This document shows, in pieces, positions 1 to 64,000 of a stretch of 64,000 bases of DNA; positions within the stretch are counted from its first letter, which is position 1, and each line of letters opens with the position of its first letter. The notes below the pieces were generated by a model that saw nothing but the letters and a program-made list of their open reading frames with translations, searched no databases and had not been told where the DNA came from. The stretch comes from Candidatus Woesearchaeota archaeon (GTDB lineage: Archaea; Nanobdellota; Nanobdellia; Pacearchaeales; UBA284). The translations under genes were made by a program, and so were the position numbers. The stretch covers positions 3,810 through 67,809 of the forward strand of contig CAZRGF010000004.1 of assembly GCA_964599615.1 (NCBI GenBank), read 5' to 3'.

Positions 1-1113
1 AAATTAGCAAAAAAATCAGGTTGCATAATCGTGACCGGAGGGCCACATATCTCTTCACTTGGTGCAAAAGAAGTTGAAAAAGAATGCAAAGAAATAGACT
101 ACCTCTTTGTAAAAGAATCTGAAGAGACTTTTAGGGATTTCTTAAAAGGAAAAATAAAAAAGAAAGTGATAGATGCTGGCAAGTTTATTGAAGACATTGA
201 CAAACTGCCTTTTCCTGATAGAAGTGCTTATTTATCTGGAAAATGGGCTTATGATTCAAATTATGTCAAATTGCCGATACACATCCTTATTTCTTCTAGG
301 GGATGTCCATACTGCTGCAATTTTTGTTTTAAAGACACCTTTGGAGTAAGATATAGGCAAAGAAGCATTCAAAATGTTCTTGATGAATGTAAAGAGATTA
401 TGAAATTAGGAGGAAAAGAGCTTTATTTTATAGATGATTTATTTGCATTTGATAAAAAATGGGTGATAGAATTATGTAAAGAAAAGATAAGGCAAGGGAT
501 TAATCTTCCTTTCAAGTGCCTTGGAAGAGTTGACAGACTAGATGAAGAGACCTTGAGATGGTTAAAAAAAGCAGGATGTCATACAATTGCAGTTGGAATA
601 GAAAGTGGCGATCAAGAGATGGTGAATTGGATAAGAAAAGGCATTAACTTGAAGGACGTTAAGCCAAAAGTTGATTTGATGCACAAATGTGGCATAAATG
701 TTGAATCTTATTTCATAATCGGGCACAGGATTGATACAAAAGAGACAATTGAAAAGACAATAAGATTTGCAAGATATATTAACACTGATTTTCCAAGATT
801 TTTCATTTTCTCCCCCTATCCGGGAAGCGAGGTTTGGAAAAACCTTCCAGAAAATCTTAAAGAAAAATACTGGTTAAGGGGCATAGAATCAGATTTGAGG
901 AGTACTGAACCTGTTTCAATCTGCGAACTCAAACCAGAAGAACTAGTCGAATATTGGCATACTGCACATGATGTTGCTTATTCTAATCCAAAATATTTCT
1001 TTAATATAACACGTTCTTTTTTTGACAATCCATTTAACAGGATTTGGGTCAAAAAAACAATAAACTTCGTCGGTGGCGGGATTCTTAAGATGCATAGAAG
1101 GATTTACAAATAG
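1..1113 (+). CDS. B12-binding-domain radical SAM protein (5' partial; frame open to window edge, GTG at 31 probably internal)
   Basis: CxxxCxxC radical-SAM motif (GCPYCCNFC); reading frame has no stop back to position 1; sits in glycosylation cluster. Confidence 0.6.
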   Translation, partial: KLAKKSGCIIVTGGPHISSLGAKEVEKECKEIDYLFVKESEETFRDFLKGKIKKKVIDAGKFIEDIDKLPFPDRSAYLSGKWAYDSNYVKLPIHILISSRGCPYCCNFCFKDTFGVRYRQRSIQNVLDECKEIMKLGGKELYFIDDLFAFDKKWVIELCKEKIRQGINLPFKCLGRVDRLDEETLRWLKKAGCHTIAVGIESGDQEMVNWIRKGINLKDVKPKVDLMHKCGINVESYFIIGHRIDTKETIEKTIRFARYINTDFPRFFIFSPYPGSEVWKNLPENLKEKYWLRGIESDLRSTEPVSICELKPEELVEYWHTAHDVAYSNPKYFFNITRSFFDNPFNRIWVKKTINFVGGGILKMHRRIYK

Positions 1114-1180
1114 ATTTGATTAGCAAGAAACTACCTCCAAGCATACTGATATCTATGGCTTTAGTTCAAAGAAGGCCATT

Positions 1181-1981
1181 TTAATAAGCTAAAAAGTTTT
1201 CGGGGTCAATTTCTTTGAATTCATATTTAAATGGTTTCAAGACTTTTTTCACTTTTTCAAGTTTTTCTTTATTCCATGCTTCAAATATTATTTTTGGGTG
1301 ACTTTTTTTTAATATCTTCTTTGCACCCATTAGAACAGTTGCTTCAGCTCCTTCCACATCAACCTTTATCAAGTTAACTTTTTCTATTTTTTGTCTTTTC
1401 ACTATATTGTCTAATTTCTCGGTTTTTACCCGGATACTTCTTACACCCATTTTTGGAAAATTATCCCCTTTGATTATCGAATGGCCCCCGGTATCAGCTT
1501 CATCAAGATAAAGGTCTAGATACCCCTTTGAATCAGAACAAGCAGCATTTACTACAACCACATTATCTAATTTATTTAATTCAATATTTTTAGTCAAAAT
1601 TTTAAAATTTTTAGGATGGGGTTCTATTGAAATAACTTTGATTTTTTCTCTTGATCTTCTTCCCAAAATGATTGAAAACTTCCCAATATTAGCTCCAATA
1701 TCAATAAAAACACCTTCCCCTAAATCAAAATAAGGCCTTGATTCTAGTTCATAAAATGAACTTCCTGCCCATACTGTAAGCATATTATTCCCGCAAAAGA
1801 ATATACCATCTCTATTTTTTAGAGTGACGTTTCCTGAAAGCTTATGGCTATATGTTTTTCCCAATTTTCTCTTTAAAAAGTATAATGGGGCTTTAGATAG
1901 ATGTGTTAGAATAATCCACCTATCATTTAACCTTCTGCCCTCACCAACTAATTTAAAAAATTTATTTAGTTTACTAACCAT
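1181..1981 (-). CDS. FkbM-family SAM-dependent methyltransferase
   Basis: VFIDIGANIGKFS glycine-rich SAM-binding motif typical of FkbM-family MTases. Confidence 0.55.
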   Translation of the reverse strand: MVSKLNKFFKLVGEGRRLNDRWIILTHLSKAPLYFLKRKLGKTYSHKLSGNVTLKNRDGIFFCGNNMLTVWAGSSFYELESRPYFDLGEGVFIDIGANIGKFSIILGRRSREKIKVISIEPHPKNFKILTKNIELNKLDNVVVVNAACSDSKGYLDLYLDEADTGGHSIIKGDNFPKMGVRSIRVKTEKLDNIVKRQKIEKVNLIKVDVEGAEATVLMGAKKILKKSHPKIIFEAWNKEKLEKVKKVLKPFKYEFKEIDPENFLAY

Positions 1982-2166
1982 TTTTTAGATTATCCTAAAC
2001 TTTTATTATCCCCTCTGCGTTCTTATTTCAAACAAATTTCTCAACCTTTTTAAAGTTTACTGGGATTAATCTCTTTCTTAAACGCAGGTTATTTTTAGTT
2101 AAAAAACAATTCTTTTAAGGTTATGTAATTTATTTAAAGAATTTTCTTTCCAGATTAAAAAATGTT

Positions 2167-3129
2167 CTATCGCTTCTTGAATAATCCCACAATTCCGCCA
2201 AATGCATGGGCATAGAACAATAAGACCATTATCATCCCACCGTAAAATAAAAAATTGAATTTTTTAGTTCTCTTGTAAATCTGCCAGCCTTCTTTGAGGA
2301 ATATCACTAAAAGAGAAAGGAATAAACCTATTAAAAACCATGGAGACATGATTAAGAATAGTATCATCAGAAATTGGAAGATTATGACTAAAAATTCTAG
2401 AATATAAATCTTCCTTTTGAAAACAATGCCTATTTGCCCATCAGAAACTGAATCTGAATAAGCTAGTCTCAGATAAGATTTTAGATTATCTCTGGCACGC
2501 CAAAAGACAGTAGCATCTTTTGCATAGTAATACCTAAAACCCCTTTTTTTAGCCCGCATATGCATGATAGTATCATCTGCTCTGTCAATCTGTTCTGGAA
2601 ATTTTCCAAGTTCTTTCCATTTAGATAATCTGAATGCGAGTTGCCTGTTTGAAGGCAGAAAGTTTTCCCAGTCTTTGGCTGAAAATTTGTCAAAATCAGG
2701 GAATCTTGAAGCAATTATCTCTTCTATTTTCTTATTTGGGGTCTCTGCATAATATCTTCCTATGACAATGTCTGCTCCTGATTTGAAGCCTACAAGCATT
2801 TTTTTTATCCAATCTTTTTCAAATCTTGTCCCCAAATCTCCTGAAAACAAGAAGTCCCCTTTTGCTTCTTCAATATATTTATTCCTGCCTTTGGCGATAT
2901 TTGCCCCAGGCAATATGAATAATTTTATCTTTATTTTTGATTTTTTTTGATAGTCTTGGATTATTTTTACAGTATTGTCTCTTGAACCACCATCAACTAT
3001 TATTATCTCATCTGGTTTTACACTCTGGTTTAGTATGGAGTCTAAAAAACTAGCTATGCTTTTTTCTTCATTGAACAAAGTGCATGCAAAAGTTATTTTT
3101 TCTTTCATCTTATAGATGGCAAGAGCCAT
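2167..3129 (-). CDS. family 2 glycosyltransferase with C-terminal transmembrane segments
   Basis: IIIVDGGSRDNT motif (GT2 DxD region); hydrophobic C-terminus. Confidence 0.7.
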   Translation of the reverse strand: MALAIYKMKEKITFACTLFNEEKSIASFLDSILNQSVKPDEIIIVDGGSRDNTVKIIQDYQKKSKIKIKLFILPGANIAKGRNKYIEEAKGDFLFSGDLGTRFEKDWIKKMLVGFKSGADIVIGRYYAETPNKKIEEIIASRFPDFDKFSAKDWENFLPSNRQLAFRLSKWKELGKFPEQIDRADDTIMHMRAKKRGFRYYYAKDATVFWRARDNLKSYLRLAYSDSVSDGQIGIVFKRKIYILEFLVIIFQFLMILFLIMSPWFLIGLFLSLLVIFLKEGWQIYKRTKKFNFLFYGGMIMVLLFYAHAFGGIVGLFKKR

Positions 3130-3145
3130 CCTCCAACTTTAAGTA

Positions 3146-3269
3146 TCGACTTTGCCAGCTATAAGTGTAAAGTATTTTGATTTGATTGATTGTTTTCAGA
3201 GAGTTCTTAAGAAAATTAGGTAAAGAATGACAGTCTATTAATACGTCTCTCGCATTTGGCAAAGTTAAG
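3146..3269. mobile_element. MITE-like element family A, copy 1 (nested inside a family-B element)
   Basis: 5' gactttgccagctataagtgtaaa ... 3' tttggcaaagttaagt terminal inverted repeats. Confidence 0.55.
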
Positions 3270-3354
3270 TTAAATATGGAGCATAATCCTAAATACCTAG
3301 CAACTGCGCCTTCACTTTTCATTGACTTGTTTTTTACATCATAGACCACGGATT

Positions 3355-4476
3355 TCATTTGATAGCTTCCCTGTATATCCTTTTTAATTTTTCATGTCTT
3401 TCTTTTAAAGAGAATTTTCCCTCACTAGTCACCTTTATTCCATAATTGCTCATTTTTTTTCTTAAAGAATTGTTCTCAATCAATAGAGAAGTCTTTTTTA
3501 TCATCTCCTTTATCATCAACGGTTCCTGAGAGATATGTGGGATTGCCTCATCCCAGATTATCCTTGGTTTCTTTATCACAAATCCGTCTTTTTCATTTTC
3601 AACAATGTCTTTTCTGGCAAAACCATCTACTGTGACTATGGGCAAGCCAAAAGCCAATGCTTCGACTAAAACAAAACCAAAAGTATCTGAGAATCCAGGA
3701 TAGACAAAAATATCGCTTTTTGGATAGATTTCTTTCATTATCTTTTCTAAAGGCATTAGACTATGAAATTCTATTTTTTTGTTTTTTTCATATTTTTTTA
3801 AGAGATTTCCAGGAGTTTGAGAGAGAAAAATCGCCTTGACATTATCATACTTCTTTGTTAATGCATCTATCACAATAAGGGCTTGCTTTCCTCCTTTTTG
3901 ATGGAAGTATCTGCCAGAAAAAAACAAGTTTATTCCCTCGTGTTTTATTCTCTTTATTTTTGGGCTAGGGATTGCATAGGTTACAATCTCCGTCTTTTTC
4001 TCAATTTCTCTGTCTTTTAAGTTATTAAAAATTGTTTCTTTAGCAGAATTTGTCCAAGGCATTATCTTTTTGCAATAATCTCCTTTTAACAACTTTTTTA
4101 TCCTTTTTTTGCCAATAGCAGAGTAAGAGATAGGTCCGCTTGAGGCGAAATTCCAATAATGTTCTGTATCAACCACCCAAGGTTTTTTATTCAAGCTCAG
4201 ACAATGTGCGCAGTGTATTAGGTCACAATCTTTATTTTTTGTGTAGGTGATATTTGGGACTTTTGCAACTGCCAATATCTTCCTTAAACTTGTTTTTAAT
4301 GCAAGCATTCTTTTAAATGTTTTAGGAGAATTTATCCCCACAAATTTTTGTTTATTTGCGTTTATATAACTGATATTTTTTGGGGGATAGTTTAGCATAG
4401 AGTTGTAATAACTGCTGTCTGGAAATTTCCAGGGATATTGCAGATAAACTTTGATTTGTTTTTTATTTTCAACCAT
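3355..4476 (-). CDS. GT1/GT4-family glycosyltransferase
   Basis: C-terminal EALAFGLPIV...D motif typical of GT-B glycosyltransferases. Confidence 0.65.
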   Translation of the reverse strand: MVENKKQIKVYLQYPWKFPDSSYYNSMLNYPPKNISYINANKQKFVGINSPKTFKRMLALKTSLRKILAVAKVPNITYTKNKDCDLIHCAHCLSLNKKPWVVDTEHYWNFASSGPISYSAIGKKRIKKLLKGDYCKKIMPWTNSAKETIFNNLKDREIEKKTEIVTYAIPSPKIKRIKHEGINLFFSGRYFHQKGGKQALIVIDALTKKYDNVKAIFLSQTPGNLLKKYEKNKKIEFHSLMPLEKIMKEIYPKSDIFVYPGFSDTFGFVLVEALAFGLPIVTVDGFARKDIVENEKDGFVIKKPRIIWDEAIPHISQEPLMIKEMIKKTSLLIENNSLRKKMSNYGIKVTSEGKFSLKERHEKLKRIYREAIK

Positions 4477-5026
4477 TTTTTATCACCCTTATTTTGTATT
4501 CTATTTCACAAGCAGGAAAAATCCACGCATAAAATCTGCAATAAAAAGCCTGGCTTAGATTCAACAGAGGGTCAAAAAGCCAATTTAAGAATTTTAATCT
4601 TCCAACGGCAAAATGTATCCTTACTTTTTGCACTTTTAGATTAAGTTCATCATTTTTTTTAACTTCATGTGAATAATTGTTTTTGCCTTGAAAATAATTA
4701 AATGTAAAAGGTGTAAAAAATCTTACATGCGTAGGGTCATTGAATTGCCCCCAAGAAGAATAAAAAGGGACTTTAATCCACAAGATTCCATTATTCTTTG
4801 TTATCCGATGCATTTCCTCTAGTAAAGGAACTAAATTGATGATATGTTCCAAGGCATGAAATGCAATTATCATATCAAATTCTTCAGATTTAAATGGTAA
4901 TGGGGTTTTTTCCAGATTATGTACCATGTCTACACCAGGCAGTTTTGAAGAATCTAATCCTATAACCAGATTATCTTTTCCCGCATTATATTTGCTATTT
5001 CCACAACCAATATCTAAAATCTTCAT
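4469..5026 (-). CDS. class I SAM-dependent methyltransferase
   Basis: ILDIGCGNSKY motif I. Confidence 0.6.
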   Translation of the reverse strand: MKILDIGCGNSKYNAGKDNLVIGLDSSKLPGVDMVHNLEKTPLPFKSEEFDMIIAFHALEHIINLVPLLEEMHRITKNNGILWIKVPFYSSWGQFNDPTHVRFFTPFTFNYFQGKNNYSHEVKKNDELNLKVQKVRIHFAVGRLKFLNWLFDPLLNLSQAFYCRFYAWIFPACEIEYKIRVIKNG

Positions 5027-6147
5027 CTTAATATCTCCAAAATCCTTTTTGAGACCCCTTCTTTGCCATAAGGATTTTCAAAATTTTTGATTTCAATTTC
5101 ATTGTTCTCTATTTTTCTTATTATCTCTCTGGAGTATTTAACATTTAGTTTAGTTAAAAAATTTATCCCACTAGCTAATCCTTCTTGTCTTTCTGTTTTT
5201 TTCCTCAATAACAAGCAGGGTTTTTTGAATATCAGGCTTTCTTCTTGTATCGAGCCCCCATCAACAATAAGATACTTGCAGTTAGCTAGTAAGAAGATGA
5301 ATTTTTCATAGCTTTCCAAAGGAGTTAATGTCAGATTTTCCTGTTTTTTCAATTCTTCCATTAATCCATATTTTTCTAAAATCCGCCTAGTATTTTCATG
5401 CAACGGCCAGATTGCTTTGATATTGATGCTTTTTATTATCTCTACACATCTTTTCATCCTTTCTGGAGATTTCAGATTTTCGTGCCTATGCAGATTGATT
5501 AGGGCAAATTCTTCTTTCAGTTTTTTTAATTTTCCTTTTGATTCTTTTTTTGATTTTTCATAATTTATCATCGCAGAATCTAAGATTGTGTTTCCGACAT
5601 TGAAAATCTTTCCCCAGACAAAAAACCATCGCTCTTTTCTTAGGTTTCTTGCACTAAGCCCAGAAACAGCGAGCAATATATCTGAGAGCCTATCGGCAAC
5701 TTGTCTTACGATTTCTTCTGGAAAAGGTTCTGATAAAGAACCTGACCTTAAGCCAGATTCTAAATGGACGTTTTTCCATTTTTTAAAAGGATTTAATATC
5801 CAAGAAGAGCCAACAGCAGCAGAACCAGTGCTTATAGTATCCCCATGATAGACAACATATTTTGGCTTGATTCTCCTGATTGTTTTTCTTACCTTGAATA
5901 TCATTGATAAGTACCATTTCCAAGAACTCATTCCCTTATCTGAGCCTAATTTTGTTCCCTTCTCTGGTTCTTCACTTAAGACATAATCCGGTTTTTTGAT
6001 CTGAAAATTTTCACATGCTCTTCCAAGAGAATGCTGCCCAGTATGGATGAACCAGTAATCTTCTTTTCTTTCTTTTAATTCAAGCATCAAAGAAACACAT
6101 TTGATTAATTCAGCTTGAGTCCCAATAACAAAAGCGATTTTATTCAT
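5023..6147 (-). CDS. wecB: UDP-N-acetylglucosamine 2-epimerase (non-hydrolysing)
   Basis: N-terminal IAFVIGTQAELIK...HTGQH signature of UDP-GlcNAc 2-epimerases. Confidence 0.7.
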   Translation of the reverse strand: MNKIAFVIGTQAELIKCVSLMLELKERKEDYWFIHTGQHSLGRACENFQIKKPDYVLSEEPEKGTKLGSDKGMSSWKWYLSMIFKVRKTIRRIKPKYVVYHGDTISTGSAAVGSSWILNPFKKWKNVHLESGLRSGSLSEPFPEEIVRQVADRLSDILLAVSGLSARNLRKERWFFVWGKIFNVGNTILDSAMINYEKSKKESKGKLKKLKEEFALINLHRHENLKSPERMKRCVEIIKSINIKAIWPLHENTRRILEKYGLMEELKKQENLTLTPLESYEKFIFLLANCKYLIVDGGSIQEESLIFKKPCLLLRKKTERQEGLASGINFLTKLNVKYSREIIRKIENNEIEIKNFENPYGKEGVSKRILEILR

Positions 6148-6316
6148 AAAAATATCAATCTTTAATGATTTTTAAATTTATAGACTTGACTTTGCTAAGT
6201 CCCTGGCTATATGTGTAATAGTCTCCTTTTTGTTTATTTAAATCTCCCGAAACTCCAAAAACAGAACAACCAACAACAATAAAACATTATTAACACCTAT
6301 AGTTAACAAAGCCAGT

Positions 6317-7333
6317 TTATAGAATATTAAAGAACAAGTTGATTAAAGTGAATAAAATCAATATTAATTCAAACACCAATAACAAATAAACCACATCTTT
6401 TTCATAAGCTTTTCCCTTCATCTTCTTTAAAATCCTTAAGGCAATGTGTGTCAGGCTGTAGTTCTTCTTATATCTTAATTCTAAACTATTGTCCCTATTG
6501 GGGATGGCAAAATTTTCAGCCTTGAATTTTGATCTTAATTTTAAGAATCCTTCGAGTATAAATGGGATAAACAAGAAAAATGCGACCTTCTCCATATTTC
6601 CTAAGATAGCAAAACAACCAACCAGGGCCCCAAGACTGTATGTTAAAGAATCTCCTGGAAATACTTTTGCAGGGAATTTATTGAATATCCAAAATCCAAT
6701 TAATGCGCATATAATAATTCCTGCTATCAAAGCAAGCCACAATTGTCCGGTAGTCAAGGATACAATCCCTAAAGCTAAGAATATCAAGATTCCAAGCCCA
6801 GATTCAAGGCCATTAAATCCTGCTAGTAGATTGTAGCCATTTGTTGTTCCAACCAGAGCAAGCGGGACAATAACCAAAGGGTAGATTATGCCAAAATTGA
6901 CTGGCCCTATAAATGGCAGGCTCATTATTGAATGCCCTGCATTGATGACTATCAGGGGGATAGCTACGGGAATTGTAATCAATATTTTTTTCCAACCTGC
7001 AATACCCTTTTTCCAGCCAAGAATGTCGTCTATAAATCCTATAAAACAAGCAAAGATAAATGTAATCAATAAAGTCAGTATTTCAATGATCTGTGTATTT
7101 GAATTCAGGATAAAAGTCTTGAAAAAGAGATAAATCATCAAAGAAGCAACAATTGCAACAACCACCGCAATTCCACCTGCTTCTGCGACCATCTTTTTTT
7201 CATACTTGTTCATATCTTTGCCTACAAGTTGATTTGCACGAGCTAGTTTTATCCATTTTTTACAAAGAACAAAAGACACAAAAAAGCCTACTAAAAAAGT
7301 TACAATTATTGTTAGAATCTCCAACCATATCAT
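6317..7333 (-). CDS. UDP-GlcNAc:dolichyl-phosphate GlcNAc-1-phosphate transferase (MraY/WecA/AglH family)
   Basis: polytopic membrane protein with FIGFIDDILG motif characteristic of MraY/WecA-type transferases. Confidence 0.7.
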   Translation of the reverse strand: MIWLEILTIIVTFLVGFFVSFVLCKKWIKLARANQLVGKDMNKYEKKMVAEAGGIAVVVAIVASLMIYLFFKTFILNSNTQIIEILTLLITFIFACFIGFIDDILGWKKGIAGWKKILITIPVAIPLIVINAGHSIMSLPFIGPVNFGIIYPLVIVPLALVGTTNGYNLLAGFNGLESGLGILIFLALGIVSLTTGQLWLALIAGIIICALIGFWIFNKFPAKVFPGDSLTYSLGALVGCFAILGNMEKVAFFLFIPFILEGFLKLRSKFKAENFAIPNRDNSLELRYKKNYSLTHIALRILKKMKGKAYEKDVVYLLLVFELILILFTLINLFFNIL

Positions 7334-7334
7334 T

Positions 7335-10106
7335 TTATGTTCCTAAATAATCTAATTCACCCCATAATCCTTCTGGGTTAACTGTTTTTCGGTATTCTGG
7401 ATAATCAGTGATATTCTCTGGATAATTTACTTTCCAGATTTTTATAGGCCCTTGAAAGTCTCCAGCGATGACAAAGTCACCCACAGTTATATTGTAAACA
7501 TCTTTTAATTGTTTCACAAATAAAGAAGGTTCAGTATGGACTAATTCAAAATTTTCAGTCTCATTTAATAGATAAAGTTTGACAAATTCTGCATTAAGAG
7601 CTTTTTCGCTCAAGTATAATACAGCACCCATCTTGTTCACACCATAGTTATTCAGTGTTGGTATAAAATATAACATTGTAGACAGAGCATCTTCAGATGT
7701 TGTTAAAGTACGTCTCTTGTTGTCCAACCAAAGATATTTTACAGGGATTCTATATTGCTGGTTTTTATAGATGACAATAGCATCCAAACCATTTATCACC
7801 TGGGTATCTTTTTCAACAGTCATAATAAAAGCACCTATCCCTGCTTTTTGTGCTGGGAATAATTGTCCTTTCCATAATACATCTTGATCAAGCATTGTTC
7901 CTCCAGTGTAGACATACATTGTTTCATTCTTTGTTTCTTGTGTCTGTGAGTCAGCTAAAACAAAAGTAGAAATCCAGCTTAATCTGTCTTGTCCTGTTTT
8001 ATCTGAGCCGATGCTTGCGAAAGCAGAATATTTTCCAATATCACTTGAATCAATCAAATAATAAGACACATTATATGCTTTGCATAATTGCAGGGCTGTT
8101 TGCTCATGTTGTGCAGTCATTAGGTATCTTGCAGTGGTATGGTCCCAATAACCATTCCAATGCCCACCGTCTGTTACAGTTGGTCTTTCTCCCAAGGTCT
8201 GTAACCAATATCCATAATCCCACCAATGGACAAAGATAGAATCTTTTGGAGTTTCTGTTCTTACCCAGGACATTGCTTTTTGCCATTGGTTATAATAGGC
8301 ACTATTAACAGTATATTGCGCTTGTTGATATGTTGATTTTTCAAAATTCACAAAAGTTATGACCATCAAGACAGCTATTAACAAAACAATACAGAACAAC
8401 AAGACTTTGTATAAATTCTCTTTTGTTTTAAATGCATAATCTATAATCTTCACAGGTAAAAATGAAGAGAATATGATAAGGGCAGGGGAGATTATAAAAA
8501 ACAGTCTTATTGCTCCCCGCATAGAGATAATCATCCAAAATGAAAAAGCGATTATAAATAAATAAGAAAAATCAATTTTCTTGAAATCTTCTAGTGTTTT
8601 TTCATCTTTTTTGACATAAGCATAAACATACATTCCCAAGATGAATAAAACAAAGAGAATCAAGCCACCAAAGTATAATAAATCAGAAATAAAATTTTGC
8701 CCATTTAAGAAACTAGATGGAGATGTTCTTGAGAATATAAACGTAGCTAAGAAGATTATAAATATCACCATCAACCAGATTTTCTTTTTTTTATCAAAAT
8801 GTTTTATTGTCTCAAAGAATACTAACACAAGTCCAGCTAAGAAGAGCCAGAACAGCCAAGAGAAGCTTGCAATAGCTTGTGTAACATAGGGACTACTGTT
8901 TTCAGCAACAGTCAATCCAATTCTTCCTTCACCAAAAGGATGTAAAAGTCTTTCAGTTATCTGTGAAAAAGTTGAAGAAATAAAACCAGGGTTAATCAAC
9001 AATAAGAGGATAATCCCCAAAACAGCAGCTATGATAAGACTTATCAAGCCCTCAGGCAATTTTATCTTTTCTTTTATTTTTTTTAACTTAGTATTAAACA
9101 ATATCAAGTCTACTATTAAAATAAAGAAAATTATACACCCAAAACCAGTATCAGCAATTGAAATTAAGGTAGGAGTCAAACCCATTTTGATAATAGAAAA
9201 GATCAATGCAGGAATGATCCAACAAGCAAAGATGAGAAAATTTTTCTTCTTTTCTTTATTGAAGAAGAATATTAAAAAACTGGCTAATGAAAAAGTCATG
9301 AAAATATATCTGTAACCACCCCAAGTAAATACCATCAATCCAGTAAAAATTCCTGCAATTAAAGCAAAAGGAATCATCTTTTTGATTTTATCCTGTTTCC
9401 AGGCTAGTGCAATAAATAAAAAACCAAGCCAGAACCATAACATACCCAGACTTTCAATTTCAGGAATTCCTGCAACAGTCCTATGCAACATTTCAGGCAT
9501 TACAATATAAAAGGCACTTGCGAGTATAGCAATAATAGCAGATATCTTTTTAGACATCTTAAACGAAAAGATTACAAATATCAAGAAAAAGAAGGCGATT
9601 GTGCTCAAACTGAAGAATATGACTGGAGCGATTATTGCAGCGAATTCTACGCTGGCTATTGGGGGTTTTGTGAATAGGTTCAATATTTTGTAAACCCCGA
9701 CAATTGACCAAGGCATCAGGCTTTTTGTAGCATAATTCGTATTCCCTAAGGGAGCTTGGATCATAGGATCTGGATTTTTCAGAGTTCCGGCAACAATATC
9801 TTTTGCAAGCCTTAGATACAGAAAAGGATCAAGATCTGGTCCTAAAGTGTAATTTCCAGTAGTAGGGTCTATCAGTTTTGGGATATTTGGTGTTCTGAGA
9901 TAAACATTGAAGATGACTAATACTATCAGTAAAACAGCAATTAAAACCCCAAACCAATATTTTTTAAAAAAACCAGAGAAATCAGTATTTTTCTTATTAA
10001 TCTTTGGTTCGATTTTAGGAGTATCAACTACCGGTTTTTCTTCATGTTTCTCTTGTTTTATTTCATCTTCCTTTTTTGCAGAATTATCAATTATCTCTTC
10101 ATCCAT
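7335..10106 (-). CDS. aglB: archaeal oligosaccharyltransferase AglB (STT3 family)
   Basis: ~920 aa, many N-terminal TM helices, WWDYGYW motif (HWWDYGYWLQ). Confidence 0.9.
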   Translation of the reverse strand: MDEEIIDNSAKKEDEIKQEKHEEKPVVDTPKIEPKINKKNTDFSGFFKKYWFGVLIAVLLIVLVIFNVYLRTPNIPKLIDPTTGNYTLGPDLDPFLYLRLAKDIVAGTLKNPDPMIQAPLGNTNYATKSLMPWSIVGVYKILNLFTKPPIASVEFAAIIAPVIFFSLSTIAFFFLIFVIFSFKMSKKISAIIAILASAFYIVMPEMLHRTVAGIPEIESLGMLWFWLGFLFIALAWKQDKIKKMIPFALIAGIFTGLMVFTWGGYRYIFMTFSLASFLIFFFNKEKKKNFLIFACWIIPALIFSIIKMGLTPTLISIADTGFGCIIFFILIVDLILFNTKLKKIKEKIKLPEGLISLIIAAVLGIILLLLINPGFISSTFSQITERLLHPFGEGRIGLTVAENSSPYVTQAIASFSWLFWLFLAGLVLVFFETIKHFDKKKKIWLMVIFIIFLATFIFSRTSPSSFLNGQNFISDLLYFGGLILFVLFILGMYVYAYVKKDEKTLEDFKKIDFSYLFIIAFSFWMIISMRGAIRLFFIISPALIIFSSFLPVKIIDYAFKTKENLYKVLLFCIVLLIAVLMVITFVNFEKSTYQQAQYTVNSAYYNQWQKAMSWVRTETPKDSIFVHWWDYGYWLQTLGERPTVTDGGHWNGYWDHTTARYLMTAQHEQTALQLCKAYNVSYYLIDSSDIGKYSAFASIGSDKTGQDRLSWISTFVLADSQTQETKNETMYVYTGGTMLDQDVLWKGQLFPAQKAGIGAFIMTVEKDTQVINGLDAIVIYKNQQYRIPVKYLWLDNKRRTLTTSEDALSTMLYFIPTLNNYGVNKMGAVLYLSEKALNAEFVKLYLLNETENFELVHTEPSLFVKQLKDVYNITVGDFVIAGDFQGPIKIWKVNYPENITDYPEYRKTVNPEGLWGELDYLGT

Positions 10107-10112
10107 TTTTCA

Positions 10113-11444
10113 TTAGCCCTGATTTTTATTTACAAAAGCAGGGCTTTTATACTTTTTGCTTGGTTTTAATTTCTTAAGTTCTTTGATTTCTTTTTCAGTT
10201 CTCTTCTGGATATATCTCGGGCCGATTATTGTAACAAGAAGCATAGCCAAAAACAAGATAACGTCAATGATAAGTATCATCCAGACAAATTGTTGTAACG
10301 TTTTATGGAATAATAGCAATAATCCAATCTCTAAAAAAACAGCACTTGCTAAAACACGGGCAGTTATCTTTTTATTTTTGTCCAAAGAGAGATTATAGTA
10401 CACAAGTAGATTGCTGAATGAAAAAAAAGCCATTGCTATAATCATATACTTAAGATAAGGGGCTACTGCAGTATATTGGTCGCCTAAGATGACTGAAACA
10501 ATGGGCCCTGGAAAGAATAAAAACAATAAGAATGCACAAGCAAACATTATTATCAAAAACAAACTGATTTTTTTAAGTATTTTAGTGCATTCTTCTTCTT
10601 CGCTTTTTATATTCTGTTCAGTCAGATTTGGCATCATTGCTCTCTTTGTTCCAATAGCAATAAAGAAGAATGCTTTGCATATCAGCGAAATTCCAGCGTA
10701 TATCCCTGCTACTCTTGGGGTGAAGAAGTATCTGGCAAGAATAATATCTACACTGTACATCAAGGTCACTAAACCAAAGATAAGGAGAGTTGCTAAAGAA
10801 TATTTCATTAAATTTTCCTTAATCTTCTTTCTTTTTTTCTTTTGTATATATCCAAAAGAAAGATAAGCGATTAAAAAAACAATGCCCATAGAAATTGGTG
10901 AAGAAATTAGTGCACCATATATCTGGGAATTAGTAGGCAAAGCTAGAACAAGCAGAATAGCAAGGATGAGTCTTAAAACACCTTCAATAGAGTTATTGAT
11001 TCCAAGTTCTTTAAATTTGCCAAGTCCTTGATAAACCCCCCAAAAAACCGGCAATACAAAAGAAAATATCAAAATAGTTAAAGCAGTAGCTAAAACCCAA
11101 AAATTAGTATGAAACAGACCAGTTAACAACGGGCTCAAGGCTAATAATAAAACAAGGAGAATTATAGATACAATGAATATCTTTTTTAACGAACTGCTTA
11201 ATAATTCATGGATTTTTCCATTATCTTTTTGAACATTATACTTTGTAGTGTATCTAGAGATTACAGTTCTTATCGCTTCTTGTGGAATAGTTAGTATATA
11301 CGTAAATGCGATAATAGAATAAAGCAGACTATAGTCTTCAATAGACATCATCCTCGCCATAGAGAAAGTGAATAGATAGCTTGCTATTGCTGCAACAGCC
11401 GAGAACAATATTAGGGTAAAAGCATCTTTTGTTACTTTGTGCAT
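10113..11444 (-). CDS. oligo/polysaccharide flippase (Wzx/MATE-like, AglR-type)
   Basis: 443 aa, ~12 predicted TM helices, position immediately downstream of aglB. Confidence 0.55.
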   Translation of the reverse strand: MHKVTKDAFTLILFSAVAAIASYLFTFSMARMMSIEDYSLLYSIIAFTYILTIPQEAIRTVISRYTTKYNVQKDNGKIHELLSSSLKKIFIVSIILLVLLLALSPLLTGLFHTNFWVLATALTILIFSFVLPVFWGVYQGLGKFKELGINNSIEGVLRLILAILLVLALPTNSQIYGALISSPISMGIVFLIAYLSFGYIQKKKRKKIKENLMKYSLATLLIFGLVTLMYSVDIILARYFFTPRVAGIYAGISLICKAFFFIAIGTKRAMMPNLTEQNIKSEEEECTKILKKISLFLIIMFACAFLLFLFFPGPIVSVILGDQYTAVAPYLKYMIIAMAFFSFSNLLVYYNLSLDKNKKITARVLASAVFLEIGLLLLFHKTLQQFVWMILIIDVILFLAMLLVTIIGPRYIQKRTEKEIKELKKLKPSKKYKSPAFVNKNQG

Positions 11445-11479
11445 TTTAAGGTTTTTTTCTTATGATAGGGGATTATACT

Positions 11480-12406
11480 TTAAAAAATAGACATTATCGA
11501 AGGGGTTAGGAAAATTTCCATAAATGCTGCAACAACAAGAATGATCAGGGCCAAGATAATCAGGTCAAGTGAATCTTGTATGACATGCCAAAATTCCTTT
11601 TTTCCAAAATCATGTTTTATTACTGCCACACTAATAATCCCGCCAGCTAAAGCAGCAACAAAATAAGCAGCTATTTCAGGCAATCCATGGACAAGATACC
11701 TTAAAAAAGAAACGGGAATGTTTTGTACAGCGCCTTCACTAAATAATCCTATCGCTGTTCCAATCACGCTTGCGTTCCAAGCGAGGATGAATATTGCTCC
11801 CCCGCCAAAAAGAAAAGAGAACAACAACACAGTGATCATAACAAAAAAATTGTTGGCAAGTATTGAAGATACTCCCTTAAGGCTTATCTCCACATTTTTT
11901 CCTGTTACTGAATTGCCCATGATTTTAGCGCAATTCTGCAAATCTCCGCTGTTAATTGCGCAATAAGACTCCAATTGTGCTGTGAAACAGCTATCTACCA
12001 GGTCTTGTGGCATCAGTATGAAAGCTAAAGAAAAGGCGATAAGATAACCGATGAACAAGAACATTAATGCGCTTATTGCTTTTCCATGTTCTTTGATAAG
12101 TGCTCCTTCTTCTTTAATCTTTTTTTCTTTTCTTTCTTCTAATTTGACAATATAATACATGAAAGGGATTGAGAGAATCGTTGTAAAGGTGACCATGAAT
12201 ACACTGTTGTATTTTTCTAAAGCAGCACTGCCATGAAAAAGAAAAATAGAAACAAGAATAGCGACAACAGCATAGAAAAATCCAATTATCATCATTTCCC
12301 AGGGTCTTCTTTCAGCTTTCTTAGGATTCATTAAAAATTCTAACATTTTTCTCTTTTTTTGCTTTTTTAACAAGGGCATATGTCTTTTAAAAGGTTTCGA
12401 AAGCAA
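11480..12406 (-). CDS. polytopic membrane protein of unknown function
   Basis: hydrophobic multi-TM ORF; no recognisable catalytic motif. Confidence 0.4.
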   Translation of the reverse strand: MLSKPFKRHMPLLKKQKKRKMLEFLMNPKKAERRPWEMMIIGFFYAVVAILVSIFLFHGSAALEKYNSVFMVTFTTILSIPFMYYIVKLEERKEKKIKEEGALIKEHGKAISALMFLFIGYLIAFSLAFILMPQDLVDSCFTAQLESYCAINSGDLQNCAKIMGNSVTGKNVEISLKGVSSILANNFFVMITVLLFSFLFGGGAIFILAWNASVIGTAIGLFSEGAVQNIPVSFLRYLVHGLPEIAAYFVAALAGGIISVAVIKHDFGKKEFWHVIQDSLDLIILALIILVVAAFMEIFLTPSIMSIF

Positions 12407-12423
12407 TTAAAACCCCCAGGAAT

Positions 12424-12560
12424 AGACTTTGCCAAATCTCCTGCTGTGTGCTTTGCGTGAATCATGACTAAGTGATTGTCATTTTTCAAAAAATCTTAAA
12501 AATTCAGTTAAAAAATAGGACAAAACCAGTTTTAACATTTAAAGAGGGCAAGGTCAAGTT
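12424..12560. mobile_element. MITE-like element family A, divergent copy
   Basis: 5' tagactttgccaaatctcc ... 3' gggcaaggtcaagttt. Confidence 0.4.
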
Positions 12561-12608
12561 TGAAAGCAAAGATTTTTAATTAAGAAAAATCATCTAATTT
12601 AAGAAATC

Positions 12609-13484
12609 ATGAAAAAAGAGGAGAGCATGGACAAAGACAAAAAGAACAACTTTCAATTTGAAAAGATTTGCCAGGACATAAAATCCCTAAAGATTCAAGG
12701 GGCAGAACAAATTGCTCGCGCTGCTTTGAAAGCCCTCGAGATAAGATCTGATAGCAAAGCTGTCCGAAAATTAATCAGCCTAAGGCCCACAGAACCTTGT
12801 TTAAGGAATTCTATTAAATATGCTACTTCGTTTTATGACATAAAAATAGGAGTATCAGAAACAGTTAAGATAATGGACATAGCAAGAGAAAAGATAATTT
12901 CTTGCGGTGCTAACATGATTCCAAAAAATTCAACTGTTTTTACTCATTGCCATAGCGGAACAGTCATCTCAATCCTTTTAGAAGCAAAAAGACAAGGAAA
13001 AAAATTTCAAGTTTATAACACAGAAACAAGACCTAATCTACAGGGGAGGATAACTGCATTAGAACTCTTAAAAGGGGGAATTCCCGTCACAATGTTTGTT
13101 GATTCTGCTTCAACAGCTGCATTGAAAGGAGCAGATATTTTTTTATTTGGGGCAGATGCCATAACAAGCCAAGGTTCAGTGATAAATAAGATAGGGAATA
13201 AGATGTTAGCAGAAATAGCTGAAAAATATGATGTTCCGAGTTATTCTTGTACTTTCTCTTGGAAATTTGATCCTAAAACCACCCTCGGGGCAATAGAAAA
13301 ATTAGAATCAAGAAAAGAAAAAGAAGTCTGGCCAGGCAAGCCCCCAAAACTCAAGATAAGCAATGTAGTTTTTGAAGAGGTTCAACCACATTTAATTACA
13401 GGAATCATTTCAGAATTAGGTGTATTCAGCCCAGATACCTTTGTCTCAGAATTCAGAATAAAATATCCTGCCTTATTAGATTGA
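12609..13484 (+). CDS. eIF-2B alpha/beta/delta-like protein (aIF-2BII / ribose-1,5-bisphosphate isomerase family)
   Basis: family-typical core region ...FTHCHSGTVISILLEAKRQGKKFQVYNTETRP... Confidence 0.6.
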   Translation: MKKEESMDKDKKNNFQFEKICQDIKSLKIQGAEQIARAALKALEIRSDSKAVRKLISLRPTEPCLRNSIKYATSFYDIKIGVSETVKIMDIAREKIISCGANMIPKNSTVFTHCHSGTVISILLEAKRQGKKFQVYNTETRPNLQGRITALELLKGGIPVTMFVDSASTAALKGADIFLFGADAITSQGSVINKIGNKMLAEIAEKYDVPSYSCTFSWKFDPKTTLGAIEKLESRKEKEVWPGKPPKLKISNVVFEEVQPHLITGIISELGVFSPDTFVSEFRIKYPALLD

Positions 13485-13493
13485 GATATTAAA

Positions 13494-14159
13494 ATGAAAA
13501 AACTAGTTTCTTTTGACTTAGACCAAACTCTAGTCAAGACAACAAAAGCTCATTCTTTGGCATTTAGACACGCCTTTAAAGAAAAAGGTATTGATGTGAA
13601 AGAGAATCTTATCTGGCCTTTTATCGATGGAAGACATAGCCGTGAAGTTATTTTATCAATTGCAAAAAAAATAAAAATAAAGCTAACTGAAGAGCAAATT
13701 GAAGAAATTAGAAAATTTCACCATTATTTTTTAAGAAAAACAAGAAAATATGCTAAACCAATGCCAGGAGCTAAAAAAACTCTTAGAGAATTAAAAAAAA
13801 ATTACTCTCTTGCATTATTGACTAATTGTGCAGAGGAAGAAGCATATTTTTTATTAAAAGCTTCTAAAATAGACAAAAAAATCTTTGATATAATGGTTTT
13901 AGCAGATCAAGTTAAAAATCCAAAACCCTGGCCAGATGAGATATTCAAAGCAGAGAAAATACTTCATATAAAATCAGATATCCACGTAGGGGATTCTGTT
14001 TATGACGTGATTGCAGCAAAAAAAGCGAAGGCAATGAGCATAGCTATCCTTTCTGGACAATCAACAATAAGCCAATTAATTAAACTCAAGCCCGACTTTA
14101 TCATAAAAAATATAAAAACACTTCCGGGTATACTAAAAAAAATAGAATCACAGAGGTAA
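13494..14159 (+). CDS. HAD-superfamily hydrolase
   Basis: motif I FDLDQTL (DxDxT); haloacid-dehalogenase-like layout. Confidence 0.6.
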   Translation: MKKLVSFDLDQTLVKTTKAHSLAFRHAFKEKGIDVKENLIWPFIDGRHSREVILSIAKKIKIKLTEEQIEEIRKFHHYFLRKTRKYAKPMPGAKKTLRELKKNYSLALLTNCAEEEAYFLLKASKIDKKIFDIMVLADQVKNPKPWPDEIFKAEKILHIKSDIHVGDSVYDVIAAKKAKAMSIAILSGQSTISQLIKLKPDFIIKNIKTLPGILKKIESQR

Positions 14160-14226
14160 GTCCAATTTAGTTCTCGAAAACAATTTCAAAAAACTTGGGG
14201 ATGTAATACATACAGATGGTTTTCTA

Positions 14227-14358
14227 ACTTGACTTTGCCAAATGCGAGGTATGTGTTAATAGGGTATACTGTTTTATTTGTTTTTCTCGAAAATTCTCTT
14301 AAAATAGAAGATAAAAATCGAATTAAAATACTTTAACTTATATCTGGCAAAGTTAAGT
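14227..14358. mobile_element. MITE-like element family A copy
   Basis: 5' acttgactttgccaaatgcgagg ... 3' ctggcaaagttaagt. Confidence 0.55.
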
Positions 14359-14366
14359 TTCTAAGG

Positions 14367-14780
14367 TTATTGACTTTCTTGAATATCTTTTTGGATTCCC
14401 ATCATTTCTTGAGCAAGCATTTGTGCTTGATCTACAATTTTTTCTCTCACTGAGACAAAATCTTCAAATTTCTTGTTGATGATTTCCTGTGCTTCGGGGA
14501 TAGATTTTTTTGCAAAGATCTTTGAACCAATATCCACAAAAACCTCGTTATTGTCCAAGAGTTTTGATTTCACAAAGATATTCTGGCCTATGGGGGACAA
14601 GACTTCATTGTCTAATCTAGTTGTCTCTAAATCTTGCAAAGCAATGCTAGTCAATTGGAATTCCTGAATCTGCTTTTCAATGATCTGGAGTTGCTGCTCC
14701 ATCTCTTGAAGTTTGTTATTCATCATATTAAGCTCTAGAATGCTTCTTTCTAATTCTTTATCTTTTAATTTGTCGGCCAT
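14367..14780 (-). CDS. pfdA: prefoldin alpha subunit
   Basis: 137 aa; two coiled-coil arms flanking two beta-hairpin segments. Confidence 0.5.
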   Translation of the reverse strand: MADKLKDKELERSILELNMMNNKLQEMEQQLQIIEKQIQEFQLTSIALQDLETTRLDNEVLSPIGQNIFVKSKLLDNNEVFVDIGSKIFAKKSIPEAQEIINKKFEDFVSVREKIVDQAQMLAQEMMGIQKDIQESQ

Positions 14781-14812
14781 TTTATCTTCAAGTTATGTTT
14801 TATTGATAGATT

Positions 14813-15271
14813 CTAGAATTTTAAAATCTTTCTGAAAACCATGCTGAATACGAAACTTAAAACAAAATAACAAAGAAACCAGCCAGCACCAGTTCCAATT
14901 AAAGGCAGATTAGTGCCCCATGATATTATATTTCCTGAATTTCCTACTCCTATTACTGCGCTACTATAAACTTGTTTCAGCAAGCTGAATATGATCAAGA
15001 CAGGCAAGAAAGTTATTAACATTGGTTTAAAACTTAATTTTAAGGATTCCATACTCAAAGACATTGTTTCATTCTGGATTTCATTCAGCTTCTTCATGTC
15101 TTTTGTCTGTTTCATCTCATTTCTAAGGACTTTCTGTCTTTCATTGATTTCTTTGTATCTCCTGTGGTTGATAGTCTTCTTATAAACCCAGGTCAATAAG
15201 AAAGTCAAGACTGCAGAAATCAGTAATATACTGATAAACGGACTCCATTGTATAAAATCTGTTATAAACAT
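14813..15271 (-). CDS. DUF106-type membrane protein (possible Oxa1/YidC-like insertase)
   Basis: TM1 – charged coiled coil – TM2/TM3 layout; adjacent to secY. Confidence 0.35.
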   Translation of the reverse strand: MFITDFIQWSPFISILLISAVLTFLLTWVYKKTINHRRYKEINERQKVLRNEMKQTKDMKKLNEIQNETMSLSMESLKLSFKPMLITFLPVLIIFSLLKQVYSSAVIGVGNSGNIISWGTNLPLIGTGAGWFLCYFVLSFVFSMVFRKILKF

Positions 15272-15295
15272 TTTATAAATAATGATTCATGACTT

Positions 15296-16171
15296 TTAAA
15301 CCTTGTTATCTAAGCCCTCTTTATCTGAATGTTTTAATTTTTTACATACTAATAAACCATTTCTGACAACAAAAGTTCCGCAAATCCACTGGTATGTTTT
15401 AGTTAAATCTTCCATTGCTTTGGGAAGTTCTTCCAAGACTCTTAAAATATCTTTTTCCCTATTTTCATCTCTTAGGGATTTTAAGAATTGCAGATACTCT
15501 GGACTGGTGTGATAACTATCTACACAAATTTTTTCATAAATTCCCCACATCCCCAATGTCAGACGATCATGTCTTGATAAATCAACTGGTTCTTCTAAAT
15601 TTCTTTTCTTTAATGCTAAAAAAGGAAAGAGATCTTCATCCTGGAAGCTTAAAGTCCTTATCGCACACACAACTTCTAGATGATTATCTTTTTCATCCAA
15701 ATTTTTTAAATCAACCTTGGAAAAAAGAGGCCCGAGAAAATCAGAATCCATTTCAGAATCCTTTCTGAATGGATGTGTATGGACATTAATTTCATCCTTA
15801 TATCCATTTTCTTTTCGAGTCATATCCCAACCAAAATCTAGTCTATCTTTTTTTTCAAAATATAAAATTCTTTTTTTAGCTAATTCCACTACCTTGCGAA
15901 TGCTTTGTAACTGATGAAGTGGTTTTCCATAATCCTTTTCACTATCACTATTTAAAACCAGATTGTCTGCAAGAACCGAAGTCTCTTCTCCAATAAAAAC
16001 AGGGGAATAATAAATCCCTTCTTTTTCTGGATGAGACAATATTCTAAATGCAGTTTCTCTTCCAGTTTCTTGAGTTTGTTTGACACATAAGGTCATTCCG
16101 TTCATGAAAGCTTCACTACTTATCTCATTGCAATATTCATTTAAAGTTCTAAACTTACCTTGATAATCCAT
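15296..16171 (-). CDS. hypothetical protein (degenerate JAMM-like HxH...SxxD motif)
   Basis: long ORF; VHTHPFRKDSEMD motif. Confidence 0.4.
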   Translation of the reverse strand: MDYQGKFRTLNEYCNEISSEAFMNGMTLCVKQTQETGRETAFRILSHPEKEGIYYSPVFIGEETSVLADNLVLNSDSEKDYGKPLHQLQSIRKVVELAKKRILYFEKKDRLDFGWDMTRKENGYKDEINVHTHPFRKDSEMDSDFLGPLFSKVDLKNLDEKDNHLEVVCAIRTLSFQDEDLFPFLALKKRNLEEPVDLSRHDRLTLGMWGIYEKICVDSYHTSPEYLQFLKSLRDENREKDILRVLEELPKAMEDLTKTYQWICGTFVVRNGLLVCKKLKHSDKEGLDNKV

Positions 16172-16254
16172 AGAAGATAAACCTTTATTAGTATTTAAAT
16201 CTTTGTTGTGTTGTTACTATGCGGTGTCAATAAAATAAGTTCAACAAGAAAATT

Positions 16255-17649
16255 TTAACCTGCTCCAACGAATTTTCTTGCTAAAGGATTAGAATCCATT
16301 GCATGTTGTTGTGCGATGTCTTCATACATCTTGTAAAGTATCATGACTGAAAGCAAGAGTCCTGTTCCTCTTACTAATGCTCCACTTATATCTGCTAGGG
16401 CAGCTAATAAACCAACAGCAGCTCCTCCCATGATAGTCAGGGGCATGATATACCTTGAAAGAATAGATTCTATAACCCTCGGATCTCGTCTGAATCCAGA
16501 TACTTGCAATCCACTTGAAGAAATCTGGTTTGCTTGACTTGAAGCATCCATCCCAGAAGTCTTGACCCAAAAAACAGCGAACATTATTGAGCCAGCAATC
16601 ATAAAGAGAGCATAAAAAATAGATTGGAGTATCATTGAGCCCTGTAATGAGCCCTTGATTATAGGTTCAATTATTCCATTGTTAGGAGGAGATAGCCAGT
16701 AAGCTAGTCCAGACTCCGCAACTCCCTGGCTGCTGAATGTTCCTAAAAAAGTAAATGCTGTTGAGACTTTTTGCGCTAAAACTGCCACTAACTGGAGATT
16801 AGCATGCAGCGCAGCAGTTAAAATAACTGGGATGTTGCTGGTATAAAAGAAAGCTAAAGGCCATCTTATATTAAAACCCCTAATTCTGCCAAAAGACAGC
16901 GGGACTTCTACTTTTATTGCTTGGGTATAAACAACTGCAAAGAAAACTAGAACAGTTGCTGCAATTGCAGCAAATGCCACTCCTGCGTTTATTATTGACC
17001 CCGGGTTATTTGCATTAAATAAAGAACTAATCAGAACAAGAACTTTTCCCGTAGGCTCTATTGTCCTAGTCTGGCCTAAAAATCCAAATGCCTTAGCAAA
17101 CAATTGCCAGGCAACTCCACCGACTATGAATATAGAGATACCACTTCCAAAACCATATTTGGAAACAACTTCATCCATGAGCATTACTAGAAGTCCGCCA
17201 ACAACTAATTGCAATATCAAGAACCATTCCCAACCAGGTTGAGCTAACAAACCTTTCATCATAACATATATGACTGATTCAAATACTACAAAGAAGATAG
17301 ACATTATCTTTTGCAAACCCTCAAAAGTTTTTTTGCCGTCTGGGGTAGAAGTATCAATCTTGATTAATTTTGATCCGACTAATAACTGCAATACAATTGA
17401 AGCAGTGACAATAGGCCCTATTCCCAAGCTCATCATACTGCCAAAACTTGCTCCGAAGATGATTGCTAAAAATTCAAACCTGCTTAACGCGCTTTCTTCT
17501 AACTTCACTAGAGGAATATTGGACAAAACAAAAAAACAAGCAAGTATGACTAAAGTCCATTTTAGTCTTATATCAAAACCAAGCTTTTTTTCTGTAGGTT
17601 TCTTTACTTCTGGAAGATTTAATAAGATATTCTTAAGAGCAAATGGCAT
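16255..17649 (-). CDS. secY: preprotein translocase subunit SecY
   Basis: 464 aa, 10 TM layout, immediately downstream of uL15 as in the archaeal L15–SecY operon. Confidence 0.9.
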   Translation of the reverse strand: MPFALKNILLNLPEVKKPTEKKLGFDIRLKWTLVILACFFVLSNIPLVKLEESALSRFEFLAIIFGASFGSMMSLGIGPIVTASIVLQLLVGSKLIKIDTSTPDGKKTFEGLQKIMSIFFVVFESVIYVMMKGLLAQPGWEWFLILQLVVGGLLVMLMDEVVSKYGFGSGISIFIVGGVAWQLFAKAFGFLGQTRTIEPTGKVLVLISSLFNANNPGSIINAGVAFAAIAATVLVFFAVVYTQAIKVEVPLSFGRIRGFNIRWPLAFFYTSNIPVILTAALHANLQLVAVLAQKVSTAFTFLGTFSSQGVAESGLAYWLSPPNNGIIEPIIKGSLQGSMILQSIFYALFMIAGSIMFAVFWVKTSGMDASSQANQISSSGLQVSGFRRDPRVIESILSRYIMPLTIMGGAAVGLLAALADISGALVRGTGLLLSVMILYKMYEDIAQQHAMDSNPLARKFVGAG

Positions 17650-17790
17650 TTTTTATCTATATATTTTAATCCAGTTTTTATTTTTTATTAGTTCTGTTTT
17701 ATTCCGGGTTTTTGCATACATCAGTTCTTTCTGCTTTTAATGATATGTTCAAACTCAACTATCTAATCAATGATTAACACTTGAATATAA

Positions 17791-18219
17791 TTAAATCTTG
17801 GTTGCAGAACCGCCCATCTTAACAATTTTTTCTTCAGCTTTTTTTGAAAATGCAAATGCTTTAACAAAAAGTTTTTTATCGACTTTGCCAGATGAAAGTA
17901 TCTTGAATCCCTTTAATTCAATTTCAAATCCATTGTTGACTTTTTTAGCCTTTCCTTTTTTGACAAAACTCTCTATTTTATCACTGATCATACCAAGGTT
18001 CATTGTCCTGATTTTTTTATTCCTGCTGATAAAACCATGTTTTCCAAAATAATCTGGATGATATTTCAAGATCCATGTTCTCTTTTGACCTGCTTTTTTG
18101 CCTGTTCCAGCCATCCCCTTTCCACCCTTGCTTCCTTTTCCTCTATGCTTGAATTTTTGGCCATAACCACAGGTCCTTCTTCCTCGCAATCTTGATCTTA
18201 CTTTCCTTTTTTTGTACAT
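17791..18219 (-). CDS. rpl15: 50S ribosomal protein uL15
   Basis: RRTCGYGQKFKHRGKGSKGGKG glycine/lysine-rich uL15 signature. Confidence 0.85.
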   Translation of the reverse strand: MYKKRKVRSRLRGRRTCGYGQKFKHRGKGSKGGKGMAGTGKKAGQKRTWILKYHPDYFGKHGFISRNKKIRTMNLGMISDKIESFVKKGKAKKVNNGFEIELKGFKILSSGKVDKKLFVKAFAFSKKAEEKIVKMGGSATKI

Positions 18220-18246
18220 TTTTATTGTTATGTGTTTTGTGTAACT

Positions 18247-18287
18247 GGATTTTGCAACGTTGTGTTCTGAAGAACACCAAAATCCTT
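18247..18287. repeat. promoter-proximal motif D copy 1 (ttttgcaacgttgtg...caccaaaa) upstream of uL15-secY
   Basis: near-identical to 55059..55099 in the same orientation relative to the downstream gene. Confidence 0.5.
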
Positions 18288-18571
18288 TGTTAATTTATTT
18301 ATTAATGTTTAACTTTGTTTATTATCTTGCCTATTTAACAACCTTCTTGCTTTTTGGTTTAAAAACTTTGCCCATGCAATTCCTGCATTTTACACTGCCT
18401 TCGGTTATTTTCCTTGCTTCAGCCCTGACTTTTGTATGGCATCTTTTGCATACAAATATGTTTTTGAATAATCTGTTCTGTGCAGCTGCGATTTTTGTTG
18501 CCATTTTTGTATTGTTTTATTTTTTTAATGATTATTTAGGGTTATATTTTTTTATACAATTTATGCATAAC

Positions 18572-18627
18572 CCTTATAGCTGGTTGCATGCAACCAAATT
18601 TTGTTTGTTTTGCGCTTTGCTTTTCAT
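18572..18627. repeat. hairpin repeat family B copy (cttatagctgg-hairpin-ccaaa...gcgctttgcttttcat)
   Basis: aligns with 41910-41966, 44926-44990 and 60252-60317 (reverse complement). Confidence 0.6.
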
Positions 18628-18642
18628 TTATTTTTCTTATCA

Positions 18643-19053
18643 TCACGCTAATCTTTTAATTATTTTTTTGCCGTCAACATTCCAGTATTCAACATTCCTG
18701 TTTTCTTGAGTTTCTTGGAATTCAGGGATAAGGTCTTGAGCAACAGGAATTTCTATTGTCTCAAAATTTTCCAAGTCCATAACACTTGCTGTTCCTTTGA
18801 ATTTGTCAAAACTCAAAAGTTGTGCCCTTCTTTTTTCAATCATCGGAACTTCATATCTTTCAGAACCTGGAACCGCGACAATCCTTTTCTTGTTATCAAC
18901 TATCCCAATTGCTTCAATTCTGCACTTGCTTGCGCCATGTTTCCCACTTTTGCTTATATCAATTGATTTTACAGAGCATGCAACACCATCTATAGGAATA
19001 GTATTTCCTACTTTTACATTACTTGCATCAATCCAATTTCCCATGTTAACCAA
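18643..19053 (-). CDS. eif5a: translation initiation factor 5A (aIF-5A)
   Basis: hypusine-loop motif SKSGKHGASKC; 136 aa. Confidence 0.85.
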   Translation of the reverse strand: MVNMGNWIDASNVKVGNTIPIDGVACSVKSIDISKSGKHGASKCRIEAIGIVDNKKRIVAVPGSERYEVPMIEKRRAQLLSFDKFKGTASVMDLENFETIEIPVAQDLIPEFQETQENRNVEYWNVDGKKIIKRLA

Positions 19054-19070
19054 AGAAAAATTTAATTTTT

Positions 19071-19133
19071 AAACCTTTCTGTAAAGAAAGGTTTACCTCT
19101 TTCCGAGGTTTCTTTCAGAAAGCTCGTTTAAAA
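19071..19133. repeat. 63-bp multi-hairpin element C copy 1 (18 nt upstream of aIF-5A start, minus orientation)
   Basis: exact reverse complement of 24167..24230. Confidence 0.7.
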
Positions 19134-19139
19134 CTTCGC

Positions 19140-19495
19140 TTTTTGAGATGATGTTTTACTTTCCATCAATTGGGTTAGAAATTCAAGCAATGTTTCTTTA
19201 TCAACATTAAAATCTATTAAAGCCTCACTGCATGTTTTAATTGGTGAACTTACAACAAGGTTCCGTGGGTTTCCAATATCTATAACTAAACAATCTGCTC
19301 TATCCTTTTCTGGAGCTGAAATTATCCTCCTCCTATAACCTGGTAATGCTAAATTAACAGCAGCACTATCATGTTCAGAGGTGAAGCCTAAAAATCCCCT
19401 CTTCTAAAACCATGTAAACAATTAGCAAGGTTATCTACAGTAACATAAGTTTCGATCCTATTATCAATACCTGTTTCATAAATTATAACTTTCAT
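19140..19495 (-). pseudogene. frameshifted or unannotated gene of unknown function (about 118 aa if the two frames are joined)
   Basis: ATG at 19495; frame 1 runs 35 codons (MKVIIYETGIDNRIETYV...) and overlaps frame 2 (KRGFLGFTSEHDSAAVNLALPGYRRRIISAPEKDRADCLVIDIGNPRNLVV...) around a T5/G4 homopolymer. Confidence 0.35.
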
Positions 19496-19496
19496 C

Positions 19497-19934
19497 TTAG
19501 AAATTCTTTCGTATATTGTCTTTTATCTCTTTAATGTCTCTTTTTTTCAATTTCTGTCTTGTTCTTTTCTCAAGTTTTGGAAAAACGATGCTTGCCCTAG
19601 GTTTAGGCACTGGTATTGAGTTAGAAGAAGTTATTGGTTTTCTTTGAGCGATTTCCTTCATGATTCTTTCAACTTCCAAAATCGCTTTATCTCTCGCTTC
19701 TTTGCTTTGGACTTTTTCAACTTTTTTAGGAGAAATTTCTTTTAAAACTCCCTCTAGTAATTGGATTTTCAATTCTTGCTCATAGAGTTTCTTTGTTAAA
19801 ATTCCCAAAGCAGTCCATAATTGTGCATTTGCTGGTTTTTCTGATTTTCTGTAAGCTGGAAAGAACGTAGTCTTCTTAATCAAATCATCGACATATTGCG
19901 CAAGTTCTTTATCAAGTTCTTTTCTCCATTCCAT
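19497..19934 (-). CDS. hypothetical protein
   Basis: 145 aa, K/E-rich ORF. Confidence 0.4.
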   Translation of the reverse strand: MEWRKELDKELAQYVDDLIKKTTFFPAYRKSEKPANAQLWTALGILTKKLYEQELKIQLLEGVLKEISPKKVEKVQSKEARDKAILEVERIMKEIAQRKPITSSNSIPVPKPRASIVFPKLEKRTRQKLKKRDIKEIKDNIRKNF

Positions 19935-19939
19935 TTTTT

Positions 19940-20452
19940 CTATTTTTCAAATATTAATTGAACTATTCCTGTTATTGGTGTTTTTTCTCCCTTAATATCA
20001 GTTTCACCATAAAAACCGATTGATGGTGAATACATTGTGGGTTCAAATATAAAATTAGGATTCCTTATAGGTTGAAGACTTCTTGGGTCATCCTTAAATG
20101 TAACATAAATCCGGTTTACCATAAATCCAAGATGATAACCTTTTCCCACAATTCTTAAAAGTTTTGCTTCCAGTTCATATTCTGCTTTTTCTTTAGGGTC
20201 AGTGCTTGGTTTCCTAGAGTTTTCAATATATCTTTTTGTGCAAAAACCATAAACCATTTCATTCACTCCTGGAACATTGATGGTAAGGTAATCAGCGTCA
20301 CTACGTGGTTTAACTGTAATCTGAACTACCTTATGATTTTTTACTAATCTTTGAATATCTGGAAAAACCGCATTTATTGGGTCTAACTTCTCTTTTCGAG
20401 CTTTTGCAACTTTTCCATGTAATTCAAGTAAAGCTTTGTCTAATGAGGTCAT
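19940..20452 (-). CDS. hypothetical protein
   Basis: 170 aa ORF in tight head-to-tail arrangement with the upstream gene. Confidence 0.4.
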   Translation of the reverse strand: MTSLDKALLELHGKVAKARKEKLDPINAVFPDIQRLVKNHKVVQITVKPRSDADYLTINVPGVNEMVYGFCTKRYIENSRKPSTDPKEKAEYELEAKLLRIVGKGYHLGFMVNRIYVTFKDDPRSLQPIRNPNFIFEPTMYSPSIGFYGETDIKGEKTPITGIVQLIFEK

Positions 20453-20552
20453 TTTTTCTATTTTTACAAATCTTTCGAGATATTTAAACCTTTCTTATGT
20501 ATTAACTAAAAAAAGACAATAATATTTAAAAAGCCCAAGGAAATAACAAAAA

Positions 20553-21083
20553 ATGACAGGAGTTTTATTTGTAGATGCTTTATATGATAAAAATCAGGAG
20601 ATAAGCCAAGTTATTGGTTCTATTAATTGTAGGAAAGGGCATTTTGCTTGTGGCATAGGTTGTTTAGAAGCAGCAGTAGACTTTAGAACAGAGTTTAAAT
20701 TAAGGAGAGGAGAACCCTCAGAACCCTTATATAATCTCCGCCTTGATACAGCAGTTATTGAGCCAGCAATCCCAATTTGTGGACCTTGTTTTAGTGATGT
20801 GAAAGATAAACAAAAACTTGGTTCTTTTTTAAGTGATTATGTAAATGCTGATTTTTTAAAAGAATGTTTTGATGAAGCATCTGGCCATAAAGCAGGTTTA
20901 TTACTAGTGCCCTTATTTAAAAAAATGAATCCAGATGCAAAAATTTTGATATATACTTATCTAAAAGAAGATTGCCCAACAGGACGCTCAGTAAAACAAT
21001 ATGCAGATAAATTTGAAGTCCCTGTTTTGTATAAACCTCTTGGAGCTTTAGGAGTTCTAAAAGCTCTGGGCATAGAAACATAA
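20553..21083 (+). CDS. hypothetical protein, paralog A of a tandem pair
   Basis: shares N-terminal (M-G-..-L.-D.Y) and C-terminal (AKILIYTY / AKIIAYSL) blocks with 21086..21556. Confidence 0.4.
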   Translation: MTGVLFVDALYDKNQEISQVIGSINCRKGHFACGIGCLEAAVDFRTEFKLRRGEPSEPLYNLRLDTAVIEPAIPICGPCFSDVKDKQKLGSFLSDYVNADFLKECFDEASGHKAGLLLVPLFKKMNPDAKILIYTYLKEDCPTGRSVKQYADKFEVPVLYKPLGALGVLKALGIET

Positions 21084-21085
21084 AA

Positions 21086-21556
21086 ATGGCAGGAAAAAAT
21101 ATTTTGCTCATTGATTGTTATCAAACCACAGAATTTGGTAAATCATTATTAGAATCCCCCCATGGTTATGACGTTGATTGGGTAGATTCTATTCCTGCAG
21201 CGGTTTTAGAATTAGAAAAGAAAAAAGGAAGAAAAGCAGTAGTAATTGAACCGATTATGTCTATTCCTTCGGAAGATTGGCTAAAAACAGAAGGCAAAAA
21301 ACTTTCAGAAAAATATTTAGGTTTCTCAGAAGTGCTTTTTTCAAGAGAGAACTATAGAGTTTGTGGTTTGTATTTAGCTCCGATTATAAGGGAGTTGGAA
21401 CCATCTGCAAAAATAATTGCTTATAGTTTATGGGGGAACTTAGAAATGAAAATCACTCAAGTTGGGAAAAGAACTCGCGATCTGCTTAGCCATCTGAAGA
21501 TTCCACATGTTTCAAAACCAAATATTGATGAACTTGTAAAACAAATTGAATCTTAA
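21086..21556 (+). CDS. hypothetical protein, paralog B of the tandem pair
   Basis: see paralog A; 3-nt spacing from the upstream gene. Confidence 0.4.
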   Translation: MAGKNILLIDCYQTTEFGKSLLESPHGYDVDWVDSIPAAVLELEKKKGRKAVVIEPIMSIPSEDWLKTEGKKLSEKYLGFSEVLFSRENYRVCGLYLAPIIRELEPSAKIIAYSLWGNLEMKITQVGKRTRDLLSHLKIPHVSKPNIDELVKQIES

Positions 21557-22256
21557 AACAATAACTTTAAAACCCCATTTTTCTCTAACTTTTATGGAAA
21601 CTAAGAAAAATGATTTTATTGAACTAGAATTCACAGCTAAGACCAAGACTGGTGAAATCTTTGACACAACTGATTTTGAAGAAGCTAAAAAATCAAATAT
21701 GGTTGATGAAAAAGCAAAAGATCAGTTCAAGCCAATTAAAGTATGCATTGGCCAAGGTCAAGTACTTGCTGCTTTAGACAAAGCATTGGAAAATAAAGAA
21801 CCGGAAAAAGATTACGAAATAGAGATTAGTGCAAAAGAAGGATACGGAAAAAGAGATACCAAATTAATCAGGACAGTTCCTTTGACTGCTTTTGAACAGA
21901 TGCCTCAACAAGGCATGTTTGTTAATGTTAATGGTATGATTGCTAAGGTAATTTCAGTTACTGGCGGAAGGGTTTTGATAGATATGAATCATCCATTAGC
22001 AGGCAAAGATACTATTTACAAATTCAAAATTCTTAGGATTATAGAATCAAAAGAAGAAAAAACACAAGTTTTCTTAGAATCTTTAGGAATCAAAAAAGAA
22101 TCATTTTCTTTACAAGAAAATAAAGTGATTGTGAAAGAAAAAGTTCCAGAGAAGGTTCAAGAAGAGATAAAGAAAAGAGCAAAAGAAATCCTTTCTCTTG
22201 AAATTGAATTCAAGGAAGAAAAAGAGAAACCAGAAAAAGAAGAAAAGAAGAAGTAA
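21546..22256 (+). CDS. FKBP-type peptidyl-prolyl cis-trans isomerase (SlyD-like) with K/E-rich tail
   Basis: FIELEFTAKTKTGEIFDTT FKBP core motif; probable start at 21597 (METKKND). Confidence 0.65.
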   Translation: MNLKTITLKPHFSLTFMETKKNDFIELEFTAKTKTGEIFDTTDFEEAKKSNMVDEKAKDQFKPIKVCIGQGQVLAALDKALENKEPEKDYEIEISAKEGYGKRDTKLIRTVPLTAFEQMPQQGMFVNVNGMIAKVISVTGGRVLIDMNHPLAGKDTIYKFKILRIIESKEEKTQVFLESLGIKKESFSLQENKVIVKEKVPEKVQEEIKKRAKEILSLEIEFKEEKEKPEKEEKKK

Positions 22257-22337
22257 TTTCTGCAGGGTTTTCGAGCATGCTAAAAAAACAGGAGTTTTTT
22301 TGGCATTCTAAAAAGCTTGCTTTTCATGATAATAATC

Positions 22338-22345
22338 TTTAAATA
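22338..22345 (+). promoter_or_regulatory. TATA-like box (tttaaata) about 40 bp upstream of the ftsZ ATG
   Basis: matches the archaeal TATA consensus TTTAWATA; position implies a short leader. Confidence 0.25.
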
Positions 22346-22384
22346 TACTTTCAAACATCTTATGCATAGAAAGAAGGTAAAAGC

Positions 22385-23470
22385 ATGGCAGAATTATCAC
22401 ATAAAAGAGAAGAAACCAAAGATATTGACCAGGAATTAGAAGAAATACTTAATCGCCAGAAGGCTTCTATTAAAGTTTTTGGGATTGGCGGAGGCGGCAA
22501 TAATACTTTGACTAGGATGAAAGAAATAGGGATTAAAGGAGCAGAATGTATTGCCTTGAATACAGATGCTCAAGATCTTCTTTATACTTATGCTGATTCA
22601 AAAATTCTTATAGGCAGAGAATTAACTCATGGCCTAGGAGCAGGAAGCAATCCACAAGTGGGAGAAGAAGCTGCTAAAGAGTCTGAACATGAAATAAAAC
22701 AGAAAATTCAGGGAGCGGACATGGTTTTCATAACCTGTGGCTTAGGCGGAGGAACCGGGACAGGAGCAGCACCGGTTGTAGCAGAAATTGCTAAACGATT
22801 AGGAGCTTTGACAATAGCAGTAGTCACAATTCCTTTTACAATCGAAGGTCAAAAAAGATATGAAAATGCAGTAGAAGGATTAGAAAGAATGGAAGAATCT
22901 GTTGATACTTTGATTGTTATTCCAAATGATAAACTACTAGAGTTAGCTCCAGACTTGCCTTTACATACTGCTTTCAAGATAGCAGATGAAATCTTGACAA
23001 ACGCGGTCAAGGGGATAACAGAGTTAGTTACCAAAGCAGGATTAGTTAATCTGGATTTTGCAGATGTTCGAGCAGTTATGACTAATGGCGGAGTTGCGAT
23101 GATTGGAGTAGGAGAAGCTGATTCAGTTGATAGGGCAACAGAGGCTGTTGAAAAGGCAATTGAAAATCCATTACTTGATGTTGATATCACAGATGCTACT
23201 GGTGCTTTAATCAATATAACCGGTGGCCAAGATATGACTCTCGAAGAAGCTAAACGCGTTATAGAAACGGTTCTAAGAAAAATTTCTCCTAATGCAAAAA
23301 TGATTTGGGGAGCTCAGCTTTCTGAAGACATGGACAAGACTCTTCGAGTTTTACTTATTGTAACAGGCGTAAAAAGTCCCCAGATTTTAGGCAAGAAAGA
23401 AACCACGAAAAGTCGAGAACGAAAAGGAATGTCCCAGGAATTTGAAATAGATTTTGTTGAAGGCGAATAA
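22385..23470 (+). CDS. ftsZ: cell division GTPase FtsZ
   Basis: tubulin signature GGGTGTG ([15 protein letters not shown]), 361 aa. Confidence 0.9.
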
Positions 23471-23804
23471 AATGTCAAAGAAAAAAGAATGGGTTTATGC
23501 AATAGCAGTTACAGGACCTAAGAATCTCTACGCACTTCCTTTATTGACTAGTGATAAGTATTATATTCTAGTTTACAGGACAGAAGAGCAAGCAAGAAAT
23601 GAAATTGAAGAACATAATAACTTTCTTAACAGTGCAGGTGCAAAAATGCCAAGAGGACTAAGCAGATTAAGGCTTGAATCAAAAGTTGTTGACTTAAGTA
23701 ATCTTATAGAATTCGGTGTTTTGTCAAAATCTAAACTCTCAAGACAAGACCGAAGACATAAAACTCATAGATCTTATACCTCGGTAGAATCAACCCCTGC
23801 ATAA
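23454..23804 (+). CDS. hypothetical protein (probable start MSKKKEW at 23472)
   Basis: ORF directly following ftsZ. Confidence 0.35.
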
Positions 23805-23871
23805 ATCTATATAAGTTACTTCTTAAAAGTTACAAAAAAGAAAGGTTTATAAATCTTAGAATAATTAGTTT

Positions 23872-24123
23872 TTGATTAAAATGGGAGATAGACTTGAGAC
23901 AATTGCAAAAGTTTTTGGGTGTTTGGGAGTATTAGTAGCTTTCTCTTTATTTACCTACGACATGGCATTGAGAAGTAAAGCAAAAAGCCATACTACAGAG
24001 GTATCTTATTTTACCAAAGAGGGTAAAAATTATCAGGTTTTAAGTAAGGAAGGAAAAGCAGACACCCTTGTGCAAGATTCAACAGGAGTTTACAAGCCCA
24101 TTAGCGAAACAAAAGGAGAATGA
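23872..24123 (+). CDS. small membrane-anchored hypothetical protein
   Basis: 83 aa with one N-terminal TM helix. Confidence 0.3.
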   Translation: MIKMGDRLETIAKVFGCLGVLVAFSLFTYDMALRSKAKSHTTEVSYFTKEGKNYQVLSKEGKADTLVQDSTGVYKPISETKGE

Positions 24124-24166
24124 GGATATCACAGGTAGGATTCTTTAAATTCCATAGTCCAAACAT

Positions 24167-24230
24167 TTAAACGAGCTTTCTGAAAGAAACCTCGGAAAGA
24201 GGTAAACCTTTCTTTACAGAAAGGTTTAAA
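24167..24230. repeat. multi-hairpin element C copy 2 (24 nt upstream of the secE start, plus orientation)
   Basis: reverse complement of 19071..19133; internal hairpins cctc-ggaaa-gagg and aacctttc-tttaca-gaaaggtt. Confidence 0.7.
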
Positions 24231-24253
24231 AAACACTTTCTTATTAATTTATC

Positions 24254-24439
24254 ATGAATGTCTTAGTCAATACTAAACAATTTGTAGCCAAATGCACGAG
24301 AGTGTTTAAAGTAGCTAGAAAACCAACAAAACAAGAATTAAAGCAAGTTTCAAAAATTTCTGCTCTTGGATTGTTGATTATCGGTCTTTTAGGCTTTGCA
24401 ATAAGCATATTATTTACATTTCTCTGGGGCGTGATATAA
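24254..24439 (+). CDS. secE: protein translocase subunit SecE (Sec61 gamma)
   Basis: 61 aa with one C-terminal TM; conserved position immediately upstream of spt5/nusG. Confidence 0.6.
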   Translation: MNVLVNTKQFVAKCTRVFKVARKPTKQELKQVSKISALGLLIIGLLGFAISILFTFLWGVI

Positions 24440-24440
24440 G

Positions 24441-24938
24441 ATGATATTTGTAGTAAAAGTCATAACAAACAAAGAAGATCAAGCAGCTGAATTGATTGCT
24501 AATAAAGTTGAGAAGAAAAAACTGGAAGTCTTCTCAATCATCCGACCACATGGTTTGAGAGGCTATATTCTTATTGAATCCCAGGATTATGAAACAGCAC
24601 AGCAAGCTGCTTTGAATGTGCCCTATGTCAAAGGAGTTATTTTCAAGAATCTCGACTACAAAGAAGTTGAAAATGTTGTTGAACCAGCTGCAACAACAAT
24701 CAATATTGAGAAAGGCGATGTAGTAGAGATTTTATCAGAACCATTCAAAAGAGAAAAAGCAAAAGTAGTCAGAGTTGATAAAACAAAAGAAGAAGTTGTT
24801 GTCGAATTATTAGAAGCAGCTGTTCCAATTCCAATTACAGTAAAGTTGGATAATGTAAAAGTCATCAGAAGGACAAAAGAAGAGCAGGAAGAGGAAGAAG
24901 CTAAAGCAAAAGACGAAGACGATTGGGAAAACTTATAA
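24441..24938 (+). CDS. spt5: transcription elongation factor Spt5 (NusG) with acidic tail
   Basis: NGN domain followed by KOW motif (IEKGDVVEILSEPFKREKAKVVRVDK). Confidence 0.8.
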   Translation: MIFVVKVITNKEDQAAELIANKVEKKKLEVFSIIRPHGLRGYILIESQDYETAQQAALNVPYVKGVIFKNLDYKEVENVVEPAATTINIEKGDVVEILSEPFKREKAKVVRVDKTKEEVVVELLEAAVPIPITVKLDNVKVIRRTKEEQEEEEAKAKDEDDWENL

Positions 24939-24964
24939 GTCTCTTATTCTTCTTAATTAATTCT

Positions 24965-25012
24965 AAAAGCGAAGCGCAGTTTCTAAATTTTAAAGGTTTG
25001 GCTTTTGTAAAA
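24965..25012. repeat. repeat family B copy (aaaagcgaagcgcagtttctaaattttaaaggtttgg)
   Basis: matches the reverse complement of 44940..44990 and aligns with 60252..60300. Confidence 0.6.
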
Positions 25013-25101
25013 TCTGTTAGTATGTGTAATATTTTTGGTTTAACTTATAACCCTAGTCTTACAGAATATGTTTTTTGAACACAAAAAATCTACAGGTTTT
25101 T

Positions 25102-25803
25102 TTATTGTTCAAATAAAACATAGTAAGTCGCAACTATTAAGATAGTAGCAAGAACTGAAATAACAATTGTTGCTAATAATCCATAAGATAAAGTTAAAAG
25201 AAACATTAATCCACTCAAGAAAAAGACAAACACCGCCCAGATTTTAGAGCCCATAAAAACCTTAAGCCCTTGCCCAATTGGGACCATTGCCAAAAAAGCA
25301 AGCAGCATAGGATATATCGCCAAGTCATTCAACCCCGCAATTCTCAAAATAATTCCCAAAAGTATTGAAGCAATTGGACCTGCGACAGCAATTTTAGCGA
25401 CATCTAGTTCATCCAAATCATACCATCTTTTCTTTATTCTCGAACTTTTTATGTCTACATCAAAATTCAAGACAGCTGACCATACTACTTTTCCTGCTGA
25501 GACTAAAAAGAATAACAAAGGCAAGACAATCCAAAGAGGAAAGCCCCATTTCAATCTAAACCTGTCATCAAACCAATACTGTCTGAAAGAAAGCCATTTT
25601 ATCTTGATTCTGCAATCTAAAAAATGAGCCATAATCTTTTCTCCAAGAATAAAAACAAATAACATTACTAAAGAAAACGCGCACATCAAGAGTACTTGGC
25701 TCCAGTCAATATAAAGCAAAGGCCACGCGACTTTTATTGATAAGACAAATCCTAAGAAAATTGCTGAAATAATCCAAATCATAACTTCATCAAAGTCTAG
25801 CAT
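25102..25803 (-). CDS. polytopic membrane protein of unknown function
   Basis: 233 aa, 6–7 TM helices; no HExxH or GxGD motif found. Confidence 0.4.
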   Translation of the reverse strand: MLDFDEVMIWIISAIFLGFVLSIKVAWPLLYIDWSQVLLMCAFSLVMLFVFILGEKIMAHFLDCRIKIKWLSFRQYWFDDRFRLKWGFPLWIVLPLLFFLVSAGKVVWSAVLNFDVDIKSSRIKKRWYDLDELDVAKIAVAGPIASILLGIILRIAGLNDLAIYPMLLAFLAMVPIGQGLKVFMGSKIWAVFVFFLSGLMFLLTLSYGLLATIVISVLATILIVATYYVLFEQ

Positions 25804-25839
25804 ATTTTTTTAATTGATTTGAGTTTATTTAGGTTTCTA

Positions 25840-26592
25840 TTATATCTTCTTCGCAATTTTCCAGACTCCTTCAAAATATTCCCTAAAGTTATCTGTTATG
25901 CTTTTTGATTTAATAAGCACAGCAATAATTGGCTTTTTCCAGGAGATTATAAGCAATTTATCATTATAAATCTCAATATTGCCCGGGATAGGAAAATCAA
26001 CAAATTTCTTCTTTAAACTCTTATTTACAAAATATTCAAAAAACTTAGATTTTCTTCCTTCTTTATTTGAAATTCCCCGCATATTCACTTTTTTTAATAA
26101 ATCTTTTATTCCAAGATAGAATAAATCAGCTTCTTCAGCATATTCTTTTTCATGGATATAGAAATAAAGTACTTCCTCTTTTTTATCTAAACCTGGAAGC
26201 AGTTTTTCATAAACTGTTCTTAAACCATTTTTTCCAATAAAAACTTCTGCTTCTTGTTCTGGCTTGTTTTCTTGAAGTTTTTCTATATCTGGCAAGATTT
26301 TCTTCAATTCTCGCTTTTGTTTTTGTATCTCAGTTTCTTTTCTGTCTAAGAATTCAACTAAGTTTATCGCACTAGATGCCTGAAAGTATTTTGTTTTCTC
26401 TTTTATAATAAAAGTGACTATTCCTTTTTCAATCAACCTGTTTAAAATGTCATAAACATTAGAGTAAGCTACACCCGCTTTTTTGACAACTGGACCAACT
26501 GTACTTGAGCCCAATTCTACCAAAGCGATATAGACTTTAGCTTCTCCTTCTGTCAATCCTATCTTCAACAGATCATAAATTTCTTTCTGCAT
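25840..26592 (-). CDS. TrmB-family transcriptional regulator
   Basis: N-terminal wHTH (LTEGEAKVYIALVELGSSTVGPVVKKAGVAYSNVYDILNRLIEKGIV) typical of TrmB. Confidence 0.7.
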   Translation of the reverse strand: MQKEIYDLLKIGLTEGEAKVYIALVELGSSTVGPVVKKAGVAYSNVYDILNRLIEKGIVTFIIKEKTKYFQASSAINLVEFLDRKETEIQKQKRELKKILPDIEKLQENKPEQEAEVFIGKNGLRTVYEKLLPGLDKKEEVLYFYIHEKEYAEEADLFYLGIKDLLKKVNMRGISNKEGRKSKFFEYFVNKSLKKKFVDFPIPGNIEIYNDKLLIISWKKPIIAVLIKSKSITDNFREYFEGVWKIAKKI

Positions 26593-26663
26593 ATTTTTCT
26601 AGTTCTCTTTGCTATAAAAATCTTCTTATTATACACCCTGCACAGGTGAAATAAACTATAAAT

Positions 26664-27158
26664 ATGTTAGTTTATAATAACTATTATCAAGTGATGAAAT
26701 ATAAGGAGAAAAATAAAATGAAACAAAAAGATTGTACAGAAGAAAAGATTGAAAAAGAGAGAATTAGAAAATTGTTAATGGCAACAAGAATAGGTCAGAA
26801 ATTAGAAAAATTAGTCCTTAAAAAAAGTCCAGAAAGCTGGCATCAGTTTGATAAAAATAATGTTCCCAGTTTAATTTATACTCTCTATGGATTTGATTAT
26901 AGGCCCGTTGAAAGTTACATCGGATATTCAACCAAATTAAACAAAGACTGTGAAATTTATTTAGTTCCTAATAATTCTTGTTCACCATTGGGCAGACGGG
27001 CAGACATTGTTTTGTATTACCAAAGTCAACGATGGTGCCGGACATATCATACCATGGATAAAGAAATTTATGATAAATTTAAAACTAAACTAGAATATTA
27101 TCAAATGGCTTGTGCTCAAAAGACAATTTCAGAGATTAGTCAAATTCAGAATGCTTAA
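26664..27158 (+). CDS. hypothetical protein
   Basis: 164 aa ORF. Confidence 0.35.
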   Translation: MLVYNNYYQVMKYKEKNKMKQKDCTEEKIEKERIRKLLMATRIGQKLEKLVLKKSPESWHQFDKNNVPSLIYTLYGFDYRPVESYIGYSTKLNKDCEIYLVPNNSCSPLGRRADIVLYYQSQRWCRTYHTMDKEIYDKFKTKLEYYQMACAQKTISEISQIQNA

Positions 27159-27169
27159 AACCCAATAGA

Positions 27170-27706
27170 ATGACAAAAACACTTTATCCCAAATTAGTCT
27201 CAGCAGCATCAACAAGTAGAGTATTTGGGATAGTAATGGGCAGTGTATTAGTGTCCTTAGGACTAGCAGGTGTTATGCTTATGTCTTATCCTTTCTGGGG
27301 AATTAAGGAGGGATACAAGGTAATTGACGGAACTTCAGTAATGTACCATTATGCAATGAAACTCCCCTTTCTAATTAATACCCCCATTAAATTAATTCAT
27401 TTATATGACTACCCTCAAAAAAGAGGTTACACCCACATTAAAAATCAAGATGCGAGAGACACAATCATAGGAAATCAAAAATTAGATGGTGTTTGTGTGA
27501 TGGGTGATAGTGGTGCAGGTATTCTTTATCTTCCCTTAGGTGCATTTCGTGTTGAAGCTAGTCCTTATGGGGATAGTTATGTGCCCGGAGGATTAAAAGA
27601 TATGGGAAAAAAACTTGACCGACCGAGAAGTGAAGTAGATTCTGCACTTACAGATGCAACTAAAAAATACAATAAGTATCGGCATGCATTTGAAGATAGA
27701 AGATAA
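27170..27706 (+). CDS. hypothetical membrane-anchored protein with GDSGAG motif
   Basis: N-terminal TM; VCVMGDSGAGILYLPLG resembles a serine-hydrolase active-site motif. Confidence 0.35.
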   Translation: MTKTLYPKLVSAASTSRVFGIVMGSVLVSLGLAGVMLMSYPFWGIKEGYKVIDGTSVMYHYAMKLPFLINTPIKLIHLYDYPQKRGYTHIKNQDARDTIIGNQKLDGVCVMGDSGAGILYLPLGAFRVEASPYGDSYVPGGLKDMGKKLDRPRSEVDSALTDATKKYNKYRHAFEDRR

Positions 27707-27709
27707 AAA

Positions 27710-27979
27710 ATGAAATATGTACTAGATAAAATTAGGGATTATATAGACAGAAAGGATATTGGATTAACCGCGCCAACTCTAATTACTATAATTGGGTCTT
27801 TCTTTTTGCTTGCATGTTATTTCACTTGTTTGGAAATAAAAAATAATAGGGACGTTTCACATACACCCCCATATCAACTAGATGTTCCACAAAATGTCAC
27901 CTACCAGAAATGGGATAGTCTGTTTTATTATCTTGACAAGAATTCAGACGGAAAATTAGATAGTCTAGATTTTAAATAA
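27710..27979 (+). CDS. small membrane protein with C-terminal EF-hand-like Ca-binding loop
   Basis: DKNSDGKLDSLD matches the 12-residue EF-hand loop pattern DxNxDGxLDxxD. Confidence 0.3.
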   Translation: MKYVLDKIRDYIDRKDIGLTAPTLITIIGSFFLLACYFTCLEIKNNRDVSHTPPYQLDVPQNVTYQKWDSLFYYLDKNSDGKLDSLDFK

Positions 27980-27996
27980 TCTTAGAAACTTTCATT

Positions 27997-30282
27997 TCAG
28001 CCTTTCTTAATCTCTTTTTTCATCCAATCTTCCCAGTCAGTGAAAACCCTCTTGCCTTTGGGCACACCGATTTCTGCCTGAATCTTCTCAGAAATTTCAT
28101 GGAAAGCATTATTTGCTTTCAAGACAAATTCAGCTTCCAATAGATTTGGATTTTTTGCTTTTAAACTTGCCTCAACTAAAGTCTGTTTTATCTTCGCTCT
28201 TAAAAGAATATTATCCCAGACAGCATCCCATGAACCTGCCCAGCCCTTGACATTTGAAGCAATATCTTTTAGAACTTCTGACTCACCATTAATAAAATCA
28301 TCAGTTGATTTGATATCATCTTTAATTACATCATATTTCATTAAATCTAGAAAACCTTTTTCAGCAAGAGGATCAACTGTCCAATGTTTTCTGACTTCTG
28401 TAATCTCTAATAATCTTCTCCATTTATGCAATCCATCTGAACTTTTAATTGGATTAACAATCGTGATAATATCAGTTGCTTTAAAACTTGTGGTAGGAAC
28501 TTTCAGATCATTGACTACTCTGTCAAAAACCCCATACGCTGAAGCTCCGTGAATTGTTCCTGCAACAACATTGGCTAATGCCCCTACTCTCATTGCTTCA
28601 TAAAGAGCTAAGGCTTCTGTACTTCTAACTTCCCCAACAATTAAACAAGAATCTCCTAATCTTAAGCTAGTTCTAATACCTTCTTCAGCAGCCATTTCAC
28701 TTGTTTCCCTAGCTAAAGCTTCTCGAACTTTCATTCTTAAAATATCATAGCCCATAGTTCTAAAAGCATCAACAGGAAGTTCCATTGTTCCCTCTATGGT
28801 AATTATTCTATTCCTTTGCATAATTTCTAGCATGCATGCTCCAAGCAAAGATGTTTTTCCTGAGCTTCTTGTTCCTGCTATTAATAAAGTTCTACCACCA
28901 TCAATTAAAAAAGATAACAAACCAGCAGACATAGCATTCAACATCTTGCCCTTGATAAACAAAGGCAAAGTCCATGGTTTGTCTCTGTGTCTCCTGAATA
29001 CATAAGATAATCCATATGGGCTTAAAGGTTGTTGAATAATAGCGACTCTTGCCCTAGATGTTTCAAGGAGTAATTCAGTATCTAGGACTGAATTCGCTTC
29101 ATCTAGGGGCCTTCCAGACATCATCCTAAATTTAGCTGCCCAAGAATCAGTATCTTCTTGACTAGGGACTATATTAGTATCACACTCGTCATATTCTCCA
29201 TGTCTTACAAAAATCTGGACTAAGCCAGCAGGAGCATTGACCATAATATCCTGAAGATGTTCATCTTGAAGCAGAACTTCTATCAAACCAAAACCAATTG
29301 TTTGTCTCACCAATATTGTAGCAAGTTTATTGATTTGTTTGAAATTTAAGGGCATTTTCCTTGCAGTAGCAAGCTCCTGAAGCAGATCCTTTGCAATATT
29401 GAAAAAAACTTGTCTAATCCGGCTTGGATCTGTAAATTCCTCTGCTTTTGGCTTATGTTCCAGCAAAACATTTCTAGCTAAATTAACTAAGCTCTGAAGC
29501 TCTTCATTTAAAGTGAATTCAGGTGCATTTAGATGATAAAGGTATTTTGTTTGGTTAGGGACTTTTAAAATCGAGACAGTGCTCTGGTCATATTCGTTTC
29601 CTATTTGATACTCATCGATAATTTCAGCATCTGCGGGAAGAGAAGAGATTAATCTAGTGTAAGTGAAGTTAGGGATTACCTCTGGTCTGAAAATTTCTTT
29701 GTATATATCTCTTGACCTTAATTTATATCCAGAGAGTTTAAGATTAGCTTCCTTGACTATTTGTGTTTTTTGAAGCATCAAAATTATTTTTGCCAATAAT
29801 TTTAAATAACCAGTTTCACAGTTAGTGCATTCACCAGTGAAGTTTTTTGGATTTGCTTTTTCTTCCTGATATACTCTTCTTGCTTCCATATAACATGCAA
29901 TAGGGTCCTGTTTCAACAAAGTCAGAACAAGATAACGCATCATCCCGTATCTTTGGGCAACACATCTCTTGCAAGTATAAGGAGCTAAAGAGTTCATTAC
30001 CAATACTTTCTCTTGTTTGATAAGTTTTTCATAAATCTGAGCTATTTCCATCAACATCGCGACCTGATTTGAAGGATAGCTGTAGTTCCTTTGTTGGACA
30101 AAAATAACCTTTGTAGCGCTTTGTACTTCTAGAAGATAATCCACTGTTCTTGCCATCACAATAGCACTATCGCCTATCTCTGGAACACTTGGAGACCCAA
30201 GATAATTTACATAAAGAATATCTTGCTTTGCTTCTCTCTTTATTTCATAACCGTATAATTTGGTTTCTGGTTTGAACAACAT
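27997..30282 (-). CDS. type IV pilus/archaellum assembly ATPase (PilB/FlaI/VirB11 secretion-ATPase superfamily) with long N-terminal extension
   Basis: Walker A LLIAGTRSSGKTSLLGA; 761 aa. Confidence 0.8.
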   Translation of the reverse strand: MLFKPETKLYGYEIKREAKQDILYVNYLGSPSVPEIGDSAIVMARTVDYLLEVQSATKVIFVQQRNYSYPSNQVAMLMEIAQIYEKLIKQEKVLVMNSLAPYTCKRCVAQRYGMMRYLVLTLLKQDPIACYMEARRVYQEEKANPKNFTGECTNCETGYLKLLAKIILMLQKTQIVKEANLKLSGYKLRSRDIYKEIFRPEVIPNFTYTRLISSLPADAEIIDEYQIGNEYDQSTVSILKVPNQTKYLYHLNAPEFTLNEELQSLVNLARNVLLEHKPKAEEFTDPSRIRQVFFNIAKDLLQELATARKMPLNFKQINKLATILVRQTIGFGLIEVLLQDEHLQDIMVNAPAGLVQIFVRHGEYDECDTNIVPSQEDTDSWAAKFRMMSGRPLDEANSVLDTELLLETSRARVAIIQQPLSPYGLSYVFRRHRDKPWTLPLFIKGKMLNAMSAGLLSFLIDGGRTLLIAGTRSSGKTSLLGACMLEIMQRNRIITIEGTMELPVDAFRTMGYDILRMKVREALARETSEMAAEEGIRTSLRLGDSCLIVGEVRSTEALALYEAMRVGALANVVAGTIHGASAYGVFDRVVNDLKVPTTSFKATDIITIVNPIKSSDGLHKWRRLLEITEVRKHWTVDPLAEKGFLDLMKYDVIKDDIKSTDDFINGESEVLKDIASNVKGWAGSWDAVWDNILLRAKIKQTLVEASLKAKNPNLLEAEFVLKANNAFHEISEKIQAEIGVPKGKRVFTDWEDWMKKEIKKG

Positions 30283-30373
30283 TTTCTCTCTTTTTTAATA
30301 TAAACCTTAGCTAATCTAGTTATAAAAATGTTTTCAATTAATGAAAAATAGTCAAAAGAAAAAATTATCTTAA

Positions 30374-30877
30374 TTACCAGAATAATTCCTTGAAAAGGGA
30401 TTTTCCTATGAAAGTTAAGTCAATTTGTGATATCAATTCACTGGTTTCTACTTGTCCAAGGGTTCTTACTGGTTGAAGTTTTGCTGTTCTCCTTATTCCC
30501 GAATAAATTTTCATATAAGCATCTCTCATAATACTAGTCTCAACTTGAAAACTTTGATTGCCCATTAAAACAGGCTCTTTATTATGATTAGCAGCATCTA
30601 ACAATTCCATGAATTTGTTTCTTTCGCAAAAAAGATTATTATAAACTGCTAGAATATCAACATCACCATATCTTTTGTCTCCAGAAAGAACTGCCTGTCT
30701 TGTGACTCCACCGCCAAGATAACAAAGAATATCGCGATTTCTCAATTCTGCAACAACTGCCTGGACAGGTGCAACATCTTGAGATCTAAGCATGTGTTCA
30801 TATGCTTGAGAATTCATAGGTAATAGTAAATTCATTTCATCTGGATTATAAACAATTGGTCCATGTGCTTTTGCCAT
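30374..30877 (-). CDS. hypothetical protein with possible Pol-beta-like nucleotidyltransferase motif; atypical composition
   Basis: LGGGVTRQAVLSGDKRYGDVDIL (G[GS]...DhDh pattern); low lysine, high Q/A/R compared with neighbours. Confidence 0.3.
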   Translation of the reverse strand: MAKAHGPIVYNPDEMNLLLPMNSQAYEHMLRSQDVAPVQAVVAELRNRDILCYLGGGVTRQAVLSGDKRYGDVDILAVYNNLFCERNKFMELLDAANHNKEPVLMGNQSFQVETSIMRDAYMKIYSGIRRTAKLQPVRTLGQVETSELISQIDLTFIGKSLFKELFW

Positions 30878-30948
30878 AATTATCTAAGAAATTTTGGTTT
30901 ATAAATCTTTCTATTATAACTATTAAATAGTAATAACAAATTCAAGAA

Positions 30949-31644
30949 TTATTCATATAAACTAGGTTCATTTTTTGTTGGAACCCTGATTCTATTGTCA
31001 GAATATTTCCAAGCTAATCTAGGTGGTCCAACCATGGTTAATCCAGTATGAACAACTGAAAGTTCAGCTTGGGCTTCTTTTATTATTTTCTCTAAATCAA
31101 ATCTTTTTTGTTGAAGTTTTAATAAACGTACGATTTTGGATTTTTTAGGAACTTCAGTTACATTTACAGAATATCTTTTCAAATTATCGCATTTATCATT
31201 AAAACTATTCCTCTCAGCAGTTTTTTCTTTTTCATATTTCCTAATTTGTGAACTTGTAGCATAAAAATATGAGGTCACTGATTCGCCTAGTTTTGGAGGC
31301 CTATCTTCATCAGATCTAGAATAAATTTCTTTCCTAAACTCCCAAACCTTAAATTCTTCGCCCTCTTCTGTGGGATATTGTGTTAGATCAAGTTGGTTTA
31401 ATTTAATCTTTCTAACTAATGTTTTTTTAGGATGAATCATCTCTTGTTCATCAGGTGCCACACCAGGTGAATAATAGTCTCGAACCATTGCAAAAAATGC
31501 ATCTGCCTCTTTTACATTTCCCGTAACTAAAGCAAGCCTGCATCTGCAAGTAGGATAACTTTCAATAACATTTGTTGCAGAAACTTCATAAACGTCAGAT
31601 AATCTAGCCCCTTTACTTTTCATATATCTCAAGAATTTTTTCAT
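30949..31644 (-). CDS. hypothetical protein (upstream partner of the NTase-like ORF)
   Basis: 231 aa, same strand, 71-bp spacing. Confidence 0.4.
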   Translation of the reverse strand: MKKFLRYMKSKGARLSDVYEVSATNVIESYPTCRCRLALVTGNVKEADAFFAMVRDYYSPGVAPDEQEMIHPKKTLVRKIKLNQLDLTQYPTEEGEEFKVWEFRKEIYSRSDEDRPPKLGESVTSYFYATSSQIRKYEKEKTAERNSFNDKCDNLKRYSVNVTEVPKKSKIVRLLKLQQKRFDLEKIIKEAQAELSVVHTGLTMVGPPRLAWKYSDNRIRVPTKNEPSLYE

Positions 31645-31744
31645 TTAAATTCATTATTCTCTTTAAAAATATATTTTGTAGTATATTCTTCAATTAAATA
31701 TTTAAATCGCCCTTTCCTTATCATTTCACAAAAAGAAGGGAAAC

Positions 31745-32155
31745 ATGGATCCAAAACAAATGTCTAGTCTAAGTGGGCTTTTCTCAGAACTTAACACTAG
31801 GATAAATGATTTAGAAGAAAAACAAAACAGCATAACAGAAAGATTGACATTACTGAGCCAAACATTGTTGAATACAGCCCAAAGACTGGGCAAAGAAAGC
31901 AAGACAAATAGTGAAGAGATTGCTGCTATGAAAGATGCTTTATTAAAATTAAGAACAGGATTAAACACGATAATCGAACAATCTGCTGATTTTGTAAGAA
32001 AGCAGGAACTTCAATATTTAGATAAATACATAAAAAATTGGCAGCCAATGAAATTTGCCACAATAGAGGATGTCAAGAAAATTGTTTCAGACACTATGAA
32101 GAATAAAAAAGTTTCATCAAAAGATAAGATAATCCCTGTTGATGATAGTGAATAG
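31745..32155 (+). CDS. coiled-coil protein
   Basis: heptad-rich 136 aa; resembles a segment of the next ORF. Confidence 0.4.
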   Translation: MDPKQMSSLSGLFSELNTRINDLEEKQNSITERLTLLSQTLLNTAQRLGKESKTNSEEIAAMKDALLKLRTGLNTIIEQSADFVRKQELQYLDKYIKNWQPMKFATIEDVKKIVSDTMKNKKVSSKDKIIPVDDSE

Positions 32156-32189
32156 ACTATAAGTTAAACTAAATGCGCAAGACAACGTT

Positions 32190-33167
32190 GTGCCGATTCA
32201 TTGGCAGTCTTGTAAGATTGAGATTAAATTTACACCCACAGATAGAACAAATCAAAAAATGCATCACCGACAAATTCCGACTAATATCGTTATTGATATG
32301 GACAAGAAAGGTTTCTTAGACGTAGACATTCTGCGTTATTTAAAAGAAAGGGGTTATACCCCTGTTGAAATAAGCGATGCATTTAATCAGGCAAAAATTA
32401 AATTAGAGATGTCAAAAAGAACAATGGAAAGAGATGAACTTTTGGGTATGGATTCTGCAGATTTCTCCAAGGAGACAAAGCCCCCAAGAGAATTAGCAGA
32501 TTCTCAAGAGGAAGCACCATTCAATTTTAGACAAACTCAAATATTGAATACTTTTCAAAATCAATTAGCAAGATATCTCGAGTCTCAGCTGAAATTAATG
32601 GATAAAAAAATAAAAATACAAGAAGATCACCTTCAAGAAATCCAGAATATTCTTTCTGAAAAGATAAATGCTCAATCTTCTGCAATAAAGTCGATGAATG
32701 CAGAAGTCCATGCACTTGGTCAATCATTCTCAAAGATTTTGGAGCCCTTAGCGCATAATGTCAAGGTAGTCTCGGGAATGCTTGATCTTAAAGAAGAAAA
32801 AAAGTCTTCTGAAAAAATTGAGAAAGAGATTAAAAAAGAAGAAAAAGAAATCAGCGAACTTGAGAAAGAAGAGGGGATTGTAGCAAAAAACGTGATTAAA
32901 AGACAGCCAGGTTATCTTTATTTTGTGGACAAAGAGGGCAATGTCAAGAAATCTAAAATGTCCCATGGCGGAAAAAGAAAATCAAAAAAAATCATTAAGA
33001 CAGTAACAGTTACTGAAACAAAGCCAACACTGGTGGAGAAACCAAAAAAATCCAAAAAAAACAAAGAAAAAACTGAAAAATCTGAGATAATCAAGACAAC
33101 TGTCACAAAGACAGAAGTCAAAGAATCAAAAAAGAAAAAAGAACCTTCTTTAGATGATGTTTTCTAA
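32190..33167 (+). CDS. coiled-coil protein with K/E-rich C-terminal low-complexity tail
   Basis: 325 aa; true start may be internal (MHHRQ or MDKKGF). Confidence 0.4.
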   Translation: MPIHWQSCKIEIKFTPTDRTNQKMHHRQIPTNIVIDMDKKGFLDVDILRYLKERGYTPVEISDAFNQAKIKLEMSKRTMERDELLGMDSADFSKETKPPRELADSQEEAPFNFRQTQILNTFQNQLARYLESQLKLMDKKIKIQEDHLQEIQNILSEKINAQSSAIKSMNAEVHALGQSFSKILEPLAHNVKVVSGMLDLKEEKKSSEKIEKEIKKEEKEISELEKEEGIVAKNVIKRQPGYLYFVDKEGNVKKSKMSHGGKRKSKKIIKTVTVTETKPTLVEKPKKSKKNKEKTEKSEIIKTTVTKTEVKESKKKKEPSLDDVF

Positions 33168-33394
33168 TGTAACTAGAAAGTAATAAAAATAGAAAGATTT
33201 ATAAATCTAAAAAGAATTCTATTTTTAGGTCATTACCAAAAATTTTAGGGATTGCTTCATTAGCAGCAATTCTTGCTACAGGATGTTCAACTACGCAAGT
33301 TAAAACAGAGTCTTCTCCAATTTTACATGAAAAAGGCAAAGTTTTAGAATTAGTTTACACTCCTCCACAACATGGAGAAGGTTCAACTTCTAGT

Positions 33395-33706
33395 GTGGGG
33401 ATGACTACAAGCGGAAACATGACCTTCAGTTCTGGGGATGTTGAAGTAAATATAGAACCAGTTTATGCAGCTGTTTTTGAATGTGAACATAAAGTAAAAT
33501 TTATCACACAAGGACCAGACTCAGCCCACCAAGCATTATACAACAAACTTCATGAAGGTGATAGTGTTAACATAGAATATACTGAAATCTGGAGATATAC
33601 TCTTAAAGACATAGACGGGGATAAGAAAAAAGAAGTTATTCTAAGAGAACTTATGAAATATGATTTTTTAGATGCAAATGCATTTTATTCACCTTCTAAA
33701 AACTAA
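33395..33706 (+). CDS. small secreted/lipoprotein-like hypothetical protein
   Basis: frame is open upstream to 33173 and encodes KKNSIFRSLPKILGIASLAAILATGCS (lipobox-like) with no in-frame ATG/GTG/TTG. Confidence 0.35.
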   Translation: MGMTTSGNMTFSSGDVEVNIEPVYAAVFECEHKVKFITQGPDSAHQALYNKLHEGDSVNIEYTEIWRYTLKDIDGDKKKEVILRELMKYDFLDANAFYSPSKN

Positions 33707-34038
33707 GCAAATCTTCCTAAAATTATTAATGAGATAAGTGCTAAGCTTATTCCAACTATCTCATAAACATTCAAACTTTCTTTAAAATAAAAAACTCCAA
33801 CTATCACCAAGAAAATTACAGTGGATACAGCATAAAAAACTCCAAGTGTTGCAAGCTTGATGTCTTTCATTACATAAAACCAGCCAAAAGCAGTTAATCC
33901 ATAAATTAAAAAGCCAATAACAAACCATTTGATCTCCATGAATTTTATTCCTTGGCCAGAAAGTTTAATAAAAAAATCCCCAATAACCCCCACAAGACTT
34001 AGAAAGACTGCAATGATTATCGGAACAAATTTATTCAT
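33703..34038 (-). CDS. small 4-TM membrane protein (SMR/DMT-like)
   Basis: 111 aa, four hydrophobic helices. Confidence 0.4.
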   Translation of the reverse strand: MNKFVPIIIAVFLSLVGVIGDFFIKLSGQGIKFMEIKWFVIGFLIYGLTAFGWFYVMKDIKLATLGVFYAVSTVIFLVIVGVFYFKESLNVYEIVGISLALISLIILGRFA

Positions 34039-34092
34039 AAATAGAAAATTCTTACTGGTTTATAAAACTTTTAATTTTATGCTAGAAAATGA

Positions 34093-34560
34093 TTATTTTT
34101 TTCTTGGGAATATGCTTCCTGCATGAAAACCATGCGCAAAATCTCCATACCCTATTCCTAGATTAAAAGCCCAAGGGTCAACATTCAAACAATCTTTATC
34201 ATTCAGTTTTATTCTTAGATACTGATGGGGGATAATATGCCATGTGTTAGAAGGCATTAACTCAATATCAGAATCTTGAAAAAGCTTGCTTTTAACAAGC
34301 ATAACCCGAAGTAAATAATTCATCTGCGTACAATAAATAAATCCTTTAATACCCCAAAGAGAATTCAAATCAGTTTTATATAAATCAAATAATTTTGTAA
34401 TAAAATGCACTCTATCTGTTTTATATTTACTTGTTAAATAATCAAAAGATTTTTTGATAAACTCTTTTTTATTACTCGTTTTAAATTCTCTAATCTTTTT
34501 TTCTAAGTTTTTTGGTATCTTATTAGGAATAGCCTCTTTTTTATACAAGTTGGGAATCAT
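34093..34560 (-). CDS. transglutaminase-like (papain-fold) domain protein
   Basis: ordered Cys (GFIYCTQMN), His (NTWHIIPHQ), Asp (NVDPW) as in the transglutaminase-like catalytic triad. Confidence 0.4.
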   Translation of the reverse strand: MIPNLYKKEAIPNKIPKNLEKKIREFKTSNKKEFIKKSFDYLTSKYKTDRVHFITKLFDLYKTDLNSLWGIKGFIYCTQMNYLLRVMLVKSKLFQDSDIELMPSNTWHIIPHQYLRIKLNDKDCLNVDPWAFNLGIGYGDFAHGFHAGSIFPRKK

Positions 34561-34637
34561 AAATACAATCAGAAAATAGGTCTAATAAATATTTCTATTA
34601 ATTAAGAATTAATCATTTTTTTACAAAAAGATATTTT

Positions 34638-35105
34638 TTAATGTGATATGCCCAAGAGTATGTCTTGCAGTTCTTTTCTTGTTTTTTGGGACATGTTTTC
34701 TTCTATTTTGTCAAAACTTTCACAAAATGTTCTTGTTGTTGCAGAAGATAAAGGTTTTACACCATTACGTTTTGAAACATTACATACTATATAACCTTCT
34801 GAATATTTTGCGCAAAAGTCTGCTCCATGCCAGACCCACCAATCTAAATTGCTGCGTATATTTGGGTCTCCAGTCATATAATGATAAGTATCTTCTTGTT
34901 TTCCTTCTTCTCCAGCAAGATATTTTAAAGAGAGAACAATCAAAGCCTCTCGAAGATTTGGCATTAAACTGTCATATTCTTTTTTTTCTTCCCCACCTTT
35001 AGTAAGATAAGCTCCCCTACAACCGCCACCAGAAGAATCTGTCTTCAAAGTATAGCCATCTTTCAATGCTTTTGTTATACCATAAAATTTTTCTGCCATT
35101 TTCAA
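34638..35105 (-). CDS. hypothetical protein (possible Cys/His hydrolase)
   Basis: SSGGGCRGAY and downstream WVWHGADFC motifs. Confidence 0.3.
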   Translation of the reverse strand: MKMAEKFYGITKALKDGYTLKTDSSGGGCRGAYLTKGGEEKKEYDSLMPNLREALIVLSLKYLAGEEGKQEDTYHYMTGDPNIRSNLDWWVWHGADFCAKYSEGYIVCNVSKRNGVKPLSSATTRTFCESFDKIEENMSQKTRKELQDILLGISH

Positions 35106-35112
35106 TTTTTAA

Positions 35113-36120
35113 TCAGGGTTCCTCGTCATTAATCCCAGATTCATGAATAAAGAAGACGCATTCGTTTTCAGGCAAGTTCGGGGAGTCAATCATCTTTGCT
35201 ACTCGTGCACTTTTCTTTCCCTTTCTTAGATAAATTCGGTATGTGCTTGCATGAGCAAGAATATGGCCCCCAATTGCTTTAGTCGGATCACCGAACATCA
35301 TTGCAGGGTCTGCCATGACTTGATTGGTGATATAAACTGCTAGATTTTGTGCTTCAGCTATCCTCATCAAGTTATGAAGATGTTTGTTGAGTTTTTGTTG
35401 TCTGTCTGCTAGCATCCCCCTTCCTGAAAATTCTGCCCTAAAATGTGCTGTAATCGAATCAATAATCACAAGTTTTATTGGTTCACCTTTTCTCACTAGA
35501 TCAATAACTTTGTCTATAAGCAAAATCTGATGATCTGAATTAAATACTCTTGCAACAAAAATATTTTTCAATGTCTTTGTGAAATCTAATCCTTGAGCTT
35601 CACACATCTGTTTGATTCTCTCTGGTCTGAATGTGCTTTCAGTATCAAGCCAGACAGCTTTTCCATTTGCACCACCTTTTTCAATAGGCAATTGAACGTT
35701 CACAGCTAACTGATGAGCTAGCTGTGACTTTCCTGAACCAAAAGCACCATATGCTTCTGTAATTGCCCGAGTTTCAACTCCTCCCCCAAGTAACGCGTTT
35801 AAATTATTTGAACCTGTACTGATTTTTACAACAGTCTGTCTTCTTTTTAAAAATTCAGTTGCATCTTCAAACTCAAGATGCAGCATTTTTCTTGCAGCTG
35901 AAATAGCTTTTCTAGCAGTAGCTTCTGTCATGTCAGCTACAGTAGATAAATCAGCAGGAGTCATGACTGCAAGAGACATTAAATCCCCATAACCTGATTC
36001 TTCAAGTTTGGCAGCTGTTGTAGCTCCAATTCCCGGCAAATCAGTTAACTTAAGTTCACTAGTATCTTTTTTCTCTTCCACTTCTAATTCTTCTTCTTTT
36101 TCAACTTTTTCCTTAGCCAT
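35113..36120 (-). CDS. radA: DNA repair and recombination protein RadA
   Basis: N-terminal HhH region, Walker A GAFGSGKSQ, RecA/Rad51 core. Confidence 0.9.
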   Translation of the reverse strand: MAKEKVEKEEELEVEEKKDTSELKLTDLPGIGATTAAKLEESGYGDLMSLAVMTPADLSTVADMTEATARKAISAARKMLHLEFEDATEFLKRRQTVVKISTGSNNLNALLGGGVETRAITEAYGAFGSGKSQLAHQLAVNVQLPIEKGGANGKAVWLDTESTFRPERIKQMCEAQGLDFTKTLKNIFVARVFNSDHQILLIDKVIDLVRKGEPIKLVIIDSITAHFRAEFSGRGMLADRQQKLNKHLHNLMRIAEAQNLAVYITNQVMADPAMMFGDPTKAIGGHILAHASTYRIYLRKGKKSARVAKMIDSPNLPENECVFFIHESGINDEEP

Positions 36121-36381
36121 GTTTGAGATAATATCCAGAGTTTATAAGCATTATCTCAATTCAGAATATATTTTAAAGTCTATCATGTTAAGTGTATTGA
36201 ATGAGTTTGTCCCTAAAAAGTTTTGAAGACTGCCTAAGAATTAATAAAAATCAACAACTTACAGCCATATCTCTTGTAATACTTAAAGATTAGTAATCTA
36301 TCCCCAAGCGTATAATTAAATTTCATGAACAATTATTTTTAGAGAACAAACCGCTTACTTAACCCTTAAAAATGTAAATAG

Positions 36382-36852
36382 CTAAATCATAATCAAAATC
36401 AAGAAAATACAGGCTAAAGAAAAAATCAAGAAGATTATTGCTTCAGAAAGACTATGGGTCTTGATTTTCCCTTTGATTACAAAGTCCAAAGGCCAGAACC
36501 ATTTTATTCCTGCCTTTGTCAGAGAATCTAAAAATAGATGCAAGAAATAAAACAAGAAGAAAATTCCTGCGAATACTATACTTTTTGAGAATAAAAAAAC
36601 AAGAAGAGAAAAAATCAATGCAAATAACAAACTATGGAATTCTTCCCTATGGACTGTGAAAGCATGTATAAAATTACTTACAGGTTTTGTTTTATTGCTT
36701 ATGAAACTTCCTGCAATATCGATATCAGGTAAACAAGTCGCTAAAAAGAACAACAATAAGAACCACCAATTAAATGAAAAGCCAAAAGATTTTAGATTTA
36801 TCAATAATAAAAATGCAAACAAGTTGAAAACAAAGTGAGTTCTTAGGAGCAT
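36382..36852 (-). CDS. membrane protein (possible DUF457/YdjM-like metal-dependent hydrolase)
   Basis: 156 aa multi-TM with conserved His/Asp positions. Confidence 0.3.
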   Translation of the reverse strand: MLLRTHFVFNLFAFLLLINLKSFGFSFNWWFLLLFFLATCLPDIDIAGSFISNKTKPVSNFIHAFTVHREEFHSLLFALIFSLLVFLFSKSIVFAGIFFLFYFLHLFLDSLTKAGIKWFWPLDFVIKGKIKTHSLSEAIIFLIFSLACIFLILIMI

Positions 36853-36904
36853 TTTAAACTATGTATAATTCTTCATCTCTTTAGTTAATAAATATGTACT
36901 CCCG

Positions 36905-36947
36905 AAAAGCAAAGCGTAGTGATAAAATGTAATTAAAAAGATTTGGT
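36905..36947. repeat. repeat family B partial copy (gaaaagcaaagcgtagtg...aaaaagatttgg)
   Basis: aligns with 60252..60300. Confidence 0.45.
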
Positions 36948-37018
36948 CGTGGTTACTATGGTGTATAAGTTTTATCACAAAATGGCATATGCCCGCCAAT
37001 TAGCAAACTCAGCTTAGT

Positions 37019-37990
37019 TCAAGCCTTAGAATATAGCTTGATAACATCATCTACAGAAATTTTTTCAACATCATTTATGATGAACTCATCTCTGTTGAAA
37101 AGTACATTTTTTCTTGTTCTTCCTAAGAACAAGAATTCTTCTCCTAGAAGTTCTTCTCTCTTCTCAAGGATGATGTTGGGGTCATCTAGCTGTGATTCAT
37201 TCTCCAAATTGAATATCTTCAGGATAAGTTCATTAAAAGCAGTTGCCCTTATATTCTCCGAGCCATCATCTAAAGTGACATTCAATATAGCTCTTTTTCT
37301 CGGCATAACTGCCCCATGTTTGGGACAAACCGCTTTGTCCCCTTCAAAAGTAGCTTTCATATTGCATTCAGGGCATACATAGAAAAAAGAAATATTGAAC
37401 ATCTGCAAGATATTCGCTCTTACATTGACTTGCTCATTTGTTTTAACATCCTTGATTTTTTTTACAATGGGACTCTCTTTTTTTGTGACAACTACCTGCA
37501 TTTCAATCTGGCTTGGAATCAGTTCAGAAAAAGAATTTAGATGAATCTCTTTGTTTGCTGTTCCCCTTATGTCTGCATTTTTTATCTCAATAACCGAACC
37601 TACCTTGATTGTCCCATTTTTTACTAAAGATATATGATTAGTGTCCCACAAGACAACTCGTACATTCGAAGTTTCGTCAGCTATTGCGAAAGAGACCACT
37701 TCAGCATCCTGTTGCTGTCTTTTGAACTGCCGGACCATGGGCTCTTCAATGACCTTGCCAATAACAGAGATTTTTTTCATTCCAATCATCAAATCCAGGA
37801 TTTTTAATGTTTGTTTTTCAAATGTAACACCAAGTTCAGCAGCTACTATCTGCGCTGCCCCCTCATCACTGATTAAATCAGAGAATTTAGCTTTTTTAGC
37901 GCCAATTCTTCTCACTACCTCTTCTTTATCCAGTCCAGATGATTTTGAAATCCGATCAACTAGCTGTTCATATGAAGCTTTAATCATCAA
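37019..37990 (-). CDS. rpa: replication protein A (RPA-like ssDNA-binding protein) with C-terminal zinc ribbon
   Basis: N-terminal RPA-type helical domain, OB-fold-sized repeats, CPECN...CPKHG zinc ribbon. Confidence 0.65.
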   Translation of the reverse strand: MMIKASYEQLVDRISKSSGLDKEEVVRRIGAKKAKFSDLISDEGAAQIVAAELGVTFEKQTLKILDLMIGMKKISVIGKVIEEPMVRQFKRQQQDAEVVSFAIADETSNVRVVLWDTNHISLVKNGTIKVGSVIEIKNADIRGTANKEIHLNSFSELIPSQIEMQVVVTKKESPIVKKIKDVKTNEQVNVRANILQMFNISFFYVCPECNMKATFEGDKAVCPKHGAVMPRKRAILNVTLDDGSENIRATAFNELILKIFNLENESQLDDPNIILEKREELLGEEFLFLGRTRKNVLFNRDEFIINDVEKISVDDVIKLYSKA

Positions 37991-38122
37991 CTAAAAATCC
38001 TAACCTGATTTTTAAACTTTATTGCTCTATAAAACATATAATCTATATTGAAAAAATCTTGCTGTCACAGTAGAATAGGGCTATAATCCTTGTTAAATTT
38101 GATACGTCTGTATGTGCAATAA

Positions 38123-38272
38123 ACTTGACTTTGCCAGAGATAAGTTTAATAACATGATCCTGATTTTTAGTTGGATTTTCTTTGGGTTTTTGAAATCCTA
38201 AAAAGATTTCTTATAAAAACAATTGCTACTAGTCATTATACATACATATATAAGAATTTGGCGAAGTCAGGT
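38123..38272. mobile_element. MITE-like element family A copy
   Basis: 5' acttgactttgccagagataagt ... 3' ttggcgaagtcaggt. Confidence 0.55.
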
Positions 38273-38353
38273 GCATGGACTTTCTAAAAAATATTTTGTT
38301 AATTTAAACAATTGCTTTAAAGAAGATAAGGAATACAACCCGATAGATTATAA

Positions 38354-39115
38354 TCATCTTTTTTCAATTGCAAATATCCATCTTATTGGTTCAACACCTG
38401 CTGGAACTAAAACTTTTCTATTGGTCAAAGAATAGACCAGATAATTGCTTTTTTCTTCAGTTTTGTCTAAATTCCAGAATTCGCTCGTTAATTTACAATT
38501 ATTCTTGCATACACCAAATTTCTCAAAGATTTCATTGATTTCGGTGATTCTGGTTTTTTCATCCACCTGGATTGAATCCTTTAACTTAAATTTGTAATTT
38601 ATAGAATAACTAAAAAACTTGTTTTTTCTAGATGAATTCAAATTAATCTCGCTGGTTTGGCATTTTAAAACATCTAAATTATTTTCTTTCTCAATATTGC
38701 AGGAAACTTCTATTTTCTGACCATTCAAAGGATAATCCCTTAGATAGTCCTTGATATAATCCGCGGTTCTGTCTTCAAGAATTATCTTAATAAAATCGGG
38801 GTTAGGCTTGCAGTTATTATCTAAAATGAATATGTCTTCAGAAGTCAATCTACAATCAATGACATTCTTGTCAATAAAACTATAACCAGCGATTTCCTTC
38901 AAAGCGCTATCAAAACCCAAACTCATTGAATCTGAAAAGTAAGACTCGAGATTTTTGGAATCAATATCTTGAAGTTCTTCAGCCCCAATACTTGCTTCAA
39001 TTCTTTGGTTAGCAATCGTAAAAAACCAGACCATCAGCCCGAATAGAAGAAAAGTCATCAAAGCTAACATCCTCCCAAAACCTATTCCATGTTTATCTGA
39101 CTTATATCTTATCAT
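38354..39115 (-). CDS. membrane-anchored hypothetical protein (last gene of the pilus-like array)
   Basis: single N-terminal TM followed by extracellular-type domain. Confidence 0.4.
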   Translation of the reverse strand: MIRYKSDKHGIGFGRMLALMTFLLFGLMVWFFTIANQRIEASIGAEELQDIDSKNLESYFSDSMSLGFDSALKEIAGYSFIDKNVIDCRLTSEDIFILDNNCKPNPDFIKIILEDRTADYIKDYLRDYPLNGQKIEVSCNIEKENNLDVLKCQTSEINLNSSRKNKFFSYSINYKFKLKDSIQVDEKTRITEINEIFEKFGVCKNNCKLTSEFWNLDKTEEKSNYLVYSLTNRKVLVPAGVEPIRWIFAIEKR

Positions 39116-39576
39116 TTTGAATACCTTATTTTAATTGCAATTAATCCATCAGCTGGAACAAAAAAACAAAATTCTTCTGGATTATTTTCAATTGGGCAAT
39201 TCCCCCTAGAATTTTCGTAAAAAATTTCCGAACCACATTTTTTATTCTCTTCAGAACAGATTACATCGATTTCTTGTTCTATCCTCTCTTCTGTCCCCTG
39301 AATCCGGGATCTTAATCTATCACTGAAACTAATCCCATTTTCTTTTTCTTGCATCAATGAAGATAGCATGAAATTTATCTTATCATGAATAACCAGGGAA
39401 TCGATTTTTTCTGCCCTTACTTTGTCTACACTTTTGTATAGCACTACTGAGAATAAGATAAGCAGGAACAATATGAAGATGATAACGATGAATGAAGGAA
39501 AATCTTCTATTACCTCACCAACTTGTGCCTTTTTACTTGACATTTTTATCATTTTTATCAATAGCGATGAAAACAT
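39112..39576 (-). CDS. pilin-like protein with class-III-type signal (KKAQ-V...)
   Basis: basic residues, A-Q, then ~22-residue hydrophobic segment. Confidence 0.4.
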   Translation of the reverse strand: MFSSLLIKMIKMSSKKAQVGEVIEDFPSFIVIIFILFLLILFSVVLYKSVDKVRAEKIDSLVIHDKINFMLSSLMQEKENGISFSDRLRSRIQGTEERIEQEIDVICSEENKKCGSEIFYENSRGNCPIENNPEEFCFFVPADGLIAIKIRYSK

Positions 39577-40000
39577 TTATTCTTTCTAGCTTGTTATTAT
39601 AAAAAACACTGTAACTTTTGGAAAAACAAGAAGGTAAATAAGTCCCTTGAACATTGCCTTCTTTTGCTTTGCAATATGTCCATAACTCGGTTTTTCCGAT
39701 TGTGAAGTTCTTCTCTTCACTAGGAAGTTGGAGTTTCATCAGCAAGAAAATATTTTTTTCATCAATGTAAAGACAGTTTTTTATTGTTTCTTGGTTAAAA
39801 TCATTTAGTTCCAAGATACCATTCCCAGTTAAACAGTCAACTGATTTTTCTGCAAGAGTTGCTGCTTCAATCTGCCTTATGTCATATGGTGTTGAGAACC
39901 TGAACCATACCACCCCAACAAAGACCCCGATAATCAATATTATCATTATAAACCTGTATACAAAAATCACCGAATATTCTGTTTGTGCTCTTTTGTTCAT
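39533..40000 (-). CDS. pilin-like protein with class-III-type signal (MNKRAQ-T...)
   Basis: same K-[KR]-A-Q signal subtype. Confidence 0.4.
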   Translation of the reverse strand: MNKRAQTEYSVIFVYRFIMIILIIGVFVGVVWFRFSTPYDIRQIEAATLAEKSVDCLTGNGILELNDFNQETIKNCLYIDEKNIFLLMKLQLPSEEKNFTIGKTELWTYCKAKEGNVQGTYLPSCFSKSYSVFYNNKLERINVFIAIDKNDKNVK

Positions 40001-40018
40001 TTAATAAATGGGGCTTTC

Positions 40019-40092
40019 CATCCTCCAACTTTAAGTGTTTGGTATAAGCATAACTCTAATAAACATATAGCAACTGCGCTGACGCTTTTCAT
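40019..40092. repeat. repeat family B-related element (catcctccaactttaagt ... tagcaactgcgctgacgcttttcat)
   Basis: same two end-blocks as 3126-3143 plus 3297-3321, here uninterrupted. Confidence 0.5.
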
Positions 40093-40126
40093 TAATGTGT
40101 TTTTCATGATATAGACGTTTTGAGTT

Positions 40127-40474
40127 TTATTTTTCTTTTATTTCTATTAAGGTGTTTTTGCCTTCTTTTTGGATTTCCAGAGTTGCGTTATAACAAGGAT
40201 AGTAATAACCGATATCAATAGAATCTTTCTTAATTAAGAAACCAATATCTTTTTTCTCGATTATTCCAGGGTAGGTAACATTGATTACAGTTCCTGGCTC
40301 TGCCCCTAAACTGACTAAACAGAGTTGTTTTGCAAGAATTTGTTTTTTTGCCAAATCACCAGTAGCATTATTAGCTGAAAAGAAAAGCAGAACAGCAAAC
40401 AACATCCCTACAAATATTAGGGTTACTATTGTCTGAAGAGCTAGACTTTCTCCTCCTTTTTTTGATTTACTCAT
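40127..40474 (-). CDS. pilin-like protein (MSKSKKGG-ESLALQTIVTLIF...)
   Basis: K-K-G-G followed by hydrophobic helix; 115 aa. Confidence 0.45.
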   Translation of the reverse strand: MSKSKKGGESLALQTIVTLIFVGMLFAVLLFFSANNATGDLAKKQILAKQLCLVSLGAEPGTVINVTYPGIIEKKDIGFLIKKDSIDIGYYYPCYNATLEIQKEGKNTLIEIKEK

Positions 40475-40605
40475 TTCTTATACCTCTTTCAGATTTAACA
40501 GATAATATGACTTAATAAATTTTATTAGAAAACATTGATTATTACATCAGTATGTGTAAGGCATTATTTCTTAATTTTTCAGAAAAGCAGAGTGCAGTTA
40601 TTAGG

Positions 40606-40745
40606 TAACTTGATTTCGCTGGAGATAAGTGTAAATTATTTAGATTTTATTTTTGATTCTTGTTTTCGAAGAATTTTTGAAAAAGTTTAGAAGACTAGGG
40701 GCATAATATCCTGTAACATAATTCGCAGTGGCGAAGTCAAGTAGG
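40606..40745. mobile_element. MITE-like element family A copy
   Basis: 5' aacttgatttcgctggagataagtgtaaa ... 3' gtggcgaagtcaagt; both ends flanked by taggtaactt. Confidence 0.55.
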
Positions 40746-40799
40746 TAACTTAATTTATTAAGATTAGATTTCAACTTACAGGGAGATAAACTTTAAGGA

Positions 40800-41735
40800 T
40801 TATGGGATGCTCTCTATATTCTGGCAAGTTTTAGTGATTTCGCTTTCATCTAATGAAAGCAAGAAAACACCAGCACAACCCTTCCTGTTTCCATCACAAT
40901 GAACTGCTGCAGCATGTGTACTTGTCCAAAATGTAGTTATTTGCCCAGCAGTTATCGCAGCAAGAGCTGCAACACCTATCCAAATTGAAGCCGTCCCCAC
41001 AGTTGATAACGCTCCAGCACCTTCAACCCCCATAGCACCCATGGCTCCAAGAGGGCCAACTACTGATTTGGTTAATCCTGCTCCTCCAAAGACCAGTGCT
41101 CCCACCATAGCACCTTCTCTTTTCAATGCACTTCCGAGATCATCTCCCTTTATCATCATAAAAACAACAGCTAAATCTTTATCTGTTTTCGAAGGTTCTG
41201 CATTTACTTTTTCTTCTAATCCCCCCTGTCCTCCGGTAAAGTATTCCATGTAAGTGATATTTTTGATAGGAACCTTGGTATCAGCAAGATAATCCATAAG
41301 ATATATTGATTGGGGGTTTTCCTTTAATTTTTCATCAAATTTTATTGTTGAACAAATAAGACAATTTGCTTTTGAAGTTCCAAACAATCCAATTTCTCTC
41401 CATGCGCTTTCAGAAAAAAAATCTAAAGGATTTCCTTCAGAATCACTGACCATCCACCAACAGTCATACATCGCATTTGCAACTGTTCTTTCAATAGTCA
41501 CCTGGTCCCTGGTTTTGATTTCTATATTCTCGGTTTTGCATTTTAATGGGACTAAGGACTGGGTTGGTTGAATCCCCATAATAGACGCACTTCTTAGGAC
41601 TATAGAATTATGGCAGGCATCTTTATCAGGACTGATTTTGATATTGTTCATAACAATAAAAAGGACAGCCCCTGCAAGAATCACTATGATTAAAGAGATT
41701 ATAGTTGTCTGCGTTAAAGTTCCTCTTTTATTCAT
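40800..41735 (-). CDS. large pilin-like/adhesin-like protein (start placed at MNKRG-TLTQTTIISLII...)
   Basis: class-III-like N-terminus, Cys-containing ectodomain, Gly/Ala-rich C-terminal hydrophobic segment; the upstream in-frame extension to 41834 looks unlikely to be coding. Confidence 0.45.
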   Translation of the reverse strand: MNKRGTLTQTTIISLIIVILAGAVLFIVMNNIKISPDKDACHNSIVLRSASIMGIQPTQSLVPLKCKTENIEIKTRDQVTIERTVANAMYDCWWMVSDSEGNPLDFFSESAWREIGLFGTSKANCLICSTIKFDEKLKENPQSIYLMDYLADTKVPIKNITYMEYFTGGQGGLEEKVNAEPSKTDKDLAVVFMMIKGDDLGSALKREGAMVGALVFGGAGLTKSVVGPLGAMGAMGVEGAGALSTVGTASIWIGVAALAAITAGQITTFWTSTHAAAVHCDGNRKGCAGVFLLSLDESEITKTCQNIESIP

Positions 41736-41909
41736 TTTTAATATTCCTTTTATGATTTCCAAACTTATAATACTTTTGCTGTTCTTAATATAGCATATAA
41801 AATACCAAAGATTATTGCTGCTGCTCCGATCCACAAAATTATTTTTATGATCGTTTCGGGTATTTTATCCATGTTTTTATTATCTCTTTATCAATATTTT
41901 TTTATGATA

Positions 41910-41966
41910 AACTTATAGATGGCTTTTGTCAGCCAAATCTTTTGTTTAGTAACTATGCTTTCGCTT
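41910..41966. repeat. repeat family B copy (cttatagatgg-cttttgtcagcc-aaatcttttg...gctttcgctttt)
   Basis: aligns with 18572-18627; different but self-complementary hairpin stem. Confidence 0.5.
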
Positions 41967-41980
41967 TTAGTATTATCTAT

Positions 41981-43126
41981 TTAAGTTTGAGCAGCCTGTT
42001 TATTCTTTAAATCTTCTGCTTTGATGTCATTAACGATAACTAAAGGGCCGAGCCATAAATTAGCTTTTTCAGGCAAACAGTTTGTTCCAGATATTCTTGC
42101 TTTTCCTGCTCCTACATAAAGGTCAATATGCTGGCCTTGGATTGCTCCCCCACGATCTTCAGCAAGATAATATTTCTTATTCCATTTTTCACACTCTTCT
42201 TTGCAAGTGCTTTGCTCACAGTCAAATTCCAGATAAACCACACTTGCTCCACTTGAAGAACTTGGGATAACCCCTGGATCAACAGCAATTGTTCTTCCAG
42301 GAGTTGGGTCTGTCCCTAGACTTGTTGTTCCAAACTCACAAGCCGAACATCCTAGAAAAGGTGGACTTGTGTCTTTAGTCTCTTTTATGGTGCTATACGA
42401 ATAGATTTCCCCATCAGTGCCCAATCCAGAACCTTCACATTTTACAGTCTCATAAAATTGTTTGTCATCTCCTAATTGGCAATAATAAAGTCCATCTCCC
42501 CCTGTTTTTGAATTAGGGTTTTTCCATAATTGAAAATCACCCTCATAAGGCGTATAGTATCTAGTTACTTGAAATTCTCCCAAACTCTTCCAGGTGCTAT
42601 CTTTTTGATATTTTCCAGCTGATTCAGAACTGGCAATCTGCTGATTTTCTAGGTTCATAATTTTTTCTTTTACATCATAGACATCGCCATTATCTGTAAC
42701 AAAAAATTTCTTAAATACAGTGATTGGGAGCAGGAAAAATTTATTGTCGGACATAAATGGTTTTTTTAATTCTCTGCATATTGCAGATTTACATTCTTTT
42801 TTGCATATACAAACAGCATACTTGTAAGCAAAAGAACTGGGCTTAGTGAATCTATCATATTTATTAACTGAAGTATCAAAAGTCACGATTGTCCAGCCAG
42901 TAGGGACATAAAAATAAACTGCCTCTGAATCTCCTGGTTCCAAGCCAGATAATGTTTGATAAAGTCTGTCTAGAGTCCCTTTTGCTTGTTGTTCATCTTG
43001 TTTTCCGAATAACATATCATAAAAAATCCCTACTAACGCAATAACCAGAATAATTCCCATAACAGCCAAAATAATCTTTATGATCTGGCTGCTCATCATA
43101 TTCAAACCCGCTTTTTTGTTTAACAT
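41981..43126 (-). CDS. large Cys-rich pilin-like/secreted protein (start placed at MLNKKAG-LNMMSSQIIKIILAV...)
   Basis: class-III-like N-terminus followed by ~350 aa Cys-rich domain. Confidence 0.4.
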   Translation of the reverse strand: MLNKKAGLNMMSSQIIKIILAVMGIILVIALVGIFYDMLFGKQDEQQAKGTLDRLYQTLSGLEPGDSEAVYFYVPTGWTIVTFDTSVNKYDRFTKPSSFAYKYAVCICKKECKSAICRELKKPFMSDNKFFLLPITVFKKFFVTDNGDVYDVKEKIMNLENQQIASSESAGKYQKDSTWKSLGEFQVTRYYTPYEGDFQLWKNPNSKTGGDGLYYCQLGDDKQFYETVKCEGSGLGTDGEIYSYSTIKETKDTSPPFLGCSACEFGTTSLGTDPTPGRTIAVDPGVIPSSSSGASVVYLEFDCEQSTCKEECEKWNKKYYLAEDRGGAIQGQHIDLYVGAGKARISGTNCLPEKANLWLGPLVIVNDIKAEDLKNKQAAQT

Positions 43127-43281
43127 CTTAAACATTAGAAAAAGAACAATATTATATTTAAATCTTCTCAATTAAGAATTTCCTATCTGTGTTGTGATAG
43201 TTCTCCTAATTATTTCTTGGATTTATCCTGAAAGTCGGAATCAATATGGTAGATTATAACACATATAGAAGTGATTTAAGA

Positions 43282-43482
43282 TTATTTCCCAGAAGCACTT
43301 GAATTAAATATTCCTAAAGCCATCTTAAGTTTGTCCATAATTACATTTCCAAAATTTCCTAAAGCTCCTGTTGCAATCAATATCATCATAACCAGGACAA
43401 GAAGAACAAGAATCAAGACTATGATTGTGGACATTGATAATTCAATACCACCTTTCTTTGACATTTTAAGGTTAGGGTACAT
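43282..43482 (-). CDS. short pilin (major pilin candidate; MSKKGG-IELSMSTIIVLIL...)
   Basis: about 60 aa, K-K-G-G then hydrophobic helix. Confidence 0.45.
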   Translation of the reverse strand: MYPNLKMSKKGGIELSMSTIIVLILVLLVLVMMILIATGALGNFGNVIMDKLKMALGIFNSSASGK

Positions 43483-43870
43483 AATTTGGATTTTTCTCTG
43501 GGTCCTTGCAATCTTCTTCGTTTTTTAGCGTTACTGTTTTTCCAGCTGCATCCTGGTAAGTATAAACTGCCTTATACCTCACATCTGGCAGATTGTAGCA
43601 ATAGAACAATTCTTCTGTCTGCGTTTTAGAATTTCTTATAGCCACCTGTTCACCACAATATTGCTGCAAGGTGTAAAATTTTTCACATTTATCTTTAGCA
43701 GAAGACAAAACATCGCTCCCATAAACTCCCTGGATTCCAAGTATCTTTTCCCATAAACTTTTTAAGGTTCCAGAAAAGAACAAACCTAATATTACTAGCA
43801 CCATTATCGCTAGGACTAGAATAATGATTGTGGTTATGTTAATCTCTACCCCTTTTTTATTTTGCACCAT
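43472..43870 (-). CDS. pilin-like protein (MVQNKKG-VEINITTIIILVL...)
   Basis: class-III-like N-terminus; Cys-containing C-terminal domain. Confidence 0.45.
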   Translation of the reverse strand: MVQNKKGVEINITTIIILVLAIMVLVILGLFFSGTLKSLWEKILGIQGVYGSDVLSSAKDKCEKFYTLQQYCGEQVAIRNSKTQTEELFYCYNLPDVRYKAVYTYQDAAGKTVTLKNEEDCKDPEKNPNYVP

Positions 43871-43922
43871 TTTTTAATACTAATATAGATTTTTTTTCTT
43901 TTTAAAACTTTCTACTAATCAA

Positions 43923-44894
43923 TTAAACAAAAATGCATTTTTTATTATTTTCCTCTTTGATATCAATGACCATGTTGTCAGTGATTTCTCCATCTGGCCT
44001 AGAACCTTGGCACAGAACAATTGTTTTTTTCACTTCTTGGGGGATAATCAAAGTATCTTGTCCAGAATTAGATGTTTTCATTTGATTTACTTTCTCAGAA
44101 TCATATTCAAGCCATGCTTCTTGATTATTATAATGGATAATAAAACCAGCGGGGAGTTCAACTAATTTTTGCCCAGTTTCAGAATCAAGATCATTGAAAA
44201 AAGCTATTGCATCTGGTCTTCCTTCCTGACATTTTGGCATTTTATCAATTAATTTTCTGATTTGTTCTAAGCTGGCATCTGGGGGAACATTTTTGCTTCC
44301 AATGAACGGTTTCTGGATAATATTTGGTTTATCAGGAACATTGGGATTATAAAAAGTCAAAATAAAGATTCCACTAGATTCTTTTAAAGCATAGTTCGAA
44401 ATAACATACCCCCTTGAGACTTCTTTTACTTTTGGAACTTTTTCAGAAAAAACAAGATTAAAAACAGCAGGCAGATCAACTTTATGAGAAAAAAGTCCGT
44501 CAGGACTTTCTTTTGCAGATAAGATCTTTAATGTAGGTTCTATTTCAAGACTTTTCAATTCTATTTTTTTGTCATATAACGTTAAATTAGATGCGCCATT
44601 ATCTACTTTAAGAACAGCATTTGTATGGAATACAGCTGGAAAATTTGGAAAAGTCTCACAAAAACAAGATTCATCTTTCATAGCTTGGCAGATATCCAGA
44701 TTTTCGACAAGAATATCAAAATTATCAATAATTTCTCCTTTTGTTTCAGGGTCTAGCTTTTCTCCCCCAAGGCCCTGAATCCAAGGCAAAATAGTTTTTG
44801 GGAAAAAAATAATTAATATTCCGATAAGCAAAACAATCATGATCACTGCAAAAATTGCATTTTTTGTTTCAGCTGAAATCTCTTTTTCACTCAT
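43923..44894 (-). CDS. membrane-anchored extracellular protein in the pilus-like array
   Basis: N-terminal TM (AIFAVIMIVLLIGILIIFF) then 290-aa domain. Confidence 0.4.
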   Translation of the reverse strand: MSEKEISAETKNAIFAVIMIVLLIGILIIFFPKTILPWIQGLGGEKLDPETKGEIIDNFDILVENLDICQAMKDESCFCETFPNFPAVFHTNAVLKVDNGASNLTLYDKKIELKSLEIEPTLKILSAKESPDGLFSHKVDLPAVFNLVFSEKVPKVKEVSRGYVISNYALKESSGIFILTFYNPNVPDKPNIIQKPFIGSKNVPPDASLEQIRKLIDKMPKCQEGRPDAIAFFNDLDSETGQKLVELPAGFIIHYNNQEAWLEYDSEKVNQMKTSNSGQDTLIIPQEVKKTIVLCQGSRPDGEITDNMVIDIKEENNKKCIFV

Positions 44895-44925
44895 GTTTTA
44901 AATTGTTTGGGGCAATAAGCTAATA

Positions 44926-44990
44926 CCCCTTATAGCTGGCTGTAACAGCAGCCAAACCTTTTATTTAGCAACTGCGCTTCGCTTTTCTCC
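44926..44990. repeat. repeat family B copy (ccccttatagctgg-ctgtaacagcagcc-aaacctttt...gcgcttcgcttttc)
   Basis: aligns with 18572-18627 and 41910-41966; hairpin stem shows a compensatory change. Confidence 0.6.
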
Positions 44991-45023
44991 TCCTTTTCGA
45001 ACTTATTTATAATCTTAATCATT

Positions 45024-45233
45024 TTATATTACACCACCCAATTTGAGTAAGTTTATTAATACTATCCACCAATTGACACCCATATTAACCCAATCCTTTC
45101 TTAGGAGGTTATAGACTGCTAAGAATACTCCTGCTAGTAACCATAGAATTCTTAACCATTGGTCATTAAAGAGAACTGAGCTGACTAATAGAATCATTCC
45201 TATAATCGCTAATAAATTTGTTATCCATTTCAT
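45024..45233 (-). CDS. small 2-TM membrane protein
   Basis: 69 aa, hydrophobic. Confidence 0.3.
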   Translation of the reverse strand: MKWITNLLAIIGMILLVSSVLFNDQWLRILWLLAGVFLAVYNLLRKDWVNMGVNWWIVLINLLKLGGVI

Positions 45234-45235
45234 TT

Positions 45236-45391
45236 TTATCTCCCAAATCTGAGAAGTTCTTTCAATTTATCTCCCAGATTGATTCCAGAATTTTTAAAAT
45301 AGACGATTGCGATGATGATTATCGCTAATAATACAATTCCGACAATCCACCAGACAATCTCATTCCAGACTACTCCTCTTTTGTTTCCCAT
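45236..45391 (-). CDS. unlisted 51-aa pilin-like ORF (MGNKRG-VVWNEIVWWIVGIVLLAIIII...)
   Basis: translated by hand from the minus strand; N-K-R-G class-III-like signal; below the ORF-track size cut-off. Confidence 0.3.
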   Translation of the reverse strand: MGNKRGVVWNEIVWWIVGIVLLAIIIIAIVYFKNSGINLGDKLKELLRFGR

Positions 45392-45441
45392 CTTCTTCTA
45401 GAAAACAAAACAATTATTTAAATCTTGTCAAATAGAATTTC

Positions 45442-45948
45442 CTAAAGCGCACCTACCCTTTTTCCTTCTTCATAGCCTTCTTTTAATAGTTTTTCTCCAA
45501 TATCTTTTGCTCTTTCAAATCTTGCCCTTTCTCTTGGTAACATTCCAGGAATTTCCTCTACTCTAGCATCCAGAAGATAATCTCCTTCACTATAACCTTT
45601 TATATAAATATTGTCCCCTTCATCTACCTTTAGATTACGATTATTATCATAAACACTAATATATTTTGGCTCGTTGAAAAAACCTAACAAAGTGTAATTA
45701 GTGATATTTGCTTCAGTAAGCCCCCCCTTATAATAAGAAAACTCTTTTGTTACGCCGGCAATTGGCCAAAAAATTGGTCTTTTGCTTATGACATAGCTAT
45801 TATCTGCTGTAAAGTATTGTACCCTCTCAACTTTTCTTCCAGTAAAAAAATTATGTCCTATCATTACTGAGTCAAATACTCTCAAAAGACCAGATAGTCC
45901 AATAACAACTATTCCTGCTATGCCTATTGCTCCTGTTAATTTGCTCAT
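45442..45948 (-). CDS. membrane-anchored hypothetical protein (first gene downstream of the TadC-like gene)
   Basis: N-terminal TM (GAIGIAGIVVIGLSGLL), 168 aa. Confidence 0.4.
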   Translation of the reverse strand: MSKLTGAIGIAGIVVIGLSGLLRVFDSVMIGHNFFTGRKVERVQYFTADNSYVISKRPIFWPIAGVTKEFSYYKGGLTEANITNYTLLGFFNEPKYISVYDNNRNLKVDEGDNIYIKGYSEGDYLLDARVEEIPGMLPRERARFERAKDIGEKLLKEGYEEGKRVGAL

Positions 45949-46013
45949 CCAATAAATTATCTTTCGGGGTTTATAAATCTTTCTTTTGTTGTTATTATAA
46001 AGTTATACTAAAA

Positions 46014-48209
46014 TCACTGCGTTACAATTCCGCCGATAGCAACAGAAGCTAAAGCAGCTAATGCTACTATCGCGACAATAGCTGTTATGAAATAGAGCAT
46101 CATTCCTGTTGATAGATTTTTATAGATCTCATTCTTCTCTCCTAGTTTGTCTTCTCCATTTTCTATAGTAACTAGAGTAATAGTCAGAATAAATATGACT
46201 TCAACAATATAGATTCCTACAGCAACTTGGAGCCAGTAAGGGGGAATCATCTTAGAGATGTCAAACATAGAGACAATAGAACCAATGCCCCCCATGCCTA
46301 TTCCAGAGTCAAGATTAGATCCTGCATCAAGCATAGATTTTAATTTTCCCAAGATCCCGGTTATCATAGAAGCTAAGCCGACGACAATAGCTGAAAGCAA
46401 AGGTGCTAAAAAAGTCATATTGCTTTTCATGCTGCTGGTTATCTCAGACAATAGGTCTTTGAGTCTTTCATTGACAGTATGGATATTCTTAACATATACG
46501 CTTATTGACATCAATGCTTTAGCAGCAATTCCTAGACCTTTTTTAACAGCTTCAATCATTATCTGCATCGATGTTCTTAATAATTCCGAAGGATAATAAT
46601 TAATAGCTCCTCTGCCAGAACTGAAAATAGCGTCTTCAATAGACATGCCTGCTTGCTGGATATTCGTATTAACTAAAGAAAAAAATCCAGCAGAAGCTGT
46701 GCCCTTGGAGCTTTCAGCAACTCTTCCGAAAACCATCTCAGCAGGAACACCATCAGCTAATCTGTTTCCTAACTGAAATATGCTTGAAGAGAATTCTGCT
46801 TCAAGTTTTTTAGTTTGTTCTCTTGTTTTTACAAGTTTATCTGTCTTGAACTTATAAGACAGGATGAAAAATATTGCAATTGCCAAGGGAACAAATAAAG
46901 ATAGTATTAAAGCAGTTGTTCCAAAAGGCCCGACAGTAGCTCCTTTTTCATCAATTATAAAATCAAATAACTTGTTATTCTGTCCTAAGAATCCTAATCC
47001 AAGTTCATTGAAAGTATAATCTTTATTCAATCCCATTGACTCAGCCAACCCGAATTGGAACAAGAATGGAAGAATTCCGAGGATAAAAAAAGGCAGGGCA
47101 ATTAAGAACGCTTTGGTATAATGGCTTTTATCTGCATAATCTTTATAATTTTTATTTTTTTCAAGCAATTCTGTCTCTCCAAATCCGCCTGGTCTTTTAG
47201 CAAGAACATTATTAGTCATATAGAATATTGCAAAAGGAATGACAATATCATACATAACCGCAACATGATACCATCTGACTGCTCCTCCCAATAATGTGGA
47301 AGCTAAAGGCATTAAAGCCAATCCCAAAGTAGGGAGCACAATTCCCAACATATAAACATTAGTTATTGGAGAAGCCACATCATGGCTAAAGTGCAGCATT
47401 TTTTCATAAACCCCATCCAGAATGATTTGAAGAGATTTTTCCAGAGTAGCTAACCTCCTCTCTTCAATTGGTTCATACAAAGAAGATTCAATCATATGGA
47501 AAGATTCAACAAATTCTGGAGCATCTGCTCGCCATTTTTCCAGATAAGCATCTAAAGCATCTTTGATAGTAGGGCATTTTGCTGTTTCAACATCCCAAAA
47601 TATTTTCTTGAAATCTAAAGATAATGGCGGTTGTAGATGCTGGGAAGCAAATCTTATTGCTCCTTCAAGGTTAGAAGTATGCCTCATATAGACGACAATA
47701 TATAGAATAGCAGGGACCATCTGACTAGAAGCTTTTAATTTCCATTTCTGGGCAATTCTTGCAGGCATAGAACCAATGTAATAATAAAAGAAGAAACTTG
47801 TAACTGCTAATAAACCGAAAATCATAGCAATCTCGCCGCTTAATTCTCCAGTCATCATGAAAATAGCGCCTGCAATCAAGAATGACAAGAAAAATGCAAC
47901 TATTAAAGTGAACCAGGCAAGTCCTGAAGATTCATTTGCTTTAACATCAAGATGGCTAGTGTTCAGATCATTCTGGATTTTTTCTTCTTCCTTTGGTTTT
48001 AACTTTACTTTAAAACTTTTCCCTATATTCTTGCAAGCTTTTTCATACCATCCAAGACTTCTCAGAGTTTCTTGCTTAAATTGGTCATAATCTTTAGAAT
48101 AATCAACAGGAAGATCTTTTCCCAATTGATTCGCCATTTTCATCTCAAATTTTCTGAGAATATCTTTGGTGTCTATATTACTTTTTCTATTACTTGGGAT
48201 AGGGACCAT
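46014..48209 (-). CDS. polytopic membrane protein, probable type IV pilus/archaellum platform protein (TadC/FlaJ/PilC-like)
   Basis: 731 aa with many TM helices and cytoplasmic loops; heads an array of pilin-like genes. Confidence 0.5.
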   Translation of the reverse strand: MVPIPSNRKSNIDTKDILRKFEMKMANQLGKDLPVDYSKDYDQFKQETLRSLGWYEKACKNIGKSFKVKLKPKEEEKIQNDLNTSHLDVKANESSGLAWFTLIVAFFLSFLIAGAIFMMTGELSGEIAMIFGLLAVTSFFFYYYIGSMPARIAQKWKLKASSQMVPAILYIVVYMRHTSNLEGAIRFASQHLQPPLSLDFKKIFWDVETAKCPTIKDALDAYLEKWRADAPEFVESFHMIESSLYEPIEERRLATLEKSLQIILDGVYEKMLHFSHDVASPITNVYMLGIVLPTLGLALMPLASTLLGGAVRWYHVAVMYDIVIPFAIFYMTNNVLAKRPGGFGETELLEKNKNYKDYADKSHYTKAFLIALPFFILGILPFLFQFGLAESMGLNKDYTFNELGLGFLGQNNKLFDFIIDEKGATVGPFGTTALILSLFVPLAIAIFFILSYKFKTDKLVKTREQTKKLEAEFSSSIFQLGNRLADGVPAEMVFGRVAESSKGTASAGFFSLVNTNIQQAGMSIEDAIFSSGRGAINYYPSELLRTSMQIMIEAVKKGLGIAAKALMSISVYVKNIHTVNERLKDLLSEITSSMKSNMTFLAPLLSAIVVGLASMITGILGKLKSMLDAGSNLDSGIGMGGIGSIVSMFDISKMIPPYWLQVAVGIYIVEVIFILTITLVTIENGEDKLGEKNEIYKNLSTGMMLYFITAIVAIVALAALASVAIGGIVTQ

Positions 48210-48355
48210 TATTACCTCTTTTATTTTCTATTTTTAGGAAAACAACTTATAAAAACATTTCTAAATCAATAAAACGAAATATATACTTGAGAAGCAAAAG
48301 GTATTTAAACATCATACTTTTAAATCTTTCATAATAAATAAAAAAAGAATGTAAA

Positions 48356-48634
48356 ATGTTAAAAATTATGAATATAAGTGATGTTGTTGGAATGAAGCTG
48401 TTTACAGATTCTGGCGACTTTCTTGGAGTTATAGAAGAAGCCAACCTTGTCGACAATAAGCTTGATAGTTGGCGTGTTAAGGTTGGAAGAGATTCTACCC
48501 TAGCCCCATTATTAAGTGGCGCAAGAGGTTTGATAATTCCACACCAATATGTTAAGGCATTTGGTGAAGTTGTTATAATCAGTAAGGCAGCTGTACCAAT
48601 AAAAGAGGATATGTCTGAAGAGTTCGTAGCATAA
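48356..48634 (+). CDS. PRC-barrel domain protein
   Basis: VVGMKLFTDSGDFLGVIEEANLVDNKLDSWRV pattern typical of PRC-barrel proteins; preferred over the overlapping antisense ORF 48247..48678. Confidence 0.5.
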   Translation: MLKIMNISDVVGMKLFTDSGDFLGVIEEANLVDNKLDSWRVKVGRDSTLAPLLSGARGLIIPHQYVKAFGEVVIISKAAVPIKEDMSEEFVA

Positions 48635-48644
48635 ACATCACAAA

Positions 48645-49130
48645 ATGGTCGATACCGTACAAACAACAATATTTGCAAATCCGTTCTTTGTCTATTTATT
48701 ACTACCTTTCTTGCTTGTTTTTGTCATAGTCTTTTCAATTCTTGAAAAAGCAAAGATTCTTGGAGAAAACAAGAAAGCAGCAGATGTGATTGTGGCGATG
48801 GTTATCGCTTTTATATTTGTGGGGGTTTCTTCTGTTGTTGACATTACTTTAAAATTCATCCCAATTATCAGCCTTTTCTTGGTTTTGATTTTAGGTTTCT
48901 TGTTATTATTTGGTTTTGCAGGCATAAAAGTAGAGGGGAACAAAGGATTGCAGATTGCAATCGGCATTGTCCTGGGAGTAGCTTTCATAGGGGTAGTATT
49001 ATGGGCAACAGGTGTTTGGAGTAAAATCATATTTTCAAGTGTAACACTTCAGTATATCTTTTTGTTTTTACTTTTTGGAGGAGCCTTAGCATTGATTGTC
49101 GCAACAGCTCCTAAGCAAAAATCAGCATAG
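48645..49130 (+). CDS. small 4-TM membrane protein, paralog 1 of 3
   Basis: conserved VFSILEKAKILGENKKA block after TM1, shared with 49615 and 50204 ORFs. Confidence 0.4.
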   Translation: MVDTVQTTIFANPFFVYLLLPFLLVFVIVFSILEKAKILGENKKAADVIVAMVIAFIFVGVSSVVDITLKFIPIISLFLVLILGFLLLFGFAGIKVEGNKGLQIAIGIVLGVAFIGVVLWATGVWSKIIFSSVTLQYIFLFLLFGGALALIVATAPKQKSA

Positions 49131-49157
49131 TTAATAATTAAATTTCATGGAGGAAAA

Positions 49158-49481
49158 ATGGGTTATATAGAACTTGAAAAAAGTATTGATGCACACACAG
49201 GCCCGCTAAAAAAAGCTAGGGCAGGAAAAATAGACAATCCTTACAAATTCCTAGAAGATACAGAAAAAGCACTTGATAATGATTATGGGAAACTTGTTTC
49301 ATCAGGATTTGATGTTAAAGTTAAAAACAAACTTCGAGGAAAAATCCTTTCTGGAGTAGAAAGATTAAGGATACTTGCTCTTAAATATACTCCTGAACGA
49401 ACAGGAGATCGTGAAACATATGAAGAGATGGCAACTCGCCTTGCACTTAAATCAGAAGAGCTTGCTAAAATGGATAAATAA
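49158..49481 (+). CDS. hypothetical soluble protein
   Basis: 107 aa ORF between paralogs. Confidence 0.35.
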   Translation: MGYIELEKSIDAHTGPLKKARAGKIDNPYKFLEDTEKALDNDYGKLVSSGFDVKVKNKLRGKILSGVERLRILALKYTPERTGDRETYEEMATRLALKSEELAKMDK

Positions 49482-49614
49482 TTTTTGGTATATTTCTAAA
49501 TAAATGCTTTTTTGTTTACATCCCTATCTTCAATTAATTTAATAAAAAATCGAAAGATATAAAAAGCATTTATTCTTTTCTCTAGAATAAAAGAGGAAAC
49601 AGTAAAAGAGAAAA

Positions 49615-50166
49615 ATGGCAGATGGAGTTGGAGCAGTTTTCGGCGGTGGATTTTATCAACTGATAAATCAATGGCAAAGTTTCGGTGTATTCACTGTATT
49701 GTTGCCTTTAATCTTGATTTTTGCAGTTGTCTTTGCGATTCTAGAAAAAATTAATATCTTGAATAATAGAGGAGTTCATCTAGTCATCGCCTTGGCTATT
49801 GGATTTTTTACCGTCTCTAATCCATATATTTCTTCATTTTTTATGCCCTTTTTCTCAAACCTGGCAATAGGGATTGTCATTGTCCTTGCACTAACTATTC
49901 TAATCGGACTTGCGATAAAACCCGATGATGATAAATCAATTAAGTGGATTTTTGGTATTACTGGATTTGTAGTCTTCATTGTTATTCTAGGTAGAACAGG
50001 AGTTTTCAATTATTTATTAGGAGACAACATCGGATTTTGGATAAGTCAAAATTCATCCTGGGTTGTCTTGTTTGTCATACTAGCGATTTTAGTTTTGGGA
50101 GTGATAATGGGATCAAGAGGAGAAGGCAATTCTTGGTTGGATGTACTCGCTAAACCAAGAAAATAA
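49615..50166 (+). CDS. small 4-TM membrane protein, paralog 2 of 3
   Basis: VFAILEKINILNNRGVH block. Confidence 0.4.
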   Translation: MADGVGAVFGGGFYQLINQWQSFGVFTVLLPLILIFAVVFAILEKINILNNRGVHLVIALAIGFFTVSNPYISSFFMPFFSNLAIGIVIVLALTILIGLAIKPDDDKSIKWIFGITGFVVFIVILGRTGVFNYLLGDNIGFWISQNSSWVVLFVILAILVLGVIMGSRGEGNSWLDVLAKPRK

Positions 50167-50203
50167 ATTAAATAATAATTTAAAAAATAGATAAAAATAA
50201 AAA

Positions 50204-50698
50204 ATGGTAACTGCTATTGATATGTCTGGATTAGGGACATTCATGCCTATCTTTGCATTTATTCTTGTCTTTACAGTTTGTTATGCCCTGTTAGCTAAGA
50301 CAAAAGTTTTAGGAGAACACAAATTCGTCCATATATTCGTAAGTTTCTGCATTGCAATTATCTTTATCATCTCAGCCAATGCAATCGAGTATGTAAAAGT
50401 CACAACACCTTTCTTTGCAGCTTTTATCATAAGCCTTCTGTTTATTATGCTGATTGTAGGCTTATACAAGGGAAAAGGGGTAGATGAATTCTTTAAAGGA
50501 AATGGCTTTGGGTGGTTGATTGTTATTGTTTTGATAATTATATTTGTATTCTCAGCATTGTTTATCTTTGCCCCATTAATTAATCAGTATATGGCTGGCC
50601 CAAAACAATTTTTGCTTCAGCCGCAGATTCTAGGAGTTTTGATTCTATTGGCTGTCACAGCTTTCACAGCTTGGCTTTTATCTAAGAAACAAGGCTGA
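50204..50698 (+). CDS. small 4-TM membrane protein, paralog 3 of 3
   Basis: CYALLAKTKVLGEHKFVH block. Confidence 0.4.
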   Translation: MVTAIDMSGLGTFMPIFAFILVFTVCYALLAKTKVLGEHKFVHIFVSFCIAIIFIISANAIEYVKVTTPFFAAFIISLLFIMLIVGLYKGKGVDEFFKGNGFGWLIVIVLIIIFVFSALFIFAPLINQYMAGPKQFLLQPQILGVLILLAVTAFTAWLLSKKQG

Positions 50699-50746
50699 AT
50701 CTATTTTAAGTTTATAAGTAATTATTACTTTTCTTAGTTCTCATTA

Positions 50747-50886
50747 ACTTGACTTTGCCATCTATAGGTTTAAGGGTAAATTATCTGGATTTGATTCTTG
50801 ATTTTTGTTTTCGAAGAAGTTTCTGAAAATTTAGAACTAACTGTACATAATCCATTGCAGCATAGCCCGCATTGGCAAAGTTAAAC
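50747..50886. mobile_element. MITE-like element family A copy (first of a tandem pair)
   Basis: 5' aacttgactttgccatctatagg ... 3' cccgcattggcaaagttaaac. Confidence 0.55.
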
Positions 50887-50892
50887 ATTCTT

Positions 50893-51027
50893 ACTTGACT
50901 TCGCCAGACATAAGTGTAAAATATTTTATTCTTAATGTTCGTAGTTTTTCTTTGAAGAAATCTTAAAGAAATCAAGAATCCCCTTGCAGAATTGACTATC
51001 AATTATCCCGCATTGGCGAAGTCAAGT
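50893..51027. mobile_element. MITE-like element family A copy (second of the tandem pair)
   Basis: 5' acttgacttcgccagacataagtgtaaa ... 3' cccgcattggcgaagtcaagt. Confidence 0.55.
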
Positions 51028-51079
51028 CAATAAGTGTTATGGGCATAACTTTATTCAGATACCGGGTAAAATTAGCAAA

Positions 51080-52507
51080 CTAGAACATCTTTCTTCCGAA
51101 TTTCTTGGCTAATTTTTGCAATGTTTTTTGGTCCATCTTGCCTTGACTAGGGTCAAGTCCTTGCATAGAGCCTGTTGCAAATTCTTTTATTAATTTGTAT
51201 TGTTTTATTAATTCGCGAATTTCATTTGCAGATACAGTGCTTCCTTTAGAAATTCTTGAGACTCTGTTTGAATCTAATAAATCCGGATTATCTCTTTCAG
51301 CAGGGGTCATCGAATCTATTGCAAAACGCCATTTTTTCATCTTGCTTTCTTGTACATTGAACATATCCGGAAGTTTTTTTCCTATGCTTCCGCCAAGACT
51401 TCCAAGTCCAGGAATCAACTCAGCCATCTTGTCCATAGGTCCCATCTTCTGAATATTTTTGATTTGATCACAAAAATCAACTAAAGAGAATTTTCCTTCT
51501 TGCAATCTGGATTGGAACTTCTCCTGCTCTTTTTCATCAATGACATTTTTTGTTTTTTCAAGCAACGCCCTCAAATCACCCATTCCCAATAATCTAGAGA
51601 CAAATCCACTGGGGTCAAAACTTTCTAGATCAGCTAATTTTTCTCCTGTTCCAATAAAATAAACAGGCGCGTTAGTCTCAGCACATGAAATTAAAGCACC
51701 GCCACCTTTAGCTGTTCCATCTATCCTGGTTACAATCACGCCTGTTACTTTACAGGCATTCTTGAATCCTTGTGCCTGTTCTTTTGCAGCTTTCCCTATA
51801 TCTGCGGGAACAACTAAGAAAGTTTCATTTGGCTTTATTTCATCATTAATTATCTTAATTTCTTCAATCAGATCATTGCTTAGGACATCCCGTCCAGCAG
51901 TATCAATAATACATAAATCAAATTTCTTTACTTTTTCTTTATACTTGTCATAAATTGCAAGCACATTTTTTTCTTCTTTATCTATAAAAGCCTGAACATT
52001 AGCTTTCTGGGCCATCTGTTCTAATTGCTCTGGAGCAGCTGGCCTGTGAACATCCAACCCCAATAAACAAGTTTTAAAACCTCTTTTAGAATAATAAAAC
52101 GCTAGCTTAGCTGCTTGTGTTGTCTTTCCAGCCCCATACAAACCAAGAAGCATTATCTTGAAAGGCCTGGCTTTTTTATCTACTTTGATTTCAAAACTTT
52201 CTTCCCCAAGAATATTTACAAGTTCATCATGTATCAGCTTAACTAACTGTTCTTTTTTCTCCAATCCCTTTATATTTTCATTCGCTTTTTTCTTTATCTT
52301 CTCTGTTAAATCATCAGCTATCTTTATATCAACATCAGCTTCAAGCAAGCTTCTTCTCAAATCCAAACAGATTTCATCAATAATCTTTTTGTCAATGAAG
52401 ATAGCTCCAGCTATCTTTGACAATGTATTTTTCAAGCTTGTTCCTAATTTATCTAGCATGAAAATCCCAGTTAGTTGGGTTTTATAAAGGTTAAGATTAT
52501 CTCTCAA
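51080..52507 (-). CDS. srp54: signal recognition particle protein SRP54
   Basis: N and G domains (GLYGAGKTTQAAKLA Walker A), Met-rich M domain, 475 aa. Confidence 0.9.
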   Translation of the reverse strand: MRDNLNLYKTQLTGIFMLDKLGTSLKNTLSKIAGAIFIDKKIIDEICLDLRRSLLEADVDIKIADDLTEKIKKKANENIKGLEKKEQLVKLIHDELVNILGEESFEIKVDKKARPFKIMLLGLYGAGKTTQAAKLAFYYSKRGFKTCLLGLDVHRPAAPEQLEQMAQKANVQAFIDKEEKNVLAIYDKYKEKVKKFDLCIIDTAGRDVLSNDLIEEIKIINDEIKPNETFLVVPADIGKAAKEQAQGFKNACKVTGVIVTRIDGTAKGGGALISCAETNAPVYFIGTGEKLADLESFDPSGFVSRLLGMGDLRALLEKTKNVIDEKEQEKFQSRLQEGKFSLVDFCDQIKNIQKMGPMDKMAELIPGLGSLGGSIGKKLPDMFNVQESKMKKWRFAIDSMTPAERDNPDLLDSNRVSRISKGSTVSANEIRELIKQYKLIKEFATGSMQGLDPSQGKMDQKTLQKLAKKFGRKMF

Positions 52508-52889
52508 AAATCGTCTTCCATGAGCAGGGTGTAGAAGGAATTTGGACTTCTAGACCAATACCTCCTCTGCCAGAATGTTCAACGACTCTTCCATACAACA
52601 CAGAATCTGAATCTAACCATTGGTATTCTTGTGATTCATTAACCCGAGTACAATAGCCTTCATTTATATCTTTAAGCAAAAAACAAGAAGAACCTGATCC
52701 TCCTGCACCAAAACTATTCAATACAAATGGCTTTCCCAGTAAATAAACAGTATCTTCCGGAGTTAAAAAATAATACGCATTATTCTTTAAATCTACTTTA
52801 AAGCTTTTAGGGGGATTTGATAAAAATTCTGAAGAATTGCAACTCAAAAAAATCAGTCCAGCTATTACAGATAATAGCGAGTTTCTCAT
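52497..52889 (-). CDS. small secreted hypothetical protein
   Basis: N-terminal signal-like segment, 130 aa. Confidence 0.35.
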   Translation of the reverse strand: MRNSLLSVIAGLIFLSCNSSEFLSNPPKSFKVDLKNNAYYFLTPEDTVYLLGKPFVLNSFGAGGSGSSCFLLKDINEGYCTRVNESQEYQWLDSDSVLYGRVVEHSGRGGIGLEVQIPSTPCSWKTIFER

Positions 52890-52920
52890 CTAAATTAGAG
52901 GCATAATAAATATTTAAGTT

Positions 52921-53262
52921 TTATTGTGGTTCACAGATAGGAAAAGTTTCTAAAGTTTGCCCTAATGGGCCAAGTGATTCGTACAATTCAGAAACTAGTC
53001 TAGAAAGAAATCCCTGGCTTTCTCTATGTAATTGAACAGTGCCTCTAAATAAGCTATGAAGTATCAATTCAGTGTGATATTGTGAAATGGTGTCATCAAC
53101 GAAAGCCCCAATTTTATTATTTGGTACTTGATGCTCTGTTGCCCAATTTCTTGCATACTCTTTAACACAAAAGGTTCTGTTTTTAAGCCTTTTATCATAC
53201 ATCTCATCAGCACATGTTACAGAATCTATTTCAAATTTACGTCTCGAATAACGCTTTCCCAT
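52921..53262 (-). CDS. hypothetical protein, paralog of 53329..53745; atypical composition
   Basis: shared block DEMYDKRLKNRTFCVKEYARNWATEHQVP vs DEMPYITQYAREHRIP. Confidence 0.35.
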   Translation of the reverse strand: MGKRYSRRKFEIDSVTCADEMYDKRLKNRTFCVKEYARNWATEHQVPNNKIGAFVDDTISQYHTELILHSLFRGTVQLHRESQGFLSRLVSELYESLGPLGQTLETFPICEPQ

Positions 53263-53328
53263 GTTTGTATTAGGGTTTAAATCTTTTTAAGTTTTATTGT
53301 AAAAAAAGGCAATTATCCGAATAACTTG

Positions 53329-53745
53329 TCAAAAACCTGGATAAGTAGATTCTCTTCGTTTTTCAGCTCGTTCAGAGAGTGAATGATATAAAGTATAAAC
53401 CAAGCTAGTTACTGGTTGGGGTTGTGGTCTTGGAAGAAAATCTTTATCTGTTCTGCAATCAGCAAGTTCTGGTGGAAGTTCAGCAAAGTCAACTGTATGC
53501 CCCAGAAGTGAAAGAAACTCTAAATTATTTCTTTTAATAACCTGGCGATAAAAAGAATTTCTATACTTTAGTGGAATTCTATGTTCTCTAGCATATTGCG
53601 TTATATATGGCATCTCATCAAACTTAACTTTTGTTTTTCTTACTTTTACTCTTCTTTTTCCATAAATTCCCAATCTCTCGCAAAGAGCATGAGAACAAAC
53701 TCCTGACGCTTCTTCAATATGTCTTTTATTATAATATGTATCCAT
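53329..53745 (-). CDS. hypothetical protein, paralog of 52921..53262; Pro/Gln-rich segment
   Basis: see paralog; R/Q/P-rich and K-poor unlike neighbouring genes. Confidence 0.35.
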   Translation of the reverse strand: MDTYYNKRHIEEASGVCSHALCERLGIYGKRRVKVRKTKVKFDEMPYITQYAREHRIPLKYRNSFYRQVIKRNNLEFLSLLGHTVDFAELPPELADCRTDKDFLPRPQPQPVTSLVYTLYHSLSERAEKRRESTYPGF

Positions 53746-53785
53746 CTCTTTGATTGGAACAAGTGATATTTAAAGATTATTGTAA

Positions 53786-54985
53786 TCAAGAGAATAATTT
53801 ATCTAGAATTTTCTTTTTGTCAAAAACTTCCAAGTCTTTGTATTCTTGTCCTACTCCCAAAAAAAGAATTGGTTTTCCAGTGACGTAGCTTGAAGAAATC
53901 ATTGCCCCCCCGCGCTCATCAACATCTGCCTTTGTCAAAATTAAAGCATCTATGCCAATACTTTCATTAAAACTTTTTGCTTGCTCAACAGCGTCGTTTC
54001 CTGTTGTTGATTCAGCAACAAAAATCTTTAAATCCGGTTTAGCAACTCTAACAATCTTTTCCATTTCCCTTATTAAATCAGCTTTGTTGTGCATCCTTCC
54101 GGCAGTATCTATTAAAACAACATCAATATTATTTGCTTTTGCATGAGCAATTGCATCAAATGCAACAGAAGCAGGGTCTGCACCATATTTTGACTTGATA
54201 ATTTCAACTTCAAGTTTTTGAGCATGCATCTCCAATTGTTCTATTGATGCTGCCCTAAAAGTATCTGCTGCAGCCAAAATCACAGAAAATCTCTTTTTCA
54301 ACATCCAGGCTAATCTTGCTATTGTTGTTGTCTTCCCAGAACCATTTATTCCAAAAAAGACAATGACATACGGTTTCTTCTCCTGGCTTTTCTTATTTTC
54401 CTCAATTTTTTTCTCTAAGTCAAAAGGTTCAATCAACAGGCTAGAAACCGCTTCTTTAAGGCTTTCTTTTATTATTTCTTCAACTTCTTTTTTCTTGACT
54501 TCTTTCCCAATCAATTTTTCTTTTAGTTTTTCTCTCAGAGAATCAATTGCTTCCATTGCGACATTGTTCTCTATCAGTATTAATTCAAGTTCATTGAAAA
54601 ATTCATGGTAAGCTTCTTCGCTTAATTTCATTGAAGTGAATCCCTTTGCTAGTCTTGAGAAAAAACCTTCTTTTTTCTCTTCTCTTTCCTGTTCTTTTTC
54701 CTCTTCATCAATCTTTTTCAGTTTCTCTTCTCTTTCTTCTTTTTTCTCTTCACTCTCATAGTCCTTTATTGATTCTTTAATTTCACTGGGAAATTTAGGG
54801 GATTGCTGGTGCCCAGAAAATTTTTCATTTTCTTGAGTTTTAGGAGTTTTTTCTTCAATCTTCTCCTGAACAACTATCTCCTCCTTTATTTCTTCTTTTT
54901 TCTCTTCTTTGATTTCTGATTTTTCAACTATCTTATCTGTTTTCTGGAACAGATCATTCAATTTTTTCTTTAAAAAGTTAAACAT
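53786..54985 (-). CDS. ftsY: signal recognition particle receptor FtsY with K/E-rich N-terminal domain
   Basis: NG domain with Walker A FFGINGSGKTTTIARLA. Confidence 0.85.
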   Translation of the reverse strand: MFNFLKKKLNDLFQKTDKIVEKSEIKEEKKEEIKEEIVVQEKIEEKTPKTQENEKFSGHQQSPKFPSEIKESIKDYESEEKKEEREEKLKKIDEEEKEQEREEKKEGFFSRLAKGFTSMKLSEEAYHEFFNELELILIENNVAMEAIDSLREKLKEKLIGKEVKKKEVEEIIKESLKEAVSSLLIEPFDLEKKIEENKKSQEKKPYVIVFFGINGSGKTTTIARLAWMLKKRFSVILAAADTFRAASIEQLEMHAQKLEVEIIKSKYGADPASVAFDAIAHAKANNIDVVLIDTAGRMHNKADLIREMEKIVRVAKPDLKIFVAESTTGNDAVEQAKSFNESIGIDALILTKADVDERGGAMISSSYVTGKPILFLGVGQEYKDLEVFDKKKILDKLFS

Positions 54986-55058
54986 AATTATCTCAATTTG
55001 AAAAGATTAATAAATGTTGTTCTTTTGTATCTATAAATAAAAAGATGGTAACAAAAGA

Positions 55059-55099
55059 GTTTTGGTGAAAATCTCAATTTTCACAACGTTGCAAAACTC
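55059..55099. repeat. promoter-proximal motif D copy 2 (gttttggtg...cacaacgttgcaaaac)
   Basis: reverse-complement match to 18247..18287; 35 nt upstream of the 55135 start. Confidence 0.5.
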
Positions 55100-55134
55100 A
55101 ACTTAGGATACCTACTTACACACATATTTAAAAA

Positions 55135-55797
55135 ATGATTTGCAAAATATATCTATTCAGGCACGGCCAGACAACATATAATAAAAAACACATTTTTACT
55201 GGCTGGACAGAATCTGGATTAACTAGATTAGGAAAAGAACAAGCAAAAATTTTAGCAAAAAGATTGAAAAACAAAGAAATGGATGTTGCTTTCCAGACCC
55301 ATTTATCCAGGTCAAAAGACACCTTAAAAGAAGTCTTAAAATTCCATCCAGAATGTAAAATAATTATTGAAGATGATAGGATGCTTGAAAGAAGCTATGG
55401 GAAATTAGAAGGGCATTCTCATAAAGAGTTTATTGAAAAAGAAGGTACTGATGATTATAACACCCTGTTGCACTGGCATAAGATTGATCATCTCCATCGG
55501 AAGGAAAGAGAAGAATTTATAAAAAATGTTGGTGAGGCTGAATTTAAAATAGTTCATCGTTCTTACAACATTCCGCCTCCTGGAGGAGAATCTGTAAAAA
55601 TAGTTGAAAAACGTGTCAAGTCATTCATCAAAGATTTAATCAAGTTCATGAAAAGAGAGAAAGTGAATGTGGTCATATCTAGCCATAATAACTCAATGAG
55701 GCCTTTTAGGAGATATTTTGAGAAACTCTCCGTAGAACAGATGATGCAATTAGAGAACCCTTTTGATGATTATTTTGAATATTCTGTAAAAGTGTAG
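55135..55797 (+). CDS. histidine phosphatase family protein (phosphoglycerate mutase-like)
   Basis: LFRHGQTTYN RHG catalytic motif. Confidence 0.65.
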   Translation: MICKIYLFRHGQTTYNKKHIFTGWTESGLTRLGKEQAKILAKRLKNKEMDVAFQTHLSRSKDTLKEVLKFHPECKIIIEDDRMLERSYGKLEGHSHKEFIEKEGTDDYNTLLHWHKIDHLHRKEREEFIKNVGEAEFKIVHRSYNIPPPGGESVKIVEKRVKSFIKDLIKFMKREKVNVVISSHNNSMRPFRRYFEKLSVEQMMQLENPFDDYFEYSVKV

Positions 55798-55809
55798 GCT
55801 TCCCTTATA

Positions 55810-56235
55810 CTACATTGATAATTTTCCTTCTCTTTCAGCAGAAAGAAGTGCACTTTCGATATTGCCTTTCAATTTGCTAGAGGGTCTGTCTAGAATTCCA
55901 ATTGCAGGTTCTTGTTCAATCCCGCCAACTCCGAAGAGGTTACTTCTTTGAACAATATCCACTGTCCAATTAAATTGTCTTGGATCAGGCTCATCTGATG
56001 GAACATAGACCTCAAAGGTTACAAAAGGCAGCAGGTCTCTGTCCTCTTCCCTACAATTAAGAACAATAAGTGAAAAATTGTAATTAGTTCTTTTTTCATC
56101 ACTAGCCGGATAAAATGAATCAAATCTTGTCCGATATCTCTCTCCAAGAATTCCCCTAACTTGTTCTTGAACAATATTGTTCATCACTATTGGGGCATGC
56201 ACCCCTGGTTGAAATACCATGTTTTTATTATACAA
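55810..56235 (-). CDS. hypothetical protein with atypical (Q/R/P-rich) composition
   Basis: 141 aa, convergent with the phosphatase gene. Confidence 0.35.
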   Translation of the reverse strand: MYNKNMVFQPGVHAPIVMNNIVQEQVRGILGERYRTRFDSFYPASDEKRTNYNFSLIVLNCREEDRDLLPFVTFEVYVPSDEPDPRQFNWTVDIVQRSNLFGVGGIEQEPAIGILDRPSSKLKGNIESALLSAEREGKLSM

Positions 56236-56367
56236 CTTTATTTTTAAGTATTATTGTTCTCAAACGGTATACTCAAATGCTTCTCTTTTCTTTACATATA
56301 TATTTTTAAATTCGATATTCTTGTCTAGATTAACTAGGGGCACAAGTTAGAGGAAAAAGAATAGAAC

Positions 56368-56934
56368 ATGATTACTTATCAAGAAATTTATGATATCTTA
56401 AGAAAAGAGAAATACAATGAACCTTTGCAAGACCTTCCAGCAAGTTTTCTCAAAGAACTAGCAATGTATCTTGAAGATAAAAAACAGATATTAAGCAAGT
56501 CAGAAACGAGTTTATTTTCAGACACTTTAAAAGTTACAAGAAAACAGCTAGATAATACTGTTTCATTGATAAAAGAGATATTTTCCATAAGGAACAAAAA
56601 AGTCCTTAATCTGAGTTTTACAGCAGCAATCACAGGTGTCAGCAAAAGAGATACTGAACATCTTCTTGATCATGAAAAATTATTATTTGAACAAACTGTA
56701 AAACAATTAGAAGAAAACCAAAAATTTCTCTTGCTGTATTTTGAAGGTAAAGTAGAAAAAGAGAAAGATTTGAAAAACTTATTCTTGAGGTTCAAGCAAG
56801 AAGTCCCGGCTTTTTTGCTTCCAGATGGCTCTGAAATCGGCCCATTCAAAACAGGCGACGTAGCAAATCTTCCGAAAGAGATCGCTTCCATCATCTTAGC
56901 AGATAAAAAAGCAGTTGAAATCGATGTTGAATGA
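56368..56934 (+). CDS. possible GINS complex subunit (Gins51/Gins15-like)
   Basis: N-terminal ITYQEIYDILRKEKYNEPLQDLPASFLKELAMYL resembles the archaeal GINS A-domain start. Confidence 0.35.
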   Translation: MITYQEIYDILRKEKYNEPLQDLPASFLKELAMYLEDKKQILSKSETSLFSDTLKVTRKQLDNTVSLIKEIFSIRNKKVLNLSFTAAITGVSKRDTEHLLDHEKLLFEQTVKQLEENQKFLLLYFEGKVEKEKDLKNLFLRFKQEVPAFLLPDGSEIGPFKTGDVANLPKEIASIILADKKAVEIDVE

Positions 56935-57023
56935 AATCTAAGAAGAAGTGCAATATATTCAAGTTATAGCAATCAATCTCAATCATCCTTAAGATTTAAA
57001 AACCCTGAAATGTAAACATTAAA

Positions 57024-57341
57024 ATGAAACTACCCAAAGAAGTCAAGAGATATTGCAGACATTGCAAGAAACATACTAGCCACAAGGTGGTTATAGCAAG
57101 TTCTGGACATAAGAGAAGTTCAATGAAAAAAGGCTCAAAAGAAAGAGCAAGACTTAGGGGAAGAGCCAGGGGATACGGTAATCAAGGAAGATGGAACAAG
57201 CCAGCTATCTCTAAATGGAAGAGAAAAACAAAAGGTACTAAAAAAACAAATTTAACATTCAAATGTCTTGTTTGCAACAAAACAAGTCTTCAGAAAAAAG
57301 GCAAGAGAACATCTAAATTCCAGATAAAGGAGGGAAAATAA
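57024..57341 (+). CDS. rpl44e: 50S ribosomal protein L44e (eL42)
   Basis: CRHCKKHTSH...CLVCNK C4 zinc-binding pattern, K/R-rich, 105 aa. Confidence 0.8.
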   Translation: MKLPKEVKRYCRHCKKHTSHKVVIASSGHKRSSMKKGSKERARLRGRARGYGNQGRWNKPAISKWKRKTKGTKKTNLTFKCLVCNKTSLQKKGKRTSKFQIKEGK

Positions 57342-57342
57342 A

Positions 57343-57543
57343 ATGGATTATCAATTAATAGCAAATTCAGTCAATAAGGTGGTAGATTATGCGTCACTAG
57401 CTACGGGAATTGCAGTTTGTGCTTTGTTCCCGTTTTATTTAGCCAACCAAAGAAAATTTAGAAGAGAATTTCAGAGAGATGTTAAACAATTCGGAGAGAG
57501 TATGGAAACACTAATTAAAAAAATTGAAATAAGCAACATATAG
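57343..57543 (+). CDS. small hypothetical protein
   Basis: 66 aa ORF between two ribosomal protein genes. Confidence 0.25.
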   Translation: MDYQLIANSVNKVVDYASLATGIAVCALFPFYLANQRKFRREFQRDVKQFGESMETLIKKIEISNI

Positions 57544-57548
57544 ATAAA

Positions 57549-58079
57549 ATGGTATTAAAGAAAAAATATTTTGATGTTCAACTTGAAGTCTTAAATTCAA
57601 GCATCCCTTTACTAGCCTATACTGCAGAGTCTTTGAACGGAAAAGCAATAAAATTTGACTTGACTAAAATCTTGAAAGGAAAAAACTGCGAAGCCCGTTT
57701 TATGGTCCATGAAAAGGAAAAAGAGCTTTATGGGGAAATGGTCTCTTTCTCAATATATCCCTCATTCATAAGAAAGATGATTGGCCATAACATCAGTATC
57801 ATAGAAGAGTCTTTTGCATGCAAAGCCAAAGATGCTAATTTGAGGATAAAACCTTTTTTAATAACAAGAAAGCGTGTCCATAGAAGTGTTAGAACAGAGC
57901 TAAGGAACAAGGCAAAAGAATTTTTGACAAATACCGCAGAATCTTTGACAAAAGCAGATTTCTTCCAATATGCAATTAATGGGACAATACAAAAAGACCT
58001 CTCAAAACATCTCAAGAAAATTTATCCATTAGCTGTTTCTGAAATAAGGGTTGTTGAAGTTGTAAAAACAAAGAAATAA
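57549..58079 (+). CDS. rps3ae: 30S ribosomal protein S3Ae (eS1)
   Basis: C-terminal KKIYPLAVSEIRVVEV matches the S3Ae hallmark KKIYPLRxVEIRK; 176 aa. Confidence 0.7.
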   Translation: MVLKKKYFDVQLEVLNSSIPLLAYTAESLNGKAIKFDLTKILKGKNCEARFMVHEKEKELYGEMVSFSIYPSFIRKMIGHNISIIEESFACKAKDANLRIKPFLITRKRVHRSVRTELRNKAKEFLTNTAESLTKADFFQYAINGTIQKDLSKHLKKIYPLAVSEIRVVEVVKTKK

Positions 58080-58148
58080 GCAAGTTTACATTATGCAATA
58101 AAAGAGTATATATACTTTAAGTATCTTAAATAATAAAAGAGAAATAAA

Positions 58149-58481
58149 ATGAGAGGTAAACCCAAAGCAATAATCTTTTCGATAATTGTTTTACTTATAC
58201 TTCTAGTAAGTCTATTTATAATACTAATTTTTTTAGATAAAACCCCAGAAACTTCTTCCAATAAGGTGATTTATTATAGTGTTTCAAATAATTATTATAG
58301 GGATAATCCTAGATTTTATTCAGTTTATACTTATCCCTATTACTCCGAAATCAGTGACTATTACCATTATCACCACAGATACAAAGAAAATCCAGAACCA
58401 CTTCCCAGTTATATTCAAATTGAACCAGTTGCAATCCAAGCTCCGAATTATGCCCCAACAAATTTACATAACGCACATTAA
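58149..58481 (+). CDS. membrane-anchored Tyr/His-rich low-complexity protein
   Basis: N-terminal TM, then YYSVSNNYYRDNPRFYSVYTYPYYSEISDYYHYHHRYK. Confidence 0.3.
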   Translation: MRGKPKAIIFSIIVLLILLVSLFIILIFLDKTPETSSNKVIYYSVSNNYYRDNPRFYSVYTYPYYSEISDYYHYHHRYKENPEPLPSYIQIEPVAIQAPNYAPTNLHNAH

Positions 58482-58602
58482 TTCTTAAGAAAAAATTTGG
58501 ACTATTCTCTTCTAATTTTCAATTTTTTTAAGGATTCTTATAATATCCCTCTTCTCCACAAAATTTTAAAAGCCTCTTTCTCTCTCTTTTTATAACATTC
58601 GT

Positions 58603-58675
58603 GCCTCTATAGCTCAGTGGCTAGAGCATCTGTTTTGTAAACAGAGGGTCGCAGGTTCAAATCCTGCTAGAGGCT
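58603..58675 (+). tRNA. tRNA-Thr(UGU): tRNA-Thr (anticodon UGU)
   Basis: cloverleaf folded by hand: acceptor gcctcta/tagaggc, D-loop agtggcta, anticodon stem tctgt/acaga with loop tttgtaa, T-loop ttcaaat; no encoded CCA. Confidence 0.85.
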
Positions 58676-58731
58676 TTCTGTTTTAGTTCAAATCCTCCAA
58701 AGATTTAAATCCTTGAAGAGGTTATAAAAAA

Positions 58732-59301
58732 ATGAAAAAAATTGTGCTGACTTTGATAATTATCGGAATAATTATTCTCATTGGCATTTTATTATTCTAC
58801 TTTTTCGGAAGAGAAAGCCAAGGCAGTCATGAATGCAAGGGGGAGAATAATTGTGTTGCTTTAGGTGGTTGCCATCCCGGATGTTGGAACAAAAACAATT
58901 TACCCAGGGATTATATCTGGAATCAACAAATGTGTGGAATGAAGGCGCCAGAAAATTGTGGATGTATCGAAAATATATGCGTTGCAGATTATGGGTCTTA
59001 TGCTGCAAAATTACTTAGTTTTAGTGGTGGTTCTTTTGTTGAATCTGCAAGTTTTTATGAGGGTGAATTAACCATGGACATTACAAATAAAATGATGACC
59101 GGTGTCCCATATTCTGATTTAATGAATCAATCTTCTCATAAATCTGTTTTTGTTTGTACAACAAGTTGGTCTTGGGTAAAGGTTGGTTCTTGTTATGAGT
59201 TAAATGAGTTGGAGATTCAAAGAAATCAAGCAGAACACAAATACTCCATAGGGTTAAGTGGATGTTATATTGGTTCATTTAAAGAAATAAGTTGCACATA
59301 G
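58732..59301 (+). CDS. membrane-anchored Cys-rich extracellular protein
   Basis: signal anchor followed by 10+ Cys. Confidence 0.4.
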   Translation: MKKIVLTLIIIGIIILIGILLFYFFGRESQGSHECKGENNCVALGGCHPGCWNKNNLPRDYIWNQQMCGMKAPENCGCIENICVADYGSYAAKLLSFSGGSFVESASFYEGELTMDITNKMMTGVPYSDLMNQSSHKSVFVCTTSWSWVKVGSCYELNELEIQRNQAEHKYSIGLSGCYIGSFKEISCT

Positions 59302-59395
59302 TTAGAACAAATTCTGTAAAAACCACCCCTTTTTGTTCATACTTTGCTAGAGGCTTTTCCAAAACTCTTAAATACTATTTTTTCCTTAAATAAAG

Positions 59396-60202
59396 ATGGT
59401 AGCTGAAAAAAACAAAAAAGAAAATCTGGCTTTAGTTCTTTCAGGTGGCGGGGCTCGAGGAATGGCCCATATTGGAGTTTTAAAAGTTCTTGAAAAGAAT
59501 AATATTGTTCCCAACATAATTATCGGGACATCTGCAGGCGCTATGGTTGGCGGGATGTATGCTGCCGGAAAATTAGCAGATTTTGAAAAAATGTTAACAA
59601 GTAAAAGTCAAAAAGACATAAAAAAACTTGCTGCTTTTCGTCCCCATGAGGGGGGCTTGATTAATCCAGATAGGCTTGAAAAAGAATTGAGGAAGATAAT
59701 CGGAAATAAAAAAATAGAAGAACTAGACAAGAAATATTTCGCAACCGCAGTTGATTTACTAACTGGAAAAGAAGTTAGGATGGAGAGGGGGGATTTATGT
59801 CAAGCTATTCTGGCAAGCAGTTCAATTCCATTATTAGTACCTCCTGTTAAAAAAGAAGGGATGTTGCTTGTAGACGGGGGTTTACAAAATCCTTTAGCCA
59901 TAGATGACGGATTCGACGTAGCTAGAAAAGTTATTGCTGTGAGTATTGAACGAGATATTAAAGAGATGCCAAAAAAAGAAAAATATGGTTTTGTAGATAT
60001 TGCTGAAAGAACATTAACAATAATGCAATGCGACATCGTTGAAAATTCACTTAAGAAATATAAAGACAATTTAATTGTGTTGAGGCCAAATGTCAATATG
60101 GATACACTGGATTTTCATAAAGGAAAAGAAGCTATTGAAATAGGAGAAAAGGAAGCTGAGAAACACATAGAAGAGATAAAAAAACTTGTTCTTGCAGAAT
60201 AA
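59396..60202 (+). CDS. patatin-like phospholipase
   Basis: oxyanion motif GGGARG and GxSxG nucleophile (GTSAGA). Confidence 0.75.
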   Translation: MVAEKNKKENLALVLSGGGARGMAHIGVLKVLEKNNIVPNIIIGTSAGAMVGGMYAAGKLADFEKMLTSKSQKDIKKLAAFRPHEGGLINPDRLEKELRKIIGNKKIEELDKKYFATAVDLLTGKEVRMERGDLCQAILASSSIPLLVPPVKKEGMLLVDGGLQNPLAIDDGFDVARKVIAVSIERDIKEMPKKEKYGFVDIAERTLTIMQCDIVENSLKKYKDNLIVLRPNVNMDTLDFHKGKEAIEIGEKEAEKHIEEIKKLVLAE

Positions 60203-60251
60203 AGTAATTGTTTAGTTCTCAAGTTATTTAATTAAAAATCAGAGATTTCAT

Positions 60252-60317
60252 TAAAAGCGAAAGCGCAAATTTGTAACTTAAAAGGTTTGGTTGTCAACAA
60301 CCAGCTATAAGTGTAAA
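60252..60317. repeat. repeat family B copy fused to a family-A-like 5' end (…ggttgtcaacaaccagctataagtgtaaatag)
   Basis: aaaagcgaaagcgcaaatttgtaacttaaaaggtttgg + hairpin + ccagctataagtgtaaa. Confidence 0.55.
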
Positions 60318-60387
60318 TAGATATAAGCTTAATTAATTTAAAGATTTTTCAACCAAAAATTTATAATCTCCCCCTTATACCACCATT

Positions 60388-60567
60388 ATGGATAAAAGAT
60401 TTAAAAAAATAATAATAATAGTCTTGATCATCTTGGCCGTAATTGTTCTTGCTTTATTTGTAAGATTCGTGATTGGTGGTTCAGAAGACACTTGGATATG
60501 TTCTGCTGGAGAATGGGTCAAGCATGGAAATCCAGCTAACCTCATGCCTAGCAACCCCTGTATTTAA
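60388..60567 (+). CDS. unlisted 59-aa membrane-anchored ORF
   Basis: MDKRFKKIIIIVLIILAVIVLALF... translated by hand; below the ORF-track cut-off. Confidence 0.25.
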   Translation: MDKRFKKIIIIVLIILAVIVLALFVRFVIGGSEDTWICSAGEWVKHGNPANLMPSNPCI

Positions 60568-60631
60568 GTTTCTAATAATTCAATATTCTACCATCGAAAA
60601 ACTTTAAAACCCTTCTTCCCTAAAGATATTC

Positions 60632-61015
60632 ATGATAAAGGTATATGAAATCCCTGCAGATAAAATAGATTCAGCCAAAAATATCTTAGAAGCTCCTGAC
60701 CAAAGTTCTGGCGAGTTAGATGTCGAACTTGAAAAAGAACCTGGCAAGGCGGGAAAAGAGAAAGCAAAATCTTGGAAGATTAATGAATTCAAGAAACAAG
60801 GCTATATCCTCAGAGAAGCAAAAGCTTTGGGAATTGAAAAAAAAGTATTCTTTTTAGAGATTTCTGCAGAAGAAGATTTTTTCAAGAGAAATGAAAAATT
60901 ATTATTGGATACAGGAGCAAAAGTTTTAAATACCTCTGACTCTGACGATATCATTAGAAAAATCAGCGACATGGAATCAAATGCCTCAAGCGGCATTGGC
61001 CTCATATTCGGATGA
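60632..61015 (+). CDS. hypothetical protein
   Basis: 127 aa acidic ORF. Confidence 0.35.
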   Translation: MIKVYEIPADKIDSAKNILEAPDQSSGELDVELEKEPGKAGKEKAKSWKINEFKKQGYILREAKALGIEKKVFFLEISAEEDFFKRNEKLLLDTGAKVLNTSDSDDIIRKISDMESNASSGIGLIFG

Positions 61016-61493
61016 TAAGAAAGTAAAAATGGCAGACGAAAATGATAGAGAAGCATTGTTAAGTCTTTTTTGTGGAGTATGTTTTTCAAGATGTAAAGGA
61101 ATGACTCCCAAAAGATTGTTAAGAAAATATGAATTAATTTCAGCAGGTACTGAAGTTCTGTTAGTAGATAAGAAAGTTGGACCAAGGGCAATGGGAAAAC
61201 TTGTAAATTTAGCTAGTGAAGCACAAAAAAGATTTTGTTCTGAGACGCATGCGCCAAATCAACAATTGCTAGATCTAGAAGCATATATCACCGATAGCAA
61301 TGAGTGTTCTGATTTAGTGGTCCAACCATTTGAACATCAACCCAATGAAGCATATACTTTTTTCTTAGTATCAAGGCCTGTTCAGAGTGAACCAACTAAT
61401 GAACATTATGGTATGGTAAAAATTCCTCAGAAAAGAAACGAATCAGGGATAGTACATAATGTCCGTTATTCTCTCGATCATCTCTCAATCTAG
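60981..61493 (+). CDS. hypothetical protein (probable start MADENDRE at 61029)
   Basis: 170 aa ORF, atypical Q/H-rich composition. Confidence 0.35.
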   Translation: MPQAALASYSDDKKVKMADENDREALLSLFCGVCFSRCKGMTPKRLLRKYELISAGTEVLLVDKKVGPRAMGKLVNLASEAQKRFCSETHAPNQQLLDLEAYITDSNECSDLVVQPFEHQPNEAYTFFLVSRPVQSEPTNEHYGMVKIPQKRNESGIVHNVRYSLDHLSI

Positions 61494-61547
61494 TTTTCTA
61501 AACCTTTTTAATTAACTTTTTAAATCCCCAATTCTAGTTAATTCCAA

Positions 61548-61664
61548 GGGCCCATAGTCCAGTGGTTACGACGACTCTTTGACGAAGCTCTCTTTCCGTA
61601 AAGAGACCTTGGAGAGAAAGCTGCAATATGGAGTAGATCCTCGGTTCGATCCCGAGTGGGCCCA
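61548..61664 (+). tRNA. tRNA-Val(GAC): intron-containing tRNA (anticodon read as GAC, Val; ~44-nt intron after position 37)
   Basis: acceptor gggccca/tgggccc, D-loop agtggtta, anticodon stem actct/ggagt, T-arm ctcgg-ttcgatc-ccgag; 44 extra nt in the anticodon loop contain hairpin tctcttt-ccgt-aaagaga. Confidence 0.75.
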
Positions 61665-61756
61665 TTTCTTCTCTTATTTATCAAAGTTAATTCAAAACTT
61701 TTATATACTATTTTTTCTTCATAATACCATCTGAAAAAAGACGGTAATTTACAAAA

Positions 61757-63601
61757 ATGTTTAAGAAAAAAGCACAGGTGACTTTATTTGTTATCCTCGC
61801 AGTTGTAATTGTTGCTCTTGCATTAGCAACATACTTCATTGTAACCAGGACTTCTTTAATTACAAACGAAAATGAAGTTGAAACTTATTTCAAAACCTGT
61901 GTAGACAATAAAGTAAAAGAAGTTGTTGCAACAGCTGAACTTCAAGGCGGCTTTTTAGAACTGCCTAATTTTGAATCAGGTTCTGAAGTTTTTCCTTTTT
62001 CAAGTTATTTTAATTTTCTTGCCTTGGATATTCCTTATTGGTATTATGTTTCAGGAAACGGCTTGCAGAGTATCCAGCGTCCAGAAATAGAAGAAATAGA
62101 AAAACAATTTGCCAGTTATTTAAAACCATATATCAAAGACTGTACTAATTTTGAAAAATTAGAAAAATTCTCTAATTTGAACATCACCTATGGAGAAATA
62201 GAGAATATCTCTGTAAAGATAAGATCAGATTATGTTGAGTCTTCTGTTATCATGCCATTGACTGTTAAAAGTCGGGAAGTAGATTTCAAAAAGTCAGAGC
62301 ATAAAATCAACACCAAAACTTATTTTGGTTCTTTGTATAAAGATGCTTCAACTCTTTTTGATCAAGAAAAAGATAGCACAATCCTGGAAAAGTATTCTCT
62401 GGATGTAATACATAATTACGCTCCTGTTGAAGGCTTGGAGATAAGCTGTGTTCCAAAAATTTGGCAAAAGACACAAGTTCAAGATGACTTGAAATTAGCA
62501 TTACAAGAGAATATTCAAGCACTGAAAGTTTCTGGTTCAGATTATAGGCTAAAATACAAGGAAAATAGATATTTTGTGATAGATTCTCCAATCAACAAAC
62601 AAGTTAATTTTCTTTATTTAAAAAATTGGCCAACGAAGATAGATGTATGGCCAAACCAGGGGGCTTTATTAAAAGCAGAACCTATTGGCAATCAAGCTAG
62701 CCTGGGTTCTTTAGGATTCTGTATTATTCCCTATCATTTTGTTTATGATGTCAGTTTTCCTGTGCTTATTCAGGTTTCATATGGGACAGAGATGTTCCAA
62801 TTTCCCGTTCTAGTGGTTATTGAAAAAATGTCCCCAAGGAGTTTTAGTTCAAATGAGACAAATCCACTTGAGTTGGATATATGCCCAACACCAGGACAAT
62901 TAGGGACAGTATTCACAAATTCAGAGAATAAACCTATTGCTTCAGATATTTCCTATAGATGTTTAAAACAAACATGTGCGATAGGTAGAACAAATGTTTC
63001 TGGAAACGAAGCAAGATTGACAACAACCTTTCCAAAATGTGTCAATGGTTATATTGTGGCTAAGTCTGAGGGTTATAAAGAAACAGAAGCTCTGGTTTCT
63101 ACTAATGAACCATTCATATTAAATGTTAATTTAGAAAAATTATACACTCTTTCTTTAGAATTGAATACAGTTAATGGAGAAAGCGCGATTATTTCTTTTA
63201 ATTCAACAGATTATTCAGTCAATCTGCTATATCCTCCACAAAAAACAATAGAAATTCCAGAAGGCAATTATGATGTCCGCGTCCAGATTTACAAAGAATC
63301 AGGTTTATCTCTTGGATCTCAAGAAACTGAAAGATGCATGAGTGTTCCATCTTCAGGAATTCCTGGGATGATGGGGATAACAACAGAACAATGTTATAAT
63401 ATTACATTGCCAGCATCACAATTGACAAATGTGCCAACAGGTGGAGGTTTCTCTGAATTTTTTGTAACATCTGGAGAATTAAAATCCTCTACTAAGATTA
63501 AGATTCAAGCAGAGAAATTTGATGTTCCCAAATCAGCAGAGGAAGTGATGGATATCTTAGACTTCATCAATTTATCTCCTTTAGAAATAAATTTAGAATA
63601 A
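61757..63601 (+). CDS. large extracellular protein with class-III-like signal (MFKKKAQ-VTLFVILAVVIV...)
   Basis: same K-K-A-Q signal subtype as the 39112 and 39533 ORFs; 614 aa. Confidence 0.45.
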   Translation: MFKKKAQVTLFVILAVVIVALALATYFIVTRTSLITNENEVETYFKTCVDNKVKEVVATAELQGGFLELPNFESGSEVFPFSSYFNFLALDIPYWYYVSGNGLQSIQRPEIEEIEKQFASYLKPYIKDCTNFEKLEKFSNLNITYGEIENISVKIRSDYVESSVIMPLTVKSREVDFKKSEHKINTKTYFGSLYKDASTLFDQEKDSTILEKYSLDVIHNYAPVEGLEISCVPKIWQKTQVQDDLKLALQENIQALKVSGSDYRLKYKENRYFVIDSPINKQVNFLYLKNWPTKIDVWPNQGALLKAEPIGNQASLGSLGFCIIPYHFVYDVSFPVLIQVSYGTEMFQFPVLVVIEKMSPRSFSSNETNPLELDICPTPGQLGTVFTNSENKPIASDISYRCLKQTCAIGRTNVSGNEARLTTTFPKCVNGYIVAKSEGYKETEALVSTNEPFILNVNLEKLYTLSLELNTVNGESAIISFNSTDYSVNLLYPPQKTIEIPEGNYDVRVQIYKESGLSLGSQETERCMSVPSSGIPGMMGITTEQCYNITLPASQLTNVPTGGGFSEFFVTSGELKSSTKIKIQAEKFDVPKSAEEVMDILDFINLSPLEINLE

Positions 63602-63740
63602 AAATGATAAAAAAGATTAAACTAAAAAATCAATAATAAACATAAACCAGATAAATATTTAAAAACGAAGTGCAGAACCAACAAATTTGTGTTTAAGCAC
63701 ATCTGTAGGTTAATGGTTTTGTCTACCCAAATACATAAAA

Positions 63741-64000
63741 ATGATAAATAAAAAAGATAAAAAAGATTTGAAAATAATCTTGATAGTGTTACTCTTAATG
63801 ATATTTATCACTGCATTTCCTACGGTTTTATCAGAAGAAGGATTGCAAACTACTGCACAACCCACTGAGTTACAGACGACAATAACACCAACTACTCCTG
63901 AATATTATTACTATCCTTCTTTAAACGATCCTTCTAATTTTATGTCTTGGAACAACGACTTTTGCAACCAGACTGAAAGCATGGATTTTATTGTTGAATT
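63741..64000 (+). CDS. secreted Thr/Pro-rich protein (3' partial, runs off window)
   Basis: ATG at 63741, signal peptide IILIVLLLMIFITAF, open to the window end. Confidence 0.35.
   Translation, partial: MINKKDKKDLKIILIVLLLMIFITAFPTVLSEEGLQTTAQPTELQTTITPTTPEYYYYPSLNDPSNFMSWNNDFCNQTESMDFIVE

Follow-up and report, generated by a model that had tools for sequence, protein, structure and literature searches.

The analysed window, a stretch of 64 kb from an uncultivated DPANN archaeon, carries core genes such as those for SecY, FtsZ, SRP54, RadA and prefoldin, and among them lie eight copies of a short repeated element, each 127-150 bp long (Table 1). Seven copies are clear, and the eighth (e8) is degenerate but full-length. 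The original prediction had described a dispersed family with shared inverted ends, and the seven copies listed there were found within a few bases of the positions it gave. Its tally was eight copies plus one fragment, but the supposed fragment at 6184-6200 is the 3' terminal inverted repeat (TIR) of the eighth copy, 6184-6317 on the minus strand; since it belongs to a degenerate full-length copy, the total is eight copies rather than eight and a fragment. With orientation defined by the 5' end, ACTTGACTTTGCCAG-NN-ATAAGTGTAAA, five copies lie on the plus strand and three on the minus strand. The three inverted copies (e2, e3 and e8) had been overlooked earlier. The copies align over their full length: a profile HMM of the family (nhmmer) spans the seven listed copies end to end, from model position 1 to 136, with a mean pairwise identity among window copies of 54%. 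The density amounts to 8 copies per 64 kb, or about 125 per Mb. All eight sit in spacers between ORFs of at least 100 aa, in agreement with the claim that the family is confined to intergenic DNA, and they bear no fixed relation in position or orientation to the neighbouring genes, both orientations being seen.

Table 1. Element copies and associated features in the 64-kb window.
Feature	Position	Strand	Description
e1	3144..3270	+	127 nt ("127-type"); nhmmer 96 bits; 5' tip variant TATCGAC; between GT2 and GT1 genes
e8	6184..6317	-	Degenerate full-length copy; nhmmer E=6e-6, model positions 7-135
e8 duplication	6179-6183 and 6318-6322		TATAG (+ strand), 5 bp
e2	12421..12559	-	Diverged; nhmmer 38.8 bits; in divergent spacer between SpoIIM-like gene and aIF-2B-family gene
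e3	14227..14358	-	nhmmer 81.6 bits; between convergent HAD and prefoldin genes
e3 duplication	14222-14226 and 14359-14363		TTCTA (+ strand), exact 5 bp
e4	38123..38272	+	150 nt; interior diverged; nhmmer 40.4 bits; fits two-ended TIR pattern; no recognisable duplication in flanks
e5	40608..40742	+	nhmmer 81.7 bits
e5 duplication	40603-40607 and 40743-40747		AGGTA, exact 5 bp
Putative TIR-tip remnant	40748..40763	+	ACTTAATTTATTAAGA, read from sequence; directly after right duplication of e5
e6	50747..50886	+	140 nt; left unit of tandem pair; 3' tip variant AAAC; nhmmer 93.2 bits
Junction spacer	50887..50892	+	6 nt, ATTCTT, between e6 and e7
e7	50893..51027	+	135 nt; right unit of tandem pair; perfect 14-bp TIR; nhmmer 82.2 bits

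Termini and target-site duplications

The family ends in a 14-bp TIR, ACTTRACTTYGCCA, and the motifs quoted in the original prediction proved to be the family consensus, namely the termini, ATAAGTGTAAA, GATTTGATT..TTTTCGAAGAA and CGCATTGGC. Twelve of the 14 TIR positions are paired in at least 40 of 43 copies, and conservation within the unit is strongest at the termini and in the left half. Allowing up to 2 mismatches, the 12-mer terminus was counted 26 times in the window compared with 9.8 ± 3.1 times in shuffled sequences, and the two-ended pattern GACTTYGCCA-N95-125-TGGCRAAGTYA finds 5 distinct window copies (7 strand matches) compared with none in 100 shuffles. Chance is excluded by this excess of termini and by the absence of the two-ended pattern from the shuffles. 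Nor are the ends generic promoter or terminator sequence, as the promoter-like motif of the genome, AAAG(A/G)TTTATAAA, is different from them. Across the family the unit measures 107-150 bp and has no conserved coding capacity; only chance ORFs read through the copies, which accords with the earlier remark that the units cause spurious ORFs.

For 29 solitary copies, we compared the 5 bp on either side of the unit and found an exact match in 4 copies and a match with at most 1 mismatch in 9, where permutations averaged 0.35 and 2.5, respectively; the observed values were not attained in any of 5000 permutations. Anchored flank matches of 2, 3, 4, 6, 7 or 8 bp were not enriched in these 29 copies. 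No recognisable duplication is present at 20 of the 29, and an exact one is kept in only 3 of the 8 window copies; the outer flanks of the tandem pair e6-e7 (CATTA and CAATA) match at 4 of 5 positions. A possible duplication, taggtaactt, had been proposed on both sides of the copy at 40606. A duplication does exist there, but it comprises 5 bp (AGGTA) and not 10 bp, and the ACTT that follows the right-hand AGGTA is part of the putative TIR-tip remnant. A TA duplication, of the IS630/Tc1-mariner type or Correia-/RUP-like, was considered and rejected: 2-bp matches were observed 4 times with 5.7 expected, and the exact duplications are 5 bp long.

Given the complementarity of the ends, the units could also be read as structured small-RNA genes that spread by duplication or recombination instead of transposition and whose RNA is closed by a 12-16 bp stem between its 5' and 3' ends, a reading that we consider very improbable. 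Single copies do form a long terminal stem when folded (the lowest z, -6.5, is that of e7, where the terminal stem drives the score), the left half of the unit has changed less than might be expected from neutral decay alone, and in a 7-copy window alignment two copies carry a UA-to-CG double change in the stem. This apparently compensatory change was gone in the 43-copy set, however, and at TIR positions 5 (R) and 10 (Y) the two arms of these 43 copies change independently of each other (Fisher p = 0.06 and 0.55). Up to 28% of copies have a C.A or A.C mismatch in the stem, whichever strand is considered; RNAalifold, run on the 43 copies, recovers the terminal stem only, again on either strand, with no conserved internal helix; and no copy has a match in Rfam 15, at the gathering score or at E<=1. 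Moreover, the promoter-like motif was not found in front of the units, and a 5-bp flank duplication is not predicted by an RNA-gene model. Because the TIR arms change independently, no internal structure is conserved and Rfam is blank, the element, judged by its sequence, behaves as DNA recognised by a transposase and not as an RNA gene.

Distribution in related genomes

The same family was found in related DPANN (Woese-/Pacearchaeota-like) metagenome contigs, many of which end at or near a copy, for a total of 51 non-redundant copies, 49 of them outside ORFs of at least 120 aa. When genome contigs were searched with a loose two-ended pattern, the useful matches among those listed were L048 and L089, both Woesearchaeota MAGs. 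The remaining listed matches were almost all chance matches, in bacteria. Nothing was found in viral contigs by pattern scans or in plasmids and phages by BLAST, and the terminus sequence returned unrelated primers only from the literature. In other metagenomes, the same 14-bp TIR bounds unrelated interiors (L122, L116, L105 and L048), as is to be expected if the TIR is the recognition site of a transposase; L122 shows a 5-bp repeat in its flanks, CTGCA, provided that its final base is assigned to the flank.

Homologous spacers in relatives of the window lack the element in at least three instances. At the e1 locus of L135, there is neither spacer nor element, since the GT2 and GT1 genes overlap there, and in the more distant relative L139 the spacers homologous to those of e4 and e5 measure only 62 bp and 38 bp, respectively, both without an element. 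The e2 spacer of L135 holds a copy in the same orientation (9811-9941, E=2e-12), and its spacer orthologous to that of e8 contains an internally deleted remnant with both TIRs kept. L137 was initially taken to lack e2 and was dropped as such: nhmmer gives no match in this spacer, and a highly degenerate trace, TTTACACTTAT and CATTTTGGAAAGC, can be picked out by eye in the alignment. A copy is also present in the HAD-prefoldin spacer of L138; its positional identity with e3 cannot be shown. At least two window copies, and probably three, have a counterpart in the same spacer of relatives at about 75-80% protein identity. The e1-type site contains one or two elements, of different subtypes, depending on the contig, and e1 itself is 94% identical to L131 4094-4220. 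A clean filled/empty pair with identical flanks was not obtained among close strains, the only very close relative, L133, being identical; L132 and L133 were set aside for empty-site comparison as the same genome as the window (100% identity), as was the paralogous "B block" at 39991-40116 as an empty site for e1, its flanks being too diverged and containing TIR-tip-like sequence.

Persistence in the same spacers at such protein identities, in otherwise compact genomes, could mean that a host protein binds the two ends as a pair of sites, the unit being a domesticated MITE or a palindrome of regulatory or architectural function that selection maintains in intergenic DNA and that is no longer mobile or never was. 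Conservation of the termini and the left half would fit this, as would e2, which takes up a divergent promoter spacer and lies directly against a promoter-like motif. We nevertheless hold this to be quite improbable: position-matched copies (e2 in the window, L135 and L137; e8) have one or both TIRs decayed, as expected without selection, and position and orientation relative to genes are inconsistent. The target duplications, in addition, show arrival by transposition, with which later domestication is compatible but by which it is not required.

Arrays, mosaics and remnants

The tandem pair announced at 50747-51027 was confirmed, with e6 and e7 standing head to tail around the spacer ATTCTT. 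In related contigs, head-to-tail arrays are heterogeneous, comprise up to four units and have recurrent junctions, such that AAAC-ATTCTA-ACTTGAC is found in L131, L120, L125, L101/L124 and L112/L130, and a spacer variant, TTTCTA, in L099/L121. The recurrent junction sequence and a bias towards the same orientation speak against independent random insertion. For a MITE it is unusual to form mixed head-to-tail arrays in which the junction is fixed, and TIR-only remnants and mosaic subfamilies are further unusual features of the family. The mosaic structure is apparent from L112_2562, which is 86% identical to L109 in the left half and only 56% in the variable module, and conversely 75% and 97% identical to L103. 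The 16 nt behind e5 are probably the remnant of a TIR tip, and similar remnants are located in L126 (1993-2015) and L135 (about 3434-3500).

The arrays raise the question of REP/BIME-like or PATE-like palindromes, mobilised in single-stranded form by a tyrosine transposase of the HUH class (RAYT or IS200/IS605 TnpA). The recognition sites of such enzymes are hairpins and a short target, for example TTAC. Indeed, within arrays the 3' TIR of one unit pairs with the 5' TIR of the next to give a short-looped 12-bp hairpin, a conserved TTTAC adjoins the base of the large hairpin on the unit's minus strand, and in two copies from related contigs an IS200/IS605-like end is inserted exactly at TTTAC. 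However, the 5-bp duplication is enriched, whereas HUH/Y1 transposition (IS200/IS605, REP) is not known to leave a target duplication. The inverted repeats are also strictly terminal instead of forming subterminal hairpins, the array units are direct and not alternating as in BIMEs, and at about 130 bp they are far larger than REPs, so that we give hardly any credence to this origin. Two other candidates were rejected. Integron attC sites are imperfect inverted repeats located 3' of each cassette, in one orientation and near an integrase; the units lie among core genes in both orientations and form gene-less tandems. A reading as origins of replication was discarded on context.

A probable MITE family in DPANN archaea

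The original prediction reported no transposase in the window, and we likewise found no transposase domain in 30 window proteins scanned with Pfam, and neither long-range TIR pairs nor multi-copy ORFs in about 330 kb of related loci. A 3.5-kb interval between TIR-like sites in L116 was inspected as a candidate and encodes, judging from the translations, glycosyltransferase-like membrane proteins and not a transposase. Since neither the window nor these 330 kb yielded the partner transposase, we infer rather than demonstrate that the family is non-autonomous. Its size, TIRs, dispersal, 5-bp duplication, absences and variable copy number support the MITE-like interpretation put forward originally, and we consider it likely that the family is a non-autonomous DNA transposon (MITE).

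High MITE densities have been reported for DPANN genomes in a large survey that catalogued "cMITEs" (PMC11602168), including a Woesearchaeal genome with 105 MITEs per Mb, a figure of the same order as that of the window. The present family resembles prokaryotic MITEs and cMITEs in its length of about 130 bp, TIRs, short target-site duplication, intergenic location, many copies and lack of an ORF. What sets it apart from usual MITEs is its heterogeneous arrays, in which units stand head to tail and the junction is fixed. In Neisseria, the Correia elements (CREE/NEMIS) are intergenic, TIR-bounded units of 100-155 bp with subfamilies defined by internal segments, form a long hairpin if transcribed, duplicate TA and have TIRs of about 26 bp. 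Our units share their size, TIR bounds, intergenic location, subfamilies differing in internal segments and potential for a long hairpin, but have a 5-bp duplication, a 14-bp TIR, an archaeal host and no sequence similarity. The MITEs of haloarchaea and the SM1-SM4 elements of Sulfolobus, which have TIRs and measure 80-350 bp, are reportedly mobilised in trans by resident IS transposases, and for these families partner IS elements with matching TIRs have been identified. They too are archaeal, non-autonomous and TIR-bearing; unlike them, the present family belongs to the phylum DPANN, has no partner IS found and shows no sequence relation. The BIMEs of Enterobacteria are intergenic mosaic REP arrays with a small set of spacer types (PMC2817692). 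Likewise, our arrays are intergenic mosaics of palindromic units with few spacer types, but their units are about 130 nt long, directly repeated and accompanied by target duplications. REPs themselves are only 20-40 nt long, occur in alternating orientation, contain GTAG and are associated with RAYT. We regard the present family as a new one within a familiar class of element, the MITE, and it may already stand in the DPANN cMITE catalogue of PMC11602168.

As to mechanism, a transposase encoded elsewhere would bind both 14-bp termini, ACTTRACTTYGCCA in inverted orientation, and the 127-150 bp unit would enter AT-rich intergenic DNA through a 5-bp staggered cut, for which the duplication is the indication and whose repair would leave the 5-bp direct duplication seen in the flanks. 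Insertion may often occur beside the end of a resident copy, or dimers may be mobile as a unit, either of which would yield head-to-tail arrays. Segment exchange between copies by recombination would produce the observed mosaic subfamilies, and decay would proceed by point mutation and by loss of the interior between the inverted ends, a deletion route to which the observed remnants point. In the genome of the window, the family is old and decaying and has probably lost its mobility, in view of the low mean identity, the few exact duplications and the same-spacer counterparts in relatives. We regard it as unlikely that the family is more than decaying residue. If it were, a possibly new archaeal transposase might target the flanks of resident ends, building ordered head-to-tail arrays of different subtypes with fixed junctions, or else these streamlined DPANN genomes might have co-opted the arrays and long-retained copies as the archaeal equivalent of BIMEs, with a protein-binding, insulator or terminator function.

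The genomes of DPANN archaea are tiny and densely packed with genes, and repeats that fill 1-2% of the DNA and are kept in the same spacers across species are therefore worth recording. The copies break metagenome assemblies, create spurious ORFs and mark recombination sites, and for annotators the eight intergenic blocks represent one transposon family and not eight separate features or small-RNA genes. Finally, the 14-bp terminus and the 5-bp duplication provide a precise handle for the partner transposase in complete bins.

Copies in the window and their termini

The seven copies listed in the original prediction are all present and homologous end to end by alignment, with a profile HMM of the enlarged family covering model positions 1-136 in each of them. 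The profile HMM also revealed that a 17-bp “fragment” at 6184-6200 is really the 3' inverted repeat of a degenerate full copy, e8; the total is eight copies, the supposed separate fragment being part of the eighth. Reading orientation from the asymmetric interior (ACTTGACTTTGCCAG-NN-ATAAGTGTAAA ... CTCGCATTTGGCAAAGTCAAGT) corrected the strands, five copies being on the plus strand and three inverted. As had been claimed, every copy falls between ORFs; the spacers are tandem, convergent and divergent, and orientation relative to the adjacent genes is not fixed. The repeat signal is not due to chance: the 12-mer terminus (≤2 mismatches) was counted 26 times where 9.8 were expected, and the two-ended pattern matched five distinct copies in the window, compared to none in 100 shuffles.

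Fixed-length duplication of the target site is the signature of staggered-cut transposition. We compared the flanks of 29 solitary copies with right flanks permuted among the copies (5000 permutations). The 5-bp flanks matched exactly in four copies (e3, e5, e8 and the one on L123, a related locus; permutation mean 0.35) and with at most one mismatch in nine (mean 2.5), counts matched by 0 of the 5000 permutations, and no excess was found at anchored flank lengths of 2, 3, 4, 6, 7 or 8 bp. The predicted “taggtaactt” duplication around the copy at 40606 (e5) does exist, with a length of 5 bp rather than 10 bp; the longer reading arose because an apparent remnant of an inverted-repeat tip directly follows the e5 duplication.

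A duplication of a single fixed length in solitary copies points to transposition, and argues against reading the element as an RNA gene. For the latter, an apparent compensatory change in the stem of the seven window copies might have spoken; this is a sampling effect, since in the larger set the states of the two polymorphic positions of the 14-bp terminal inverted repeat, 5 (G/A) and 10 (T/C), are independent between arms (Fisher p = 0.06 and 0.55), with non-pairing combinations in 9-28% of copies on whichever strand. RNAalifold on 43 copies predicted the terminal stem alone on either strand, with no conserved internal helix, and Rfam gave no match to the copies, even at E≤1. Nor are the shared ends explained as promoters: AAAG(A/G)TTTATAAA, this genome's promoter-like motif, shows no association with the units. 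Based on the duplication and on these covariation, structure and known-family tests, the element behaves as DNA whose ends are recognized by a protein, one that accepts R at position 5 and Y at position 10.

Related loci, arrays and age of the family

The family was enlarged by one metagenome scan with the pattern ACTTRACTTYGCCA-N95-125-TGGCRAAGTYAR, which yielded 34 loci, nearly all from the JGI metagenomes Ga0268276 and Ga0268280, giving 51 non-redundant copies together with the window. Further members occur in the Woesearchaeota MAG GCA_964500015.1 (L089, L135) and in Ga0315282 (L104). Information content peaks at both ends and over the leftmost 30 nt, and is lowest in a module of ~35 nt (positions 78-112) that occurs as a few discrete types. 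Elements with these 14-bp termini around unrelated interiors also occur in other metagenomes and in one Woesearchaeota MAG (UBA10107); that on L122 is flanked by the 5-bp repeat CTGCA, provided that the last base is counted as flank. Because the termini are common to unrelated interiors, they suggest that one transposase type may serve several MITE families.

Head-to-tail arrays of 2-4 units are frequent (the predicted tandem pair e6/e7, L131, L120, L125, L101/L124, L112/L130, L099/L121 and L129). Adjacent units are of different subtypes, which rules out simple tandem duplication. Two junctions recur across loci: GTCAAAC-ATTCTA-ACTTGAC, in which AAAC invariably replaces AAGT at the end of the left unit, and GTTAAGT-ATCTAAG-AATTAAC. 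Some copies are mosaics: the left half of the copy L120_4635 shares 89% identity with L098 and its variable module 51%, as against 71% and 83%, respectively, for L125_9426. Apparent remnants consisting of inverted-repeat tips alone lie beside full copies. Incoming copies might insert next to resident ends; alternatively, dimers might move as units and recombine afterwards, swapping modules. The pair e6/e7 weakly favors dimer movement, its outer flanks being CATTA and CAATA.

Mean pairwise identity is 54% among window copies and 66% among metagenome copies, with pairs up to 96%. L135, which is syntenic with the window at ~76% protein identity, has a copy in the e2 spacer in the same orientation (E=2e-12), a remnant at the e8 site with its interior deleted and both inverted repeats kept, and no spacer at the e1 site, where the glycosyltransferase genes overlap. 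In L137, e2 is reduced to a barely recognizable trace; the e3 spacer of L138 contains a degenerate copy whose position may differ from that of e3; and in the more distant, syntenic L139 the spacers at the e5 and e4 sites (38 and 62 bp) lack the element. By these identities and spacer comparisons, the family was already resident when these lineages split, has gained as well as lost copies, and is decaying in the window's genome. Separately, e1 together with ~55 nt of right flank (3271-3323 in the window, 4221-4273 in L131) is 94% identical to L131, a contig whose flanking proteins have no similarity to those of the window, which hints that a small block recombined or was transferred apart from the surrounding genes.

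Gene content and neighboring repeats

The window (33% G+C) encodes prefoldin, an aIF-2B-family protein, RPA, FtsZ, SRP54 and FtsY by Pfam, SecY (identified from the orthologous gene of L135), RadA and YdjM (from syntenic genes of L139), and an N-glycosylation/glycosyltransferase cluster. Among named organisms, the aIF-2B-family protein is most closely related to proteins of Candidatus Pacearchaeota and Woesearchaeota MAGs, which makes the host an uncultivated DPANN archaeon. The FtsY-type gene (53786-54985, minus) carries in its 5' part a series of direct repeats resembling CTTCTTTTTTCTCTTC, which would give a charged, low-complexity N-terminal region. The AAAG(A/G) motif recurs ~25-35 nt before many start codons and probably represents the organism's BRE/TATA promoter, a spacing that would imply leaderless or short-leader mRNAs.

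The B block (~70-120 nt, core TAGCAACTGCGCTGTCGCTTTTCAT) is another intergenic repeat with dispersed copies. On the minus strand it leads into an RBS and ATG (GGAGGATGG) in the window and several other copies; e1 sits inside one B block, and the block at 39991 and several others are without a MITE. It had no Rfam match; possible readings are a leader, a uORF and some other small element. An inverted pair of 91 nt (89% complementary, core ~65 nt), also without an Rfam match, contains the hairpin AAACCTTTCT-GTAA-AGAAAGGTTT plus a second one, and flanks a 5-kb block including an FKBP-type isomerase and FtsZ. A short hairpin, GGTTG-N4-CAACC, stands where the MITE has its inverted repeat and is followed by the MITE's subterminal motif AGCTATAAG(T/G)GT, with AAA coming next in the plus-strand copy. 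Finally, three related metagenome contigs carry at one end an identical repeat (≥120 bp) with the hairpin GCTACAGAT-TAAA-ATCTGTAGC ~16 nt from the end of the repeat. It adjoins TTTAC|AC in 3/3 cases and in two interrupts the conserved GTGTAAA motif, in two different MITE subtypes. It resembles the left end of an element of the IS200/IS605 type that would target the MITE's TTAC.

Coordinates of the MITE copies and neighboring features
Feature	Sequence	Positions	Strand
MITE e1	window	3144-3270	+
MITE e8	window	6184-6317	-
MITE e2	window	12421-12559	-
MITE e3	window	14227-14358	-
MITE e4	window	38123-38272	+
MITE e5	window	40608-40742	+
MITE e6	window	50747-50886	+
MITE e7	window	50893-51027	+
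Inverted-repeat tip remnant	window	40748-40763	
Inverted-repeat tip remnant	L126	1993-2015	
Inverted-repeat tip remnant	L135	~3434-3500	
Same termini, unrelated interior	L122	91-243	
Same termini, unrelated interior	L116	3809-3950	
Same termini, unrelated interior	L105	204-332	
Same termini, unrelated interior	L048	6487-6612	
B block	window	3099-3143 + 3271-3346	
B block	window	39991-40116	
B block	L131	5547-5618	
B block	L137	4666-4728	
B block	L127	131-202	
B block	L129	8638-8712	
B block	L125	9271-9345	
B block	L100	4396-4439	
91-nt inverted pair	window	19042-19132 / 24166-24256	
Short hairpin	window	60285-60320	+
Short hairpin	window	18570-18609	-
Contig-end repeat	L106	14593-14712	
Contig-end repeat	L108	3144-3263	
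Contig-end repeat	L114	1-119	
FtsY-type gene direct repeats	window	54667-54923	
AAAG(A/G) motif, examples	window	23841, 33193	
AAAG(A/G) motif, examples	window	30910, 45982, 20493	-

Search for a partner transposase, and known systems

In line with the prediction that the window holds no transposase, Pfam found no such domain among 30 window proteins scanned. There were no inverted-repeat pairs at IS-like distances in ~330 kb of related loci, and no multi-copy ORFs among the 273 ORFs in the window and related loci that span 150 or more codons. The 5-bp length of the duplication excludes an origin from a TA-duplicating IS630-type element, and an HUH/Y1 mechanism (IS200/IS605 or RAYT) is unlikely, because such transposition leaves no target duplication.

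The original reading as a MITE is supported, after corrections to the number of copies, their orientation, the length of the duplication and the age. By its structure and behavior, the element belongs with the prokaryotic MITEs, alongside Correia elements, the SM elements of Sulfolobus and ERIC. The density here is ~125 per Mb; a 2024 survey placed DPANN genomes among the MITE-richest archaea, with 105 per Mb in one Woesearchaeal genome (PMC11602168). The kind is already known, and the family, its 14-bp terminus, 5-bp duplication and arrays are, as far as we checked, undescribed; what adds some interest to it are the array junctions and the missing transposase.

Follow-up and report, generated by a model that had tools for sequence, protein, structure and literature searches.

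The repeat called family B, which recurs between genes in this DNA, raises the question of what a short hairpin flanked by fixed boxes could be: the initial annotation proposed a structured small RNA, a DNA hairpin recognised by a protein or a transposition intermediate. In the window, i.e. the whole 64-kb stretch of DNA analysed, we found four intact and three degenerate or variant copies (Table 1), seven altogether and about one per 9 kb. A covariance model trained on nine family B copies was used to score the window and related contigs, as had been suggested. It recovered the four full copies already listed, with boundaries shifted by a few bases (60253-60312 and not 60252-60317 for the fourth) and E values from 1e-12 to 4e-10, as well as the partial copies reported near 24965 and 36905; it also added one more copy in the window and others in related metagenome contigs. 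The box CTTATAGMTGG, allowing at most one mismatch, occurs nine times against 2.2 expected. Family B is a real, non-coding dispersed repeat of about 55 bases (52-63 nt) with a conserved stem-loop, located between genes of an uncultivated Pacearchaeota-like archaeon. The differences in length between copies are not multiples of three, and most reading frames run into a stop after seven or eight codons. Copies inside coding regions, named at the outset as contrary evidence, were not found: every copy in the window and the related contigs sits outside credible genes, and the neighbours are housekeeping genes (aIF5A, L40e, GyrA, OapB).

Table 1. Family B copies and X-type relatives in the window. 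For B copies the strand is the one reading CTTATAG...GCTTTT.
Feature	Position	Strand	Model score	Stem or other detail	Neighbours
B copy 1, intact	18572..18627	+	65.8 bits, E = 4e-10	TGGTTG 18581-18586 / CAACCA 18591-18596	aIF5A (18643-19044, -); L40e (18331-18504, -)
B copy 2, intact	41911..41968	+	70.4 bits	TGGCT 41920-41924 / AGCCA 41931-41935	3D-domain gene (41981-43135, -); small membrane ORF starting 41872 (-)
B copy 3, intact	44928..44988	+	69.7 bits	TGGCTG taacag CAGCCA, 44937-44954	34 nt upstream of ATG of conserved 323-aa gene (43923-44894, -)
B copy 4, intact	60253..60312	-	78.5 bits	stem-loop 60288-60303	patatin gene (59396-60202, +); small ORF (60388, +)
Degenerate B	24965..25020 (model span 24959-25030)	-	37.9 bits, E = 1e-4		convergent: Spt5 (24441-24938, +); gene 25102-25803 (-)
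Degenerate B, hairpin lost	36905..36970 (model span 36899-36979)	-	28.8 bits, E = 6e-3		RPA-like (37019-37990, -); YdjM (36382-36852, -)
B, variant-stem subfamily	63661..63710 (model span 63655-63719)	-	26.1 bits, E = 0.02	TGTG cttaaa CACA	
B remnant, CTATAAG end	43252..43269	+		TCTATATGTGTTATAATC on - strand	
X-type relative	39998..40095	+		5' module and hairpin-then-box end common to B	
X-type relative with family A unit inside (~3144-3275)	3109..3325	+			

The copies grade continuously from intact to decayed. The one at 24965 retains the 3' module and the CCAAACCTTT box, and its CTTATAG box and stem have decayed. The copy at 63661, absent from the first list, belongs to a subfamily also present at L004:9553 and L066:20632. 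At least nine further copies lie in the related contigs L002, L003, L004 and L009, which are not counted as independent lineages because they may derive from the same genome as the window or a near-identical one, and three more lie in L066 and L069. Subfamilies defined by stem and by linker are common to different contigs at unrelated loci. No family B copy was found in 185,579 species-representative genomes, and the family belongs to one narrow group of Pacearchaeota-like DPANN archaea.

The hairpins originally quoted are correct. The stem has 4-7 bp with a TGG..CCA core and loops that are not conserved, and the 16 copies from the window and related contigs carry nine stem haplotypes (TGGTTG, TGGTTT, TGGCTG, TGGCTT, TGGCT, TGGCA, TGTGC, TGTG and TGG). 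Taking one copy per haplotype, 28 pairs form beyond the fixed TG/CA; 5000 shuffles average 3.2 and never exceed 13. The stem is kept via compensatory changes, and therefore it is the pairing and not the sequence that is preserved. The covariation expected from a structure-aware alignment was found in part: 95% of the cells in the model alignment are paired against 87% in shuffles (0/500), but only two of the six modelled pairs covary, the outer T-A, G-C and G-C pairs being nearly invariant. Conservation is strongly block-wise rather than uniform. For the boxes (A)CTTATAGMTGG, CCAAAYCTTT and GCGCTTYGCTTTT(CA) it is the sequence that is fixed; for the stem between them, only the pairing. A second hairpin is a 3-bp GCG/CGC mini-stem with a loop of 3-4 nt, and the main stem-loop lies 8 nt from the other end; the Y in GCGCTTYGC retains G-C or G-U pairing on the CTTATAG-first strand only. 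Folded as DNA, the short stems have energies of -3.6 to -6.3 kcal/mol, and the fold stability of whole elements is unexceptional (z = -2.3 to +0.6).

The nearest relatives, at 83-88% protein identity, lack family B in the spacers where the window has it, and in more distant ones it occupies different spacers. The aIF5A-L40e spacer has 139 nt with B in the window and 40 nt without it in L019 (88% aIF5A identity), is occupied by unrelated sequence in L018 (84%) and has no B in L012-L017. Likewise, the spacer after the 3D-domain gene measures 108 nt with B in the window versus about 12 nt in L065 (83%). On the other side of this gene the situation is reversed, L066 (71%) having an intact B before it (9783-9857, 53 bits) where the window has only a remnant. 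The RPA-like and YdjM genes are 1 nt apart in L066 and 64 nt apart in L013 and L014. B is absent from the relatives' aIF5A-L40e, 3D-downstream, RPA-YdjM and Spt5 spacers, and operon spacers that measure 8-40 nt in the nearest relatives have been expanded by the repeats beyond 100 nt in the window genome. A conserved cis-regulatory or small-RNA gene was rejected on the grounds that orthologous positions are not kept, despite one B/X site shared by three lineages. This site, upstream of the 323-aa gene, holds B or a longer relative termed X (the latter in L066 and L069), and its occupancy hints at retention, and so perhaps at function, at least there. The available strains of the window organism are all 100% identical, and for this reason recent movement of B is not demonstrated.

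Orientation is biased with respect to transcription. The CTTATAG-first strand is antisense in 12 of the 14 spacers between co-directional genes (binomial p ~0.013; 10/12 and p = 0.039 on a smaller set), the copy at 36905 being one of the two in which it is sense to its neighbours. As orientation flips with local gene direction within the window, it follows transcription and not the replication arm. Runs of four or more T occur on the CTTATAG-first strand only and hence fall on the antisense strand in most co-directional spacers, often within what appear to be operons; the sense strand of tandem spacers is generally poor in T-runs (80 vs 132). Accordingly, the T-run on the sense strand 3' of a gene that marks archaeal oligo-T terminators is lacking in 12 of the 14 tandem spacers and is seen in the convergent spacers and the two exceptions only. 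There are few canonical leaderless promoters, in which 20-22 nt separate AAAGRTTTATAAAT from the ATG, and none lies between B copies 1, 2 or 3 and the upstream genes. The TATA box of this genome, TTTATAAA, is perfectly palindromic, and purine-rich sequence flanks it on either side.

Family B is the short, hairpin-bearing version of a broader family of repeats; its X members, about 95 nt long, have the same first ~25 nt. On the - strand, the copy at 39998 reads ATGAAAAGCGTCAGCGCAGTTGCT...GTTGGAGG-ATGG-loop-CCAT-TTATTAA-ATG, the final ATG being the start of gene 39533-40000. On the same strand, the hairpin ATGGC-aaga-GCCAT (3116-3129) of the copy at 3109 precedes CTATAAG and then the ATG that opens gene 2167-3108. 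All X copies with an available downstream side are in sense orientation and end in GTYGGRGG 13-24 nt before the downstream ATG, with TCTATAWS 16-23 nt before it. The transcription-linked orientation, the relation of B to X and the nature of family A, which is itself a MITE-like unit inserted into such elements, are observations that go beyond the initial annotation.

Taken as a whole, B behaves like small selfish or REP-like repeat DNA and not like a conserved small-RNA gene. The small-RNA gene of the initial annotation is not supported: there is no Rfam match, no promoter at fixed distance, only ordinary stability, no presence in the orthologous spacers of the nearest relatives, and copies exist in all stages of decay. 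Its alternatives, the protein-recognised DNA hairpin of a mobile element or a transposition structure, fit better, as something that we infer. In our judgement there is an even chance that family B is a small non-autonomous repeat of the REP/ERIC/PATE kind in which the stem-loop is what gets recognised. Related lineages would each have acquired copies, lost them or let them decay on their own, and copies would survive between genes, almost always with both T-runs off the sense strand; so oriented, B could be read through as part of its neighbours' transcripts without terminating them. Because the boxes are fixed in sequence and the stem in pairing, the probable recognition target is the stem-loop plus the boxes, with the stem-loop in the form of RNA or single-stranded DNA. 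The machinery that would recognise it and propagate B would be encoded elsewhere in the genome, by analogy with REP/RAYT and IS200/IS605-derived elements. Against this reading, no transposase, HUH/RAYT, DDE or reverse-transcriptase gene was found among the window ORFs of at least 100 aa or the scanned ORFs of L003, L004 and L009, and the 16 B copies share neither a consistent direct repeat at their flanks nor a target sequence; the candidate flanking repeats of copies 1 (TAAAT) and 2 (AGATAATA) would mean that the unit is longer. Terminal inverted repeats are absent, as the ends ACTTATAG... and ...GCTTTTCA do not complement each other. Both the mechanism of mobility and the reason for the orientation bias are what we infer, and the block-wise conservation could equally reflect a host function.

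Several known systems resemble B in part. REP, BIME and REPIN sequences are bacterial elements mobilised by RAYT tyrosine transposases, and they have been proposed to influence mRNA stability and termination (PMC2817692, PMC3116915, PMC3733652). They are short, extragenic, imperfect palindromes, multi-copy, intercistronic and lineage-specific; B shares with them the palindrome, the extragenic location and the copy number, as well as a fixed short sequence beside a stem whose pairing matters. However, B lacks a GTAG or CGTC head, having CTTATAG-M before the stem and AAYC after it. It is a composite of ~55 nt, with ~40 nt conserved and non-palindromic and no inverted doublets; no RAYT was found in the ORFs scanned, the host is a DPANN archaeon and its orientation follows transcription. 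ERIC (IRU) and similar sequences are transcribed stem-loop repeat families of bacteria (PMC2267715), and B shares with them the dispersal in spacers, the orientation to mRNA and a stem-loop varying in sequence among copies. Yet it has one short stem and a 3-bp mini-stem in place of a long palindrome. ERIC units are long palindromes of ~127 bp with inverted ends, dispersed in transcribed spacers, where their orientation relative to the mRNA matters and their stem-loops vary between copies. PATEs derived from IS200/IS605 are miniature elements moved as single strands by TnpA (PMC6006769). Like them, B has no terminal inverted repeats or target duplication and behaves strand-specifically. PATEs carry hairpins near both ends, whereas B has its main stem-loop near one end and the mini-stem at the other; no TnpA or TnpB was found in the ORFs scanned, its flanks vary with no conserved target tetranucleotide, its orientation tracks local transcription and not the replication arm, and one of its 'hairpins' has only 3 bp. 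MITEs (PMC11602168) resemble B in being small non-coding sequences that occur between genes in many copies and are present in some relatives but not in others; B, however, has no terminal inverted repeats and no direct repeats at its flanks, and it is the co-resident family A that fits this class. Integron attC sites were rejected: the B ends bear no complementary RYYYAAC / GTTRRRY core sites, and the neighbours are housekeeping genes.

The likeliest of the alternatives, though itself unlikely, is that the stem-loop, transcribed in the sense direction within polycistronic mRNAs, acts in cis as an exonuclease barrier or processing site, setting different levels of the upstream and downstream genes as enterobacterial REP and ERIC do, and is kept for that effect whatever its way of spreading. 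The sense-linked orientation, the stem held by compensatory change and the site filled in three lineages before the 323-aa gene agree with it, as does the location of B 5-50 nt past the upstream stop codon in strings of genes without internal canonical promoters. Against this, the nearest relatives manage the same operon spacers without B, decayed copies are tolerated, stems are short in elements of unexceptional fold, and an intact B also lies between convergent genes (L003:3375).

It is distinctly unlikely that B and X together form a transcription-coupled archaeal repeat cassette that spreads between genes and is kept for shaping transcripts, either by blocking backward transcription from symmetric TATA promoters or by setting intercistronic RNA ends. 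Such a cassette might spread with RNA or a single strand as intermediate, and this route would by itself account for an orientation linked to the sense direction.

A role for B as terminator or insulator on the antisense strand, stopping transcripts that run backwards into the upstream gene from the near-palindromic TATA promoter of the next one and serving as ordinary terminator downstream of a convergent gene, is quite improbable. It would account for T-runs that follow both hairpins (stem-AAAYCTTTT; GCG-CTT-CGC-TTTT) on the CTTATAG-first strand only, where the Y of GCGCTTYGC also keeps its pairing, and for the palindromic TATA box. Moreover, two copies look terminator-like in a terminator scan, and at the convergent spacers (24959; L003:3375, 3514) the facing gene has the T-runs on its sense strand. 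However, the T-runs are just 4-5 long, L004:814 has none after the main stem, and relatives manage without B at the same spacers. The strand inference based on wobble also conflicts with the X copy at 3300-3325, whose wobble is on the opposite, sense strand (GTG..CGC).

We find it very improbable that B and X are a leader or promoter cassette reused upstream of unrelated genes, with a TATA-like box, a start near AAAAGCG and a leader ending at or near the next ATG, B being the version without the Shine-Dalgarno part. This would resemble the bacterial putative mobile promoters (Matus-Garcia et al. 2012, PMC3488235), homologous sequences in fixed orientation upstream of unrelated genes. The genes downstream of B and X are unrelated and orientation is shared, the X-type relatives fitting best; however, B also occurs where no gene follows, and promoter activity of B and X is putative. 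The layout of the X ends and their TCTATAWS box speak for this reading, as do the next ATG lying 31-43 nt past CTATAAG in six of ten B copies and the lineage-specific 5' variant common to B and X in L066. On the other hand, the distance from the X box to its ATG is ~6 nt shorter than that from the TATA box in canonical promoters, no conserved box precedes the B copies, the intact copy at L003:3375 has no downstream gene in its orientation, and CTATAAG shows no excess beyond the elements (14 observed vs ~15 expected).

An independent small-RNA gene of ~55 nt, or a micro-protein gene, is extremely improbable: the conserved stem and flanks, the AT-rich TATA-like sequences often within 20 nt upstream on either strand, the ORF of some copies from ATG-AAA-AGC to TAA within CTATAAG and the possible peptide common to X copies (MKSvSAVAxxLxElCL) are set against the lack of any Rfam 15 match for any B copy at gathering threshold or E <= 5, of a promoter at conserved distance and of conservation at orthologous sites, the frame-breaking indels and early stops, a peptide search without match, and X differences by codon position (64/57/85) that are only weakly coding-like, with the X 3' part read in two frames.

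DPANN archaea have genomes of ~1 Mb and are regarded as streamlined; this one nonetheless carries several families of small hairpin repeats. If these are selfish, small mobile DNA would persist in such genomes without a visible transposase nearby, and the repeats could be markers for strain typing and insertion dating. Should they instead influence transcripts, no REP-like regulatory repeats would have been described in this group before them, and they would open a way to study transcription termination and antisense control in unculturable organisms.

That the genome hosts other small mobile DNA is in keeping with the main reading of B: family A, which fits the MITE class, ends in 14-bp terminal inverted repeats, is flanked by 5-bp direct repeats and has inserted into an X element. 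The fusion of families A and B described initially reflects a real modular relation and not a demonstrated recombination junction: a module of 17-20 nt, (T)TTACACTTATAGCTGG, is shared between family A and some B copies (60311, L004:814), and the left flank of B copy 4, TTTACA, is also common to family A.

All four full copies of family B, the dispersed intergenic repeat of about 55 bases, listed in the initial annotation are present and have a common architecture: (A)CTTATAG-M-TGG, a stem-loop closed by CCA, AAYCTTT, 8-14 variable A/T-rich bases and (T)GCGCTTYGCTTTT(CA), in that order. B-like ends read ...GCTTTTCA and ACTTATAG... Scanning the JGI metagenome collection with a pattern retrieved five further true copies on four contigs (L002, L003 with two, L004 and L009), which resemble the window in composition and may share its genome or a very near one; the demonstrably distinct lineages are only L065-L069, L012-L019 and similar contigs. 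A covariance model trained on these nine copies scored those of the window at 66-79 bits, recovered the two partial copies reported earlier and added one at 63655-63719 and four in L003 and L004. Copies measure 52-63 nt, form a gradient from intact to decayed and all lie outside credible genes, the gene maps being derived from ORFs. The full-element pattern had no match in the GTDB species representatives (185,579 genomes), the 3'-half pattern (CCAAAYCTTT...GCGCTTYGCTTTT) gave only chance matches in bacteria in a public-collection pattern scan, and family B was not found in IMG/VR viral contigs, where matches were weak and pattern-selected. In L003 a B copy and its flank, about 139 nt together, are duplicated in tandem (3375-3453 and 3514-3588) 3' of the origin-associated gene oapC, and the second unit is already degenerate.

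Family B behaves as dispersed repeat DNA, its copies being gained, lost or allowed to decay. The spacer 3' of aIF5A has 139 nt and contains copy B1 (18572) in the window vs 40 nt without B in L019, the closest relative (88% aIF5A identity); it is unrelated sequence in L018 (84%), and B is also absent there in four further relatives (74-77%). Similarly, the spacer 3' of the 3D-domain gene has 108 nt with copy B2 (41911) in the window vs about 12 nt in L065 (83% identity), and the RPA-YdjM gap has 166 nt with a degenerate B in the window, 1 nt in L066 and 64 nt in L013 and L014. In the opposite direction, an intact B with the stem TGGCTT/AAGCCA precedes the 3D-domain gene in L066-68 (71% identity), where the window has only an 18-nt remnant, and a TGTGC-subfamily copy is present elsewhere in L066, at a site unrelated to this one. 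Paralogy of flanking genes as the source of the repeats was rejected, as no paralogy was found between the genes beside the elements.

The initial annotation had taken compensatory changes in the stem as a sign of selection on structure. Pairing is indeed preserved: structure-aligned stems comprise nine haplotypes in 16 copies (e.g. TGGCA/TGCCA, TGGCTT/AAGCCA, TGTGC/GCACA), and counting each haplotype once gives 28 nested pairs in addition to the fixed TG/CA vs 3.2 expected (maximum 13 in 5000 shuffles). In the model alignment 95% of cells are paired vs 87% in shuffles (0/500), and pairing is lost when the partner column is slid. Selection on RNA is not proven by this, since the copies share ancestry and template switching can homogenise palindromes; the three outer pairs are practically invariant, and covariation is confined to two of the six in the model (C-G/U-A and G-C/U-A). 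As DNA the stems are modest, at -3.6 to -6.3 kcal/mol; loop sequences bear no relation to one another (3-7 nt where the stem is intact), and folds of the whole element are not unusual. Strand assignment through G-U pairs was rejected, the main stem being all Watson-Crick and the signs from the mini-stem conflicting.

The orientation of family B is linked to transcription. Of 14 spacers that separate co-directional genes, 12 have the strand reading from CTTATAG to GCTTTT as the antisense one (p ~0.013); the exceptions are L004:814 and the copy at 36905, which lacks the hairpin. Inside the window, B is in + orientation at 18.5, 41.9 and 44.9 kb, amid minus-strand genes, and in - orientation at 24.9, 60.2 and 63.7 kb, where the plus strand carries the upstream gene at least; thus orientation switches with local gene direction and follows transcription rather than replication arm. 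T-runs of at least four occur on the CTTATAG-first strand only, 3' of both hairpins, and sense strands of tandem spacers are T-run-poor in general (80 vs 132). The gene strings that contain B1, B2 and B3 (44928) have no canonical promoter inside them, and the corresponding genes of the nearest relatives are 8-40 nt apart. In the simplest account, insertion would be tolerated from a stop codon to the start region of the next gene, but only in the orientation that keeps archaeal oligo-T termination signals out of the operon transcript, and the inserted element would then be co-transcribed.

What is said here on the function of family B is inferred from sequence. The reading that we favour, with about an even chance of being right, is a non-autonomous repeat of REP/ERIC/PATE type, in which fixed boxes and stem-loop would serve as recognition features for a propagating machinery encoded elsewhere. 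No transposase was found in any scanned ORF (Pfam, PHROGs, NCBIfam), B has no target duplication or inverted ends, and the identical strains give no sign of recent movement. Readings that give B a role in the host are compatible with a mobile repeat and the two are not mutually exclusive. It is doubtful that the stem-loop on the sense strand shapes mRNA ends between cistrons. The T-runs of the antisense strand could also form a terminator that keeps backward transcription starting at the palindromic TATA box out of the upstream gene, which we regard as unlikely.

The 3' module of B, as oriented in the initial annotation, is common to B and to X, a longer relative of about 95 nt. Read along the neighbouring genes, X starts with (TCTATAWS, then 16-19 nt) ATGAAAAGCGnnAGCGCAGTwGCT, followed by TTA..GA.TT.TGCTT, CACTTAARGTYGGRGG and 13-24 nt before the ATG of the next gene. 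Wherever the downstream side of an X copy is available, the copy has the matching orientation. The site 5' of a conserved 323-aa gene is occupied by X in L066 and L069 and by B3 in the window, and in L066 B and X have one lineage-specific 5' variant in common. A reused leader or promoter cassette, a reading that we consider quite unlikely, would suit X more than B. X contains a possible micro-ORF (MKSvSAVAxxLxElCL), for which no homologues were found; as codon-position differences are 64/57/85 and its 3' part is in two reading frames among different copies, conservation is taken as mainly at the nucleotide level. In both X elements of the window (minus strand, 3106-3135 and 39998-40027) a small hairpin (ATGGC-tctt-GCCAT and ATGG-aaagcc-CCAT) comes after GGAGG, and the start codon ATG of the next gene exactly 7 nt after the hairpin; the folded hairpin would place this Shine-Dalgarno-like GGAGG at normal start-codon distance.

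Locations of X elements and family A units in the window and in related contigs
Feature	Location	Remark
X	window 39998-40095	
X	window 3109-3325	interrupted by an inserted family A unit
X	L003, L066, L069	outside the window; two copies in L069
Family A	window 3144-3275	inserted in X element
Family A	window 14225-14362	
Family A	window 38121-38270	
Family A	window 40606-40745	
Family A	window 50745-50880 and 50891-51030	two units in tandem
Family A	L069:1790-1900	

That B is an independent small RNA or micro-protein is highly improbable: the structured small RNA proposed at first finds no Rfam match on any copy (gathering threshold and E <= 5), is absent from orthologous spacers and decays among copies, and a small peptide (e.g. 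MKSKAQNKQNLVACNQL followed by a stop) was rejected because copies differ in length by numbers not divisible by three and, in most, a stop comes after 7-8 codons.

Small stem-loop intergenic repeats are a broad and known kind, to which B adds an undescribed family; no account of such repeats from Pacearchaeota or other DPANN archaea turned up in a literature search. Its working is most like that of REP and ERIC-type repeats; however, it lacks the GTAG or CGTC head of REP and no RAYT was seen. Unlike MITEs it has neither inverted ends nor duplication, and unlike IS200/IS605 derivatives it has no fixed target and its orientation is not tied to replication. Its unusual traits are the transcription-linked orientation and the organisation in two forms, B and X.

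Family A, a unit of about 135 nt, is MITE-like in its 14-bp inverted ends (ACTTGACTTYGCCA / TGGCRAAGTCAAGT), which carry a compensatory T/C-A/G change between copies, and in the 5-bp direct repeats flanking two copies (TTCTA, TACCT). It has in common with B 17-20 nt, (T)TTACACTTATAGCTGG, adjoining its right end. The region 38000-45000 is repeat-dense (A, X, A, B, remnant, B), and ORFs around its repeats are assigned to no Pfam, PHROGs or NCBIfam family. A third hairpin family, nested as GGATTTTG-[GTGTTC..GAACAC]-AACGTTGCAAAATCC, lies at 18240-18285 in the L40e-L18e spacer (z = -2.7 as DNA), which has only 8 nt in L019; other spacers of relatives have this architecture around another inner stem (L015:2890-2935, L012:10430-10470, L066:11170-11225). 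B1, B2 and B3 each have an extra hairpin of unrelated sequence adjoining their CTATAAG end (18530-18572, 41875-41910, 44900-44928), as does a copy in L002, e.g. AGGGTTAT..ATAACCCT (z = -3.7); as a third part of the B unit it was rejected, since it is not general (mean z = -0.75). Direct repeats that possibly flank B1 (TAAAT) and B2 (AGATAATA) would make the inserted unit about 90-100 nt long.

At 33% G+C, the window encodes aIF5A, the ribosomal proteins L40e, L18e, L44e and S3Ae, Spt5, SecY, RadA, FtsZ, SRP54, FtsY and the STT3 oligosaccharyl transferase, along with many ORFs without family assignment. The closest named aIF5A relatives are Candidatus Pacearchaeota, which indicates an uncultivated DPANN archaeon as host. 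Several metagenomes hold contigs 100% identical to the window, and no strain polymorphism was found, as every same-organism contig matches at this identity. Samples in which the organism occurs include ENA ERZ27248937 and ERZ27248961, JGI 3300028298 and SRR8437217. The usual promoter is AAAG(G/A)TTTATAAAT, of which the window has only about nine canonical examples; it ends 20-22 nt upstream of the ATG, implying leaderless mRNAs, and the real promoter consensus is AAAGRTTTATAAAT. CTATAAG was rejected as a general TATA box, with 14 found vs about 15 expected, the intergenic ones being the elements themselves. In the related contig L004, a free-standing LAGLIDADG endonuclease ORF (3287-4246) lies immediately 5' of gyrB. 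A promoter region with the palindrome TAAACCTTTCTTTACAGAAAGGTTTA occurs as a 91-nt inverted duplicate (89% identity) at 19042-19132 and 24166-24256, 5' of the aIF5A and SecE-Spt5 genes, and the aIF5A copy is kept in L019.

What the first reader, a model, noticed from the sequence alone, without database searches (positions are those of the whole stretch)
38354..48209. Large archaeal type-IV-pilus-like locus: a TadC/FlaJ-like platform protein followed by about 12 co-directional genes with class-III-type signal peptides of two subtypes
A 731-aa polytopic membrane protein (46014-48209) heads an uninterrupted minus-strand run of genes. Each begins with a short basic stretch followed by a single ~20-residue hydrophobic helix, as in archaeal prepilin-peptidase substrates. 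There are two N-terminal subtypes: K-K-G-G / N-K-[KR]-G (40127, 40800, 41981, 43282, 43472, unlisted 45236-45391) and K-[KR]-A-Q (39112, 39533, plus the distant 61757 ORF). Sizes range from about 51–60 aa (major-pilin candidates 43282-43482 and 45236-45391) to 340–400 aa Cys-rich proteins (adhesin-like). The cognate ATPase (27997-30282, PilB/FlaI family, unusually long at 761 aa) lies 16 kb away. No GxGD-type prepilin peptidase is recognisable in the window; the 7-TM ORF 25102-25803 is the only candidate and lacks the motif. For a small-genome archaeon such a rich surface-appendage repertoire is notable and could mediate host attachment.
Basis: partly seen in the sequence, partly recalled or inferred. 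Interest (0 to 1): 0.65.

Follow-up and report, generated by a model that had tools for sequence, protein, structure and literature searches.

The report
Pacearchaeal type IV pilus locus
This is a real but very divergent type IV pilus gene cluster of a tiny DPANN (Pacearchaeota-group) archaeon, shared by hundreds of related species, and one of its pilin-like subunits carries an enzyme domain that cuts bacterial cell wall, which hints that these archaea use the pilus on bacteria.

Summary
An uninterrupted minus-strand run of 14 ORFs (48209 to 38354) starts with a 731-aa polytopic protein. Eight of the 13 ORFs after it have a canonical class-III signal (M-x-N-K-[KR]-[GA]|hydrophobic helix), and a ninth is near-canonical.

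- **Platform:** the 731-aa protein has no Pfam hit itself. It is still a divergent T2SSF (TadC/FlaJ) platform. 20 of 46 distant family members hit PF00482, and its AlphaFold model matches the EpsF/OutF/PilC cytoplasmic domains.
- **Distribution:** relatives occur in 527 species genomes, all Pacearchaeota/Woesearchaeota-group.
- **ATPase:** the 761-aa ATPase lies 16 kb away in this window. In most relatives that have it nearby, it sits directly upstream of the platform.
- **Prepilin peptidase:** none is encoded in the window, and the 7-TM ORF is not one. Canonical A24 peptidases flank the same operon in 30 of 84 related loci.
the 381-aa "Cys-rich" member is a modular pilin with a MltA-type 3D lytic-transglycosylase domain. 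Its orthologues keep the pilin-like N-terminal module but carry SLT, glucosaminidase or no enzyme domain. Another pilin family carries Amidase_2.

Verdict: a new variant of a known kind, namely an archaeal type IV filament system whose minor pilins carry peptidoglycan hydrolases. A bacterial target is inferred, not shown.

The parts
46014..48209 (-). Platform protein (731 aa), a divergent member of the T2SSF / TadC / FlaJ family with two repeats
   Evidence: No Pfam or NCBIfam hit for the protein itself. PF00482 hits 1 of 30 close and 20 of 46 distant family members, best 3.2e-10. AF2 model has pLDDT 79. Foldseek gives prob 1.00 and TM(target) 0.64-0.73 to the OutF, EpsF and PilC cytoplasmic domains. 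hhalign of the N-half against the C-half gives E = 4.7e-4. The family has 1243 representative clusters and occurs in 527 species genomes.
45442..45948 (-). 168-aa protein with an N-terminal TM helix and no canonical class III motif; lineage-specific insertion
   Evidence: N-terminus MSKLTGAIGIAG. A homologue is found only in the same species' contig. No family hit.
45236..45391 (-). 51-aa mini-prepilin (MGNKRG|VVWNEIVWW...), essentially a single helix, Flp-like in size
   Evidence: Passes the strict motif rule. ~50-aa orthologues lie directly after the platform in 32 of 84 loci.
45024..45233 (-). 69-aa two-TM protein without a motif; possibly a degenerate duplicate of the 51-aa gene
   Evidence: Weak similarity to the 51-aa protein, E = 8.5e-4.
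43923..44894 (-). 323-aa N-terminally anchored accessory protein (6 Cys); the motif is degenerate here but present in some orthologues
   Evidence: K-N-A|IFAV here. The L009 orthologue has NKKG|VSAIV. It holds the same operon position in L003 and L004.
43472..43870 (-). 132-aa prepilin (MVQNKKG|VEINITTIIILV), a candidate structural pilin
   Evidence: Passes the strict motif rule. 31 loci have orthologues, consensus N-K-K-[GA]|[AV]-E-I-N-I-x-T-I. Paralogous to the 60-aa gene, E = 1.5e-7.
43282..43464 (-). 60-aa prepilin (MSKKG|GIELSMSTIIVL), a candidate major pilin
   Evidence: It holds the same operon position in L003/L017 (59 aa).
41981..43126 (-). 381-aa modular prepilin: class III signal, a conserved ~150-aa N-terminal module, and a C-terminal MltA-type 3D (lytic transglycosylase) domain at residues ~278-343
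   Evidence: PF06725 at 3.4e-11, above the cut-off. Aligns to E. coli MltA with all three Asp positions conserved. Orthologues share the N-terminal module at 39-44% identity but carry SLT, Glucosaminidase, 3D or no enzyme domain.
41765..41872 (-). Unlisted 35-aa single-TM ORF, the positional orthologue of a ~43-aa mini-prepilin; it lacks the K-K-G leader here
   Evidence: Compare L003 15488-15619 and L004 14100-14228.
40800..41735 (-). 311-aa prepilin-like protein with 8 Cys and a Gly-rich hydrophobic segment; the most widely conserved large subunit and a candidate tip or adhesin subunit
   Evidence: MNKRG|TLTQ. Orthologues in 62 of 84 loci. Conserved Cys and DKEACHxSVxLRS, MYDCWW motifs. No family or PDB match.
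40127..40474 (-). 115-aa prepilin (MSKSKKG|GESLALQ)
   Evidence: Orthologues in 24 loci.
39533..40000 (-). 155-aa prepilin of the K-[KR]-A|Q type; in other species this family carries an inserted Amidase_2 domain
   Evidence: Orthologues in 41 loci. Amidase_2 at 2e-26 to 9e-20 in L043, L049, L058 and L075.
39112..39543 (-). 143-aa prepilin of the K-K-A|Q-V-G-E type
   Evidence: Its start overlaps the end of the upstream gene by 11 nt.
38354..39115 (-). 253-aa last gene of the operon, near-canonical signal (K-H-G|IGFGRM)
   Evidence: Orthologues read NKRG|IGFGRM and NKKA|IGFG. It overlaps the preceding gene by 4 nt.
27997..30282 (-). Secretion ATPase (761 aa, T2SSE / FlaI / CpaF family) with a ~280-aa N-terminal extension; the cognate motor, displaced by 16 kb
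   Evidence: PF00437 at 3.2e-15. NCBIfam FlaI at 2.8e-37, below the cut-off. PDB 2OAP at 5e-25, CpaF at 1e-16, FlaI at 3e-16, with Walker A and B aligned. A homologue lies within 10 kb of the platform in 50 of 84 loci, and directly upstream and co-directional in 30.
61757..63601 (+). Orphan 614-aa protein with a class-III-like N-terminus (MFKKKA|QVTLFVILAV); not part of the operon
   Evidence: No family hit. No homologue in the 84 related loci.

Best explanation
The locus encodes the membrane platform and the subunit set of an archaeal type IV filament (pilus) machine. This machine is characteristic of the Pacearchaeota/Woesearchaeota group of DPANN archaea.

Proposed mechanism:
1. About nine prepilin-like proteins are inserted into the membrane by their N-terminal helix.
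2. An A24 prepilin peptidase, encoded outside this window, removes the short leader after the [GA] of N-K-[KR]-[GA]. The step is inferred from the motif and from A24 genes in the same operon in relatives.
3. The hexameric T2SSE-type ATPase (27997-30282) docks on the cytoplasmic domains of the divergent T2SSF platform (46014-48209). It drives the subunits out of the membrane into a helical filament. The step is inferred by homology.
4. The small subunits (51, 60 and 132 aa) are the likely structural pilins.
5. The large ones are minor or tip subunits. The 381-aa subunit is a modular pilin that presents a MltA-type 3D lytic-transglycosylase domain.

Because archaea have no murein, the enzyme most likely acts on the wall of a bacterial partner or prey. 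The pilus would then serve attachment plus local wall breaching. Only the enzyme family is shown here. Activity, location on the filament and the target are all inferred.
For: - **Platform:** T2SSF hits in 20 of 46 family members. The fold matches EpsF/OutF/PilC domains at prob 1.0 and TM 0.64-0.73. The two halves align as an internal repeat.
- **ATPase:**. It is adjacent to and co-directional with the platform in 30 of the 50 relatives that have it nearby.
- **Signal motif in the window:** 8 of 13 locus ORFs pass the strict rule against 2 of 63 elsewhere, p = 2.7e-6.
- **Signal motif in relatives:** 437 ORFs in related loci, with -3 K in 373, -2 K/R in 437, and -1 G in 256 or A in 168. 42 of 59 loci with at least 7 kb downstream hold 6-12 such genes. 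Density is 0.85 per kb inside the operon against 0.11 per kb or less elsewhere.
- **Gene order:** conserved across the window, L003/L017 and L004.
- **Peptidase:** PF01478 at 3e-15, with DFKKREIPDW and GGGDAKL motifs, in 30 of 84 related loci. In 18 it sits at the 3' end of the pilin operon.
- **Enzyme module:** the 3D domain scores 3.4e-11 with all three Asp positions conserved against MltA. The same pilin scaffold carries SLT, Glucosaminidase or 3D domains, and a second pilin family carries Amidase_2. In all, 12 of 59 large class-III-like proteins scanned have such a domain (the window's own plus 11 from related loci).
- **Literature:** murein-degrading enzymes have been noted in Pacearchaeota/Woesearchaeota, with bacteria suggested as hosts (PMC8204110, PMC9723730). 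Pili-like appendages were seen connecting ultrasmall cells to hosts (PMC7906910). Modular pilins are established in bacteria (PMC8179133).
Against: - The 731-aa protein itself gives no T2SSF hit. PDB profile searches reach EpsF only at E = 0.45, and Foldseek E-values are about 0.5.
- No peptidase is in the window, so processing is unproven for this genome.
- No pilin fold could be shown. The AF2 model of the 381-aa protein failed (pLDDT 39.8).
- Hydrolase modules occur in only about a fifth of related loci, so wall cleavage is an accessory function and not the core one.
- Four of the 13 ORFs lack the motif.
- No host is known.
- A 3D domain alone, without the MltA N-terminal domain, may bind murein rather than cleave it.
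Confidence: 0.7

Rival explanations
1. The machine is not a long adhesive pilus. It is a short pseudopilus or surface-display device, like a type II secretion system or the archaeal bindosome. Its job would be to anchor or release class-III-signal enzymes, such as peptidoglycan hydrolases, at the cell surface for scavenging.
For: Enzyme modules of four unrelated families sit on class-III-signal proteins. A 2026 preprint proposes that archaeal type IV filament machines are widely 'functionalised' with SPIII-bearing binding proteins (10.64898/2026.04.22.720090). There are many different minor subunits and no obvious abundant major pilin.
Against: Small 51-60-aa and ~125-aa subunits with highly conserved N-termini look like filament-forming pilins. 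Most loci have no enzyme module. Pili are seen on ultrasmall groundwater cells (PMC7906910).
Confidence: 0.17
2. It is a DNA-uptake (competence-type) pilus, like the ComG or Tad-like transformation pili of bacteria. It would supply DNA or nucleotides to an organism that cannot make them.
For: The operon is followed directly by RPA and RadA in the window, L003 and L004, and RPA lies within 10 kb in 36 of 84 loci. DPANN archaea are thought to scavenge nucleotides (PMC8204110 abstract).
Against: No ComEA/ComEC-like channel or DNA-binding pilin was detected among the locus proteins. Synteny with housekeeping genes in tiny genomes is weak evidence. Hydrolase modules point to cell walls, not DNA.
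Confidence: 0.08
3. The downstream proteins are ordinary Sec signal-anchored membrane or secreted proteins that merely sit next to an unrelated polytopic membrane protein.
For: The 731-aa protein has no direct family hit. Four ORFs lack the motif. No peptidase is in the window.
Against: An invariant basic pair followed by G or A directly before the helix occurs in 437 orthologous and paralogous ORFs. The genes are co-operonic with a T2SSE ATPase, a T2SSF-family platform and an A24 peptidase in relatives.
Confidence: 0.03
4. It is an archaellum (motility) locus.
For: The best NCBIfam match of the ATPase is FlaI, at 2.8e-37.
Against: That score of 128.7 is far below the cut-off of 550. No locus protein matches archaellin at E<=1 in the Pfam scans, and no FlaF/G/H/X-type accessory stood out. 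The subunits are too small or too modular.
Confidence: 0.01

Closest known systems
Archaeal type IV filament (TFF) systems as classified by Makarova et al. 2016 and Sivabalasarma & Albers 2026 (Aap, Ups, Epd/system 1, system 4 subsystems)
   Same: The same four core parts are present: a FlaI/PilB-type ATPase, a T2SSF platform, several class-III-signal subunits and an A24 peptidase (the last seen in relatives). The ATPase has a variable N-terminal domain, as those authors describe.
   Different: The platform is a single 731-aa protein so divergent that Pfam and NCBIfam miss it. The leader has a lineage-specific N-K-[KR]-[GA] signature. The operon holds 9-12 subunit genes in a conserved order. 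Subunits carry peptidoglycan hydrolase modules, which the preprint does not mention. I could not assign it to a named subsystem because no arCOG models were available.
Bacterial Tad/Flp pilus (TadA/CpaF, TadB/TadC, Flp, TadV)
   Same: The ATPase is related to CpaF/TadA. JGI names some homologues of the platform 'TadB'. There are very short (51-60 aa) one-helix subunits cleaved after G.
   Different: The organism is an archaeon. There is one fused platform instead of TadB plus TadC. No G/XXXXEY Flp motif is present, and none of the TadZ, RcpA or CpaB-type parts is detected in the locus.
Modular type IV pilins of bacteria (e.g. Streptococcus sanguinis PilB and PilC; Raynaud et al. 2021, PMC8179133)
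   Same: A small pilin module with a class III signal is fused to a functional module, probably exposed at the filament tip. The module is exchanged between lineages.
   Different: Here the grafted modules are murein hydrolases (3D, SLT, GH73 glucosaminidase, Amidase_2), and the host is an archaeon with no murein of its own. That paper's text does not mention peptidoglycan or hydrolase modules.
MltA / YuiC-type 3D-domain lytic transglycosylases
   Same: The C-terminal 3D domain keeps all three Asp positions aligned to E. coli MltA.
   Different: There is no MltA N-terminal domain. The 3D domain is fused to a pilin-like module and is very Cys-rich. Activity is untested.
Large extracellular murein-lytic-transglycosylase proteins of Pacearchaeota/Woesearchaeota (Castelle et al. 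2021, PMC8204110; Vigneron et al. 2022, PMC9723730)
   Same: The same lineages are involved, the same inference is drawn (action on bacterial walls), and the GH23/SLT chemistry overlaps.
   Different: Those are proteins of up to 3000 aa that were not linked to pili. These are 340-415-aa proteins with prepilin leaders inside the pilus operon.

Membership tests
Type IV filament (TFF) superfamily system | Secretion ATPase of the T2SSE / PilB / FlaI family | tested here: met
   PF00437 at 3.2e-15. PDB 2OAP at 5e-25, with Walker motifs aligned. Genetically linked to the platform in relatives.
Type IV filament (TFF) superfamily system | Polytopic platform protein of the T2SSF (PilC/TadC/FlaJ) family | tested here: met
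   Met at family and structure level only. 20 of 46 family members hit PF00482. Foldseek gives prob 1.0 to EpsF/OutF/PilC domains. The window protein alone gives no hit.
Type IV filament (TFF) superfamily system | Subunits with a class III signal peptide: short basic leader, G or A at -1, then a ~20-residue hydrophobic helix | tested here: met
   8 strict and 1 near-canonical in the window. 437 in relatives, with conserved N-K-[KR]-[GA]. Cleavage itself was not tested.
Type IV filament (TFF) superfamily system | Dedicated class III signal peptidase (Peptidase_A24: PibD/FlaK/EppA) | tested here: inconclusive
   Absent from the 64-kb window. Present within 10 kb of the platform in 30 of 84 related loci, PF01478 at 3e-15. 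The rest of this genome could not be searched.
Type IV filament (TFF) superfamily system | Pilin fold (long alpha-1 helix packed on a beta-sheet) and assembly into a filament | tested here: inconclusive
   The AF2 model of the 381-aa subunit has pLDDT 39.8; only the N-terminal helix is predicted. Filament formation cannot be tested with these tools.
Archaellum | Archaellin subunits plus FlaF/G/H and FlaCDE or FlaX accessories | tested here: not met
   No archaellin or accessory family hit among the locus proteins at E<=1. The FlaI model score of 128.7 is far below the cut-off of 550.
MltA-type lytic transglycosylase (3D domain) | 3D domain with three conserved Asp | tested here: met
   PF06725 scores 43.6 bits against a cut-off of 23.8. 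The Asp of AVDPG, AEDRGG and HIDLY align to the Asp positions of MltA.
MltA-type lytic transglycosylase (3D domain) | MltA N-terminal domain and demonstrated murein cleavage | tested here: not met
   No MltA-domain hit. The region before the 3D domain is the pilin-like module shared with orthologues carrying SLT or glucosaminidase. Activity cannot be tested here.
Peptidase_A24 (for the 7-TM ORF 25102-25803) | Two invariant catalytic Asp, the second in GxGD | tested here: not met
   No Pfam or NCBIfam hit. No invariant Asp pair or GxGD in an alignment of 8 homologues. No similarity to Pacearchaeota A24 proteins.

The most novel reading that the evidence does not exclude
The Pacearchaeota/Woesearchaeota pilus is a cross-domain attack or attachment organelle. 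Its minor pilins would act as exchangeable warheads, carrying a lytic transglycosylase, glucosaminidase or amidase. The filament tip would then bind and locally open the peptidoglycan of a bacterial host. That would make these abundant, uncultured archaea episymbionts or predators of bacteria rather than of other archaea.
Probability: 0.3. Interest if true: 0.8.

Novelty: new variant of a known kind. Interest (0 to 1): 0.55.

Why it matters
Pacearchaeota and Woesearchaeota are among the most abundant uncultured archaea in groundwater and sediments. Their hosts are unknown.

This locus is a core feature shared by over 500 species. Standard domain models miss its platform protein, so surveys built on such models may undercount it.

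Murein hydrolase modules of four unrelated families have been grafted repeatedly onto pilin scaffolds of this one machine. That gives a concrete, testable link between two separate earlier observations in these lineages: pili seen on ultrasmall cells, and murein-degrading enzymes in their genomes. It points to bacteria as the partners. It also extends the concept of 'modular pilins' from bacteria to archaea, and to enzymatic cargo that acts on another domain of life.

Tried and rejected
- **Direct family scans of the platform:** Pfam and NCBIfam scans of the 731-aa protein gave no T2SSF hit.
- **Profile searches of PDB sequences:** alignments A1 and A2 found nothing better than EpsF at E = 0.45.
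- **The search for related loci with the distant alignment A2:** A1 worked.
- **7-TM ORF 25102-25803 as prepilin peptidase:** rejected. It has 8 homologues, no invariant Asp pair, and is adjacent to the ATPase only in L004.
- **Three 5-TM paralogues next to the platform as peptidase candidates:** no support. They show only weak Acyl_transf_3-like noise.
- **Structure of the 381-aa modular pilin:** the AF2 model failed at pLDDT 39.8, because only 6 homologues could be supplied.
- **311-aa Cys-rich family:** a profile search against PDB found nothing.
- **614-aa K-K-K-A|Q protein:** no homologue in related loci and no domain.
- **Archaellum reading:** rejected.
- **RNA elements:** Rfam and tRNA scans of the window found only tRNA-Thr at 58603-58675, so nothing lies in the locus.

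Full report
**Source and setting**

The window has about 33% G+C throughout. It carries archaeal housekeeping genes: RPA, RadA, AglB/STT3, TrmB, FtsZ, SRP54 and ribosomal proteins L44e and S3Ae. The 731-aa protein has a 100% match in public data. All its named relatives come from Candidatus Pacearchaeota, Woesearchaeota or 'Nanoarchaeota' metagenome bins. The organism is therefore a DPANN archaeon of the Pacearchaeota/Woesearchaeota group.

**Observation**

- From 48209 down to 38354 there is an uninterrupted minus-strand run: the 731-aa gene and 13 further ORFs. This count includes an unlisted 35-aa ORF at 41765-41872.
- Several genes overlap or abut, as in an operon. The 39112 gene overlaps 39533-40000 by 11 nt, and 38354-39115 overlaps the 39112 gene by 4 nt.
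- I applied a strict rule: [KR][GA] ending within the first 12 residues, followed by a hydrophobic 16-mer. Eight of the 13 ORFs qualify, against 2 of 63 other ORFs in the window (p = 2.7e-6).
- A ninth ORF (38354-39115) reads K-H-G, but its orthologues read N-K-[KR]-[GA].
- Four ORFs are membrane proteins without the motif: 45442-45948, 45024-45233, 43923-44894 and 41765-41872. 'About 12' is thus an overcount, but the pattern is real and far beyond chance.

**The platform protein**

- The 731-aa protein has no Pfam or NCBIfam match by itself.
- It belongs to a large, well-conserved family. There are 2929 hits in the word-indexed search. The exhaustive search found 1243 representative clusters, 492 of them at E<=1e-30.
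- Each family member was scanned separately. PF00482 (T2SSF) was hit by 1 of 30 close members and by 20 of 46 distant members, best E = 3.2e-10.
- An AlphaFold2 model (pLDDT 79, pTM 0.76) was searched against the PDB with Foldseek. Ten of the top 19 matches are T2SSF cytoplasmic domains: OutF 5nbg, EpsF 2vma/2vmb/3c1q and PilC 2whn. They have probability 0.99-1.00, rmsd about 3 A, and a TM-score normalised to the target of 0.64-0.73. The other top hits have TM below 0.25.
- The Foldseek E-values themselves are only about 0.5. I treat the structure evidence as supportive and the family-level Pfam evidence as the main argument.
[quoted passage not shown] This fits the two-repeat T2SSF architecture.
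It is not met once profiles are used.

**The ATPase**

- ORF 27997-30282 matches T2SSE at 3.2e-15.
- It matches NCBIfam FlaI at 2.8e-37 and TadA at 6.5e-33, both below the equivalog cut-offs.
- Solved structures matched are Archaeoglobus GspE2 (5e-25), CpaF (1e-16) and FlaI (3e-16), with the Walker A and Walker B regions aligned.
- The match starts near residue 282, so about 200-280 residues form an extra N-terminal domain. A 2026 preprint on archaeal type IV filament systems describes variable N-terminal domains of this kind as typical of subsystems (10.64898/2026.04.22.720090).
In 30 of those it is upstream and co-directional, with a median gap of 278 bp. The 16-kb separation in this window is therefore a local rearrangement of an ancestral ATPase-platform operon.

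**The subunits**

The platform family occurs in 527 species-representative genomes. In the flanks of the related loci I found 437 co-directional ORFs with the same N-terminal design.

| Position | Residues (of 437) |
|---|---|
| -4 | N in 230 |
| -3 | K in 373 |
| -2 | K or R in all 437 |
| -1 | G in 256, A in 168 |
| +2 | E is the commonest residue |

After the cleavage site comes a hydrophobic helix.

- Of 59 loci with at least 7 kb downstream of the platform, 42 have 6-12 such genes. The others carry the set upstream or divergently, for example L015 and L022.
- Density is 0.85 per kb in the operon against 0.11 per kb or less elsewhere. The latter figure is inflated by those relocated operons.
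- Gene order is conserved between the window, L003/L017 and L004:
  1. platform
  2. a ~50-aa mini-prepilin
  3. a TM-anchored 200-320-aa protein
  4. a ~125-aa prepilin
  5. a ~60-aa prepilin
  6. 'gene 4' (150-415 aa)
  7. a ~43-aa mini-protein
  8. a ~305-aa 8-Cys protein
  9. ~115-aa, ~152-aa and ~140-aa prepilins
  10. a ~250-aa protein
  11. then RPA and RadA
- Each family keeps its own residues after the cleavage site. Examples are [AV]-E-I-N-I-x-T-I for the 132-aa family and Q-x-G-E for the 143-aa family.
They are not two sharply separate leader classes.
- A conserved basic pair followed by G or A directly before the helix is the recognition site of prepilin peptidases, as established for PibD, FlaK and EppA substrates. 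It is not a property of ordinary signal anchors.

**The peptidase**

- No ORF in the window matches Peptidase_A24, and no GxGD-type motif sits in a membrane context.
- The 7-TM ORF 25102-25803 has only eight database homologues and no invariant Asp pair. It is not similar to real Pacearchaeota A24 proteins. It is directly adjacent to the ATPase only in L004. It is not a prepilin peptidase.
- A motif search of the related loci found proteins with DFKKREIPDW and GGGDAKL. These match PF01478 at 3.1e-15 and 1.9e-09, the second also matching the archaeal A24 C-terminal domain.
- Homologues lie within 10 kb of the platform in 30 of 84 loci. In 18 they are at the 3' end of the co-directional pilin operon, and in 11 they are upstream on the other strand.
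- The lineage thus has the complete four-part system: ATPase, platform, prepilins and A24 peptidase. In this genome the peptidase must lie outside the 64 kb, which I could not check.

- The 381-aa 'Cys-rich' protein (41981-43126) has a 3D domain (PF06725, 3.4e-11, above the gathering score).
- It aligns to E. coli MltA with all three signature Asp positions conserved: AVDPG, AEDRGG and HIDLY.
- Its first ~150 residues (signal, helix and a small domain) are shared with the positional orthologues in other species. Identity is 39% over 145 residues to L020, and 44% over 114 residues to L010. L012 and L020 share 53% over 178 residues.
- The C-terminus differs between orthologues:
  - 3D in the window and L009;
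  - SLT in L010, L012 and L003/L017;
  - Glucosaminidase in L020 and L021;
  - no enzyme domain in the roughly 160-aa versions found in about 22 loci.
- A second subunit family, the 155-aa K-K-A|Q type, carries an Amidase_2 domain in L043, L049, L058 and L075, at 2e-26 to 9e-20.
- Among the 59 large class-III-like proteins scanned (the window's own plus 58 from related loci), 12 carry a murein hydrolase domain from one of four unrelated families. No other enzyme family recurs.
- This is the 'modular pilin' design known from bacteria (PMC8179133), here with murein hydrolases as the grafted module and in archaea.
- None of the papers on archaeal peptidoglycan hydrolases that I checked mention pilins or pili, and none of the three considers class III signals:
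  - PMC8204110 describes large murein-type lytic transglycosylase proteins in Pacearchaeota and Woesearchaeota.
  - PMC9723730 describes GH23 enzymes in Woesearchaeota.
  - PMC12352652 considers only Sec and Tat signals.
- The 2026 TFF preprint does not mention hydrolases.

**Mechanism, with what is shown and what is inferred**

- Shown by computation here: the family membership of ATPase, platform, peptidase (in relatives) and hydrolase domain; the conserved leader motif; the conserved operon; and the exchange of modules.
- Inferred by homology: leader cleavage after [GA], and ATP-driven assembly of subunits on the platform into a filament.
- Inferred from size and conservation: the small subunits (51, 60 and 132 aa) form the filament body, and the large ones are minor or tip subunits.
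- Inferred from the absence of murein in archaea: the hydrolase acts on a bacterial wall.
- I put about 0.9 on 'type IV filament system' and about 0.45 on 'the hydrolase is presented on the filament to a bacterial wall'. The combined statement is scored 0.7.

**Rivals**

- A surface-display or secretion device like the bindosome or T2SS (0.17).
- A DNA-uptake pilus, suggested by the adjacent RPA and RadA genes (0.08).
- Ordinary signal anchors (0.03).
- An archaellum (0.01).

**Novelty and score**

- A type IV pilus locus in a DPANN archaeon is expected in kind. Pili on such cells have been imaged (PMC7906910).
- Three things are new:
  - a platform so divergent that Pfam-A and NCBIfam give no hit;
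  - the lineage-wide operon with its N-K-[KR]-[GA] leader;
  - the repeated grafting of murein hydrolases onto its pilins.
- I rate it a new variant of a known kind, with interest 0.55.

**Limits**

- No pilin fold could be demonstrated.
- Two fold libraries were unavailable.
- The rest of this genome could not be searched for the peptidase.
- No arCOG models were available to place the system in the published classification.

Noticed in passing
window 48356-50698 (+): A PRC-barrel protein (92 aa) and three paralogous 5-TM proteins (161, 183 and 164 aa) lie divergently next to the platform gene. They keep this position in 44-54 of 84 related loci. They match no family, apart from weak Acyl_transf_3-like noise. 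They may be an unrecognised accessory of the pilus machine or an unrelated conserved neighbour.
   Followed up: partly
window 35113-37990 (-): RPA (37019-37990) and RadA (35113-36120) follow the pilin operon directly. The same order occurs in L003/L017 and L004, and RPA lies within 10 kb of the platform in 36 of 84 loci. This could be mere synteny in small genomes or a hint of a link to DNA uptake.
   Followed up: partly
window 58149-63601 (+): A patatin-like phospholipase (59396-60202, 5e-33) sits among several small N-terminally anchored ORFs (58149, 58732, 60388). Nearby is a 614-aa protein with a class-III-like leader (MFKKKA|Q) that has no domain hit and no homologue in the related loci.
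   Followed up: partly
window 2167-11444 (-): A protein N-glycosylation cluster is present: a GT2 (2167-3129), a GT4 (6317-7333), AglB/STT3 (7335-10106) and a polysaccharide flippase (10113-11444). Several pilin-like proteins contain N-x-[ST] sequons, so they may be glycosylated as archaeal pilins usually are.
   Followed up: no
window 25102-25803 (-): This is a fast-evolving 7-TM protein with only 8 database homologues and no family match. It lies in the FtsZ-Spt5 neighbourhood and is directly downstream of the pilus ATPase in L004 only. Function unknown; it is not an A24 peptidase.
   Followed up: yes
window 27997-30282 (-), residues 1-280: The ATPase has a long N-terminal extension with two CxxC pairs (CKRC ... 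CTNC), possibly a zinc-binding module. Its length (median 761 aa) is conserved in relatives.
   Followed up: no
window 40800-41735 (-): The 311-aa subunit family is the most widely conserved large subunit (62 of 84 loci). It has invariant Cys positions and a Gly/Ala-rich hydrophobic stretch near the C-terminus that resembles a glycine-zipper membrane segment. It has no structural or family match.
   Followed up: partly
L006:5603-6790 and proteins P0283/P0284: Some orthologues of the 3D-domain pilin have lost the Pfam-detectable domain or the first signature Asp (SIAAS or SIAVS instead of TIAVD). The enzyme module therefore seems to decay in some lineages.
   Followed up: partly
L015 and L022 (related loci): In some species the pilin genes are split into two divergent clusters upstream of the platform instead of one downstream operon. 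The locus is therefore rearranged repeatedly while its content is kept.
   Followed up: no
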